Source: an uncultured Candidatus Peribacteria bacterium (GTDB taxonomy: Bacteria; Patescibacteriota; Gracilibacteria; BD1-5; UBA6164). Taken from it: a stretch of DNA of 64,000 nt. Position numbers and translations under genes: made by a program. The notes beneath the pieces were generated by a model. That model was not told the DNA's origin, did not search any database, and saw only the letters and a program-made list of their open reading frames with translations. Positions 1 to 64,000 of the stretch are shown here, in pieces; the first letter of the stretch is position 1, and every line of letters begins with the position of its first letter. The stretch spans positions 16,717 through 80,716 of the forward strand of contig CAZGOC010000002.1 in assembly GCA_964527685.1 (NCBI GenBank). The letters are read 5' to 3'.

Positions 1-1963
1 AGTTATATGTATAACAACTACTACTAGTTCAATTTACACTATTAGTATGAGTATAAATATTTCAAGCAAAATCTTTTACTTTTACAAGATTTGCAGATAT
101 AGTATAACTTGTGTTTGAAAAAGTGATTGTATTTCAAGCTTGCCAAGTTGCTCATCAATCAAAACTATAAGGAGTAGAATGCAATCATATAACATCACTA
201 GCTCAATTTATAGTAAAAGTTATACTATTACAAGCAGAACTTGAAGATGTTACACTTGTTATAGTAGGTGGTGTAACGTCAGAACAACTTCAAGAAACAG
301 AAGAAAAGTCTAAAGTCAAATTATTAGGTCAATTAGTACTTGTTATACAAGAAAAATTAGTTCTAGAAGCAGTAATATTTTGACAATTAGTTCAATAATC
401 AGCTTGAATAGAAAAATTTCAATTTGTGTCAGCAATAGTTGATTTACCACATCAAGTTATGGTAGCTCAGTTAGCATTAACTCAAAAAGTTCAACTAACA
501 GTATATGTATTTGTTATACAATTTGATAAACTTGTTGATCAAATTGGTGAAGAAGTTCATACAGGACAAGGTGTTTTTACTCAAGCAGTACAATAATTAT
601 TTACTTCACATTGTGTTTGAGTTGTTCTAGTTGTAGAAGTTCATCAAGAAGTATAATATCAAGCAGTTACAGTATTACAACTTGTTTGTCATGTTAGAGA
701 TTGGTATTTATCATCTCATCAACAAGCTGTTTGAGAAGTTTGTCATTGATTTGCTACATAATATCATGCTGAAGCAGCTATACAATCACTTCAATTCCAA
801 TAATATCATGCTTGACATATGAAATGACAAACTCATGATTGTACATCATGAAACCATGATATATTATATTGTTGAGTTCAATTTATTTGAGAATAAATAG
901 GTCTTGAATCTTTACATAAATTTTCATTACAAGTATTATTATTTGAGTCAAATACATAACTTCAACAATCTATACTTTCTGATGAATAAGTTAAATTATT
1001 ATTAATACAATTTGCAGTAATACTTGAAGTTCAGTTTGTTATAGATTTTGAGACTATTACTCAAGAACCATGTAATATAACTGGAATAGTATATCAACTA
1101 TAATTTCTTGAATTACAGTTTAGTGCAGTTTTTGGACTACAAGTATCAAATTTATAACTATCATCTCAACTTAAAACTCCATTAGTACATTTTCTAGTTA
1201 TTCAACTACAGGTTTCATTATATTCAACATTTTCTTTATTATATCAAATAGTTTGCCATCAACTTTGAATTAAAGTATTTCATAATACACATGAGTTTTG
1301 TATTATACTTATATTTGTTAATAAATCTGTTCAGGTTCAGGTAATAGTTCAACTATTTGAAGATTCATTTGTGAATTGAACTATATATGTTCATGTATTT
1401 GACAATAAATCTAAACTTCAAGTATTAAATAATTCTTGAATAGGTTTATTTGTTTCATTATCTAAAAATATTCAAACTTTATCTCAAATAGTGTATAGAT
1501 ATCTATCTAAATAATTACTATCACTAGCATAAGTTTTTAGAAAATTATATGAAAAAAAATATTGATTTTTTTCTTCTAGAAATGTTCATAATTGTTTTTT
1601 AGTTTTGTTTTTATTTAGAGTGTATAGGTATTTTGTATTATCTAGAGGATCAATTACTTCTTTGTTTATTCTTATTACTCTTTGAATATCTGTTCAAGCG
1701 TATCATTGATATCATACTCAGATGATGTCTGTATATTCATCTGGGGTTGGATAATTTCAAGATTGAACATTGTATATATCAAGTCAAGTTTCAATATTTT
1801 TTAGAGTTGTAACTCTTACTGAATCTCTTGCTCATTTTTTATAGTTTTGAAAAGATATGAATGATATTGTTGCTAGGATTGCTAGAATTGTGATAACAAC
1901 TATTAGTTCTACGAGGGTGAAACCTGATTTTATTTTTTTGTTAGAGATGTTTTGACAAAACAT
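1..1963 (-). CDS. Giant type IV pilin-like (pseudopilin) protein; its 3' end runs off the left edge of the window
   Basis: With TGA=Gly the minus-strand frame is open from nt 2 to 2023 (checked codon by codon; no TAA/TAG). N-terminus ..NKKIKSG/FTLVELIVVITILAILATISF is a class III prepilin signal (G|F cleavage site, Glu+5, hydrophobic helix). The remainder is Cys/Gly/Thr/Ser-rich. Start taken at the ATG at 1961-1963; alternative in-frame ATGs end at 1996 and 2023. Confidence 0.8.
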
Positions 1964-2069
1964 CTCTAACTCTACAGTTTTTTCTGATTTTTTCATAAAA
2001 AAATATTTAAAGTGTATAAACATTCAGGATTATATTTTTCTTTTTAGTTTTTACAAGTTTTTTTTGAAA

Positions 2070-2414
2070 TTATAATCCAAATTCATCTAGTAATCTACAA
2101 TTATTACAAATTCAAGCATAAATTTCTAATTTATCAATACTTTTTAAACTTTCAACTAAAACTTTTATTTGAGTTAAGTCATCATTTGAATCTTTTAATT
2201 CTAATGGATTTTTAATAACTTGATACAAATAATCCCTATATTCTCTTTTTTCTTTTATTCAAAAATTATTAAATTTATCCAAAAAACTTTGTTTTTTTTC
2301 ATTCTCTCATTTTGAATTTAATCTTTCTTCTAAATATAACTCTAAAGAAAGTTTTAACTCTTTTTTCATATTTTCAAATCAGCCAATTTGTTCATTTTCG
2401 ATTATTCCATTCAT
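2070..2414 (-). CDS. Hypothetical protein (114 aa)
   Basis: ATG (rc) at 2412-2414, TAA at 2070-2072, 115 codons counted, four in-frame TGA. MNGIIENEQIGGFENMKKELKLSLELYLEE.. No recognisable family. Confidence 0.5.
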
Positions 2415-2522
2415 ATCTTTAAATTAATATGTATAAATTAATACTATCAAATTTTATCATAAAAACTTTTTTTTTGCAAAAAATATATATACTTAAACTT
2501 AATAATTTTTAATATATCTTTT

Positions 2523-3215
2523 ATGTTTATAGTAATTGATGGAATTGATGGAAGTGGGAAGGGAACTCAAGTTGAGATTTTAAGAAAACATTTTGAATGA
2601 ATAGGGAAAAAAGTAAAAATACTTGATTATCCAAGGTATTGATATGCATCTTCTTTTATGGTTCAAAAATACCTCAATGGAGAATATGGAAAAACTCTTT
2701 CTCCAAAATTAGCATCTATTTTTTATGCTATTGATAGATATGATTCTATGATGGATAAAAAATATGTTGATTTTGATAGTTATGATTATATTATTTCCAA
2801 TCGTTATGTTTCAGCTAATATGATACATCAAACAGGGAAAATTGAGGATGATAATGAGGCAAAAGAATTTTTAGATTGGCTTTATGATTTGGAATACAAT
2901 ATTTTTTGAATACCAAAGCCAGATAAAGTAATTTTTTTAAATGTGACACCAGAAGTAAGTCAGAATCTTGTTTTAAAAAAAGAAAAAAGAGAATATTTAA
3001 AAGATGGGAAAAAAATGGATCTTCACGAAGAAGATATCAATCACTTACAAAATGCTTGGGATAAAGCTATGAAAGTAGTAGAAATGTATGATGATTGGGT
3101 AAAAATTGATTGTGTTGAAAATGGAGAAATTTTACCAATAGAAGAAATAACACAAAAGATATTATCTGAAATTTCTTCTGTGGAGAATAAAAATCAACTC
3201 ATTTTAGATATATAA
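2523..3215 (+). CDS. tmk: Thymidylate kinase
   Basis: MFIVIDGIDGSGKGTQVEILRKHFEG.. has the P-loop GIDGSGKGT. It joins track ORFs 2658-2909 and 2943-3215 (same frame) through in-frame TGA codons such as DYPRYG and NIFGIPKPD. Confidence 0.9.
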
Positions 3216-3219
3216 AATC

Positions 3220-3579
3220 ATGAAAAAATCTTGAGATAAAGCTGAAATTTTGGCTATTGAGTATTTAAAAAAGAACTCATATAAATTACTTGAAACAAAT
3301 TTTAAATTTTCTATATTTTGAGAAGTTGATTTGATTTGTGAAAAAGATGATCTCATAGTTTTTATAGAAGTAAAATATAGAAGTAGTGATAAATTTGGTA
3401 CTTGAGAGGAGAGTATAACAAAAAATAAACTTTTTAAGTTGCAAAAAACGATTGAATATCGGTGTGTTTGACATCATATTAATTTTGAGAAAATTCGTTT
3501 TGATGTTATTTCTATTACAAAAGGGGAGAAAAGTTATAAATTAATTCATTATAAAAATCAATCATTATGAAAACTATAA
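3220..3579 (+). CDS. YraN/UPF0102 family endonuclease
   Basis: MKKSGDKAEILAIEYLKKNSYKLLETNFK..GEVDLICEKDDLIVFIEVKYRSSDKFG matches the YraN signature (GE.DLI .. FVEVK.R). Its 3' end overlaps gpsA by 13 nt. Confidence 0.75.
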
Positions 3580-4511
3580 TTATCTGAGTTTGAGCATTTT
3601 GATTTGCTGTATTAAATCATATTTCAAAAAATCATCCAAATACAGAATTTTTTGCTTACGAAAAAGATGAATTTGTTTTACAACATTTGAAAAATGTATG
3701 AGAAAATCCATATTTTTTTTCTTGAGTAAAATTAGAAAAAAATGTTATTTTCTTAGATAATTTAGAAAGATTAAGAGAATTTGACTTGATAATTATTGCT
3801 ATACCAGCACAATTTGTTGGAGATTTTGTATGAAATATAAAAAATAATTTAAAATCTTGAGTTACTTTTTTAAATCTTTCAAAATGAATTGATAATAAAA
3901 CTTTGCAAACTCCAAGTGATATATTAGCAGAAAAATTATGAGATTTTCAGTATAATTATGCTATTTTATCTGGGTGAATGATTGCAAGTGAACTTGTGGA
4001 AGAAAAGATTCTATGAGCACAAATTGGATGTAAAAATGAAGAATTATTAGAAAATTTACAATATCTTTTTGAAAATAAAAATCTTAAAATTTCTCTTTCA
4101 AAAAATATCAAAAATATCGAACTTTTTGGAAGTATAAAAAATATTTTTGCACTTTATATATGATACCTTGAGTGAAGTTGACTTTGAATGTCATCGATTT
4201 GATATTATTTTTGTGAACTTTATAAAGAGCTCCCAGAATTACTCAAAAGTTTGTGAGGAGAGGAAAATATACATTTTTCAGATTTTTCTCTTGGGGGAGA
4301 CTTAATTGCTACTTGTTTTGGAAACTCTAGAAATAGATATTTTTGAAATTTGGTAGGGAAGTGAAAGACTGTTTTTGAAGCAGAAATAATTTTAAAATCA
4401 GAAAAAAAACATGCAGAATGATATTATACACTTTTAGCAGTTAAAGATATAATTTTGAAAAACGAAAAATTAAAAGAATTTTGAAAAATAGTAGAAATTT
4501 TTACCAAATAA
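3567..4511 (+). CDS. gpsA: NAD(P)H-dependent glycerol-3-phosphate dehydrogenase
   Basis: MKTIIIGVGAFGFAVLNH.. is a Rossmann N-terminus. Also ..SLGGDLIATCFGNSRNRYFGNLVGKGK.., with several conserved Gly encoded by TGA. 314 codons; start and stop frames agree. Confidence 0.9.
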
Positions 4512-4538
4512 AAACTCGCGAAGCGAGTTTTTATTTGG
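4504..4538. terminator. Bidirectional rho-independent terminator (perfect 16-bp stem, 3-nt loop)
   Basis: ccaaataaaaactcgc-gaa-gcgagtttttatttgg. Contains the gpsA stop and the stop of the convergent small ORF. A/T runs on both sides. Confidence 0.8.
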
Positions 4539-4818
4539 TAAATTTTCCAAAAATCTTTATATCATAATCATTGGCTTCAAATCATTTTGGGAGTATAAAA
4601 TCAGGAATTTTTTCTATATCCATATCGATAATATCTCCAGTTATTTCATCAATTAGATGAATATGAGGATGTTTTACTTTTTCAAAATAAGTTTTTTTTG
4701 AGGCTCAAATGACTTTTTTTAAAGATCATTTTTCAGCAAGTTCTTCGACATTTCTGTAGATAGATGAAAAAAAAGAGCTTAAAATGGATTTTTGAAGAAA
4801 TTGTGATATAAAACTCAA
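4531..4818 (-). CDS. Hypothetical small protein (possible TTG start)
   Basis: Open frame of 96 codons ending ..DYDIKIFGKFTK-TAA inside the terminator stem. No ATG near the 5' end; the first possible start is TTG at 4816-4818. Lies in a region of gene remnants. Confidence 0.25.
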
Positions 4819-5098
4819 CTATTTATCAGAAAATGCCAAGTTTTTCAAATTATGACAAAAATATCTCAATTCTCACGATACTTTTAATATTTTCAATTTC
4901 ATCCAAGACAAAAGAACGAAAATCAAAGATGAACAAATGAGATTTAAGAAAAGTTCAAAAACTCCTAAACAATTAAAAGATTATTTCTTTAAAAACTATT
5001 ATCCTACAAAAGAAGAAGATATTTTAAAATATTCAAACTGAAAACTTAAAAAAGATTTGATAGAAAGTTTAAAGATAGAAAAAGAGAAAGGTAAATAA
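4784..5098 (+). CDS. Hypothetical protein (104 aa)
   Basis: ATG at 4784 is the first ATG after an in-frame TAG at 4757. Ends ..KIEKEKGK-TAA at 5096-5098. Three in-frame TGA. No family recognised. Confidence 0.3.
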
Positions 5099-5167
5099 AA
5101 ATTTGTTTTACTTTTCTTTTTTTTCAGTAAAATCCACTTATTAAATTAAAAATAATTCTGCTTACTT

Positions 5168-5338
5168 ATGCCAAAAATAACATATTTTTTAAAAGATGAT
5201 GAAACTCTTGAAAAATTAAAAACTATCCTTGACGATAAAAATTTCAGTATCTCAAAATATTGAATAAAACAAAGTTATATAATTGAAAAATTAGAAAAAA
5301 ATCAAATATTCAGCTTTCATCAGCTTATAGGATTCTAG
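5168..5338 (+). CDS. Hypothetical small protein (56 aa)
   Basis: MPKITYFLKDDETLEKLKTILDDKNFSISKYGIKQSYIIEKLEKNQIFSFHQLIGF-TAG. Sits immediately upstream of the recombinase remnant. Confidence 0.3.
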
Positions 5339-5397
5339 CTTTTTATAATGATTACTATAAATCATATTTTAAAATTGAGGATGTGTTTAATAATAAA

Positions 5398-5855
5398 ATG
5401 TTAATGAATTATATTATAGAATATAAATTTGATTTTTATTTTAGCTCTGGTTGAGAAGCTGAGTCATATTTAAGAAGCTGAGTAAAAGTAGTAATGGGAA
5501 GTATTGAACATAAAGCCCCTTATGATTATGGAGTAGAAAAAGTAATTACTATAAATCCAATAAAAATAAAAGTCTTTGAGAAATAAAAAAAGCTCTTGAA
5601 TTAGAATGAGTAAAAACTAAAGATGATACTTTTTACGAATGAAAAGAAAGTGGATATAAAAATATAGTTTGAACTTGGAATACGACCTCAATTTCAAGAA
5701 TTTTACAAAATGAAATGTATTCTTGACTCTACTATTACTGAAAAAATGAAAAAGTAAATTGAAAAAAAGTTTGAGCTCCAAAAGAAAACTGGATTGCTTT
5801 TGAATGTCCTGCTATTTTAGAAGATAAAAGTATTTTTTATAAAGCTCAAGTGTAA
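5398..5855 (+). pseudogene. Large serine recombinase remnant (recombinase domain only, frameshifted)
   Basis: ..GSIEHKAPYDYGVEKVITINP.. ends at TAA 5584-5586. It resumes one frame over as ..KKALELEGVK..WNTTSISRILQNEMYSGLYYYGKN..WIAFECPAILEDKSIFYKAQV. This matches the PyGY and W....I..IL.N..Y.G motifs of the serine-integrase recombinase domain. The N-terminal resolvase catalytic domain and the C-terminal zinc-ribbon/coiled coil are both absent. Confidence 0.7.
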
Positions 5856-6033
5856 AACATATTAGTAAAAAAATAAAGACTTAAAAAGTCTGGGAATATG
5901 CAAAAATTTGTGTAAATAGAAATTTTGTATAAATATATATAGTAATTATAAGAAAAAATCTTTTAATTACTATTTTTTTTGTATTTATTTTTTCAGGTTA
6001 TGTTAAAGAACAATAAATAACCAATTAAATAAA

Positions 6034-6318
6034 CTAAAATCCCCCATCAAAATATATTTTAAACTGAGAATAAATTTTACCCCAGTGAGGAATGTTTCAA
6101 ATCCATTTTTTAGTAACATTTTTCATAGCTAAATATAAGGATTTTTCTAAAGAAGCATCAGTAGGGAAAATAGTCTTTGTTTTAGTATATTTTCTAAGTC
6201 ATCTATTAAATCCTTCAATAGAGTTAGTTGTATATATAATTCTTCTAATTTCATCAGGATAAGCAAACATAGTAGCTAAATTAGCCGTAGTGATTTTATG
6301 AAAATTTACTACACAATC
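6034..6318 (-). pseudogene. IS256-family transposase C-terminal fragment
   Basis: ..ANLATMFAYPDEIRRIIYTTNSIEGFNRGLRKYTKTKTIFPTDASLEKSLYLAMKNVTKKWIGNIPHWGKIYSQFKIYF.. matches the conserved IS256 C-terminus (YP.EIRR.IYTTN.IE..N..LRK.TK). About three quarters of a full transposase is missing upstream, and I saw no terminal inverted repeats. Confidence 0.75.
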
Positions 6319-6404
6319 TGAATGATTTGTACACTTAAATTTTAATTTGCAAATATTATTTTAAAAAATAAACTTAAGTTTGAGTTTATTTTTTTGTTTA
6401 TTTT

Positions 6405-8468
6405 ATGAAAAAAACTTGAATTTTAATCATAAGTTTATTTAGTTTAATCTTATTGTATCTTATATTTCCCTATTTTTTAAAAGTAGAACTTAAAAAAATA
6501 CCTCTTTCTACTATCATTTATGATGATAAAAATAATGAGATTTGAGAAATTATATTTGATAAAAAATACAGACACAGAGAAACTTCATTTAATGAAATCC
6601 CAGATTTTTTAAAAAATGCTTTAATATCTATTGAAGATAGAAGATTTTATTATCATTCTTGAATTGATTATATTTGAATTTTAAGAGCTTTTAAAAATAA
6701 TATTTTTGGTAATAGTTTGCAGTGAGCTTCAACAATTGATAATCAAGTTATTAGAAATAATTATTGGTTAAATGAAAATAGATGATATAAATTAAAAATA
6801 AAAGAATTTATATTATCACTTGCATTAAATAAAAAATACTCAAAAAATGAAATACTTAATTATTATTTAAATAGTATAAATTTTTGATATTTAAATTATT
6901 GAGTAGCATCTGCAAGCCATTTTTATTATAATAAAAATTTAAATAACTTAACAAAAGCAGAAGTGCTTTGACTTTTAACTATTATAAAAAATCCAAACAA
7001 ATACAATCCTATAACAAATTTAGCAAATTTTAATAAAAGATTTAAAATTTTAACTAATTATTTAGAAAAAAATTGAGTAATTACACTTCAAGAAAAAAAT
7101 AATATATTAGATGAAAAACTAAAGTTTTACTCTTGAGAAAAAAATAAATTACCTTATGTAATTGATTTTTTGAAAGCTTCCCATGCTTTGCTTCCCCCTC
7201 AGTTGAGGGGGATTAAGGGGAAGTTACATACAACTATAGATTTAAACTTAACTCAAAAAATAGATGAACTTGCTAAAAATTCTTTAAAAACTCTTGCTTG
7301 GAAAAATGTTTCTGATTATTCAATTATTATAGTAAATAGAGATACTCTTGATTTAAAAGTAATGATTTGATGAAACAATTATTGGAGTGAAAATGGTCAA
7401 GTAAATGGGAGTTTAGCTTTAAGACAACCATGAAGTGCACTAAAACCATTTATTTATTTAATGGCTTTTGAAAATCTACAAAAAACTCCTTCTTCAACTA
7501 TTCTTGATCTACCTGTTAGTTACATAACTGCTGATTGAAATATTTATGAACCAAAAAATTATTCACTTAATTATAAATGAGAAGTTACTTTAGCTGAAAG
7601 TCTTTCTCAAAGTATAAATATTCCAGCTGTAAAACTATTAAATGAAATTTGAATTTCAAACTTTATGAAATTTTTAAAAGAAGTTTGAATAACTAGTATA
7701 AATAAAAATGCTGATTATTATTGACTTTCTCTTGCTTTATGAAGTGCTGAAGTAAGTTTATATGAACTTACAAAAGCTTATACTATATTTGCAAAACAAG
7801 GGGAGTTTTGTGATATAAATTATATAAATACTTCTATATATTTACAAGACAAAGAGAATAAAAGCAAATGTAAAAAAATTACAGATAAAAAATATATTGA
7901 TATGGTAGAAGAAATTTTAACAAACAGATATTTTAAACTTGCTTGATTTCCTATTAATTCAAATCTTGATTTTCCAAATAGAGAAGTTTTTGTAAAAACA
8001 GGAACTTCAAGAAATTTTAGAGATAATTTAAGTATTTGATATACTTCAAACTATATCATTTGAGTTTGGGTTTGAAATAAAGATTGAAGTGAAATGAAAT
8101 GAGTTTCTTGAGCGAGTTGAGCTTGAGATATTTTCAGAAAAATAGTGTATGAACTTGATAACAAAGAGATAAAATCAAATATAGTTAATCTAAAAAAAGA
8201 TACAAAAAATTATATAAATATCACTTCCCCTTTAAATAAAAGTATATTTGAAATTAATCCAAGTATTCCTCTAAAAAATCAAGAGATAAAATTGTCTTTT
8301 TATACAAATATAGATTATGACAACTTTGATTGGTTTTTAGATAATAAAAAAATATCTTGAGAATTTTTAAATATAAAAAACTTAAGTGAAAAAAATAATT
8401 TAAAAGTTGAAATTTACAAAAACTGAGAAATAGTTGGAAGTGATGAAGTTTTGGTGGAGAAAAAATAA
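6405..8468 (+). CDS. pbpC: Bifunctional class A penicillin-binding protein, PBP1C type
   Basis: 687 codons joining track ORFs 7170-7370 and 8145-8360 in one frame. GT51 motifs: EDRRFYYHSGID, GASTI..Q, KNEILNYYLN. Transpeptidase motifs: SALKPF (SxxK), SQSIN (SxN), KTGTS. The C-terminal extension ..ITSPLNKSIFEINP..FDWFLDNKKISG..KVEIYKNGEIVGSDEV resembles the PBP1C C-terminal domain. N-terminal TM anchor. Confidence 0.85.
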
Positions 8469-8503
8469 AAGCCAAAAGGTTTTTAAAATTAAACTTTAAT
8501 TTT

Positions 8504-8803
8504 TTATTTATAATTTTTATAATCTGGTTTTCATTTTCTTTTAAAAAATTCTACAAATTCAAAACTATTATTATCTTTCACAAACAAAACAACTCTATAA
8601 GGAATAAATTTTACTCTAAAATAATTATTTCATAGATTTTTTACATCATAATTTTTAAAAAATTCCAAGTCTATTCAATTATTTTCCAAATATTTTTTAA
8701 GTTCTAAAACTTTTTTCAAAAGAGTTTTTTTATTTTCTGAATATTTTTGTAAATTTATTGCAAATTCTTTAGTTATAATAATGTTATTTCTTACATTTTT
8801 CAT
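8504..8803 (-). CDS. RelE/ParE-superfamily type II toxin
   Basis: 99 aa. ..NYFRVKFIPYRVVLFVKDNNSFEFVEFFKRKGKPDY.. fits the RelE/StbE-like C-terminal pattern (YR..y.v .. hRk..Y). It begins 2 nt after the antitoxin stop. Confidence 0.55.
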
Positions 8804-8804
8804 A

Positions 8805-8987
8805 TTATTTAAATCACAAAAATAAGTCATTTACCTCATCTTCTGATAAATAAGTATTTTTATTATTTTGATGTTTTTTTATAGCTAAATAATCTTCTAA
8901 ATCTTCTACTAAATCCAAATATTTGTCAATTAAAATATTTGCTTCATTATCTGTAATTCCAGATAATTTTTGTAATAAAGTTTCCAT
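8805..8987 (-). CDS. Type II antitoxin (partner of the RelE-like toxin)
   Basis: 60 aa, acidic: METLLQKLSGITDNEANILIDKYLDLVEDLEDYLAIKKHQNNKNTYLSEDEVNDLFLGFK. Position, size and the two-gene operon architecture are typical of an antitoxin. Confidence 0.5.
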
Positions 8988-9037
8988 ATTTTTAAAAATT
9001 AATTTTTAAAATTTATTTCATTATAAGCTTATTTACA

Positions 9038-9066
9038 AAAAATCAAGACCTTCGGTCTTGATTTTT
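9038..9066 (-). terminator. Rho-independent terminator downstream of the A2M gene
   Basis: aaaaatcaagacc-ttcg-ggtcttgattttt. GC-containing stem with a TTCG loop, immediately 3' of the TAG at 9067-9069. Confidence 0.75.
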
Positions 9067-12000
9067 CTACTCAACTATAAACTCCTCTCCCCTACTTCTA
9101 CCAAAAACTTCAGGATTATAAAACTCAAAAACTTGACTTGGTTTAATATTAAAATCTCAAGTGTGAGTTAATCTAATAGTATATGAATAATTATAAATTC
9201 AAGCTTGTAATTCTCTTACAAAACCAAAATACATATCATCTCTAAACTCTTTTCTATCTAAATATATATTTGTTGCAATATCTGTAACTTCTTTATTTTC
9301 AGTAGCAAGAGAAGTATTTACTATTTCACTTCAAGATGGAATAAATGATTCTAAAGCAACTTGATCTCTATCTTCATTTGTAACAACTTTATTGTAAACA
9401 AGTACCAAATCTCAAACTTTTCAAGTTTTAATTGGAGTTAAATATTCTACAACTTCTTTAGGATATTTTAACTCATCATAAATTATTTCTCAAGATAAAT
9501 ATTTAGAATATTCTTCATCTTTTAAAGCTTCAATTTTTTTGTATTCATTGAAAGAAAAATATTTTTTATCTACATAAAATCCCTCATCTCTAGCTTTTAA
9601 ATCAATAGTTGGAACAAAATACTTTAAATTTAAATCATAATAAATGCTTCAAGATCATTTTTTTGTAATATTAAAAATATTAATATTTTGTAAATCATTT
9701 GCCTCAATTGTTTTACTAAAGCTCTCAAATATATTTTCTTTATTAATTTTTTTTGTAATTATTTCTTCATTATTTAAGCTAAATCTAGTAAACATATCAG
9801 TATTTTTTAGTTCATTTGAAGCACTTAAATAAGTAGTTAAAGCTTTAATTATAAATAAATTATCATAAGTTGATCCAAAATTTCAATTTATTTTAGAAGA
9901 AGTTATAAATCTAATCATATTATCAACAATACTTTCACTATCTTTAAACTCTTTTAATCAAATATTTCAAATAATCTCTAAAAGAATCGTTGTATTATAA
10001 ACTCTTGAATTAGAACTTGCTGAAATAAAAGCTCATTTAGGACTAAAAATTAGTTCATTTGTTAAAATATTACTAACTTCTTTTACTCAATCACTTTTTA
10101 GATTATTTTTTTCTGTTTTAGTTAAAGAAGATATATTTAATAATTTTGAAGTTAATTTAGCTTTTTGCAATTTTGTTAATTTAGAAATATCTAAAGTTTT
10201 ATACATTTTAAATACTTCATAATCTTTGCTATCATAAGAATTTAAAGCTAAAAGTATTTCTTGCTTTAGTTCTAAACTTATACAATTATTAAAAACTTTT
10301 TCATTACAAATAGCTTTTTTATAAAATTCATTTTTTAAATAGTTTTTTGCATTATCTAACACTTTTTTATCTACATCGTATCAAAGTGATTTTATATCAG
10401 ACAATGAAGTTAAAATATAATTTGTAAGATGAATATCTGAAATTTTATATTTTGTATCATACCAATAAATAAATCATCAGTCAGTATTCCCAAATTTTTT
10501 AATTTCTATTAAATAATCTTTTATAGCTTCGTCTACAGATATTTCTTTATATCAAACATTATTGTCAATATATTTTTTTATCAGTTTTTTCTTTAAATCA
10601 AACTCTTTTCAACTCGTATTGTAAAGTTTTTTTATGTAAATATTTGGCATAATTGATGATGTTTTTTGTTCAGCATTTCAATAAGGATAATTAGCTAAAT
10701 AATCTATAGAATCAAATAAATAATTAAATAAAGTTCAAGCATAATTTATTGTTAATGTAGCATTTTTTTTATTAATATTTCATAAATTAATTTTTTCATC
10801 AAAACTAATATCACTTGTTTTTCAAACTGTAGAAGTATATTCTACAATTGTAGAATTATTAATTGGGATAATTTTTTTAATTGAATCAGATATAGTTTTG
10901 TCAGTTTTTGATTGTGCATTTATAATTATTGTAGAAATATCTTGAGATTTAAAATCATTTAATTTTTGTGTGTCAAAGCTAAATTCAACTTTAGAAGATT
11001 CTCAATTTTTTATAAAAATTGTTTTAGTATTAGATAATAATTTTCAATTTGTAGAAGAAATTTTTACAATAAATTCATCATCTTTCCCTGTTTTATTATA
11101 AATTACAGGAGTAAAAGTAATATTGTCATTTGTTGACAAAAATCTTGGTAAATTATCTTCTATCATAAGTGGATTTGTAGTCATTACAGTCAAGTAATTT
11201 ATTCAAATTTTATTATCATCAATAGTTGAAACTAAAGCTTCAAGCACCCAAGTAGTTAGATTATCAGGCATAACTGGTATAGTTATTATTGCTTTACCAG
11301 AAGTGTTTGTAGTAAAATCAGACAACCAAAAAGCTGTATCTTTAAAATTTCATCTTGGTTTTTTAGTTTCACCTCATTTAACTTGATCTCAAGCTCATCA
11401 TTTTTCTCAATCAGATACATCTTTTACTTCAAGTTTTTCTACTAAATATTTTAAATTTGAATAACTTATAACTCAAAGATATCTTTTCATATCATAAAAA
11501 AATGAGTATGGATTTTTTTTAGGATTTCATTTTAAAGCTAAAACACTTTCATCAACTACAGATAAACTTCAATTTGCATTTGGAACTACTTTTCAATTAT
11601 TATCAGTTACTTCAACTGTAACTTGCATTTTATCTCAAGGTTTATAGTTTTTTTTGTCAGTTAAAATAGTTACATTTAATTTTTTATAATCAGTTAACAC
11701 TTTTACAACAGATAATGCTCTTTTAAACACAGGAAGTGGATTATTTTTTTCACTTCAAATTAAATAAGCTTTTAAATAAACATTTGGATAGTGATTGTTT
11801 GTTAATTTTAATTCAATTTTATCTCAATAAGATTTGATATCATGCACAAAATAATCAAGTATTCAGTCATCTTTTTCAACAACAATCAAAGCTTTTCAAT
11901 TATTTATTGGAGATTTTAAAACAAAAGTTGCTGTTTCTCAAAGTTTGTATGTTATTTTATCTGACTCTAAATCAGTAACAGTATTATTATCATTTCACCA

Positions 12001-15000
12001 TGAAATATAGTCTTTTCATGCTACATAAACGATTTGACTTGAAGTAAAAGTTTTTTTATTTAATCATGTATAACTTACTTTTAGTTCATATTCTCAATCC
12101 CCTAAAGTTTTTGTGTTATATTGTACTTGTCATTTATCATCAGTTAATAAATTAAATGATTTTTCAAGTTTATCTTCTACAGCATATTCATTATAAAAAA
12201 CTCCATCAACTCAAAGTTTTTTAACTTGTTTGTATTCTTTTTTAATTACTTCAACTTTTATATTTTTATAAAAAACTGGTTTAGCATCATAGTCTAGTGT
12301 TATTGCTTGAAAATTAATTCCATCACTTTTAGAATTATAATAATTAGCTTTTAATCAAACATAAGAGTCAGTAGTATGAAGAACTTTAGAAACACTATTA
12401 TTTACTGTTTTTGAAGTATCTCTATCTTTTACTTCAAAATTAAATGTGTAAATTTTTTCTAAATTCTCAACTTTATCTCAAAAAGTATGTTCTAAATTAA
12501 ATTCTCAATTTTCATCAATTTTAAAATCTATATTTCAAGAATTTAATTTATCTCAGTAGTTACAATACCCCCAATAAATACAATCAAAATAATTACTTCA
12601 TTCACCAAATTGATAATCTGAATACTCCTTACCATCAAAAAAATAATTTTGACTTAATATAGAATAATTTCATGAAGTATTTATCATTTTTCAACCAAAA
12701 TAATATTTTGGAGTAATTTTAAAATTTACTTTTTCTCAAGATAACACATCATTTTTAGAGCTTTCAACCTCAACTTTAAAAGAAGGTTTTCTATAAGCCT
12801 CTATACTTAATCATCAATTTGTATAAACTTCAAAATCATATTCATTTCAAGGTATTTTATAAGTAAATTGAAATCTAAAATCTCATAAAGTAGAATCTTT
12901 TGGTATAACAAAACTTCAAGTAAAATTTGAATTTTTATCTACTTTAATATCAAGTGTTCTATAAGTTTGCCAATCCTCACCAATAAGTTTTAAAACTCAT
13001 GATGTTATTTTTGATTTTTTATATCAGTCAAAGTTAAATTCTCTTAAAAGTCATTTAATTTGTACTTCATCTCAAGGTCTATAAATAGGTCTATCTGAAT
13101 AAATATAAGCATAATTTTTTATAGAACTATCTTGTCCAGAAATATATTTAAAATCATAATTTGAAAAAAAATCATCTTGAGAAATAAGAGCAAAATATTT
13201 ATCATTTTTTACTAAAATATAACTAATTGCATTTAAATCAGAATCAATTACATAAACTTTTTTTGTTTTATCATAACTATATTTAACAGTTGTTTTTTTA
13301 TAATCAAAGTCATAAAATTCAAATTCTAAATTTGGAACTTCTATATTTTTTTCTAAATCTGTCACATAAGCAAGAGATTTATTTGATGCTTTTTCTAAAA
13401 ATACACTTAAATTAGTTCTAACTATTAAGTTTTTTGAATAATTTTTTGATTTTGATTTATCTAAAGAAGAATAAACTTCAATTCAAATATATTTAGATTT
13501 TGATTTATATCATAAAATATCATCTTCTAAATCAAATTTATTATGTGTAAGTTTCCAATACACAAGCTTTGTTTCTAGCTCTTTAGAAACTTTTTTTCAA
13601 CAAGAAAAATCTCCATATGGTGATTTTAAATATGTTTTATAATCCAAATCATTCATTTCACATACTTCCACCCAAACTTTTTTAGTATTAATAGTTTGAA
13701 TATTAACAACAACTGGAACTGAAGTTGGAAAAACATTTGTATTATTTGCAAATGATGTATAAACATATTTATCAGACTCTTTTAAATCAGTTGTTTTATA
13801 AGAATTTTTAAATATAGTTTTTTGAGTATTTCAATAAATATCTTTTAGTCAAGCAATATTTAAATCATATCACATATTTGGAGATAATCTTGTTTCTATA
13901 GCATATAAAATCTCTCAAGTAGAAGAGTTTGGACAATATCATTTTTCAAGTAATTTTTTATTTTTTTCTTCAAAACTTAAATCATTTAATGATTCTTCAA
14001 ATTGCCAATCCTCAATATATTGTCACTCTGAAACTGATTTTATAATTCAAGAATTTGAAAAAGTAATAAACTTTTCTCATCAAGAATAATACCCTAGATC
14101 CCAAGAGTTTAGTGATTCATTAGTTAATTCATCTAAAGTATTATTTACATATAAACAAGATTTTGAATAATCTAAAAATTTAAAATTTGTTATTTGTAAA
14201 TCTTTTGATGTTTTGTAAGTATAAACTATATCTTTAACTAAAGATATGTTTGCTTTTTTTAATAATATTAAACTATAACTTGAGTTATTTTCTAGTTTTT
14301 CTTTTAAATCCAAACGAATTTTTGTTTTATTTTCAAATATTTCTTTTTTTTGTTTTTCCTCTTTTTCTTCTTTTATATATGCTATATCAAAATCTATTTT
14401 TGCTCAAGTTTTATCATTTTTAAATAAAAACATTTCTTTATTTAAAGCAACTTCTTCAAAGAAATTTAAATTAAAAAATATATTATTATTAGGAATAAAT
14501 TCTAAATAAGTCATATTTTTTGTATCAATTAAAGTTCAAGAACTTGAATAGATATTTTTATAAATAAAAATATCAGATATTAAAGATGTAGTTTTAATAC
14601 TTTTAACAAATTCATTTTTAAGTGAAATATTTCAATATTTTGGCTTTAATCAAGCATTAATTTTTACCTTATAATCAGTGTCATAATTAAATTCTCAAGT
14701 TAAAGGTTTAATTAAAAAAGAATTTTCTAAATTTTTTACACTTTCAATTTTTATTTTAAATTCATCAAGTTTTGAATTTAAATTATTTGAGTTTGGAGTA
14801 AAAACTTTTAAATTTTTAGTTATTTCTTCAAGTGAAACTGGGTAATTAAAACTTAAGTTTATATAATTTTTTGGTGTAAAACTATCATTTAAATTTACTT
14901 GTAATTCAGGAGTTGTAAAACTTCAAGTAAAATCATTTTCTAGTTTATAATTCATTCAAGATGAATTTGTGATTTTATAATCATATTTTGTAGCTCAAGC

Positions 15001-15663
15001 AAATGATTTTTTAGGTATAAATTCTAAAACTGAAGTTGTAGTCCAACTACATTTTCAATCAATTTTTGGAGTAATTTCAAGTGGGCAAGAAAAACTATCT
15101 TTTGATTCTAAATCACTTAAACTCACCATTGGAAGACTAAAAAATACTGATAAGTTTTTATTTAAATCAACCAAATTATTTTCTGGCAAAACTTTAACAA
15201 TATTTGCTCAAGCAAAAGCTGAAACTATATAAATAATATCATTATCTAAAGTTTTTCAATTAAATGATTTTATTGATTTTGATAGTGTTATAGTATAATC
15301 TTGTCCTATTTTCAATTTATCACTAAGTTGATAACTTAAAGTATTACCATCTTTTAGTTTTAAAATTCCTGGTACTTTGGGATTAATTTTAAAACTATTT
15401 TTTATTATACTATTTTCATCTAATTTTTTAGAAAATGAAATATCTATTGATGCAGTATTGTATGGAATTTTTTTTATTCAAAAATCAAAATTTCATCCAC
15501 TAACTTCAAATATAGAAAAATTTTGTGATATTAAATTATTAACTTTATCTTTATTTAAATAATATATTCAAGAAAAAATAATTATAAAAATAACTCAAAA
15601 ACAAATATTAAAAATAGCTTTATTTTTAACATAAAGTAAAAGTATACTTTGTTTTAATTTCAT
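9067..15663 (-). CDS. Bacterial alpha-2-macroglobulin family protein (2198 aa), membrane anchored, thioester Cys absent
   Basis: ATG (rc) at 15661-15663 and TAG at 9067-9069 are in the same frame (6597 nt). Track ORFs 10087-10362, 13072-13365 and 14080-14313 are all in that frame. Motifs: FKDTAFW, MPDNLTTWVLEAL, and LANYPYGNAEQKTSSIMP (canonical PYGCxEQ with Cys replaced by Asn). N-terminal hydrophobic anchor. I did not check every codon across the 6.6 kb. Confidence 0.85.
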
Positions 15664-15764
15664 AAAATTAGTCATAATTTAGTATATTATTAATAATAAT
15701 CTCTAATTATTATATATTTTTATATAAAATTACAAATAAAATAGCTATTTAAAAAAAATCAAAA

Positions 15765-15790
15765 AAAAAAGTAGAAAAATCTACTTTTTT
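15765..15790 (-). terminator. Terminator after pilT
   Basis: aaaaaagtag-aaaaat-ctactttttt directly 3' of the pilT stop. The stem is short and AT-rich. Confidence 0.5.
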
Positions 15791-16833
15791 TACATATCAT
15801 CCATAAAATAATTTATATAATCTTCTTCTTTTACAATTCATTTGTCTCTCAAATTATCAGCATAATTTTTCATAGTAATCATTCATTCTGATTGTCACAT
15901 TTCAATTGCATTGTTTATTTGAACCAAATCTCAAGCACGAATTAAATTTCTTATTCAAGGAGTCATCATCATTACTTCAAATATTCAAACTCTTCATCAT
16001 CATATTTTTGGTATAAGTCTTTGAGATAAAACTCAAAATAATATATCTCATAATTTATATCTAAATGAATGTTGTAATTCTGGATGGAAAAAATTTACAA
16101 GTCTTGTTATAGTTTGCACAGAACCTGCAGTATGCAATGTTGAAATAACAAGGTGTCAAGTTTCAGCAAGTTCTACTGCAGCTTCTACAGTTTCTTTATC
16201 TCTCATCTCTCATACCATAACAATATCTGGGTCTTCTCTCATTGCAGCTCTTAGTGCTGATGAAAATGAACGAGTATCTTTTCAAACTTCTCTTTGAGAA
16301 AAAATAGATAAATTATCTTTAAAAATAAACTCTGTTGGATCTTCAATAGTAATTATATGTTCTCTTCTTGTTTTATTTATAGCATCAAGTACTGAAATCA
16401 TTGAAGTTGATTTTCAAGATCAAGTTGGTCAAGTGACAAGTATAAGTCATCATTTTGCTTTTGTAAATTTTGAAACTCATCTAGGTAACCCTAATTCTTC
16501 AATACTTTTTGGTTCTGAAGCTATTTTTCTCAAAACAAATGCTATTTTTCATAGTTTATAAAAAGCATTTACTCTAAAAGGAGTTCAGTCAGTATGAATA
16601 TAAGCAAAATCAGCATCTCTTTTCTCAAAAAATTCTTTTACTGCTTCTTTATTGTCATTTAACAATTCAAGTAAAATTTGTTTTGCTTTTAGTGTATCAA
16701 GAGGAGTTCATGATACTTTTCAAAGTTCTCCATGAACTCTAAATCATATATTTTCTCATTCTGACATATGTATATCAGATGCTCAAATCTTTATACAATG
16801 ATCTAATATTGGTCGTACAGTTAAATTTGCCAT
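15790..16833 (-). CDS. pilT: Type IV pilus retraction ATPase PilT
   Basis: 347 aa: ..IKIGASDIHM.., Walker A LILVTGPTGSGKSTS (three of the Gly are TGA, about 16406-16437), IITIEDPTEF, ALRAAMREDPDIVMVGEMRD, TGHLVISTLHT. Confidence 0.9.
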
Positions 16834-16853
16834 AGATTATTATTTTAATATTA

Positions 16854-17633
16854 TTATTTAATTTTACCTAATTTATGTTCTCTTGTTCTTGTTGAATCAG
16901 TTTCTAAAACACTTTTTTTCATTTTATCAATATTTGCTATATCTAAATCTAATGCTCCATCTTCAATTTCTAAATCTTTTATATCTTTTTTTAAAGAAGT
17001 TAATTCTTCTTTTAATTTTGCAATTTTTTCATCTAAACTAGAAACTTCTCCTTCTTTTTTTAATTTAATTTTAGAAATAAAATCTTTTCTTTGTTGTATT
17101 TTAGAAATAGTTTCATCAAGTATTGAATTTCTATCAAAAATTTTTTCTTCTTTACTTTCAATAACTTCTTCTTTTATTTCCTCTTTACTTTCAACAAAAG
17201 TAGTTAAATTACTTAAAGTAGTTTCTTCTTTAGCTTGTGTTAAATCAAATAAATCTTCTTGTTTTTCTTCTTGCTTTAAATCTTCTACTATTTCTTCTTT
17301 TTTTAAATCTTCAAGTACTAAATCAGTTTTTTCTTCTGTTATAGAACTATCTCAAAATCAAAAATCTATATCAAGTGTATTATTGTCTTCTACTAATTCA
17401 GTATCTACTAAAGATATTTCTTCTTTTTTTTCAGTTTCTACTTCATTTCATCAAACTAAATCAAATCATCCAAAATCAAAGCTAACTTCATCTACTTTAG
17501 GAGTATCTACAATTTCTAAAGATTTTTCTACATTTGAAGTTTCTGCACTTCAAGCAAAGTCAAAATCAATTATATCATTATCTGTATCTCAAATAATTAA
17601 TAAATCTTCTTCTGTTTGTATTGTTGTTGTCAT
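16854..17633 (-). CDS. Acidic coiled-coil protein with N-terminal FDFGG-type repeats
   Basis: 259 aa; start and stop frames agree. The N-terminal third has IIDFDFAGS, VSFDFGGFDLVGG and LDIDFGFGDSS. The C-terminal half is E/K-rich heptad-like sequence. It ends 20 nt upstream of pilT on the same strand. Confidence 0.6.
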
Positions 17634-17781
17634 ATATAAAATAAATAAAAATATAAAATACAAAAGTATTGTATCATATAAAAAAAATATTTGCAAAAAA
17701 AAAGCAAAAAAATATAATCTTGACTGCAAATAATATAAATATATTATTTTTACTTTATAAAATAATTAAAAAATATAGATT

Positions 17782-18111
17782 ATGGACATGTCAAAAATGT
17801 GAGAATTAATGAAACTTCAACAAGAAGCAATGAAAATTAAAAAAGAGCTTGAAAATACTATAATTGAAGCAGAAGTAAATTGACTTGTTATTTCAGTAAA
17901 TTGAGAAATGAAAGTTGAAAAAACAGATTTTGAAACAAATACTTTAATTCCTGGATTATCAGATAGTCAAAAAAAGGCTTTAGAAGAAGCTATAACTCAG
18001 GCTATAAATAAATGAACTAAAAGGGCTCAAGAAGTAGCTGCTGAAAAAATGCAATGAGTTATGTCACAAATGTGATTAAATATTCCTGCCTGATGATTAC
18101 CTCCAATGTAA
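17782..18111 (+). CDS. ybaB: YbaB/EbfC family nucleoid-associated protein
   Basis: 109 aa: MDMSKMGELMKLQQEAMKIKKELENTIIEAEVNGLVISVNGEMKVEKTDF.. has the typical YbaB layout. Confidence 0.8.
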
Positions 18112-18120
18112 TTTTTTAAA

Positions 18121-18154
18121 AAAAAAGCTAGAAAAAAAATTTTTTAGCTTTTTT
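18121..18154. terminator. Bidirectional terminator between ybaB and the ABC ATPase gene
   Basis: aaaaaagcta-gaaaaaaaattttt-tagctttttt. Confidence 0.55.
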
Positions 18155-18834
18155 TATATGTGATAACTTCATTTTTCCTCATCTAAATATATTTTTTTAT
18201 CTTTAAAAGAGATAACTCTTTTTTTATAACTATCAACTATATTTTTATCATGAGTTGCTATTATAATAGTTTTTCAAAGTCTATTTAATTCTTCAAATAT
18301 TTCCATAATAGTTAATGCAGTTTTTGGATCTAGATTTCAAGTTGGCTCATCTCAAATAATTATTTCAGGATTATGAACTAAAGCTCTAGCTATAGAAACT
18401 CTTTGTTTTTCCCCTCCTGATAATTCAGATGCAAATCTATCTTTTTTTAATAATAATCAAGTTGCTTCAAGTACTTCTGGAATTTTTTTTATAATTTCAC
18501 TATCTTTATAATTACAAACTTCCATCGCAAAAGCTACATTTTCATAAACAGTCTTTGATTCAAGTAATTTATAATCTTGAAAAATAACTCATATTTTTTT
18601 TCTATATTGTCTTAAATTTTTTTCATTTAAATTTTTATATAAATAACTTCAATCATCAAGTATTATATCTCAATTTTCTGGTTTAAAATCTCCTATCAAA
18701 CTTCTAATAAGTGATGTTTTTCAACTTCAACTATATCATATTATAAATACAAATTCTTGTTTTTTTATCTCAAGATTTACTTTATCTAAAACTTTTTTAT
18801 TTCAAAAACTTAAAGTTAGATTATCTATTTTCAT
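18154..18834 (-). CDS. ABC transporter ATP-binding protein, FtsE-like
   Basis: 226 aa: Walker A GYSGSGKTS, signature [15 protein letters not shown], Walker B IIIGDEPTGNLDP, H-loop ATHD. No ftsX-like permease gene is adjacent. Confidence 0.8.
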
Positions 18835-18955
18835 AAATATTTTTTGTTATTTTTTTAATTAAAAATAAGTATATTAATTTTTAAAAATTATCAAAATAAA
18901 TTAATTAATAAAAACTTTTGACTTATGATTTAAAATAATTAATATAAGTTTACTA

Positions 18956-18974
18956 AATGAGAATTATTCTCATT
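18956..18974. promoter_or_regulatory. Fur/PerR-family-type operator (9-1-9 perfect palindrome)
   Basis: AATGAGAAT-T-ATTCTCATT. Its core TGAGAAT-N-ATTCTCA has the 7-1-7 Fur-family architecture. It lies 24 nt upstream of the peroxiredoxin ATG, downstream of a TTGACT (18918-18923) -35-like hexamer. Confidence 0.5.
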
Positions 18975-18997
18975 ATAATATTATTAATTATAAAAAT

Positions 18998-19606
18998 ATG
19001 GAAGAATTAAATTATTACAATATTGCTAAAATAGACTCTCCTGCTCCTTTATTTGATTTACCAGCTTATGATCCAATAAAAGATGATGAAACTAGAGTTA
19101 ATTTAGAAGATTTAAAAGGAAAATGGACAGTATTATTTTACTATCCAGCTGATTTTACTTTTGTTTGTCCAACTGAATTAAAAGATATGGCGGATGCTAA
19201 AGCAAAATTTGATGAATTAGGAGTAACTGTACTTTCTGCTTCAACTGATACTGTATTTTCTCATAGAGCTTGGGTTAAACATGAAAAATTAATGCAAAAT
19301 TTCCCATATACTATGCTAGCAGATCATGCTTTAAATGTTGCTGATATGTATAATATACTTGATGAAGAGACTTGAATAGCTTGAAGATGAACTTTTATAA
19401 TAGATCCAGAATTAATTATTAGATGAATAGAAGTTACTTCATGACCTTTATGAAGAAATAGTGATGAATTAATTAGAAAAATTGAGGCTTTACAATTTAT
19501 GAATAAAAATCCTTGAACTGCTTGTCCTGCAAAATGGGCTATTTGAGCAAAAACTCTAAATCCTTCAATAAAAATAGCTTGAGAAGTTTATGAAGCTTTA
19601 AATTAA
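18998..19606 (+). CDS. ahpC: Typical 2-Cys peroxiredoxin (AhpC/Prx1 family)
   Basis: Track ORF 18998-19375 extended through TGA codons to 202 aa. Peroxidatic site FYYPADFTFVCPTE; resolving Cys in ..NPGTACPAKW... Confidence 0.9.
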
Positions 19607-19622
19607 AAATATTTATTTACAA

Positions 19623-19650
19623 AAAAAATCTTGCAAATGCAAGATTTTTT
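19623..19650 (+). terminator. Terminator after the peroxiredoxin gene
   Basis: aaaaaatcttgca-aa-tgcaagatttttt followed by a T-rich tract. Confidence 0.7.
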
Positions 19651-19709
19651 CTTTACTTTTTTTAAAAAAAGTATATAAACTTTCTTAACTTTATACTTTT
19701 TAAAATATT

Positions 19710-21389
19710 ATGGAAAAATTAGTTTATAAATTAGCATTTGTAATAATACTTTTTGTTGCAACAATATACTATGCTATACCTTGGAATATTTACAATATAA
19801 ATATGCCTTTCTCTTGAAATGAATACAGACTTTGACTTGATTTACAAGGATGAGTTGAGCTTGATTATAAAATAGATTTATCACAAGTTCAAAATGAAGA
19901 ATGATACAATTTACAAAAAGAAAAAAGTATTATTGAATGATTAAAATCAATAGTTGACAAAAGAATTGAAAGTTTAAAAATAAATGATTCAGTTATAACA
20001 ACAGCAACTTATTGAAATGAAAAACATATAATTGTTCAAATTCCTCTAAAATGAAGTAATAAAGAGGAAAATGATGCAAATATAAAAAGAGCTAAAGATG
20101 CTATTTGAAAAGTAATGAAGATTGAATTTAAAGAACAAAGGAAAGAAATAACTCAAAAAGATTTAGAAGAAAGAAAAACTTTAGCAGATAATTTTTTAAA
20201 AGAAGTTAAATCTAGTGAATACAATTTCTGAGTAAATTCAACTATTTTTAAAGATAATAATGAAAATATAAATATTTGAAGTTTAACTTGAACTACTGAA
20301 ACTTTAAAAAATTATTTTAACTTAGATACAACTAACTTAAAAACTTGAGTTTATAATGAAGTACTTACTTGAACTTGACTTAGTTCTATATGAATTTCTA
20401 ACTGAGAATTAACTACAACTCAAGATAAATGATATTGGATAATTGATGTAAAATCAAACTCTTGAAGTTTAATTGATTTTAATTATGCATTTGTTTCTTG
20501 ACAACCATCAGAATGGATGCCTGCAAAAGATTCAAAATGAAGAATTTTAAATGAAAAAAACTTTATTTCATCAGCAGTTCAATACAATCAAGCATTTCAA
20601 CCAATGATAGAACTTACTTTTAACAATGAATGAGCTGAAGTATTTTGAGAATTAACAAAAAGACTTAAATGATCTCCTATTGCAATATTTGTTTGATGAG
20701 ATTTGCTTACTTCTCCAACTGTTAATGATACTATTTTAACTTGAAAAGCAGTTATTACTTGATCATACACACCAAAAGAAGCAGTAAAACTTTCAAATGA
20801 TATAAATACTTGAGTTGTTCCAGCTCCAATTTATTTAACTTCAGAAAGAACTATAGACTCAAAACTATGAGCTAATTCTTTAATTCAATTAATAAATGCT
20901 TGAATTTGGTGATTTATTGCTATAATTATATTTTTAGTATTAATATATAGAGTTTGAGGATTACTTGCTTGAATTTCATTATTTATATATATAACTTTAA
21001 TGCTTGCTATAATAAAATTATTTTCAATAGTTTTAACTCTAGCTTGAATTGCTTGATTTATATTATCAGTTTGAATGGCTATTGATGCAAATGTTTTAAT
21101 TTTTGAGAGATTAAAAGAAGCATTGTCTGAATGAAAAAAAACAAGTGAAGCTATAAAAGAATGATTTGATAAATCTTTTTCTGCAATATGGGATTCAAAT
21201 ATTACTTGAATTATAGTTTCAATTATATTATTTATATTTGGTATAAATATGATTAAATGATTTTGATTAATGGTTTTAATTTGACTTATAGTTTCATTAT
21301 TTACTGCATTATTTATATCTAAATTATTTATATCAATTTATTCAAGAAAGAAAGATTTAAATTTAAAAGTATTTTTAGGAATAAAATAA
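19710..21389 (+). CDS. secD: Protein translocase subunit SecD
   Basis: 559 aa. LGLDLQGGVEL and ..SVGMAIDANVLIFERLKEA.. were verified in frame by coordinate. There is no secF immediately downstream. Confidence 0.85.
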
Positions 21390-21401
21390 AAAAAAATACA
21401 T

Positions 21402-21433
21402 AAAGAGAGATTAGCTTAAAACTAATCTCTTTT
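21402..21433. terminator. Bidirectional terminator (secD / murC)
   Basis: aaagagagattag-cttaaaa-ctaatctcttttt. The murC stop lies inside the right arm. Confidence 0.75.
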
Positions 21434-22762
21434 TACTTCTATATCATATCTTAAATTATCTATATCTCAAGCTCCTTGAAGTATAAATAAATATTTTCAA
21501 GGATTATTTATATCTAGTTTTTTTATAATTTCTAAAGTATTATCAAGTCCATTTCAAAAAATCTTATTTTTTAAATTTATATAATTTAAAAAACTCTCTC
21601 AATTTATTTTTTGCATATCTTCCAAAGTATCTCTTGATTTATATATATTTGGAACTATAAGTAAATCACAATTTAAAAATGAGTCCTTAAAATCATTTAA
21701 TAACTCTAAAGTCCTATTGTATTGATGAGGCTGAAAAATACATACTATTTCCCTATTTATATACTTATTTTTTAAAGCTTCTAGGTTTAATTTTATTTCT
21801 GTTGGATGATGTCCATAATCACTCATTAAAATATTTCAGTTCAATGTTTCTCAAATTATTTCAGATCTTCTCCATATACCATTATATTTTGTTAATGAAT
21901 TAATAATTTCATCATCACTTAATCAAATTATTTTTCAAGTTGTATAAGCGATTTTAGAATCAAAAAGTATATGTTTTCAAGGAATTTTTAAAGTAAAATC
22001 AGGTATATTATATTTTTTTATTAAATCATTGTCTATAATTTCATAATAATCATTATAAACAATCACATAATTTATATTTTTTCTTTTTCCCACCAATTTT
22101 AAACTATTATTATCATATCAATTAATTATTACATATCATCAAGTTTTAATATTATTTATAAAATCTTTAAATGCATCTATATAATCTTCTAAATCTTTAT
22201 AATAATCTAGGTGATCTAAATCAATATTTGTAATAATTCAAATATACGGAGTATATTTTAGAAAACTTCTTTTATATTCACAAGCCTCAATTGAAAAGTA
22301 TTCACTATCTGAGAAATAAGAGTTTTTCCCACCAAATTCTTTTAACAAACTTCAAACTATTGTATTGATTTTTAGTTTGCTATTTTGCATTAAAATAGAA
22401 ATCATAGAAGTTGTAGTTGATTTTCAATGACTTCAAGAAATAGCAATTAATTTTTTATCATTTGCAATTAAAGCAAGTGCTTCTGGATAAGTTAGAGTTT
22501 TTATATTTAGTTTTAATGCTTTTTGTAATTCTTTGTTATCCTTTGGAATAGCCTCAGTATAAATAACTAAATCTATATTATGGCTTACAAAATCACTCCT
22601 TTCTCAAATAAATATATCTATTTTTTCTGCTCTTAAGTTTTCTATTAACTCACTATTTGTTAAATCACTTCAATAAACTTCCCATCAAATATGGTTATAA
22701 TATCTTGCTATTCAAGAAACTCATATTCATCATATTCATATTATATATATTTTTTTATTCAT
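21422..22762 (-). CDS. murC: UDP-N-acetylmuramate--L-alanine ligase
   Basis: 446 aa: [45 protein letters not shown]. In frame with track ORF 21599-21826. Confidence 0.9.
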
Positions 22763-23295
22763 TATTTTAAAAAGTTAGTTTTTAATAAATTATTTACTTC
22801 TTTAAATATATCACTATTTAATTTTATCATTTCATCTTCATTAAATTTAGATAAAACCCAATCACTTAAATCCCATTTTGTATCATATCATATTCATATT
22901 TTTATTCTTTTAAAATCATCTCAAATCTTATTTACAATATCTTTTACTCAGTTTTGTCATCAAGCAGAGCCTTTTTCCCTATATCTTATTTTTCAAAAAT
23001 CCATAGATATATCATCAAAAATTACAATAATATCTTCTTTTTTTATTTTATAAAAACTCATAAGTTTTAAAACTGACTCTCCAGATAAATTCATAAAAGT
23101 TTGTGGTTTTACAAATAAATATTTTTCTCATAAGAGATCTTCCCCCAAAATTTCTGCATTGAATTTTTGTTCAAACTCAAAGTCTTTTTGTATATTTAAA
23201 TCACTTTTTAACCAATCTAAATATAAAAACCCTACATTATGTCTAGTAGTTTTATATTTATCTCAAGGATTTCATAGTCAAATTATTAATTTCAT
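22762..23295 (-). CDS. pth: Peptidyl-tRNA hydrolase
   Basis: 177 aa: [48 protein letters not shown]. Its stop overlaps the murC ATG (TAATG). Confidence 0.9.
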
Positions 23296-23296
23296 A

Positions 23297-24214
23297 TTAT
23301 TTTATTATATTATTATGTATTTCTTTTAATTTTGGATTTGTTATATGTGTATATATTTGTGTAGTTGATATACTTGAATGTCAAAGTAATTCTTGAATTG
23401 ATCTTAAATCAGCTCAAGCTCAAAGTAATGTTGTAGCAAAAGAATGTCTTAGAGTATGAGCCGATATATTTTTTGTTATTTTAGCTTCTATACCTCTTTT
23501 TCCCACCATACTTGAAAGCCAATTTCTTGTTAATCTCATATCTTCATCATTTAATATATCAATATTTTTTTTATCATAATTATGCCTAATAAAAAGTGGT
23601 TTAAAATTATCATCCCTTTTACTTAAGTATTTTTTTATTTGATTTATGGCATCTTCTCAAATAAAAACTATCCTCAACTTTCTTCATTTTCATCTAATTG
23701 TAAATTGTTTTTGAACAAAATCTATATCACTAATATTTAAAGATATAGTTTCTGAAACTCTAAGTCAAGTAGAATAAATTGTTTTTATTATTGCTAAATC
23801 TCTTAAATCTTTTATATATTTATCTCATATAGAATTAAATAAACTACTTAACTCTTTGTTTGTTAAAAACTCTACTTTTCTTTCTTCGCTTTTTATTAAA
23901 TCAATTTTAGTTGGGGAAAAACTTTGTATATCTTGTTTTTCTAGATATTTAAAAAAAGATCTCAAAGTTATCATATAAGCATTTGCTGTTTTTATTGATA
24001 TATTTTTTTTTGAGTTTTTATGTAAAAAAATTCTAAAATTATTTATTATTTTTATATCAAAATCTTTTAACTCTATATCTTTTAATCAAATATCAATTAA
24101 ATAATCTTCAAATTTTAAAAGATGTCTGTTATATTGCTCTATAGTTTTAGGAGATTTATTTTTCATAAACTGCAACCAATCTAAAAAATCAATTTTTGCT
24201 TTTAAAAAATTCAT
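23297..24214 (-). CDS. Tyrosine recombinase, XerC/XerD-like
   Basis: 305 aa: ..STGLRVSE.., [39 protein letters not shown] (the R..HxxR..Y catalytic set). It sits among housekeeping genes rather than mobile-element genes. Confidence 0.8.
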
Positions 24215-24278
24215 ATTTTAAAATTAAATAACTAGTATTATTATATAAAAAAATAAAAAAATGGAAATTTTTTCCATT

Positions 24279-25046
24279 TTAAATTATTATTTCAGGATAA
24301 AGTGGTTTTACAACTATAGTATGTTCAAATTGTGCTCCTATATTTCAGTCTGCCATATATAAAGGAAATCATCATTTATCAATTATTTTTCAAGTTGTAA
24401 GTCAAACTATAGGTTCAATAGCTAAAGTCATATTTTCTTTTAATATTTCTCACTTTCAAGCTTGTCAAAAATTTGGAATATATGGTTTTTCATGTAAATT
24501 ATATCATATTGAATGACCTGTTAAATCTTTAACTATATGGTAACCATGGCTTTCAACATGAGTTTGTATTGCATGTCATATATCTCAAACTCTATTTCAA
24601 ACAATTGCTTTTGCAATTCATTTATACAAAGCTTCTTCAACAACTTTTAAAAATTTTACTTTTTCTAAATCTTTATAATCTCAAATAATCATTGAAAAAG
24701 CTCGATCTGTATTTAATCAATGTCTTTTATCTTTAACTCAAAAATCAAATTTTACTACATCTCCATCTTGAAAAATCATATTTTTTGTAGGAATTCCATG
24801 TACTACACAATCATTTACACTTATACAAATATTTCAAGGAAAATTATAAATTCATTTAAATCAACATAAAACATTGTATTTATTACAGATATCTTCACAT
24901 AATTTATTTACATCCATTGTATTAGTTCAAGGTTTTACCATTTTTTTTATTTCTTCAAAAACCTCTTTATGAACTAAAGCAAGTTCTTTCATTACACTTA
25001 TTTCTTTAGCATTTTTAATTAAAACTTCTTTTTTTACTTTTGACAT
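24279..25046 (-). CDS. map: Type I methionine aminopeptidase
   Basis: 255 aa: ..CISVNDCVVHGIP.., DGDVVKFDFGV, ..GHSIGYNLHEKP.., LAIEP, FEHTIVV. A hairpin aaatggaaa-tttt-ttccattt follows at about 24257-24280. Confidence 0.9.
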
Positions 25047-25095
25047 GTTATTTTTTTAAAAAAATAATATAATTTCTTACTGGGGAAAAGTTTAT

Positions 25096-26379
25096 TTATT
25101 CACAAACTCATAATCCTTTTCATTGATCATTACAGACTTTTTGTGATGTTTTAATTGTAGAATCTAAATTTCAAATTGCTTGATTTAAATCATAGTGAAG
25201 TTCTATCATTCTTCATTCAAGTCATAAATTTGTATTGTCTTGCAAATTAGCAAAAGGCAATTCTTTGTTATATAAAGATGATATTTCTTCTTCAATTATT
25301 TTAGATGTATTTATATCTTCTTCTATTTTTGAAAAATTATCTATTGGAACTTCTTTTTTAGAAGATTTTTTAAAGTTCTCTAAAATACTTTCTTTAAAGC
25401 TATCTATTTGTGATTTTACTGAATTTTTCAAATAATCAAAACTATTTGTTATAAAATTATTATCTTTTGAATATCATCAATTTTGATTATATTTATCTAA
25501 ATTACTTAACATAGCATCTGATTGATGCATATTTGTTCATTGTCTTTTTAACTCTTTTTCAAGTAATTGTCTTTCATTTCTTTCTTCACTTCTTATATCC
25601 ATAGTTCAATCAAGAATAGCAATAGCATCTTGCCAAGATTTCATTCAATCTTTAGCTCGTTGTTGCCAATTTGAGATTAAATTTATTTGTTTTGTAATTC
25701 TATCAAAAGTATTTCACTCACAACTAGAACAATTTTTTGATGTGTATTCATTATAATAAGTTCAAAAATCCTTTTCAAACCCAATAGGAGTAAAAAGAAG
25801 TTTTTTATTAAAAATTTTTTTCTTTCAAGTTATTGACATACGATAATAATCCATAACTGCTTTATGATTTTCTATAATAACTCATAAAGATGATATTGCA
25901 TTAAGTCACTCATCAAAATAACAATTTTCAACTCAGTTACATAAATTTATTGTATTTATACTATCTTCACTAAATTTTCTTGCTGAAATTTTTTTAAATA
26001 ATTTATCAAGTGATTTTTCTTGTTGTTCTAGCAAATTATAATCTCTCCAAACTTCAGGCACATATTCTGTTGTTGTTCAATAAATTACATAAAAATCAAA
26101 TAAAGAATAGTATCAATTCCAATTAATTATATTATTAAATGCTTTTGAAATACTTGATTTGTTAGATGAATATGATTTACTTACTGAATTATCTACTTTC
26201 AATTTTGAAATTTCACTATTATAATTATTTGAAAGTCTGCTTAAATTATCTAAATATTTTGTTAAAATATCAGCTGGTCCATCATAAATCATACAACTAT
26301 TACTACAATCTCAAAAAGCTATATTAGAGCTTAATATAGAAATAATTATAAAAAAATGTATAATAATTTTTTTTATCAT
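25096..26379 (-). CDS. Secreted hypothetical protein (427 aa)
   Basis: Signal-peptide-like N-terminus MIKKIIIHFFIIISILSSNIAFG. Cys-containing N-terminal half and coiled-coil-like C-terminal half. In frame with track ORF 25222-25431. No family recognised. Confidence 0.6.
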
Positions 26380-26395
26380 ATTAGTATAGTTATTT

Positions 26396-27924
26396 TTATC
26401 ATCATTGAGGAATTTTATTCATTTCTGTTATAATTCATTTAGCTCAAAAAGTATATTCCATTAAAGCTCTTGCAAATACTTCAAGTTCCATATATTTTTT
26501 TTGAAATCAGTCAATATCATCTCAAATAACTTCTTTATCAATTACATTTTGTGAAATATATTCATTTTGTTTTTTTAATTCTTGAGTAAATGATTCTAGT
26601 TTTTCAAGCTTTTCTCAATAAGTAGTAATAGGTAATTCCCCACTATCTAAAGTAGTTTTATATTTTGATTCTGCTTTATTATACAAACTCATATCATTTG
26701 CTCTATTATAATCAAGTCATAAATTTGCATAATATTTTGTAAATAAATTTTTATATTCAAATTCATCACTATCTAGTTTTTTTTCTTTTTTATCCACATT
26801 TAATAATGGAACTGGTTTATAACTAATTTGAATTCAAATATGAAAAATATCTGGTAAATTTAAATCCTTTAATCATAATTCAAAATTATTTGTAGTCATT
26901 TTTGATTGAACTAAAGAATTAGATGATTTTTTTTTAAAATGTTCATTTGATCTTTTAAAAAGTCATTCAATAGATAAATTAGTTCATCCTCAAAGTAATT
27001 TATGATTATATACAACAAAATTAACTGTTATACAAAAAAAATTATTACAAGGCCATCAATTATCATTTACTTTTTTATAATTCGTTTTTAAATCTCATCA
27101 AGTTCAACTTCATCAATTATTTCAAGAGTTACTTCAAAAATTATTTGTTTTATTTGAAGATAAAATATCATTAAAACTATCTAAATTTAATCACGAATTA
27201 TTTTTATCATCTAAACAAACTTCTTCTCATAAATTAGATCAAGAATTAGAATTTACTCATCAAGAGTTAGAGTTATTTGAATTATTATAATACCTATTTG
27301 AATCAAATGTATCAAATGGGTTTAATCAAGATAAAATTCAATTAACAGAGGCTCATAAATTATAATTATTTACTCAATTATATGGAATTTTTTCTTCAAA
27401 AATAATTGAATTTATTTCATCTAAATCATTCATTAAATCAAATGGAGAATTTTCAAGTAATCAATCACTATACATTCAAATTCTTCAAATTTTATATGTA
27501 TTATCTACTTTTTTTTGAGTTTTTATAGAGTTTTGCAAAAAGCTTTCTTCTATTATAGTATAATATTTACTAAATTGTTCTAAAGAAATAGGATTTTCTT
27601 CATCAAAACAATCTTTTAAATATTCTTTTAATAAAGTATTTGTTTCACTATCATTATAAATATCTCTTACATCTTTTACCTTTATATCTCAAGAAAAACA
27701 CTCTTCTAAATCATTTTGTTTTGCTCTTTTATTTAAATCATCAACTATACTTCAATTTACATCTCATCATTTTAGTTCTTTATCTAAATATTTTAGCTCT
27801 AAATCATAATATCATTTATCTATTTTTTTATACAAATCTAAATCTGTAGGTTCACTCAAAAAATTACCAAAACTAATTTTTGGTAAAATTAAGGCACATA
27901 AAATAAATAAATATATTTTTTTCA
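26396..27924 (-). CDS. Secreted hypothetical protein; reading frame is offset from its ATG by one nt in an A7 tract
   Basis: The long open frame runs from 27931 down to TAA at 26396-26398. It begins ..EKNIFIYLCALILPKISFG (signal peptide) but has no start codon. The only ATG (27922-27924) is in another frame and hits a stop after 11 codons. One extra A in ATG-AAAAAAA would fuse them as MKKNIFIYLCAL... The body has an N/S/G-rich region and ..GGPCNNFFCITVNFVVYN... Confidence 0.55.
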
Positions 27925-27931
27925 TAACATA

Positions 27932-30479
27932 ATTATTTTATAATTATTTCATTTTTTGAAATTGCTAAACTTAGTGTATCATAAGTTTTTGATGAAATCA
28001 AGTTTTGTGCAATTTTATCTTCTATAGAGTCAACTACATATCTTTTAATTTCTCTTGCTCAATATTCTGGATTAAATGTAGACTTTGCTATAAAGTTAAT
28101 TACTTTTTTATCATAAACTAAATCTATATTTTTAACTTTTTTTAATCTATGTTTTAAATCATCTAAATTTAATTCAACTATTTTTGAAATAGATTTTTTA
28201 TCAAGAGGTTTAAAAACAACTACTTTATCTATTCTATTTAAAAACTCTGGAGAGAAATAATCTCCTAAATTTTCTTTAATTGACTTTTCTATTTTATCAA
28301 AATCTTTTGATAAATTATCTTTTTTTCCATCTTCTAAGTCAAATCATATCTTACTTGCTTCTTTGTTAAACTCTTCTTGTCATATATTTGAAGTCATTAT
28401 AATAATTGTATTTTTAAAGTTTATTTTTCTTCATTTATTATCAGTCAAACTTCACTCATCAAGTATTTGTAATAATAAGTTATAAACTTCAAAATCTCAT
28501 TTTTCAATCTCGTCAAAAAGTATTATACTATATGGTTTTTTTCTAACTTCTTTTGTTAAAAATCCTCACTCTTCATATCAAACATATCAAGCATTTGCTC
28601 AAATAAGTTTTGAAACTCATGTTTTATCAGAATATTCTGACATATCAATTTTTATTAAATTATCTTCATTTCAATAAAATTCTCTTGCTAAAACTTTTAC
28701 TGTTTCAGTTTTCCCCACTCAAGTTGGTCATAAAAATAAAAAGCTTCAAAGTGGTTTGTTTGGATTTCAAATTCAAACTTTACTTCTAATAATTGCTGAA
28801 GTTATAGCCTTTATCCCGTCTTCTTGTCAGATAATTTTTGACGAAATAACTTTTTCTAATTTCTTTAATCTTTCAATTTCTGTTTTTTCTAAATCTTGAG
28901 TTGGTATCTTTGTAGTCATTGATAGGATTTTTTGTATATCTTTTTTTGTAATATTGTATCTTTTATCTTTAGGAATTGAAAAACTTTTTTTATGATTAAT
29001 TAATTCTTCTTCAAGTTTTTTTACTTTTTCTTTTAATAAAGATGCCTTTTTATATTGTTGAGAAATAACAAATGATTCTATTTGTTTATTTTGTTCAACT
29101 ATTTTTTCTTTTAAAGCATTTATTTTTGTTTCATCTCATTTATATGTCATTGATTTTAAAGAACAAGCTTCATCTATTAAATCAATTGCTTTATCTGGTA
29201 AAAATCTATCTGTAATATAACGAATTGATAAATCAACTGCTTCTTTTACAGCTTCAGGTGTAATATTTAAATTATGATAATTTTCAAATGATTCTTTTAA
29301 TCAACTTATTATTTCTATAGCATCTTCATATTTTGGTTCTTCAACTACTATTTTTTGAAATCTTCTTTCTAAAGCAGAGTCTTTTTCTATATATTTTTCA
29401 TATTCATTTAAAGTAGTAGCTCAAATAACTCTTATTTTACCTCTTCACATTGCAGGTTTTAATATATTTGATGCATCTAGTGCTCATTCTGCTCATCAAG
29501 CTCAAATAATTGTATGAATTTCATCAATAAATAAAATAACATCATTTTCTACTTTTGAAGCTTCTTCAATAATTTGTTTAATTCTTGTCTCAAACTCTCA
29601 TCTATATTTTGTTCAAGCTACTAAAGAAGTCATATCAAGAGCTAAAATCTTTTTATCTTTCATTGAAAAAGGCACTTTTTGAGCAACAATTAATTGTGCA
29701 AGTCACTCAATAATTGCTGTTTTTCAAACTCATGGCTCTCAAACTAAAACAGGATTATTTTTTGTTTTTCTATTTAAAATAGACAAAAGTCTTTCTATTT
29801 CCATATCTCTTCAAATCACTTTATCAAGTTTTTTTTCTCTTGCTTCTTTTGTTAAATCAGTAGTAAAAAAATCAAGTATTGGGGTTTTACTATCTTCCTT
29901 TTTTTGTTGTTGATTATTATCAAATGGAGTTATATCTCAAGATTCCATTCATTCAAATAAATTATCCAAAGCTCAAATGATTTTATCTAATGATTCATCA
30001 AAATTATCACCTTGTTTAAATCATAATCAATCAATAACTCAAGCTTCATTCATTGCAAATAATTGTTTTTCAATATCTATTGGATTTATTCAAATATACA
30101 ATAAACTTTTAGAAAACCATCAATTATTTTTAATCAAAGCAAGTATAAAGTCTTCTAAAGAAGCTTTTGGTTTAGTAAAGTTTGAAGCTATTTTTACAGA
30201 GAGTAAAATAGTTTCTTTTAAAGAATTACTCATTCAAGAATAAACTCAGTTTCTTTTTTCTTTTTTTAAAAAGATTTCTTCTATATTTTCTAACTCTAAA
30301 AATAATTTTTCATTTAATCAAAAAATATCAAACAACTCTCTTAATGCTCAAGTTGAATTTTTTAATATTTCAAAAAATATATCTTTTTCATTTAAATCCT
30401 TTAATCAAAGTTCTTTAACTTTATTTTCAGTATTTATTAATACTCTTTTATATCAATCAGAAAAATTGTTATATATCAT
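27932..30479 (-). CDS. clpC: ClpC/ClpB-type AAA+ chaperone ATPase with an apparent +1 frame disruption near 28678
   Basis: N-terminal part (frame of ATG 30477-30479): [33 protein letters not shown]-like [37 protein letters not shown]. That frame stops at 28659-28661. The conserved continuation [47 protein letters not shown].. is one frame over and ends at TAA 27932-27934. Confidence 0.8.
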
Positions 30480-30562
30480 CAAAACTATTTAAAAATATAA
30501 ATATATTACTATTGTAAAAAAAAAACACTTAAAGTAAAGTATTTTTGATTACAAAAAAAAAT

Positions 30563-30590
30563 TTGACTATATAAAAAGTTATGCTAAACT
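30563..30590 (+). promoter_or_regulatory. Sigma-70-like promoter (TTGACT-N16-TAAACT)
   Basis: The hexamers lie 35 nt upstream of the pilin-like gene ATG. The same -10 hexamer and flanks (cTAAACTTTaa) recur at 35245-35250. Confidence 0.45.
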
Positions 30591-30624
30591 TTTAATTGCT
30601 AAATTTATTTTTTAATCAAAAAGT

Positions 30625-32862
30625 ATGAAAATAAATAATAAATGATTTTCTATTGTAGAAATAATTATAACATTTTCCATTTTAATCATTATATCAATAG
30701 TAGCTGTTACATATATGGAAGGCTCTAAAGATAAAGCCAATAATTCAAAAATAACTGCAGATATTGAAGTAATAAAAAATAGTTTAATATCATTTCAAAG
30801 TCAAAATAGCACACTACCTGAACCTAGTTGAAATTTAAAGTTTTTCAATTTAGATTGAAATTATTCTCATAATCTAGAAGATAGTGATACTTTTTGAGTT
30901 TCTTGATATATATGAGAATGAGTTTTTCAAAAAAAATTTTTAGATAAAATTCCACTAGACCCAAGAACAAATCAATTTTATGCTTATTGAAAAACAAAAG
31001 ATTATAATTGATTTCAAATTGCTTGAGTTATATCAAATAACTATGAACCAAGAGTTAAATTAACTTCAAACTGGAATTGATTAATTCAAGATAATAAAAA
31101 CTATTCTCCTTATTTAGTTAGAGAATATAACTGACCTACATTTGTTACAGACAATTCTATAAAAAACTATCCATATAATCCACAAGAAAAACTACTTACT
31201 GCTAAAATAGATAGTTTTTCTTGAGATATTTTAATAAATTGAAAAAGTGAAAGCGATGTATTAAACTATACTTTTAAAGAGTGAGATAATTTAAAAGTAT
31301 CTCAAAATTGATTTGCAAATTTATATTATTCAGACTGAAGTTATTCTATGATTTGAGATAGTTCTACTAATTCAGAAATCAATTTTAAAAATATGAGATT
31401 TATAGAAGATAACTCTTTGCTTACTTCTGTAAAAATTATGTTAAATGCTTGAAGTATCTGGACTAAAGCTGTAAAACTTGATGACAAATCAGAGTTTGAA
31501 GTTTATACTCCAAATGCAGTTGCCGCAGTTAGATGAACTATTTTTTGAGCAAGTTATAATAATAATTCTACAAATGTAGTAGTTAAAGAATGAGTTGTTG
31601 AAGTTAAAAAAATAGAACAAAGTTGAAGTAATACTGAATTAATTCCTATAAATATAAATTGAAACTGAACAAATAATTGAATACAAGACTGAATAATTGA
31701 AGTTAAAAAATGAGAAAATGAAAAATGAGTTTCTATAGATAATGAAAATAGATTTAATACTTGAAGTATACTAAAAATCCCAAATATAATAAAAAATAAT
31801 GTATTAAATAATATACAAAAAACTGAAATAAATTTAAATATAAATAATGATCTAAAAAATGATGAAAAAATGGGTGACATAAGTTATGTTTGAACTTGAA
31901 GTCAGGATTTATTAAAACTATATAAAGAAGTATTAAATAGAACTCCAAATAAAAAAGAGTTTAATTATTGGATGTGAACTGGTTGATTTATTTTAAAAAC
32001 TGCAAAAAAAGCTTTTTTAGTTGAATGATATTTTAACTATCTAAATAACAAAGAAAAATACTTTAATCCAACATACATATGTCAAGCACAAAATAGTTTT
32101 CAAGTTAAAAATGAATGTGTAGAAAATACTTTATTTAAAATAAATAAAAACTGGAAAGTCACTCAATTTTTACCACTCGATGAAGATTTAATATATTATG
32201 ATTCAAATTGGAATAGTTTGAGTCAAACTTGAAGTTGATATATAGACAATAATTATGAATCTATTAATCTTAATGCTAGTAATTTAAACTTAAAAAAACT
32301 TAAAACTAATTTAGATATATATAAATTAACAAACAAAAACTGAGAAGTAACTAAATGATTGTATATAGACAATCACCATGACTCAAAATTATGAAATGAT
32401 TATTTAAAATATACTATTGGTGATTGATGAATTATAAATAATTATGCTATAGAAATAAGTGTTAGATGATGAGCTATAAAAAGAAATTCTAATTATTATT
32501 TATATCATTTATGAGAAAATAAATTAAAATTATGAGAAAGTCGAAGTAAATATTATTTATCTTTTTGAAAAGGTGTTTATAGTAATATATATATGGGTGA
32601 GGATATAAATAATAAATTAGTAGATGATAGATTTTATAAAGTTATTTCAACTTGTGTAGATAATAAAGCAAATATTTATATATATGACAAAGATATACTA
32701 CTTGTTTCTTGAAATTGAGTATGATATTGTAATTCAATAAATAATACTGATTTCTTTATTTGATCTAATAATAAACAATTATATCAATGGGATGATATAA
32801 TTGATTATGTAAAAGTATATGTGTTAGATACACATAGTAATCCAGGTGAAGGGATTAATTAA
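30625..32862 (+). CDS. Large type IV pilin-like protein with FecR-like and LamG/ConA-like regions (745 aa)
   Basis: MKINNKG/FSIVEIIITFSILIIISIVAV is a prepilin signal. A central AVAAVRGTIFG resembles the FecR-domain VRGT.F signature. The C-terminus ..AIEISVRGG..YYLYHLGENKLKL..FYKVISTCVDNKANIYIYDKD..IGSNNKQLYQWDDIIDYVKVY looks like a LamG jelly-roll. Frame verified at four landmarks. Confidence 0.75.
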
Positions 32863-32867
32863 CAAGA

Positions 32868-32905
32868 AAAAATAAACTCTAAGCTAAAGCTTAGAGTTTA
32901 TTTTT
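32868..32905. terminator. Bidirectional terminator (17-bp perfect stem)
   Basis: aaaaataaactctaagc-taaa-gcttagagtttattttt. The stop of the convergent 149-aa gene lies in the loop/stem. Confidence 0.8.
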
Positions 32906-33333
32906 GTTATTAAATTTTTTCTTACTTCATGATTATCTTCTAAATTATGATTAAATTCAAGAAAATATACTTTTTCTAAATCATCTAAAAACTCACTTTT
33001 TATATTATTTTTTATTTCTGTCATTGTCATAAAAAATATATTTTCATTAAAGTTTTTTTTATTTATCACAAATCTTAAAAATATTGATAATTCTCTATAA
33101 AATATATCTCTTGAAAAAATATCTATATTTGAAATAATATATTCAAATCTATCTCTTATTTGTTTATTAATTATATCTTTAGTGTCTATTATTATTTTTT
33201 TATCTTCTTTAAAAAATACTTTTAGTATTGTATAAAAAATAATAAAAAATAATAAACTAAAAATTATAACTATATAATCTATTGAGTAAATAAACTGCCA
33301 AAAATGCAATTTTATATCATATATATCATTCAT
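32884..33333 (-). CDS. Small single-pass membrane protein of the MoxR/DUF58 operon (DUF4381-like position)
   Basis: Track ORF, 149 aa, no TGA. One TM helix (YIVIIFSLLFFIIFYTILKVFF). Its ATG overlaps the DUF58 stop (TAATG). Bat-type operons carry such a small TM protein after DUF58. Confidence 0.5.
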   Translation of the reverse strand: MNDIYDIKLHFWQFIYSIDYIVIIFSLLFFIIFYTILKVFFKEDKKIIIDTKDIINKQIRDRFEYIISNIDIFSRDIFYRELSIFLRFVINKKNFNENIFFMTMTEIKNNIKSEFLDDLEKVYFLEFNHNLEDNHEVRKNLITKINSKL

Positions 33334-34178
33334 TATCTTGTTTTAAAAAAATATAAAAGTTTTGATAATATATTCATACTATTATCTATTAATAAATAAC
33401 TTAAATTAAAGCTTTTTAGTTTATGAGAAAAAAATTTTAACTTTTTTTCTCTTAATTTTTTATATTCCAAAACTTTTTGTTTATCATTTAGATTTATAAA
33501 AAATGTTTTAATTTTATCTTTTAACCTAACTATTCCGTAATTATCCTCTAAATTATTTTCAAAATAATCAAATATATTTATATAAACTACATCATTTTTA
33601 ATTCAAAGTATTTTTAAATTTTTGTCTAAAAAACTATCTATTTTATCAGTAAGTAAAAAAACTAAAGAATTTCTTATTGGTAAATTATTAAAATATTTCA
33701 ATGGTGTATTTATATCAAAATTATCAACTTTTTTAAAATCATTTTTTTTTATTTTAGATACAATATTTAAAATATGTTTAATTCACTTTTTTGCTTTAAT
33801 AAATTCAAAAGAATTATCATTAAATAACAATCATCAGATCATATCATTTGATTTAATTCAAGCTAAAGATAAAGTATAAAAAGTTTCAATTAAAGTATCT
33901 ATTTTTTTTATATCTTTATATCAAAATTGCATTGAGGCTCAAGTATCTATTAAAAAATACACACTCAATTCCCTTTGTTCTTCAAATCTTTTAATAAGTA
34001 ATTTTTGTTCTTTAAAAGAAGCCAGAAAATCAATAAATTTAGCATCATCATTTTCATCATAAACCCTATAATCTGCAAATTCTATTCCTCTTCATTTAAA
34101 TGCAGTTTTATAATTTCAAACAAATAAACTATTAACAAGTCTATTTATTTTAAAATGTAATTTTTTTATATCTACCAT
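33333..34178 (-). CDS. DUF58 domain protein (MoxR-associated, VWA-like)
   Basis: 281 aa: ..SLFVGNYKTAFKGRGIEFADYRVYDENDDAKFIDFLASFKEQKLLIKRFEEQRE.. matches the DUF58 core (G.y.s..kG.G.eF...R.Y..GDd.r.IdW). Confidence 0.75.
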
Positions 34179-35131
34179 TAACTTATTTTTGTATTTTCTA
34201 AAATAGTTTTAATTATATCATCAACAAGTATTTCATCAGCTATAGCTTCATAATTTAAAATAATTCTATGTCTTAAAATAGGATATGCCATTTGTTTTAT
34301 ATCTTCAGGAATTACATAATCTCTACCATTTAAAAAAGCAAGTGCTTTTGATGATTTTAAAAGCGAGATAGATGCTCTTGGTGAAACTGGGTATGAAATA
34401 TATTTTGAAATATCTGTTTTATTTCTTGTATAAAAAACTATATCTTTTATGTAATTTATTATACTATCTCAAACATTTATATTTTCAATTAAATCTTGAA
34501 TTTCAAATATTTCATCTTTATTTAAAATCTTTTTTAAATTAATTTTTTCAATAGATGATATATTTTGCAATATTTTTAATTCTTCATTTTCTGTAGGATA
34601 ATCAACTATAGATTTTAATAAAAATCTATCAAGTTGTGCTTCTGGTAGCAAAAAAGTTCATTCTTGCTCTATAGGGTTTTGAGTTGCAAGTACTATAAAA
34701 GGTCTTTCTAGTTTAAATGTTGTATCTCAAATAGTTACTTGTTTTTCAGCCATTGATTCAAGTAAAGCTGATTGAACTTTTGATGGAGCACGATTTATTT
34801 CATCTGCAAGTAAAAAATTTGTAAAAATAGGTCATGATTTTATATAAAATTCATTTTTTACAGGATTATAGATATTGTTTCAAACTAAATCACTTGGTAA
34901 TAAATCAGGAGTGAATTGAATTCTTTTAAAATCTAAATCTAAAGTTTTTGCCAAACTATCAACAGTTAAAGTTTTTGCAAGTCAAGGAGCTCATTCAATT
35001 AAAATATGCCCAGAACAAAAAAGTCCTATTAAAAGATCTCTTATCAAAGTTTTTTGTCAAATTATTTTTTGCCCTAATTCATCATATACCTCGTCTATTT
35101 TCATAGATAAATTTTCTAATTTTTCAATCAT
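34178..35131 (-). CDS. moxR: MoxR-family AAA+ ATPase
   Basis: 317 aa: [67 protein letters not shown]. In frame with track ORF 34469-34651. Confidence 0.9.
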
Positions 35132-35221
35132 ATTTAATTGTTTTTTTTAATTAATAATTAAGTATGATTATAAATAAAAATAAATATTTTCAAAATAATT
35201 TTAAAATATTGTAACTATAAT

Positions 35222-35250
35222 TTGACAAAATAAAAAAAATATACTAAACT
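35222..35250 (+). promoter_or_regulatory. Sigma-70-like promoter (TTGACA-N17-TAAACT)
   Basis: Lies 50 nt upstream of the giant secreted protein ATG and divergent from moxR. Confidence 0.45.
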
Positions 35251-35300
35251 TTAAATGTAAGTATTTTACTAAAAAATATTTTAATTTATAATACTTTATA

Positions 35301-38300
35301 TATGAAAACAAAAATAAATATATTAGTTTGAATATTTCTATTTATATCTAGTTATATTTTTTCTATAAATACTACTTTTGCATGAGAGTGAGTAATACCT
35401 CTTACTTCATGAATAAAAGCTTGATATTATAGTATAAAATGGTGTAGTCCTCATAAATCATTACCAACATTACCAAATTGTTGACAATGATATTTTAATA
35501 AGGATTGATCTGTTTGAAAATTAACTTATAAATGAGAAAATTTTGCTAATTGAAATCTAAGTACTATAAAAATAGAAATACCACCTAATGGAACAAGAGT
35601 TGCAAGTAGTGGTTTTATTGGGTTATTTGATTGAATAACAGAACTTCAAATTGAATGAGAATGAGAGTATACTATTGAAGTATTTTTAATAGATTATGCT
35701 GATAATACTTCAGAAACAAAATTTGTATATAAAGTTGATAAAACAGCTCCTCAATTTCAGTTAACTTGAATTACTGAAAATAGTCCATATTTATATGTAG
35801 ATTCAAATCCTAGAATTAATTGAATAAATCAAAATTGATTAAAAAAATTTGATAGTGCAATTAATTTAAGTGATCCTGATTCTTGATTATACAACAATCC
35901 TTTACTAAATAATTATTCTTGAGAAATTCCAGTAGAAAGAAACAATCATGATAGAAATAATCTTTATACTATATATTATAAAGATTGATGAAGAAATTTT
36001 GATTTAGTTAATCTTATATCTGATACCTTTAATTGACTTTTAGATTCTTGATTGGTTTCTTGAATAAAAAATTACGAATTATATGATAAAGATTATAATT
36101 TAAAATCAACTTTAACTTCCTTATCAGGTATAAATACAAGTAATTTATGATTATTAAATAATTCTCAATGAAATTTCATAGTTAGAGCATATGATAACAC
36201 TACTTGAAAAACATGAGTTAATTGATGAAAAGCAAATTATTCAGAAGTAGTTTTTTATGCAGTTAAAGATAATACTCCTCCAAATATGTGAAATAATTTA
36301 GCTTCAAATGAGAGTGATGCTATAAAAAAGTTACTTTGATTTAGTCCTTTTATAACTACTTGGGATACTAATATCAGTAGTAATGTATCAAAATTTTTAG
36401 TAGCAAATAGTGCACAAAATCTTTCTTCTGCATTAAATGATACTTGAATATGAGCTTGAACTAATTATGAAAAATTTAATGCTTGAATACCTATTTGATT
36501 AACTAAAATTGAAATAGAAAAAAGTGATACTTTAAATGATTTTAGTGATATGTTTATATATAATAATAGATTTATTAACAATTCCTCAAGACAAAAAAAT
36601 TTTTCTTTAGTTGATAATAATAGAAGTAACTGATATAGAAAATATCAAACAAAATTTACAACTTCTTGAATCACTTGAAATGATAAAATATGTGATAATG
36701 TTTGAAATTGTTTAAATCCAGTTCTTGATTTCAGAGTTGTTGCAAATGTATTAGACCAATGAGTTTCAAATATAACAGTATGAATTGATAGTAATACTTG
36801 AAATAATAGAGTATTTGCAAATTGACTTGATAAATTTAATTTAGAAACTTCTTTGAGAGATATTTATTGAAATGCAATAGTTTGAGTAACTGCAGTTGAA
36901 AATTGAAATAAAAAAATAAAATCAATAGATATATCATTTAATTATCACAACTGATTAAAAAGAGATCAATTAAATAATACTTGAAGTAAATTAGTAACAG
37001 TTACTGATCTATTACCTGCAAAAAATAAAGCTACTAGTAATATATGATGAATAAATAATACTTGAAATTTATATTTTGCTGAAGAAGAAGAAGTATGAGC
37101 ACTTAACTCTACTACTAAGTTATGAACTTATAAATATAGTTTATCTTCTTTAGTTCCAAGTAATACTGCATACCCTTATTTAACAAATGATGCTGTTTTA
37201 AAATTACTTAATATAAATCCAAAAGCAAACATAGATACTTCTTGAGTTTGAGTATATTCATTATGAAATTTTAATACTACTATAAATTGATCTTGACCTA
37301 CAAAATTAATAACTTCAAATATAGATTTTTTAAATAAAGATGATTATAAAACTGATTTAGATGAAACAAAAAAAGATAATTATTGAATAGCAACTCCTGG
37401 GACTACAACATATTCTAATTTTTCAAATAATTATAATTTAGATTTCCCTTTTGCTTCTCCAATGATTTATTGAACTGAAAATTTATCATTAAATCATCTA
37501 ATAGCAAATGTAGGTCAAACAAAAAGCCATACAAAAAAACTATTTACATTTTGAATAAATAAAATAAATACTTCAGTATTTGAACAATATCTTCCTGCTT
37601 ATTCTAGTGGTGCTAATAAATTTACTCCTAACATATTTAATATATATAGTGTACTTGATACATGAAATATTGATACTAACATAATAAATTCTTGAACAAC
37701 AATAAATTGAAGCACATTAAATGATAGCCAAACAAATTATTTAACTAAATCATCTCCTATAAGAAATAATTACCAAATAGCTTGATATGGATTTAATATA
37801 TGATATGTTTCAAGTATTGATTATACTATATGAAGTGACAAAATAAAATTACCATCTATTTCAAGAAATATATCTGATTTTGCTACAAAAGATACCCCAA
37901 AAAATGAAAATGAAAATAAAAAAGCATCTTGATATTATTTTCTAATAACTAATGCTGATTTAACATGAAATTATGCTATTTTATGAGATCCTATAAAAAC
38001 ACTTTGATTACTTAGTGGTTTATGAATTGCCATAACTTGATTATCAAATCAAGAAGATTTGATGATAGTAGATAAAGATGCTTGAAGAAAAGCTAACTTA
38101 AATGTATGAGAAAATCTAAGTAGATATGATTTAATTTCGTCTTTTAAGAAAAATATAGAAAAATATGCTTCATCTTTATGAAAATGAAATAATAAAAATT
38201 GGTGTAATGCTGGTAATATTTGATTATGAGAACTAAATGATCCTTCAAATTCTTCTTTAAAAGATTGTACTATAAAGATATCTTGAGAAACTATTTCATT

Positions 38301-39048
38301 TATTAAATGAGATGTTAATATAAATTGTGTTAGCAATAATACTTGTATATTAAATAATGATTTAAAAAGAACTATTATAGTAAAAGATTGATCTACTTAT
38401 ATAGAATCAAACATAACTACTTTAGGTAAAAACTCTTGATTATTAATATGAACTATAGCAGATGCTTGATTAAAAAGTATAACTATACCTACTTGAAATA
38501 ATCCAAGTATAACTAGAGATAATACAACTTATTGATGGACTTTTATTGACCCAAGTGTTACAAATATAGATGCATTTATAGTATCTCAATGACCTATGAT
38601 TTCATATAGTTGATGAAAAATATATAATACTCCTACTGAAACTGACTTAAAAAATCAATTACATATTTATTGATCTACATTATCTTTAAATACTGTTTGA
38701 TGATATAAAGATGAAAGTAGTTCTAAATGTCCTTATATAGTAACTAATTGTTCTCAAAAAAATGCCTTTATATTTGACTTAGTTACTTTAAGAAGATATA
38801 GTTTAGTTTCAGACATAGTTTGAAGTACTAATTTAATTCCATCTTGAGGTTGATTTAGATCTTGAAGAAATAATAGTGAATTAACTACAAATTGAGCTAA
38901 TCCTCTAAAACTAACTCAAGCAGATGATTCTTGAACTAATTGATTAAGATATATATCAGATATTGATTATATAGTTTATCCAATTTTTGTGCAAAGAGAT
39001 ACTTATTGGAATAAATCTCCAAGTATTATGTCTAAAATAGTAAAATAA
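35301..39048 (+). CDS. Giant secreted/surface protein (about 1250 aa) with a frame break at about 35398
   Basis: ATG 35301 gives the signal peptide MKTKINILVGIFLFISSYIFSINTTFAGEGVIP, and that frame stops at 35430. The body (35398-39048, 1216 codons, verified open at several landmarks) is in the +1 frame and has no start codon for hundreds of nt. It contains VYKVDKTAPQF and AVKDNTPPN motifs typical of Ig-like surface-protein domain starts, and many Gly encoded by TGA. Confidence 0.7.
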
Positions 39049-39137
39049 TTTGTCAAGTAATTATACTTTGATAATACTAAAAAATAATTAAAATAATCTT
39101 AAATGAAAAAATAATTTATACTTTATTATTATCTAAA

Positions 39138-39905
39138 ATGAAAAAAAAATTAAACATTATATTAATTATATTAATAGCAATAATTTTTATTGTAATAATA
39201 ATTTTTGTTAAAAATAGTGACTCTACTTCTAAAACTAATATTTCTAATACAGAAAAACAAGTTGATAATGATGTTAGTTTATATAACAAAATATTAAATT
39301 CTTCAACTAAAGAAGATGACAAATCAAAGTGTAATGAAATAAAAGATAGTGAAGTAAGAAATATTTGTATATCTTCTGTAGAAACAAAATTTGATCCTTT
39401 AAGAAGTGCTAAAAGTAATAAAGATTGTGAAAAATTAACAGATAGATGAACTGAAAAAAAAGATTTTAGAGTTAATTTATGCTATTATAATTTAATAACT
39501 AAAGAACCAAAAGAATTAAATGACTACAAAAAATGTGATATAATAAAAGATAAAGATTTAAAAGAAAATTGTATTTCTACAGTTAAGTTAAAGTTTAATG
39601 ATGAAAGTAAAATTACTTCTTTAGAATGATGTGATACACTAAAGGAAACAAAAACTGAATCAAAAGAACTAAGACAAGATGTATGTAGATATAATAAAAT
39701 TAAATTAGTAGTAAATTGAAATAATTATGAGGAATTATGCTCTAAAATAAAAACTAAAGATATAAATGAAATTTGTTTAAATGATTATAAAAATTTACCC
39801 AAATTAAAAGATATTCCTATGATAATTCCCCCTTTGTGAAGTTTTAATTCTTGATCTTCACAAAGTTGAGAAAAACTTCCTCCACCTATTATAATGCCTA
39901 ATTAA
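39138..39905 (+). CDS. Membrane-anchored protein with five Cys-pair repeats (255 aa)
   Basis: Track ORF 39138-39449 extended through TGA. N-terminal TM segment IILIILIAIIFIVIIIFV. Repeats of the form KC.EIKD...R..C, for example KCNEIKDSEVRNIC, KCDIIKDKDLKENC and ELCSKIKTKDINEIC. Pro-rich tail. Confidence 0.65.
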
Positions 39906-39908
39906 TAA

Positions 39909-39942
39909 AAAAGACTACAAAGAAAATTTTTTGTAGTCTTTT
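39909..39942 (+). terminator. Terminator after the Cys-repeat gene
   Basis: aaaagactacaa-agaaaatttt-ttgtagtctttt. Confidence 0.7.
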
Positions 39943-39954
39943 ACTATATAATTA

Positions 39955-40000
39955 TTAAGAAAATAAAAAGAAGTTTTAAAACTTCTTTTTATTTTCTTAA
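39955..40000. terminator. Perfect 46-nt palindrome (23+23); terminator containing the rpsO stop
   Basis: ttaagaaaataaaaagaagtttt|aaaacttctttttattttcttaa. The two arms were verified to be exact reverse complements. Confidence 0.7.
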
Positions 40001-40252
40001 ATTTAATTTTGATAAAATTTCTTCATATTTTTCAATATTTGAATTTTTTAGGTAGTTTAACATTTTTCTTCTTTTAGCAACCATTAACATAATTCATCTT
40101 CTTGAGTGATTATCTTTTTTATGTAATTCTAAATGTTGTTTTAAATTTTCTATTCTAGTAGTTAAAATAGCTATTTGAACTTCTGGAGATCCAGTGTCTT
40201 TTTTGTCTCTTGCAAAATTTGCAATAACTTCTTTTTTCTCTGCTCTTTGCAT
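39989..40252 (-). CDS. rpsO: 30S ribosomal protein S15
   Basis: 87 aa: ..[56 protein letters not shown]... Confidence 0.9.
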
Positions 40253-40426
40253 AGGTAAAGTATTTTTAAAAATTAAAATATAAAAAAACCATAAAATACA
40301 ACAGTCTTTTTATTAAAAGCTAGTATATAAAAATACATTTAAAAAGCAAATTATTTTTTTGTTTGTTTTAATTTATATTTTTATTATAATTTAAACTACT
40401 TAATTTATAATTTAATTTTTTAAAAT

Positions 40427-41383
40427 ATGTGATTTATAACTCCTCTTTTAATAATTTGAATAATAACTTTATGAATTGTTTCATGACTTTTAATACCAGC
40501 ATTATTTTTATCAGTAATTATATGATTTCTATCAATAAAAATTGTTACCCCAAATACAGTTAAAACTGTTGAATTTTTATGAAAATATAATAGAATTTTA
40601 AGACCTTGAATAAATTTTTTAATTCCATTTATTGAATGGACTAAACATCAAGATTTATACAAAAAAAACTTTGTATCAAATGTTGAAAGTATTTCATCAG
40701 ACAATGTAACTGTTTATGTAAAATTAAATACTATATACTATGTTGTTGATAATTTAGATGATACAGTAAATTGAAATATCTATAAATCGATTTATTCTGT
40801 TTATAACTTTACTCAAATACTTGAATCAGTTATTGATGAGCAATTAAGAGCTTTAATCTCTACTTTTGATCATAAAGAAATTTTTTCAAAAAGACAAGAG
40901 ATATGAGAAGATATTGAAAGAAATTTAAAAGAAAAATTAGCTCAATTTTGATATACTCTTGATTCTATCCAAGTTAGAGATATAAAACTTGAAGCATCTG
41001 TTATGAGCGCTATGAATAGAGTTGTTGAATCTTTAAAATTAAAAGAAGCTGCTTTAAATGAATGAGAAGCAGAAAAAATAAGACTTGTTAAACAAGCAGA
41101 AGCAGATAAAGATTCAAAAATACTTATTTGACAATGAATGGCTTGACAAAGAATGGAAATTGCAAAATGATTTAGAGAATCAGTTGAAATGATTAAATGA
41201 GCTGATTGAAGTCTTGATTGAGATAAAATCTTAAAATTTTTACTTGATTCATCAAGGATTGAAACTCTAAACACTATTTGAAATACTCAAAATTCTAAAT
41301 TAATCTACCTTAATGAAGATTTAGAATGAAGAGGATGACCAAGAGAAACAAAACTTATAGCTTGAAGTGATTTAATGAAATAA
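40427..41383 (+). CDS. SPFH/band-7 (stomatin/prohibitin-like) membrane protein
   Basis: 318 aa: N-terminal TM, then ..VTPNTVKTVEFLGKYNRILRPGINFLIPFIEW..SDNVTVYV..VRDIKL..AEADK.., typical of the SPFH domain. Confidence 0.8.
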
Positions 41384-41387
41384 AAAA

Positions 41388-41831
41388 ATGTTTTATATAT
41401 TTATAATATCTTTGATATTTATTGATTTATTTACAAAACTTATTGCAAAAAATAACCTATTAGTACAAAAAAATCTAATAGGTGATTTTTTGTTTTTAAA
41501 ATATAGTGAAAATATTTGAATAGCTTTTTCTTTTCCTATTACTTGAATATGATTAAAAATATTGACTATAGTTTTAATATGAGTAATATTTTGGTATTAT
41601 ATAAAAGAAGAAAAATATAAAAATATAAAAATTATTGATTTATCTTTTATTTTTATACTTTCTTGAGCTTTATGAAATTGAATTGAAAGAGTTTTTAACT
41701 CTAAAGTAATTGATTTTATAGGAGTTAAATATTTTGCAATATTTAATTTTGCTGATATATTTATATTTGTTTGAGTTTTTTTATATATATTTTACTTAAT
41801 TTTTTTAAATAAATATGAGCAAAAACGATAA
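41388..41831 (+). CDS. lspA: Lipoprotein signal peptidase II
   Basis: 147 aa: ENIGIAFSF, LSGALGNGIERVF..VIDFI..FNFADIF (the N.G.AF and GN..DR..V.DF..FN.AD motifs). Confidence 0.8.
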
Positions 41832-42585
41832 TTTTTTTTGACCAAGGAAAATTTGAATTGTTGATATACTAATGCATAGTGCTTGAGGCTTTACAGCTTG
41901 ATTTATTTGAAGTGTATTACTTTTATTTATTGTTCTTAGTTTTTGATGATTAATTGACCTACCTTCAAAAATATGACAAGTTTCTTTCACTATGTGATGA
42001 AATAGCCCTATTTTTCCTTTTGCATTATCATTTATAACATTTATTGTCTCAATAATAGTTGTATTACTTACTTATTATTTTTTAACAATAATTGATCAAG
42101 AAAAATATAAAAAAACTATAATTCACTTTTCTCAACTTGCTGTTTTTGCAATAATTATTTATATATTATTTATAACTATTTATATAGTTGTAGGGGTTAA
42201 TAATTATGATTATATAATGTATGTTTTTATATTTCATATATTAATTTTAACTTTTTGAAGTATATTGATTTTAGAATTATTAAATAATTATAGATATATA
42301 TTACTTTGAGTTTATTCAAGTTTTTTTGGTTTTTGAGTTGCATCAATAATTATTTTGTTTATTTTTTCAATGTTTTGAACTAGTTATGCAAAACTACTTT
42401 CTTTATTATTAATGCTTCCTTTAAGTGTTTGATTATTACTTTTTTTTAAGTGATTATTTGAATTTTTATATTATAAATATTTTATAATAACATGAAAAGA
42501 CCAACTTTGAGATATTTTTGAACAAATAAAACAAGAAGAAGTCGATTTATATAATGAAGCAATTTCAGAAAATAATACTTATTAA
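41815..42585 (+). CDS. Multi-pass membrane protein, unknown function
   Basis: 256 aa with several hydrophobic segments. Overlaps lspA by 17 nt. Start and stop frames agree. Confidence 0.55.
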
Positions 42586-42595
42586 TCTTTAAAAA

Positions 42596-43156
42596 ATGTT
42601 AAATATAGCCCTACAATCAATAAAATATTATCTAGAAAATAATAAAATACCTTCAAAAAACGAAATAGAAATAAAAGATACTACTCTACTTTCAAAAACT
42701 TGAAGTTTATTTGTAACTATTTATAAAAACTGAAATATAGTTTGAAGTAGTTGAAATATAAAAGAAACTTTAAAAAATGATAATTCTCCTAACTCTATTG
42801 TGGATGAAGTGATTTTAAACTCTATTTTTTCATTACAAGATGAAAGATTTGAAAAAATATCTTTAAAAGATTTAGATAAAATTAAAATAAGAATTGATGT
42901 TATTTCAAAAAAGTTATTAAATAAAGAAAATTCAACTATAAAAAATCAAATTTTAAACTTAAATCCAGCAAAAAGTTGAATTATTGCTATGAAAAGTGAT
43001 TATACAAAATTATCTGTTATTTTACCAAATATATCTCCAACTTTAGTAAATTGACAAGATTTAATAAATGCTTTGTCAAACAAATTAGATGAAGAATTTA
43101 TTGAAGAAAACTATATAACTTATGAAATTAATTCTCATATATTAACAAATTATTAA
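42596..43156 (+). CDS. AMMECR1 domain protein
   Basis: 186 aa: ..TGSLFVTIYKNGNIVGSSGNI.., ..LQDERFEKISLKDLDKIKIRIDVIS.., ..GIIAMKSDYTKLSVILPN.. follows the AMMECR1 pattern (GaFVT..LRGCiG; D.RF.p; a.fLP). The usual Cys is not conserved. Confidence 0.55.
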
Positions 43157-43157
43157 A

Positions 43158-43916
43158 ATGTCTATTTTTGAATTAAATATTTTTTGAATTACTATTGCTC
43201 CAAGTTATTATTGACTTATGTATGTGATTTGATTTATATCTTGATATTATTATATTTTTAAAAAAAATATTTTATCAAAAGAAAAACTTGATGATTTATT
43301 TTTTTTAGTTGCTCTTTGAGTTATAATGTGAGGTAGAGTTTGATATATATTATTTTATGATTTTTCTTATTATTTATCAAACCCTATTGCTATTTTTGAA
43401 GTTTGGAAATGATGAATGAGCTTTCATTGAGGTTTTTTATGAGTGGTTTTAGCTGTAATATATTTTGCTTATAAAAATAAAATTAGTTTTTTTAAAATCA
43501 TTGATGAACTTGCTGTAATAGTGCCAGTTTGAATATGAGCTTGAAGAATATGAAATTATTTAAATAAAGAATTACTTTGATTTTCAAACTATACTTGATT
43601 TTTAGCAGTTGAAAAAAAATGATTATCTTACTTCCCTTCTCCTTTACTTGAAGCTTTTTTAGAGTGATTTATTTTGTTTATAGCTTTATATTTTATAAAT
43701 AAAAATAAAAAATTTTATTGAAAAACAAGTGCTTACTTTTTAATACTTTATTCAAGTTTTAGAATATTTGTAGAAGTATTTTTTAGGACTCCTGACCCTC
43801 AAATATGATATATATTTTGATTTTTAACTATGTGAATTATTTTAAGTATACCGATGTTTGGACTTTGAATTATAATATTATTTAAAAATAATAGAAATGA
43901 AATTATCAATAAGTAA
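43158..43916 (+). CDS. lgt: Prolipoprotein diacylglyceryl transferase
   Basis: 252 aa: VWKGGMSFHGGFLGV, GIGAGRIGNYLNKELLG. Confidence 0.85.
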
Positions 43917-44445
43917 TACTTTAATATTTTTATCTACAATAATTACTATTTTATCATATTTTAATAATGATTTACTTAATTTTTGATTAAATCATTTTTT
44001 TTTAGAAAATAAAAATTATTTATTTGTTATCTTACAATTTGTATTGTATAGTTTTTTGCATTGATGAATTTTTCATTTATTGTTTAATAGTTTATTTTTA
44101 TATATTTTTTGAAATCAAGTTGAATATATTATTTGAAAAAAAAGTTATTTAGTATTTTTTATTTTTGTTACTATATTTAACTGAATTGCTTTAATTTTTT
44201 TAACTAAAATTTGAACAAATACTATTTGAATTAGTTGATTTGGTCTTGCTATACTTTCTTTTTTGACAATTTATTTGTATGAAAAAAAAGACACAGAATA
44301 TAAATGATGAATTACTGGGATTATTTTAAATATTTTAATTTGATTTTCTGCTAAAATAAGCCTTGTTGGGCATTTATTTGGAGCAATTTTTTGAGTTTTA
44401 TTTTATATTATTTATAAATTTTTAAATAAAAAGTCACATTTGTAA
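43897..44445 (+). CDS. Rhomboid-family intramembrane serine protease
   Basis: 182 aa: FLHGGIFHLLFN, catalytic GISGFG (GxSG), and SLVGHLFGAIFG (His). Overlaps lgt by 20 nt. Confidence 0.75.
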
Positions 44446-45672
44446 TTTATCTTCTAAAAAAATATTTTCATCTTCTTTTAATAAAAAATTTTGTATAATT
44501 TCTAAATCATATTTTAAATTATGACCTATTATTGTTATATCAAGTAAAAATAATTTATTGAAAAAATCTTTTAAATTATTTTTTGAAACTTTATCTCAAA
44601 TATGTCAAAAATTAATATAATATATATTTTTTTCATCTAAAAATATTGATACTCAAACTAATTTTGCCTGCATAATTTCAAGTGAAGTTGTCTCTGTATC
44701 TAAAACTATTTTGTCAAATGATTTTATTTTATCAAACAATTTTTCTAAATCTAAATTTGATGTAATTAAATTTACTTGTAAATTTAATTCATCCCAAGTT
44801 TTTAGTTTTTTATCTTCTTTATATAGTGAATAAAATTCATATTTTGTAAAAAAATTTTTTGAATTTTCATTTAATAATTCATCTTTATAAAATCTATAAT
44901 CTTCTAAATAAAAATTTTCTAAATCCACATTTTTAATTATAGTTGCTAGTTTTTTTGATAAAAAGGCTATTTCTTTATTTTCTTTTAATATATCTAAATT
45001 TTTTTTAGTAATTATAAAATCACTATCATCTATATGATTATAAATTTCCTCCAAACTTCAATATGTATTAATTAAAGAAATCGCTTTTTTAGGTCAAAAA
45101 CCTGGTATTCAAGGGATATTATCTGAAGTATCTCAAACTATTGATAAATAATCTATTATATTTTTTGCAGGAACTTCAAATTTTTTTTGGGCTTCAATAT
45201 CATCATATATTTTTTGTTTTTGAGTGTCATATATTTTAACATTTTTAGTCGTTAAACTAAATAAATCTTTATCTCAAGAAAGTATAAAAATCTCAAAATC
45301 ATTATTTTGTCATAAAGAAGTTGCTAAAGTTCAAATTACATCATCAGCTTCATATCAAGGAATTTCAATTATTTTACAATTTAAATTTTTTAAAAGTTCT
45401 TCTATTAAAGATATTTGTGATTTTAAATTATCAGGCATTTTATCACGAGTTGCTTTATAGTCTTTGTATATTTGATGACGAAAATTTTCTCATTTAGCAT
45501 CTTTTATAAAAAGTAAATAATCTGGATTTTCTTTGGTAAATTGATTTAAAAATAATTTTGCAATTCAAAAAACAGCATTAACTACTTCTCAAGAAGAAGT
45601 AGAAAATTCTGGCAAAGCAAAAAACATACGATAAATAAATGAATTTCAATCTATTAAATAAATTTTTTTCAT
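44422..45672 (-). CDS. polA: DNA polymerase I N-terminal portion only (5'-3' exonuclease plus partial 3'-5' exonuclease; no polymerase domain)
   Basis: 416 aa: LIDGNSFIYRMFFAL, GYEADDVIGTLA, VGDTSDNIPGIPGFGPKKA (FEN domain). Then VLDTETTSLE (ExoI) and IGHNLKYDLEII (ExoII), followed by stop TAA at 44422-44424. In frame with track ORF 44653-45054. Confidence 0.8.
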
Positions 45673-45742
45673 GAGATTTGTATTTTTACAAAATTTAAAT
45701 ATATTTTCATTATACTAATAATTAACAATTTACAAAAATATT

Positions 45743-46324
45743 ATGAATATATTCACAAAAGTAATTTATACTACAAATAATGAAATAGAAAAAAAACTAA
45801 GTGATTTTTTTAATTTAACAAAAATAGAAAATAGTGAAGTAACTATTTATTCAAAACAAGAAACTGATTTTAATATAGTTTTAATTAATGAAGAAAATAT
45901 AAATAAATGATTTGAATATTTATTAAAAAATTATGAAATAATAAATTTTATTTGAGTTTGATTTTCATTACCTCTTGATACTTTAGAGTTAAATTTTTGA
46001 GATATAATAATACCAAATACTTTTATAAATCAAAAAAATGAAGTTGTTTTTTTAGAAAGTATAACAACTTCAAATTATGATTTGAATAGTTTTTGACTTA
46101 TTTTAAACTGAATTTGTATCTCAGTAGAAAATGAATTTAAAGATGAAAGTGATTTTGATAAATTAAAAGAATTTCAAGCACAAATATATGATAAAGAAAG
46201 CTTTGAAATAGCTAAAAATTTAAAAGAAAATAATTTAGATAAAAACTCTCTAATAATAAAAATAGTCTGAAAAGATAAGTTATTTATAGATAATTTAAAA
46301 ATTATTTTAGATTTGATGATTTAA
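45743..46324 (+). CDS. Hypothetical protein (weak nucleoside-phosphorylase-fold resemblance)
   Basis: 193 aa. ..INFIGVGFSLPLDTLELNFGDIIIPN.. is reminiscent of the PNP/MTAN G.aG...GD motif, but the match is weak. Confidence 0.4.
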
Positions 46325-46815
46325 TTTTTTAAAACATTTTTAACTAAATTTCTATTATCATAAGGAAATTTATAATTTTCTAAGTATCTAATTATTGCAT
46401 AATACATAGACCAAGAATTGTTTTCTTTATATAAAAAACTATTTCCTTCACTAGTTAGTGGATTAAATTCTTTTAATATACTTGATAAATAGTTATTTTC
46501 AGGAACTATAGGAGTAATTCAACTTTTTAGATATTGTTGTAATGAGCTTTCTTTATTATCTGTTACCACAAAATCAAATCAAGACAAAAAATCTTTTGAT
46601 ATTTCATTTGTTTTTATGATATTTATTTTTTTATCCATTTCAGATTTTGTTTTTATAACAAAATCACATGACAATTGTTCAAGTCCATCAAGTAAAAAAT
46701 CAATATTTTCTTCATTTTCAACTATAATCAATCCTGTTGGTTTATTTTTAAATTTAAAAAAGTCTTTTAGTATTTTTGAAGTATTTTTTTTATCTAGAAA
46801 TATATTTTCAGTCAT
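46321..46815 (-). CDS. Stand-alone GT-B C-terminal-domain-like protein (GlgA-like half)
   Basis: Track ORF 46579-46815 extended to 164 aa. ..GFDFVVTDNKESSLQQYLKSGITPIV..TSEGNSFLY..WSMYYAIIRYLENY.. parallels the C-terminal Rossmann half of glycogen-synthase-type glycosyltransferases. There is no N-terminal half. Confidence 0.4.
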
Positions 46816-46889
46816 ATAATTTTTTTAAAATCTAATATAAATATATTTTATCACATTATTTTTAAAAAATAAAATATTATAGTTTGACT

Positions 46890-48893
46890 TTATTTATTTT
46901 TAACTTTTAATAATTCTTCAATATCTTCTCTTATTTGCCCTACAAGTTCTAAATCTTTAATATCTGCTATTTTAAATTCTGGAATTCCTGATTGTCTTAC
47001 TCAATAAACTTCTCCTGGTCATCTTAATTCTAGGTCAATTTCTGATAATTCAAATCAATTAGCAGTTTTTTCCATAGCTTTTAATCTATCTGTTTTTTGT
47101 CAAGAGGTTGGAAATAAATAACAATAACTTTGATATTCCCCTCTTCAAACTCTTCATCTAAATTGATGAAGTTGCGAAAGTCAAAATCTTTCTGCTCATT
47201 CAATACACATAATTGTTGCATTTGGAATATTTACTCAAACTTCAACCACAGAAGTAGACGAAAGTATATTTATTTCATTTTTTTCAAATTGTTTCATAAC
47301 TTCTTCTTTTTCTTTTGGTTTCATTTTTCAATGCAAAAGTCATATTTTAAAAGAAGAAAATATTTCTTGTAAATTATTAAAAGTATTTATAGCATTTGCT
47401 AAATCAATTTTTTCTGATTCTTCTACTAAAGGAGAAATCCAAAAAACTTGTCTACCTTGATTTATTTGATTTTCTATAAATAATTCTATTTGATGTCTAT
47501 GATTATCATTTACAACTTTTGTTATAATCTCTTTTCTTCAAGATGGAAGCTCTGAAATAGTTGATAAATCTTGATCTCAATACAAAGTAATAGCAAGAGT
47601 TCTTGGGATTGGAGTTGCTGTCATATTTAAAACATGTGGAATAATTCAAGATGAATTATTTTTTTCTAAAATATCTCTTTGAGCAACTCAAAATCTATGT
47701 TGTTCGTCAATAATTACAAGTCATAATTTTTTAAAAACTACATCTTCTTGCAAAATAGCATGAGTTCAAATAATTATATCAAAATCTTGATGAAATATTT
47801 TATCTTTTATCTCTTTTTTTTCTTTAGTTTTAGTTGATCAAACAAGAAGTGTTGTTTTTAATCAAAAGATACAAAAAAAATCTTTTAATCACTCAAAATG
47901 TTGTCTTGCTAAAATTTCAGTTGGAGCTAAAATACAAGCTTGTATTTTATTTTGTTCTCCCCCTGTTTGTAAAATACTATGAATTATTGAAATTCAAGCT
48001 ACAATAGTTTTTCAACTTCAAACATCTCATTGCAAAAGTCTTTGCATTGAGTGAGTTTTTTCCATATCTTTTAATATTTGAAATAAAGAAATTTTTTGAT
48101 GATTTGTTAATTCAAAAGGTATTTTTTGTAAAATATCTTTTACTAAGTCAGGATTTAAAGGAATTGCAACTGATTTTCATTCACTATTATTTTGTCTATT
48201 TAATTTATTTGAAATTGATTTATAATTTATTTCAAATAATTCTTCATAAGCAAGTCTATTTTGAGCTATTTCAAAATCATTTTTTGAAAGTGGAAAATGA
48301 AGCAATTCTATTGCTTTTGACTTTGAAATAAAATTATATTTTTTTATAATATTTTCTGGAAGTGTTTCATCTATATATTTAATATAATTTTTTAAAAACT
48401 CCATTTTTGATAAAATCCAACTTCAAGGAATATAATTAAAATCTCTATAAATAGGAATTACCTCTCAAGAAACTTTTGATAAATTAGTTTCTATTTCAGG
48501 AGAAATAAAAGAAAGTTTTCAAAAATCATATTTTACTTTACCACTTACTATTACTTTTTTTCAAATAAGTTTTTGAATATTTTTTGATAAATAATCTCTA
48601 TTAAACCAAACTCATTCACTTAAAAATCAGTTTTTATCTTCAAATACTACTTTTGTAAGAAGTTTTTTATTTGAGGTTTTAGTATTTTCAATAGAAATTA
48701 TTTTTACTAAAATAGTGTTTTTTTGTTTTATATTTATATATGAAAAACTATCCAAAACAAGAGTCCTATCTTCTAAATCTTTTGGAAAAAAAAATAACAT
48801 ATCTTTAATAGTTTCAATTCATCATTTTTTTAAAGATTTTATGTAATTATCAGTAGTATGTAATATTTCTTTTGTTAAGATTGTATCAAGCAT
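46890..48893 (-). CDS. recG: ATP-dependent DNA helicase RecG
   Basis: 667 aa: LQGDVGSGKT, LAPTEILARQH, IIDEQHRFGV, TATPIPRTL, QLHQFRGRVGRG. In frame with track ORF 48177-48404. Confidence 0.9.
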
Positions 48894-48956
48894 TTAGATA
48901 AATAAAAAAATATTATACTTTTAATATAATATTTTTTTATTTAATTTCAATTTTAA

Positions 48957-49628
48957 TTATTTTCAAAATCTCCTATCACTTTTACTATAGCTATTTAAAG
49001 CATTATCAAGTTCTTTTTCATCAAATTCTGGCCAAAACTTTTTTGAAAAATAATATTCACTATAAGCACTATCATACAAAGTAAATCCTGAATGTCTAAA
49101 ATCTCATCCTGTTCTTATAATTAAATCTATTGGAGTTAAAAAAGAAGTATCTAAATATTTTCTAAATTCTTTTTCATTCAATGTATTTGGGTCAATATTT
49201 TGACTAATAATTTTTTTTGTAGCTCTAACTATTTCATCTTGCCCTGAATAAACTAAAGCGATAGTTATAATCTTTTCTTGAAAAATACTTGTTTCATCTT
49301 TCATTTTTTGCAGGATTTGTCTTGTTTTTTCTGGTAATTTACTTATATCTCAAATAGTTTCAAATCTTGCTTGATTTTTTTTAAACATCGGTAAAAAATC
49401 AACAAATCTATCTATAAGTTTTATAAGTCAATTAACTTCATCAATATCCCTTTTTTCTAAATTTTCTTTAGATAATGCCCATAAAGTTATTTGTTTAACT
49501 CATTTTTTAAAAGATAAATTTACAATATTCTCAGTATTTTTAAATCAAGTAGTATGTCAATAAAAACTTGGTTTTCACATATTTTTTGCCCATCTACGAT
49601 TTCCATCCATTATTATTCAAATATGCAT
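48957..49628 (-). CDS. uppS: Undecaprenyl diphosphate synthase
   Basis: 223 aa: IIMDGNRRWAK, ..DLIIRTGGDFRHSGF... In frame with track ORF 49104-49304. Confidence 0.9.
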
Positions 49629-49656
49629 TTTAAATGATTTTAAAAATTAAAAAAAA

Positions 49657-50667
49657 TTACACAACTATTTTGTCTTCAGGAGTTAATTTTATTTTTTTTT
49701 CAATTTTTAATTCTTTATTTTTATTGAATTCATAAAGTAAAGCTCAAGCAATTGTTAAAGATGAGAAAATTCAAAATAAAACTCAAATCATCATAACAAG
49801 CATAAATCATTTTAATGTTTCAGGTCAAGCAAAAAATATAGTTATTAAAACAAAAATAACTGTTAAACTTGTATAAATACTTCTTTTAATTGATTCATTT
49901 ATTGAAATATTAATTATTTCATATAATTTTTTTGTTTTCATTAATTTTTTTATATTTTCTCTAACTCTATCAAAAACTACAATTGTATTATTTATAGAAT
50001 ATCACAAAATAGTTAAAAGTGCTGTTATAAAAAAAGTGTCTACTTTAAATTCTAAAAAAAACTTTCCAAAAAATACATAAACTCAAGATGCTACAATTAC
50101 ATCAATAAGTTGAGTAATTAAAACAATTATTGCAAATGATAAAGCAGGAATTCAAGCTGTAACTCAAAAAAATGCATATCAAACATAAACTGTTATTCAA
50201 ACAAGAGAAATTGCAAGTGTTAAAATTGCTGTTTTTTTAATATATTCTCAAAAAGATTGCCCAATATTTGTATATTTATGAAGGTTAAAAGAAGAATTAT
50301 TTTCTAAAAGTGAATTAGAAACTATATTTTTAAAATCATTTTTTATTTTATCTCATTTAATTTCATCTTTTATATGATTATATCAAACTTCAACTACTAT
50401 TTTTTGTTCTCAAGTAACTTGATAAACAGAAACTGAATTTAAAATATTTTCATTTGTATTATTAAATACATCTTTTTTATCTTCAAGTTTTTTTATAATA
50501 TTTTCTAAATTTATACTTCAACTATTGTAAGAGTATTCACTTTGAGTTCATCAAGTCATATCTATTCAATAATTTTTTGGTGAAAAAATTAAAAAATATA
50601 GCGAAAAAATAACAAAAATAGATAAAATAATAAAATTTATTTTTCTGTGTTTTAAAATATCTAACAT
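49657..50667 (-). CDS. secF: Protein translocase subunit SecF
   Basis: 336 aa: GIDMTGGTQ, GYSINNTIVVFDRVREN. Confidence 0.85.
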
Positions 50668-50764
50668 ATTTGGAAAAAATAATTAATAAAAAATTTAATA
50701 AAAAATTTGATTTTATTATAGATTAAATACAATAAAGTCAATTTTTATTTATAAGTTTTTTTAA

Positions 50765-51571
50765 GTGTTAAAGAATTTTTTTAAAGTGTTTTTTAAAATA
50801 TTAAATATCTTTTTTATTATTTTAAGCTTTGTTCTAGTTTTTATTGCTATTTTTAAAAAAGAATGGTTTGAATTATTTATAGAATTTATGAGATGAGTTA
50901 TAAATTCACTCGGTTATTATAATTATTTAATAATCTTTTTTAGTTGATTTATTGAAGCTTTTCCTGTTTTAGGAGTTTTAATGCCTGGGCAAAATATACT
51001 CTTAATAGTTTCTTGATTTTTCATAATTTGAACAACTGCTGAAGTTGCTACAAATACTCCACTTAGTGAGATAAATTTTTTAATATTTTTTTTAGTTGTA
51101 TTTGTTTCTTGATTTTGATCAGTTTGTTGAAATTATATTTGATATATTTTATGAAAAATATATTGAGATTTATTTTTTGAAAAATACTGAATTTGGTTTG
51201 GGATATGAAAAACAGAAGTAAGTTATTTAAAAAAATGAATAGAAAAATGGTGAGCCTTATGAATAACTTTTTGAAAATTTCATCCATTAACAAGGTCTTT
51301 TTTACCTTTTATTGCAGGGCAAGCAAAAATGAAATCTAAAAAATTTATGTTATATAACACTATTTGATCTTTTTTATGGGCTTTTGTAATGGTTATTTTT
51401 TGAGTAGTTTTTATAAATTATTATAAATTTTTTTTAAATAATGCTTGAACTATTTCATTTGTTGTAATATTTTCTATTTGAATTTATATTTACTTTTTTA
51501 AGAAAAATCAATTTTTGAAGTATTTAGATGAAAAAAATAAAGAAATTGAAAGTATAGCAAGTAAAAAATAA
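50765..51571 (+). CDS. DedA-family membrane protein (GTG start)
   Basis: 268 aa: FSGFIEAFPVLGVLMPGQNILL, GNYIGYILGKIYG, ..GKFHPLTRSFLPFIAGQAKM... GTG at 50765 is the first start codon after the in-frame TAA at 50762-50764. Confidence 0.75.
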
Positions 51572-51620
51572 AAAATTTGATTTTAAAATATTTTTTTATA
51601 TACTTTTTTTGCTTTATTTT

Positions 51621-51707
51621 GCCCTGATGGTGGAATTGGTAGACACGTGGGACTCAAAATCCCATTCCTTCAACGGAGTGCGAGTTCGATTCTCGCTTGG
51701 GGCACCA
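51621..51707 (+). tRNA. tRNA-Leu (anticodon CAA), encoded CCA
   Basis: The cloverleaf was folded by hand. Acceptor GCCCTGA/TTGGGGC; anticodon stem TGGGA/TCCCA with loop CTCAAAA; long variable arm; T-arm GCGAG-TTCGATT-CTCGC; 3' ACCA. It is a local GC-rich island. Confidence 0.9.
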
Positions 51708-51718
51708 AAATAATTTTT

Positions 51719-51750
51719 AAAATAATCACTAGCTTTCTAGTGATTATTTT
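51719..51750 (+). terminator. Terminator after tRNA-Leu
   Basis: aaaataatcactag-cttt-ctagtgattatttt (14-bp stem). Confidence 0.7.
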
Positions 51751-51839
51751 TATATTATTAATAATTTAATAGAAAAAAAAATTATTGACTTTTACTCAAA
51801 AATAATTATAAACAAATAATATTAAAAATAATAACAAAC

Positions 51840-52794
51840 ATGAATTTAGATAGAAGAGCTTTTTTAAAAACAACTTTAATTTTATGATGACTTTCTAAAA
51901 TATCTTTAGTTTTTGCTTCAAAAATCCCAAATGAAGAAGTAAAAAATGATGTTGACCAGATAATAGCAAATGAAAATAAATTAAAATTCAAAAAATCAAT
52001 ATTAAGTGTTTGAGAAAATGAAATTAATTTTTTTTTAAGCTTTTTTAAATTAAATAATTCACAATCAAAAGTTGATGATTTTATAGAAACAATTAAAATA
52101 CTACAAAAAGAATTTTGATTTACTAAAAAAAGTATTGATTGAGTTTTATGAGATATGACATTAAAACAAATATATTTAAATTATTATTTAAAATAATTTA
52201 GAAAAATTAAATCAAAGTCAATTAAAAAGAATTGAAATTTACCAAAAAATGCTTTGATATGAAAAAAAACCTAGAGCTTTGTATAAATGATTAAATATAT
52301 TTAGTTACATGACTTATTATTGAAGGTGAAATAAAGAACCTAAAGAAAATACCTTTATAAATCAAGATTTATTTTGATTAGTTCCTCAAAATATTGACCA
52401 AAAAATAAATAAAATTTTAGTTTATAAATTAAACAATAAATTTATTTTAGCTTTTTATATTAATTGAAACCTTCATTTATCTACTTTTGTTTCTCCTTGA
52501 ACATTAAATAATAAAACTCCTAAATTAAATACATTTTGACAAAAAAATCCAGATTTATACCATACTTCAAGTAAGCATCCTGTAAAATGATGAAAAAAAT
52601 GATGAGCAATTATGCCTTATGCTGTTCATGTAGATTGATCTATCTGGCTTCATTGAAGTGATTGACAAATTGATTGATTAAGTCATTCTCATTGATGTAT
52701 AAGAGTCCCTTTATTTTATATAGATGAGATTTATAATCAAGTTTCAAAATTATGAATAAAAAATGTTTTAATAGATACTAAAAATATTTACTAA
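51840..52794 (+). CDS. L,D-transpeptidase (PG-binding plus YkuD domains) with an apparent frame break at about 52194
   Basis: Part 1 (51840-52196): Tat-like signal MNLDRRAFLKTTLIL and the PG_binding_1-like ..IKILQKEFGFTKKSIDGVLGDMTLKQIY... It stops at TAA 52194-52196. Part 2 is open in the +1 frame from 52192 to TAA 52792-52794 and ends with the YkuD catalytic motif ..SIWLHGSDGQIDGLSHSHGCIRVP... Its first ATG is at 52249. Confidence 0.7.
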
Positions 52795-52858
52795 AATTTG
52801 ATTTTTTAAAAAAAATCATATAATTTCAATACTTTTTTAATTTTTAAAAATAAACAAA

Positions 52859-53305
52859 ATGGAAACTACATTAGTGTTATTAAAACCAGATACTGTTCAA
52901 AGATGACTAATTGGTCAAATTATTTCAAGATTTGAAAATAAATGATTAAAAATAGTTTGATTAAAAATGATGTCTTTATCTGAAGCAATAGTAAATGAGC
53001 ATTATGATTTTTTAATGGATAAACCTTTTTTCCCAAAAATAAAATCATATATGACTTCATCTCCTGTTGTTGCTTTAGTTTTAGCTTGAACAGATGTTGT
53101 AAAAACTGTTAGAAATTTAACTTGAGCTACAAATCCAAGTGATGCGCTACCTGGATCAATTAGATGAGATTTTGCACTTACTATAGATGCTAATATAATT
53201 CATGCTTCTGATTCAAGAGAAACAGCTGCAATTGAAATAAAAAGATTTTTTAAAGAAGACGAAATAACTTCTTATGAAAAAATTTCTGATAAAATAGTTG
53301 GATAA
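52859..53305 (+). CDS. ndk: Nucleoside diphosphate kinase
   Basis: 148 aa: TLVLLKPDTVQRGLIGQIISRFE, ..GSIRGDFA.., NIIHASDS (active-site His). Confidence 0.9.
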
Positions 53306-53339
53306 AAAAATAAATGCTTTTAAAAGCATTTATTTTTTT
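53304..53339. terminator. Perfect 36-nt palindrome; bidirectional terminator spanning both convergent stop codons
   Basis: aaaaaaataaatgctttt|aaaagcatttattttttt. Confidence 0.75.
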
Positions 53340-54744
53340 ATCCTTTTGCTGGTTCCTCAATCATAATTCACTCTATAACTTCTTTTTCTAATTTTTCATC
53401 TTTTGTCATATTTGATTTACTCCAATCTATTTTTAACATTATAATAAAAATTATTATTGTCATTATAATTGAGACTATTGGGTCAGACCACCATACTCAA
53501 TTTAGTTTTAAAAAAGTATAGTGAGATAATAAATATGCTATTGGTAGTTTTAAAATCCATTGAGATAATATAGTTGTTATCATAGGAATTTTTGTTTTTC
53601 AAATAGCTCTTAGAACTCAAGTAAAAGACATTTGTATTCAAATAAGCCCAAAAAATAATGATGAAATTCTAATTATTTCACTTCATATAAAAACTACTTC
53701 AGTATCATTTGGAATAAAGAATTTAATAATATTTGGAGCAAAAATAAATGAAATTATTCAAAGTGTAGTCATTAACCCAAAAGATACAAGTGCACTTATA
53801 AAGTTTACTTTTTTAGCTTTTTTAATATTTCAAGCTCAAATATTTTGTCAAACAAGTATAGAAGTTGCCATAGAAAGTCACATTGCAAAAATTATAACTA
53901 CTTGCAATACATTTCAAGCAGCTCAAAATCAAGCTAGTGCTTTTGTTCAAAATATAGCAACAATTCAAGTAACAATTAAAATTCATAAACTTCTTGCTAT
54001 CATTTCAATTGATGATGGGTATCATAATAAAAATGATGTTTTTATTGCTTTTTTATCAGGAATAAAATCTTTGAAAGATAATTTAATTCAATATTTTCAA
54101 GAAAAAAGAATTACAAATCATATAATTGTAGCAATTGATTGACTAATTAATGTCGTTATAGCAGATCAAATAACTCAAAGTTTTAAAGTCCAAATTAAAA
54201 ATGGATTTAATAAAAAGTTAATTATAAGTGTAAATCATACTATAAATATTGGTATATTTGGTCTTCAAATTCATCTCATAATTGATTGAAACATAAAAAA
54301 TGAAAATGAAAATATAAGTCAAATAAAGTTTATCCTAACAAAAGAAACTGTTTGAGTAAGTATTTTTTCATCAACTCAAATAAGCAAAACTATTTCTCTT
54401 GCAAAAATAAATCAAATAACTCATAAAAATATTGATGTAAATATTATCATGAGTAATGTTTGAGCTGCAATATGATTAACCTTTTCCCATTTTTTAGCTC
54501 AAAAGTATTGTGCTATTAAAATAGATCCAGCTATAGATAATCAACTTCATAATGAAATTGTTAAAAATAAAATCATTCAAGCAACTGTTACAGTAGCTAC
54601 AGCATCTGCTCAAAGATGTCATATCCAGTAAGCATCTGTTAAATGATATGCTGTTTGAAGTAAATTTGATATAACTATTGGTAGTGATAAAATAAATAAA
54701 GCCTTTCAAATAGGCATATCTGTTAAAAGATTTTTAGAATTCAT
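53338..54744 (-). CDS. MATE-family efflux transporter
   Basis: 468 aa: ..LPIVISNLLQTAYHLTDAYWIGHLGADAVA.., about 12 hydrophobic segments, ..LNGVWWSDPIVSII... Start and stop frames agree. Track ORF 54494-54709 is in a different frame. Confidence 0.8.
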
Positions 54745-54888
54745 ATAAATTTAAGTAAATAAAGGTTTACTAAGTATAGTATTTAAAAAAAAAAATCAAT
54801 TTATTTAAAATAAATTTAAAATTCCTATTATTAAATCAACCACTTTAATATAATAAAAAATCAACAAATTTTATTTAAAACCCCATAT

Positions 54889-54933
54889 TAATAAAAATAA
54901 AAAGCAAATTTTTTTTGCTTTTTATTTTTATTA
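54889..54933 (-). terminator. Terminator (20-bp perfect AT-rich stem)
   Basis: taataaaaataaaaagcaaa-ttttt-tttgctttttatttttatta directly 3' of the stop at 54935-54937. Confidence 0.65.
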
Positions 54934-54934
54934 A

Positions 54935-56377
54935 TTATTGTGAAACTGTAGTTCAATCTGCTTTAATTTCAGTTGATCCTCAAGTTTTAACTTCAGTTCA
55001 TTGTGTAGTTGATTCTTCTTTAGTAGTTTCATTTGAAGTTGATGACTCATCTCCAGTTAAACTATTAAATAAATTATCAATTTCATTTCAAGTTGATGAT
55101 TCATCTTTTAAGTCTTCAATTACTTCTTTTAATAGAATTAAAGTATTTTTAGTTTTTAATTTATCTATTTTTTCAATCATTTTATCTATTTTTGAAAGCA
55201 ATACATCATATAACTTTGATTTTTTATCTTCATCATAGCTAGATAATTTTTTTTCTAACATCAATCTAATTGATCATTTTAATTTTTCATTTTTTGCTGA
55301 AGAGTTCACTAAAACATCTTTTCATTTTACTTCTACTTTATTTTCTACTTTATTATTAGTATTAATAACTACATCTTTTATTGGAGTAGCAGAATTTAGA
55401 TCTATTTTTGCTAATTCTTCATTTTTTAAATAAACATTAACTCATTTAAAATCAAATTCTTCAGTTTCAATATATTGTTCAGTTTCAATAATTAATTTTT
55501 CAATTAAATTTTTTCATTCTGATTTTAATGATGCTATTTTATCAGTTAAAGAAGAAATTTCAAAATTTATAGAAACTTTATCTTCTTCAGTTTTAGCTAA
55601 TTTTAATTTTGAATTAGCAACTGATAAAGAAACTTTTAATCTTTTTAAATCCATAACTATTTTTCCAAAATTTTCATCATAACTTGAAGTAATTTTTTTA
55701 ACTTCAGCAAACTCATCTGAAGTGATATCTATTTTTAAATAAGCATCTAATTTTCCTAAAATTCATTTTTCTTTATTATCAGAAAAATCAGAATTTACTC
55801 ACATTTTTTTACCTCAAAATACATATATTTTTCAAACTCAATCATAATTAGTCCCTGCTATAAATAATCATGCTGTTTTTAATTTACCATTTGTTTCAAC
55901 ATTAACTCAAGCATCAACTTTTTTATAACCATATATTGTTCAATCAATTTTAGAGTTAGTTCAAATTATTAAATCTCAATTAACTTTAACATATCAAGTT
56001 ATTTCAACATTTGGTTCTAATTTTAAATTTCATTTTACTATAACATTACCTTTGATAACTGTATTAGTACCAATTGATAAATTTTTTTCTGCTAAAATAT
56101 TTCAAACCATTTCAACATTAGTTCAAATTTCTCAATCTTTTGCAAAATTTAAATCTTTATTAATTTTTGCATTAACTCATACTTCATCATCAGCATCCTC
56201 TCCATTATCTTCATCAGATGATTCTGAAATATCTGATGTTGCTCATACATTAGCATAATCAGAATAATCAAAATTAGTAGAAGTTCATGGCATTTGAATT
56301 TCTGAAGCTGAAGCTGAAGAAAAAGAAAGTATTAAAGAAAATAATACTAAAATATAAACTTTATTTTTATTATTCAT
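54935..56377 (-). CDS. Secreted protein with bactofilin-like beta-helix repeats and a coiled-coil C-terminal half (480 aa)
   Basis: Signal peptide MNNKNKVYILVLFSLILSFSSASA. ..LSIGTNTVIKGNVIVKGNLKLEPNVEITGYVKVNGDLIIGTNSKIDG.. resembles polymer-forming bactofilin repeats. A long K/E-rich heptad region follows. Same strand and directly downstream of batC. Confidence 0.6.
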
Positions 56378-56501
56378 ATATAAATAAAATTAAAATATAA
56401 AAAGAAGTTTTTTAATCTTCTAAGTTAGAATTTTAAGCTATTTTATTTTAATGTCAAATTTATTTTTTTTATCTTTACAAAATTATGTTAAATTGATTAT
56501 T

Positions 56502-57380
56502 CTACCATCAATCACCTTTTTTAAATCATTTTTCGTCAAAATATATATTATTGTCAAATATATCAAAAATATCTTGTGGTTCACTTTTCCCCTCCTTATT
56601 AAGCTCTAAATTTTGTTTTTCATTTTCTTTTAATCACTTTATATATTCTTTTATTTTTTCTTGCTCTTCATTACTTAATTTTTCTCATTTATTAATTGCA
56701 TTTTTATCTATTTTCATACTCTCTCATTTAGGTTGGATTTGCTCTTTTTCTCAAGTGCTATTTTCCTTTTTTTCATCTTGAGTTTTATTTTCTTCTTGTT
56801 GTTTCTCATTATTATCTTTTTTTTGGCCTTCTTTATTTTCCTCTTTATTTTTATTTTCTTGTTCTTGTTTTTCCTTATTTTCTTCTTTTTTCTCTTCCTC
56901 TTTTTCCTCTTTACTTTTTTCTAGTTCTTGTAATTTTTTTAATTTATCTAATACAAAATCATAATTTTTTTGAGTTTCTTGGTCTTTTTTTATATCAAGT
57001 GCTTTTTGATAATAAGTTAAAGATTTTAAATAATACATTGATTTATCTATCTTTGAAACTTGTTCTTCTCAAGCTTTGTATAAAGTATTTCATAAATTGT
57101 GATTTAAATTAAAACAATTTTTATCATTTTTACAATTTACTTTATTATATTTTTGTAAAGCTTTTTTATAATCTCAAAGTCTATAATAAAAATCTCAAGT
57201 TTTTAATAATAAATACTCATTTTTAGGAAAAACTTTAAGTAAAATATTGTTAATATAATTTCAAAATATAAAATTATTTCAAGGTCAAAAAGATAAATTT
57301 TCTCATAAAAATAACAAACTTGGTATAAATATAATAAAAAGTATCAAAAAAAAGATAAGTAATTTATTTTTTAATTTCAT
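56502..57380 (-). CDS. batC: BatC-like TPR protein with an E/K-rich low-complexity tail
   Basis: 292 aa: N-terminal TM; TPR-like ..GDFYYRLGDYKKALQKYNKV.. and ..YYLKSLTYYQKALDIKKD..; then the EEKEEEKKEENKEKQEQENKNKEENKE tract. In frame with track ORF 56751-57038. Confidence 0.6.
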
Positions 57381-58351
57381 TTTCTATCAAAATAATAAAA
57401 TAATATAAGGTATCATAAAAAGAAAATATATGAAATAATCATAATATATCTAGAAATATCTTGCTTAAATTCTATATTTTCAATTTTCAAATTAGTTGGA
57501 ATGTTTTTAAATGACACATTTTCTAAATCTTTTTTTTGTGAGATAATATAGCTTTCTCAAGAAAATATATTTTTAATTTTATCTAAAAAGTTTAAATCAA
57601 GCTTTGTTATAACTTCTTCATTAAAAAAATCTCTTAAAAAAATTGGATTTCATAACATATCAAGTCAAACAAAAATCTTATTTCATTTAGGATTTCAGAT
57701 TCATATAAAATATGTTTTTATATTTTGTAAAATAAAGTCTTTATTTAATTCTTTTAATTTAACTAAAGTATCATCCAACTCTTTTTTAGTATAATTTCAA
57801 TTATTATTTGTAGGTTCAAAATCACTTAAAACAATTACTCATCATCAATTTTCTCAAGTTAAAAATCTATTTTTTGATGATTTTAAAGCTTTATAAAAAT
57901 CAGAACCTCAAGTTAAAACTGATTTTTCATCTACAGAGTTTAAAAATGTTAAAAATAAATCTTTATCTAAAGTAAAAGGAATTATATCAACCACATCTCA
58001 AGCAAATACATTAAGAGCATATTTATTATTTGGATTATTTGATATATAATTTATAATAGATTCTTTTGCTACATCAAGTCTTTTAGTATTTTTTTCATAA
58101 TCAATTGCATTCATACTTTTTGAAACATCAAGCAAAAAAACTATATTTGAAGTATTTAAACTTTGTTTTTTATTTGAAGAAAAGTTATATGAAAAAAATC
58201 AAATAAATACTAAAATTAAAGAAATAACCAAAAAAATATTTGGCAATCAAGATAGTGAAAATAATTTATTTTTCTCCTTTTTATAAGTTAAAAATAAAAC
58301 AACTCAAATAATTATTAAAACAATAATTGCATAAAAAACATTGAAATCCAT
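57371..58351 (-). CDS. batB: VWA-domain membrane protein (BatB-like)
   Basis: 326 aa: two N-terminal TM segments, MIDAS IVFLLDVSKSM, ..RLDVAKE.., ..VIVLSDFEP.., and a C-terminal TM. Overlaps batC by 10 nt. Confidence 0.75.
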
Positions 58352-59355
58352 TATTTTCTTAAATAATAAAATAAATTAAATAATACATAAATTCACATTA
58401 GATAAAAAAGTATATAAATAAATTCTTTATAATATGGTGTTAAAAATTCATATACTTTAACTTTTAATCAATTTTTTGAAAGTAAATCAAGTTTATTAAA
58501 AATATCTTTAAAAGTCTCTGTAGTATTGGCTTTATAGTATTTCCCACCTGTCAAACTTGCAATAGCTTTTAGATTTTCTTCATCAATTCCCCCAACTTCA
58601 ACTTTTTGATTTCAATAAATAGTTTTAAAATTTACATAAGTATCTTTATTTCATCATATTCAAACAGTATAGACTTTTATATTTTTAGTGTTTATATATT
58701 TTATTGCTTCAAGTGGATCAATTCATCTATTTGCTTCTCAATCAGTAAATAATATTATAACTTTTTCTCTTTTGCCATCATCATTAAATAAATTAGCTCA
58801 ATAAAGTAATCAATCTCAAATAGCTGTTCATTGTAAGTGTTGATAATTTTGATTTATAGTTTTTATTGAAATATCCTTTATATAATTAGTTATAAAATCA
58901 TAATCAAAAGTCAAAGGCACTCAAGTAAATGGGGTTCAAGAAAATAAAACAAGCCCTACTCTATCAGTTTTTATACTAGAAGTAAAGTTTGAAATAACTT
59001 CTTTTGCTACTTCAAGTCTATTTGGTTTTATATCTTCAGCTAACATACTATATGATAAATCTAAAACAATTGCAATATCTATTCAATTTTTAATATTTTC
59101 TGTTTGTTTATTTTTAATCATAGGATTTGCAACTAGTCGGGAAAAAGTTATTATAATCAAGAAAATCAATAAAATATTAATAAAAAAATATTTTCTTGAT
59201 CTTCAAAAAATACTTTCAATATCTTTTATAAATTGAAATTTTATTCAATTATCTTTACTTGATTTATAGTATAAAAAAAGCAATATCATTCATATAGTAA
59301 ATGATAAAAATCAAAGTCAATAAGATGTAAAAACAATATCTTTTATATTTTCCAT
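58351..59355 (-). CDS. batA: VWA-domain membrane protein (BatA-like)
   Basis: 334 aa: IAIVLDLSYSM (MIDAS), PNRLEVAKE, RVGLVLFSG, GTAIGDGL, VIILFTDGEANRG, KVYTVGIG, IDEENLKAIASLTGGKYYKA, and a C-terminal TM. Its stop overlaps the batB ATG (TAATG). Confidence 0.85.
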
Positions 59356-59358
59356 ATT

Positions 59359-60300
59359 TTAAATAATTATTACTTTTTCAAGCTCATAAAATAAATCTTT
59401 TTCATCACTTCAAATCATTTTTCAAGTTTTTAATTTTTCATCAAGAGATATTAAGTTTTCATAAAAACTAAAAAAATCATTATAATCAATTTTATATTTT
59501 TTTGAAATTAAAAAACTTCTATTTCATAAATTTAAAACTTTATCTATTTCTTTGTCAGTTTTATTTAAAGTCTTTAATTTAAAAATATAAAAATAAATCC
59601 TAAAATTAGAGACTAGCATATTATAAACTAAATAAAAATTTCAAACAAATTCACTTAATTCTCTAAGCTTCAAAATTCACTCTTTTTTATTTAAATTTAA
59701 AATATCATTAATTATTTCAAAAATATTTTCTTCAATATCTTTTGATACATCTTTTAAATCTCAAATGTCTATAAAATCTTTTGATATTAAAAGCTTATCT
59801 ATTTCATTTGATATTTTAGCAAAATTTAATCATTTTAACTCAATTAGATTATTTATTGACAATAAAGAGATTTTCCCACCATATATTTCATTTATTTTTG
59901 ATTTTAAATCATTTTCATTTAATATGGTAAAGTCTTTTATTTCTCATTTTTTTTCTATTTCTTTAAAGATTTTAGATCTTTTATCTATTTTTTCAACATT
60001 AAAAATAACTATATTTTCATCAATTATTTTTGATAAATTATTTAAAAAATAATTTTCTATTTTTGTTGATTCATCATTTTTTTTATCTCAATAAAATGGA
60101 AAATCATCTATTATAAAGAGATTTTTTGATGCAAAAAAAGAGCTTGATAATAAGTTTTGTTCATAAAATGATAATTCATAATCAAGTATATTTTTAACAT
60201 GTATTATATTATGGATAGAGTATTTTTCTTCAAAAGCTTTTTTCCATGTATTTATAAGTTTTTGCCTAAAATATCTTTCTCAAACAAATAAGTAAATCAT
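59359..60300 (-). CDS. holA: DNA polymerase III delta subunit
   Basis: 313 aa: MIYLFVGERYFRQKLINTWKKAF..SSSFFASKNLFIIDDF.. has a holA-like N-terminus and length. The similarity is modest. Confidence 0.6.
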
Positions 60301-60306
60301 ATTTTT

Positions 60307-61497
60307 TTATTTTAATATATCTTTTAACTTTATATTATCATAACTTTTTATTAAATCAATTACTTCTAAAATAGAAATTAAAGATTGTTTTAAATTAAGT
60401 AAATCTCTTGGAGTTGCTCTATCTAAAGATAATCTATTTAAAATAATTTCTATATCACTTACATATGAAAGTTTTTCTCTAACTTTATTTAATAAAATTT
60501 TATCTTTTAAAAATATTTCTATAAAATCTTGTCTTTGTTTAATTTTTTTTATATCATAAAGTGGAGTTAGTAGTGATTTTTTTAAAAATCTTTTTCCCAT
60601 TGGGGTTTTTGAATTATTTAAAACTCAAAACAAAGTTCAAACTGTATCACTTCAAGTTAAAAAGTTGTATACTAAATCAAGATTTTTTATAGTTTGATTA
60701 TCAAGTTTTAAATAATTTAAATCATTGTATAATCAAATATGTTTCAAAATACTTAAAGAGTTTTTTTGATTTAAGGTTAAATAATTTAATAATAAAGCTC
60801 AGGCTTCAATTCATAAGCTATTTTTTTCTATTCAAAATCAAGACAAATCTTTTACTTTAAAATGACTTTTAAGTAAAGCTTCACTATCCCAAGAATTTTC
60901 AAAATAATATATATTTAAACTATATTTTTTTTGTAGAATTTGTTTTAAATCATCAAATCAAAATAATTTTTTATCTAAAATAACTTCTTTAGGATTTAGT
61001 TTAAATAATTCTTTTTCAAGTTTCTCAAAATTGTCAAATTCTGCAATTTGCCACTTATTTGACAATAAATCTAAAATTGAAAATCAATATTTTTTAGTTT
61101 TTTCTAAATAAGTAATTGAAATAATTGTATTATTATCAAAATTATCAAAATTATCTCATTCTAAATTTAAAGTTGCTGGAGTTACTACTCTTTGTACTTC
61201 CCTTTTTATAATTCATTTTAGTTTTGGGTCTGAAACTTGCTCAACAATAGCTACTTTATATCAAGCATTTACTAAAATTGGTAGGTATTTATCTTTAGCA
61301 TGATATGGAATTCAAGCAAGTTTTTCAGGATTTAAAGCATTTTTATTTCTTGAAGTAATATTTATTCACAAAACTTTGTGAGCTATTTCAGCATCTTCTC
61401 AAAACATTTCATAAAAATCTCACATACGAAAAAATATAACAGAATCATTATATTCTTTTTTTATATCATAATATTGTGACATCGCTGGAGTTAACAT
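60307..61497 (-). CDS. mutS: MutS N-terminal half only (domains I-III; no clamp or ATPase domains)
   Basis: 396 aa: [71 protein letters not shown].. (mismatch-binding domain) through ..TPMGKRFLKKSLLTPL..LNRLSLDRATPRDLLNLKQSL... It then ends at TAA 60307-60309, and holA starts 7 nt later. Confidence 0.8.
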
Positions 61498-61501
61498 CTT
61501 T

Positions 61502-63340
61502 TTATTTTTTTAATAAATATCAATTAATATTTAGATTAGATTCTTTATCGCTTAAATCAAATCAAATATTTTCAAGTAAAAGTAAATAATTTCAATTTTT
61601 CCCCACAACTTCAAAAGTTAAATTATTTTTTTCAAATTCTGTATTTTTAGTATCTTTATAAGTTTTATTTATTTTTACTAAAACATCTTCTAAATTTATT
61701 TCATCAATTACTTCACTTCAAGACATTAATTTTAAATCTTTTTTACCCGATTTTACTGATGAATTATTATAATCTCATACTTTATAAATTTTTGTATAAT
61801 TATTTAATTCAAGTGGGAAAAAGGCATCATTTCAAACTAAACTTATATATACATATCCTGATTCTTCTGGATTAAATGTAGAGTATGATCTAACTTTTAA
61901 ATTTTCTCATAAAAAAGTTATAAATCACCATTTTGGAGGTGTTATTTCTTTTTTAGTTGATGGTATTTTATTATTTTCTTCAAAATCTTTTTTATATTTA
62001 ATTGAGTATGCATCATATAAATCTTTAAACATAACTTTTATTTCTTTACAATCAGTAAAATTACAACTATATTCTATTCAATTATATATTTCTCTAGATA
62101 ATTCAGGAGTTATATCTTCATATTTTGAAAGTGGAGTTATTTTTCAATTATCTAAAATATGTGCTTTTATTAAATTATTTTCAAGTCTATTTAGTTGTCT
62201 ATTTAAAGGCATTTGGTAAACTCACCAAGGTCAAACTGAAATAATAATTATAAATAAAGTAAGTAATGATGGTATAATATATAAATTTTTTTGTTTAAAA
62301 AAGATAAAATAAAGAGAAATAACCAAAAGCCATACTCAAAAAATTACTACAAAATATCTATTTATAGTTAAATCATATTGTCATATTCTTAAAAATATTG
62401 CATAAAATAACATAAATATTTGCGGAATTACAATAAATGGAAAATATTTTCTAAAAATTGAGATTAATTTAAAATTATTCTCTAAATATTTTGATAAAAT
62501 ATAAAGTAAATATCAAAAACTACTAAATATTATTACAAGCCAAGAAACTTCTCATTTTGGCCAATTTTGAAAATTTAAAAAAACTTTTAAAGTATATGCA
62601 TAAAGTATGAAAAAATAAATATATATAAATGGAACTCAAATAAATTTAATTAAAAAATCATACAATTTGCTTGTTGTATTTTTTTCATCATAAATTCAAT
62701 TATTTTGACTAATTTGAAGTAAAAAATAAATAGGTGTAAATAAAGAAAATACAATTATTGCAAGATCTCAATATATTTTATAATATTCATAATCTTTTAA
62801 ATCAAATAAAGTAAATACTGCAAAAACTCAAATAACACAAAGTAAATATAATAATCATCAAATAACAGATGATGAAATAATTAAATAAAGTATGTGCCTA
62901 AACTGTAAATCATATTTTATTTCTAGAGTTTTGTATGATAAAATATCTTTTAAAAAAGGAGAAATAAACAAAAATGATATAAATCAAATTAAAGTTAAGA
63001 TAAAATACATAATATTATCTCAAGAATCTATATCTAAAGCAAAAGTAAAATAAAAAAATATTCAAAAAATAACTGGAATTAATTGAGGAAGGTGATTATT
63101 TTTTATTTTACAATTTACTTTATTGTATTTTAAAAGATAAAATCATACACTTGCAAAAAAAGTAATAATTAAACTAAAACTTAGTTTAGATAAAGAGTTT
63201 ATAATTTCACTTGTAAAATCTCATCTTAATATTAAAAAATTTACAATAGTTAAAATAAAAATAATGAAAAAAGATACAGTATATTTTTTAAAAGTGTCTT
63301 TAACAGATAAAGATGCTAAAAAAGAAAATATTTTACTCAT
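61502..63340 (-). CDS. Large multi-pass membrane protein with a soluble C-terminal domain (DUF4153-like layout)
   Basis: 612 aa: about 10 hydrophobic segments, then a roughly 230-aa hydrophilic C-terminus. Start and stop frames agree. It ends 5 nt before the mutS ATG. Confidence 0.55.
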
Positions 63341-63491
63341 AATTTTTAAAAGTTAAAAAGTATTAATTTTATTTTAACTTATTTTTTTATTTGGCAAGTT
63401 TTTTACATTTTTTTTAAAAAACTTTGCAAAAATATATTTTTTCATATAATGTTTGCAATAATTTTACTTTTTTAAATTTTTAATAGAAAAT

Positions 63492-63824
63492 ATGGCAAAT
63501 AGTCACGGACTTTCGTCAAGAGTAGTAAAAAAACAAGCTGCTGCTAGAAAATTAGCAAAAAACAAAAAATCTTCATACCAAGTTTATATGGGGAATGAAA
63601 ATCCTCAAACTAGAAAAAACATGTCTTATAAAGCAAGAACTCACTATTTTGAAAATAAACAAAATTTTCCAAAGAAAAAACTTGCAAGTAAAAATATTCA
63701 AACACTAATTGAGCAATGAATTATTGATGAAAGAGGATTTTTTAAAACTTGAAAGAAAAAAAATTTTATAACTAAATCAATGGTTGACTCTAAAGGTTTA
63801 GATTTTTATGGAATGCCTAGATAA
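63492..63824 (+). CDS. Small basic hypothetical protein (110 aa)
   Basis: Track ORF 63492-63719 extended through two TGA codons to TAA 63822-63824. K/R-rich. No family recognised. Confidence 0.5.
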
Positions 63825-63829
63825 TTTTT

Positions 63830-63857
63830 AAAATCTTGACTTAAAACTCAAGATTTT
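63830..63857 (+). terminator. Terminator
   Basis: aaaatcttga-cttaaaac-tcaagatttt followed by a T run. Confidence 0.7.
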
Positions 63858-63877
63858 TTTATTTATAATTAAATATT

Positions 63878-64000
63878 ATGCAAAGATTTTATTTAAATAC
63901 TGATATTTTGTGAAATGATGAATTTATTTTAAAAGATGAAGAAATAATTTATCAACTAAATAAAGTTTTAAGAGCAACACTTTGAGATGAAGTAATTTTT
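63878..64000 (+). CDS. rsmE: 16S rRNA (uracil1498-N3)-methyltransferase RsmE, 5' part (runs off the window)
   Basis: MQRFYLNTDILGNDEFILKDEEIIYQLNKVLRATLGDEVIF matches the RsmE N-terminus (M.RFf...l......l..ee..H...VLR...Gd.i.lf). Confidence 0.65.

Follow-up and report, generated by a model that had tools for sequence, protein, structure and literature searches.

Decoding of UGA as glycine under NCBI translation table 25 is said to have been described in Gracilibacteria/BD1-5 by Wrighton in 2012 and Rinke in 2013, and in Absconditabacteria (SR1) reportedly by Campbell in 2013. For Gracilibacteria/BD1-5, table 25 is documented by Hanke 2014 (PMC4032931), with validation of UGA=Gly in BD1-5 by proteomics, and by Sieber 2019 (PMC6851277), with prfB undetected in every available BD1-5 genome. 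Gracilibacteria with the reassignment possess tRNA-Gly(UCA) and have no RF2 (PMC8629427), and in Absconditabacteria CGA/CGG have changed to tryptophan (Shulgina & Eddy 2021, PMC8629427).

The stretch of 64,000 nucleotides analysed here, called the window, is almost certainly part of the chromosome of an uncultured bacterium of Gracilibacteria/BD1-5 type (GTDB class JAEDAM01), very rich in AT (21% GC), that uses table 25, with UGA read as glycine, UAA and UAG as the only stops and UGG as tryptophan. These assignments and a small AT-rich genome of CPR type are shared with Gracilibacteria/BD1-5, and the UGA=Gly recoding with high TGA use is shared with Absconditabacteria. The GC content is lower than that of a closed BD1-5 genome (28.9%) and of the bin of Hanke (33%; PMC4032931), and is at the low end of the 0.21-0.53 span given for the clade (PMC8629427). 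The recoding is already known for the clade, and the window is a clear but ordinary instance of it, and what stands out is the degree. The features used below are the following.

1..64000, no strand: whole window, 54 genes with TGA as sense (Gly), 1064 in-frame TGA versus 212 GGN, GC 21.4%
2523..3215, plus strand: tmk (g03), Pfam Thymidylate_kin, Gly codons 10 GGN versus 3 TGA
9067..15675, minus strand: bacterial alpha-2-macroglobulin gene (g09), 2202 aa, 92 TGA, PYG-NAEQ at 10666-10686
15790..16833, minus strand: pilT (g10), Walker A GPTGSGKS with all 3 Gly as TGA
16408-16431, minus strand: PilT Walker A, codons TGA CCA ACT TGA TCT TGA AAA TCA
18998..19606, plus strand: ahpC/peroxiredoxin gene (g14), TGG on conserved Trp at 19124-19126, 19271-19273 and 19535-19537
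21422..22762, minus strand: murC (g16), GIGGIGVSG at 22712-22738 with 5 TGA
22762..23295, minus strand: pth (g17), GLGNPG at 23263-23280
24279..25046, minus strand: map (MetAP, g19), 20 TGA, CGA at 24702-24704 (aa 115)
27933..30479, minus strand: clpC (g22), 47 TGA
28707-28730, minus strand: ClpC Walker A GPTGVGKT, TGA at glycines
29718-29741, minus strand: ClpC Walker A GEPGVGKT, TGA at glycines
43158..43916, plus strand: lgt (g34), GGMSFHGG at 43410-43433, codons TGA TGA ... TGA GGT
51621..51707, plus strand: tRNA-Leu(CAA), sole tRNA in the window, by ARAGORN and Rfam RF00005

The effect of the code on the open reading frames was analysed over the whole window. Under table 11 no ORF in the 64 kb exceeds 149 aa, and stop-to-stop there is no reading frame of 300 aa. 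When TGA was taken as sense, 29 ORFs of at least 300 aa appeared, the longest with 2203 aa; in the controls, reading TAG as sense gave none and reading TAA as sense gave 7 (longest 475 aa). A greedy selection of non-overlapping ORFs, with TAA/TAG as the only stops, produced 54 genes that cover 92% of the window. TAA ends 49 of them, TAG ends 4, and one continues past the window edge, so that UAA and UAG are kept as sole stops in the 53 complete genes. The first-pass annotation had proposed that the standard code leaves only short ORFs, that about 55 contiguous genes appear with TGA as sense and that TAA/TAG terminate them, and the counts agree with all of this. Gene lengths are those of the homologues, and C-terminal run-on is absent in PilT, ClpC and the other aligned genes. 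Most of the 54 genes gave coherent Pfam domains even with TGA masked as X. The alpha-2-macroglobulin gene contains bMG10, MG2, A2M_BRD, A2M and TED, and the housekeeping content comprises SecD/SecF, MurC, Pth, MetAP, RecG, UppS, Lgt, LspA, ribosomal protein S15, NDK, ClpC, PBP1 and HolA. The window also carries g18, a gene of the integrase family, and remnants of transposases and recombinases.

The amino acid at TGA was determined by aligning seven of the proteins with standard-code homologues of solved structure from the PDB. Among 115 TGA sites, 84 faced Gly and 1 faced Trp. The first six alignments gave 78/106 on Gly against a background of 7.6% (binomial p = 1.5e-63, a value that covers these 106 sites only), and AhpC, the seventh, raised the total. 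By protein, TGA was on Gly at 16/27 sites in PilT (A. aeolicus PilT, 2ewv), 27/33 aligned sites in ClpC (S. aureus ClpC, 6em8), 11/11 in Pth (S. aureus Pth, 4yly), 13/20 in MetAP (3tb5) and 6/9 in AhpC (1we0 and 1yep). Glycines encoded by GGN were on Gly in 18/24 cases, the same rate as TGA, and because of this the approximately one quarter of TGA sites on other residues is attributed to ordinary divergence. In the per-codon tally of the same alignments nearly all adequately sampled codons matched best their standard amino acid; the exception was GTA (n=38), mostly on Ile instead of Val, and no larger departure was seen. It was also possible to locate every motif for which TGA at glycines had been cited (PilT, both of ClpC, Lgt, MurC, Pth and A2M), the PilT Walker A falling within the interval given earlier, 16406-16437. 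The claim that TGA is found on invariant glycines and not on tryptophans thus stands, and the contrary pattern named with it was not seen.

The Pfam scores followed the same direction, G > X > W, in every protein tested (PilT, Lgt, MurC and SecD). For LGT the bits were 190.2 with G, 126.5 with X and 103.2 with W; for T2SSE in PilT they were 169.9 with G versus 127.9 with W; and in MurC the order was maintained in all 3 Mur ligase domains. With TGA as Gly the composition is normal (Gly 6.5%, Trp 0.4%). TGG remains tryptophan, as had been stated: in AhpC 3/3 of the W residues face conserved Trp, and in the relatives TGG is opposite TGG in 26/28 cases. In codon-level alignments with the orthologues of 9 GTDB relatives, the partner of the TGA of the window was TGA in 461 cases, a GGN codon in 57 and TGG in 2, and the GGA, GGT and GGG of the window faced mainly TGA; in evolution TGA changes places with GGN codons, not with TGG. 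Four independent lines agree and, at the level of sequence, support the decoding of TGA as Gly, not as Trp or stop, although the same data are compatible with low-level ambiguous decoding of UGA, which may occur.

Regarding the lineage, the closest GTDB representative was 'Candidatus Gracilibacteria bacterium isolate BROCD037', with 89.8% nucleotide identity, and NCBI labels the orthologues Candidatus Gracilibacteria or Altimarinota, with Gly in the annotation of a sister MAG. Ten loci matched the ClpC motif in its three-TGA form. Nine of them are AT-rich (GC 22-32%), with titles that name Gracilibacteria in 4 cases and Peribacteria, Patescibacteria or uncultured bacterium in the others; the tenth, from Verrucomicrobiales with 62% GC, appears to match by chance. 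By similarity, the window falls within the Gracilibacteria/Absconditabacteria clade (GTDB JAEDAM01), and the lineage of this type suggested by the first-pass annotation is in line with the nearest named relatives, which are Candidatus Gracilibacteria MAGs.

From what is established for the clade, UGA would have its own tRNA-Gly, with a UCA anticodon, and release factor 2 would have been lost, leaving RF1 alone to terminate at UAA/UAG. ARAGORN found no tRNA-Gly(UCA) in the window, where tRNA-Leu(CAA) is the only tRNA, nor in the flanks of the same strain, of which 10 kb on the right side and 2.4 kb on the left were scanned; the right flank carries only tRNA-Gln(UUG), and the other scanned loci of the same strain and of relatives gave 0 tRNA. 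The Rfam search of the window returned nothing besides the tRNA. No protein with an RF-1/PCRF domain, as expected of prfB, was detected among the 54 genes of the window or the genes called in approximately 12 kb of flanks.

Considering that the window has low GC (21%) and that TGA is plainly sense, it could be read with table 4, in which TGA is tryptophan, as in Mycoplasmatales and reduced insect endosymbionts, which are also very AT-rich and where RF2 loss is likewise the expected mechanism. In fact, a public protein collection has automated calls of these genes with W: in this collection of 15 billion sequences we found 8/8 of the Trp versions tested and 0/5 of the Gly versions. This reading is extremely improbable. 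The amino acid is Gly and not Trp (84 vs 1 of 115 sites), table 4 would mean 5.8% Trp and 1.1% Gly, placing W instead of G costs from 4 to 87 bits per Pfam domain, the relatives exchange TGA with GGN and not with TGG, and they belong to Gracilibacteria, a lineage unrelated to Mycoplasmatota. The Trp forms of the proteins of this organism in the collection are a table 4 miscall. Such mistranslations are already circulating, with distorting effects on homology searches, the calling of domains, predicted structures and the models trained on them. The choice of code is decisive for annotation, since table 11 yields no usable genes from the contig and table 4 puts a wrong residue, Trp for Gly, at every sixteenth to twentieth position.

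A decaying or misassembled sequence, in which massive pseudogenisation or sequencing error under the standard code has left TGA as true stops, would explain that table 11 opens nothing above 149 aa. Its probability is practically negligible, since TGA is restricted to conserved Gly positions, the same sites are kept in 9 GTDB relatives (the 461 pairs of TGA with TGA), separate assemblies of the strain match one another at 99.4-100%, and the genes bounded by TAA/TAG are normal in length and domain architecture. The window could also belong to a phage or mobile element with a recoded stop codon instead of a cellular chromosome; recoded phages of Gracilibacteria exist (PMC10746230), and the integrase-family g18 and the transposase and recombinase remnants point in that direction. 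This origin is very improbable as well, given that the gene content is housekeeping (SecD/SecF, MurC, ClpC, ribosomal protein S15, etc.), that no structural genes of phage type were found in the window, that the same proteins are present on an NCBI contig of 185,805 bp and that MAG contigs, the longest of 132 kb, share its synteny.

A variant of the table 25 reading concerns CGA, and perhaps CGG, which in the low-GC clade would no longer be arginine and would be unassigned or reassigned in addition to table 25. CGA is nearly extinct, with 3 per 10,000 codons, and the window holds 6 CGA and 1 CGG. Codon-level comparisons, which for clpC covered orthologues from 9 GTDB loci and 21 metagenome loci, showed that 71-90% of the votes for partners of AGA, AGG and CGT go to Arg or Lys (81-95% in a smaller set), versus an Arg/Lys majority at only 2/16 CGA sites in the low-GC group. 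Opposite the CGA in MetAP, four relatives have GCA/GCT/TCA (Ala or Ser) and one more has CGA, and the CGA in g20 faces TCA/TTA/GCA. In code-25 loci with GC of at least 27%, CGA pairs with TGG at 29/41 sites, which reproduces the published change of CGA to Trp in Absconditabacteria (PMC8629427). In contrast to that change, a Trp majority was seen at 0/16 CGA sites in the low-GC clade of the window. Against a loss of the arginine meaning stand the small number of codons in the window, the origin of the low-GC CGA sites, mostly from one MAG (L011) and in variable columns, the lack of a consistent amino acid among the partners, and 120 ClpC homologues of the clade, whose conserved non-basic columns show no surplus of 'R'. 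The pattern could also stem from young mutations of Gly to Arg or Gln to Arg that are slightly deleterious. We consider the departure from arginine fairly unlikely. The more specific proposal, that CGA (perhaps CGG) in the extremely AT-rich Gracilibacteria of this clade is unassigned or has been taken by another tRNA, with partners mostly Ala, Ser or Gly, unlike the Absconditabacteria CGA/CGG-to-Trp change, appears quite unlikely. The seven CGA/CGG codons behave unlike Arg codons, and 'code 25' may describe them incompletely; if the CGA reading were true, the code of the window would be 'table 25 plus'. An assignment of CGA to Ala, derived from sites in L011 at which the Hsp100 consensus is restored and from the Ala of relatives at the MetAP site, was rejected, as conserved small-residue columns are not enriched in 'R' among the 120 ClpC homologues.

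The degree of TGA use can be related to base composition. TGA makes up 83% of Gly codons (approximately 5 of 6 glycines) and 5.4% of all codons, while the GGN box is reduced to 1% of codons. TGA is now the main glycine codon, and the total glycine content is normal. At fourfold-degenerate sites G+C is only 3.3%, and the TGA:GGA ratio of 11.8 is near the TTA:CTA ratio of 9.1. In a set of 29 code-25 loci the sum of TGA and GGN stays at 5-7% of codons, and the TGA share drops with rising GC (Spearman -0.78, p = 5e-7), which is what AT mutation pressure predicts; the GC of the window is below that of the closed BD1-5 genome and the bin of Hanke, and the TGA share is accordingly high. In a glycine family of five codons, a G-to-T change turns GGA into TGA without altering the amino acid, so that GGA drains into TGA as CTA does into TTA, and AT-biased mutation is the best explanation for the dominance of TGA. 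The window is in this respect a clean case of how far a captured stop codon goes under AT pressure. An outlier in Gly codon use is tmk, where GGN prevails (binomial p = 2.8e-6 versus the window-wide TGA share), and one gene, g24, is without any TGA.

Under the standard code (table 11), no ORF of at least 150 aa was listed by the ORF tool in the 64-kb window (GC 21.4%), and in stop-to-stop translation 300 aa was not reached in any frame. Taking TGA as sense, 29 open frames of at least 300 aa were obtained, the longest of 2203 aa; as controls, TAG as sense gave none and TAA as sense gave 7, the longest of 475 aa. A greedy non-overlapping set with TAA and TAG as the only stops contained 54 genes covering 92% of the window, in agreement with the first-pass annotation, which had described short standard-code ORFs resolving into about 55 genes and TAA and TAG as terminators: 49 genes end in TAA and 4 in TAG, one being open at the left edge. 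Pfam families were coherent for most of the 54 genes even with TGA masked as X, and the matched genes were housekeeping ones (Tmk, GpsA, PBP1, PilT, YbaB, ABC ATPase, AhpC, SecD, SecF, MurC, Pth, XerC/D-like, MetAP, ClpC, MoxR, DUF58, S15, SPFH, LspA, Lgt, rhomboid, 5'-3' exonuclease, RecG, UppS, NDK, MatE, VWA proteins, HolA, and MutS). A YkuD transpeptidase and a bacterial alpha-2-macroglobulin were recognised by Pfam only after reading TGA as glycine.

TGA was masked as X in seven proteins (PilT, ClpC, Pth, MetAP, UppS, NDK, and AhpC), and these were aligned to experimental structures from standard-code organisms. The 115 aligned TGA codons were opposite Gly in 84 cases, Ala in 10, and Trp in 1; for the first 106 sites the Gly excess over a 7.6% background had p = 1.5e-63. 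GGN codons were opposite Gly at the same rate (18/24), and therefore the non-Gly quarter of TGA sites reflects ordinary divergence. In the per-codon tally of these alignments, the standard amino acid was the best match for nearly every codon with enough sites; the exception was GTA (n = 38), mostly opposite Ile rather than Val, with no stronger departure. TGG fell on a conserved Trp at all three of its codons in AhpC. The Pfam score of Lgt was 190 bits with Gly, 127 masked, and 103 with Trp at TGA; the MurC and SecD domains ranked likewise, and PilT scored 170 bits with Gly versus 128 with Trp. With TGA as Gly, glycine makes up 6.5% and tryptophan 0.4% of residues, while with TGA as Trp tryptophan would reach 5.8%.

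We scanned GTDB, one genome per species, with the ClpC Walker A motif carrying TGA at all three glycines, and ten loci matched. Nine were AT-rich (GC 22-32%, seven of them at 22-25%), four titled Candidatus Gracilibacteria and the rest Peribacteria, Patescibacteria, or uncultured bacterium; the tenth, from Verrucomicrobiales at 62% GC, looks like a chance match. The nearest relative was isolate BROCD037 (89.8% nucleotide identity across 4.6 kb), and the same strain was present in the Logan assemblies of SRR11845619 (100% identity) and SRR11845634 (99.4%). In orthologue codon alignments, window TGA codons had TGA opposite them in 461 cases, GGN in 57, and TGG in 2; the GGA, GGT, and GGG codons of the window mostly had TGA as their partner, and TGG was opposite TGG in 26 of 28 cases. 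TGA thus exchanges with GGN and hardly with TGG, so it is synonymous with the former and not the latter. On all these grounds the first-pass proposals hold: TGA encodes glycine and not tryptophan, TGG remains Trp, the lineage is of Gracilibacteria type, and the cited glycine motifs are all in place with TGA at the glycines. The assignment is right, with strong support, and the code is one already described for this clade.

Reading TGA as Trp (table 4) is contradicted by the structure alignments, composition, and Pfam scores, and is excluded. In a public collection of 15 billion sequences, exact look-ups showed the proteins of this organism solely as table 4 gene calls that place Trp at TGA (Trp versions 8/8, Gly versions 0/5; protein ids P0001, P0006-P0008, P0012, P0013, P0017, P0018, and P0026). 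The NCBI orthologue from BROCD037, MBW7955066.1, has Gly, and re-called Logan and ENA members of its cluster have Trp. Pseudogenisation or sequencing error is also excluded, since different lineages share TGA at Gly positions and separately made assemblies match exactly or almost so. Nor is this a recoded phage: the gene content is housekeeping, and a 185,805-bp contig carries the same proteins. The practical value of the glycine reading is that it fixes the translation table and cautions against table 4 miscalls in public data.

Of the 19,701 codons, 1064 (5.4%) are TGA and 212 are GGN; TGA thus supplies 83% of glycine codons, and the window clearly exemplifies how a captured stop codon can become the majority codon of an amino acid. 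Heavy TGA use by code-25 bacteria is already noted in PMC10746230 (citing Campbell 2013). G+C at fourfold-degenerate sites was 3.3%, and the TGA:GGA ratio (11.8) was similar to the analogous TTA:CTA ratio (9.1). With 21 metagenome loci added, found by the same ClpC pattern, TGA share fell as GC rose (Spearman -0.78, p = 5e-7, 29 loci), TGA plus GGN staying at 5-7% of codons. This is the prediction of AT-biased mutation acting on a five-codon glycine family; the window's GC lies inside the clade range of 0.21-0.53 (PMC8629427). The leftover GGN pool is skewed to GGG (52/212, 25%, versus 1.7% G at fourfold sites), which fits GGA draining into TGA; GGG taking the same route would become TGG (Trp). 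The TGA share is even across genes except tmk (2523-3215, plus strand; 10 GGN versus 3 TGA, p = 2.8e-6; P-loop all GGN; GC3 15% versus about 8%) and the small gene g54 (63492-63824, plus strand; 5 GGN versus 2 TGA, p = 0.002); in these two genes, a recent transfer from a donor with the standard code may be responsible, or else some other constraint.

The window has hardly any CGA or CGG codons left, 7 of 19,701 in all:

3460-3462, CGG, in gene g04
16813-16815, CGA
24702-24704, CGA
25657-25659, CGA
32542-32544, CGA
41826-41828, CGA
59137-59139, CGA

Those with orthologue coverage were opposite Ala, Ser, or Leu and never Arg, Lys, or Trp; at the MetAP site, four relatives have Ala or Ser where the window has CGA, and a fifth also has CGA. 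The CGA-to-Trp change published for Absconditabacteria (PMC8629427) was reproduced in code-25 loci of at least 27% GC (L010, L013, L015, and others), with CGA opposite TGG at 29 of 41 sites, whereas in the low-GC clade of the window, where CGA has all but disappeared, a small sample mostly from one MAG had CGA opposite Trp at 0 of 16 sites and opposite Arg or Lys at just 2. For AGA, AGG, and CGT, Arg or Lys was opposite in 71-90% of votes. In 120 ClpC homologues of the clade, "R" was not overrepresented where conserved columns are non-basic.

Codon meaning, stops, and lineage are established from the window and its relatives. By published work on the clade (PMC8629427, PMC6851277), UGA would be read by a tRNA-Gly(UCA) and RF2 would have been lost; Gly at UGA was confirmed by proteomics in a BD1-5 bacterium (PMC4032931). 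The only tRNA in the window is tRNA-Leu(CAA) and, in the 10 kb to its right in the same strain, tRNA-Gln(UUG); the remaining scanned loci of the strain and relatives had none. The window and called flank genes, a small part of a genome of about 1 Mb, held no release-factor domain.

Several genes are truncated or remnant:

5514-5852, plus strand, serine-recombinase fragment
6037-6360, minus strand, Mutator/IS256-type transposase C-terminal remnant
44422-45672, minus strand, truncated PolA-like protein: 5'-3' exonuclease and partial 3'-5' exonuclease domain, no polymerase domain
60307-61497, minus strand, truncated MutS, 396 aa: domains I-III only, no ATPase domain

The 1.3 kb at 5099-6404 has no intact gene, an rve integrase lies just left of the window in the same strain, and holA directly follows the truncated MutS. 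The alpha-2-macroglobulin has PYG-NAEQ at its thioester site, without the cysteine, and is therefore probably, by this motif, a non-thioester form:

9067-15675, minus strand, bacterial alpha-2-macroglobulin, 2202 aa

A pilus/secretion-related gene set is formed by:

2-2023, minus strand, pilin-like protein with N-terminal methylation motif (850 aa, complete in the left-flank locus L040)
15790-16833, minus strand, PilT
30625-32862, plus strand, large Gly-rich secreted protein, 745 aa, no recognised domains
35302-39048, plus strand, large Gly-rich secreted protein, 1248 aa, 102 TGA, no recognised domains
16936-18234 of the right-flank locus L035, additional T2SSE ATPase, immediately beyond the right edge of the window

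A Bat/aerotolerance-like set is divided between two window sites:

33333-35131 and 57371-59355, minus strand, MoxR ATPase, DUF58 protein, and two membrane VWA proteins
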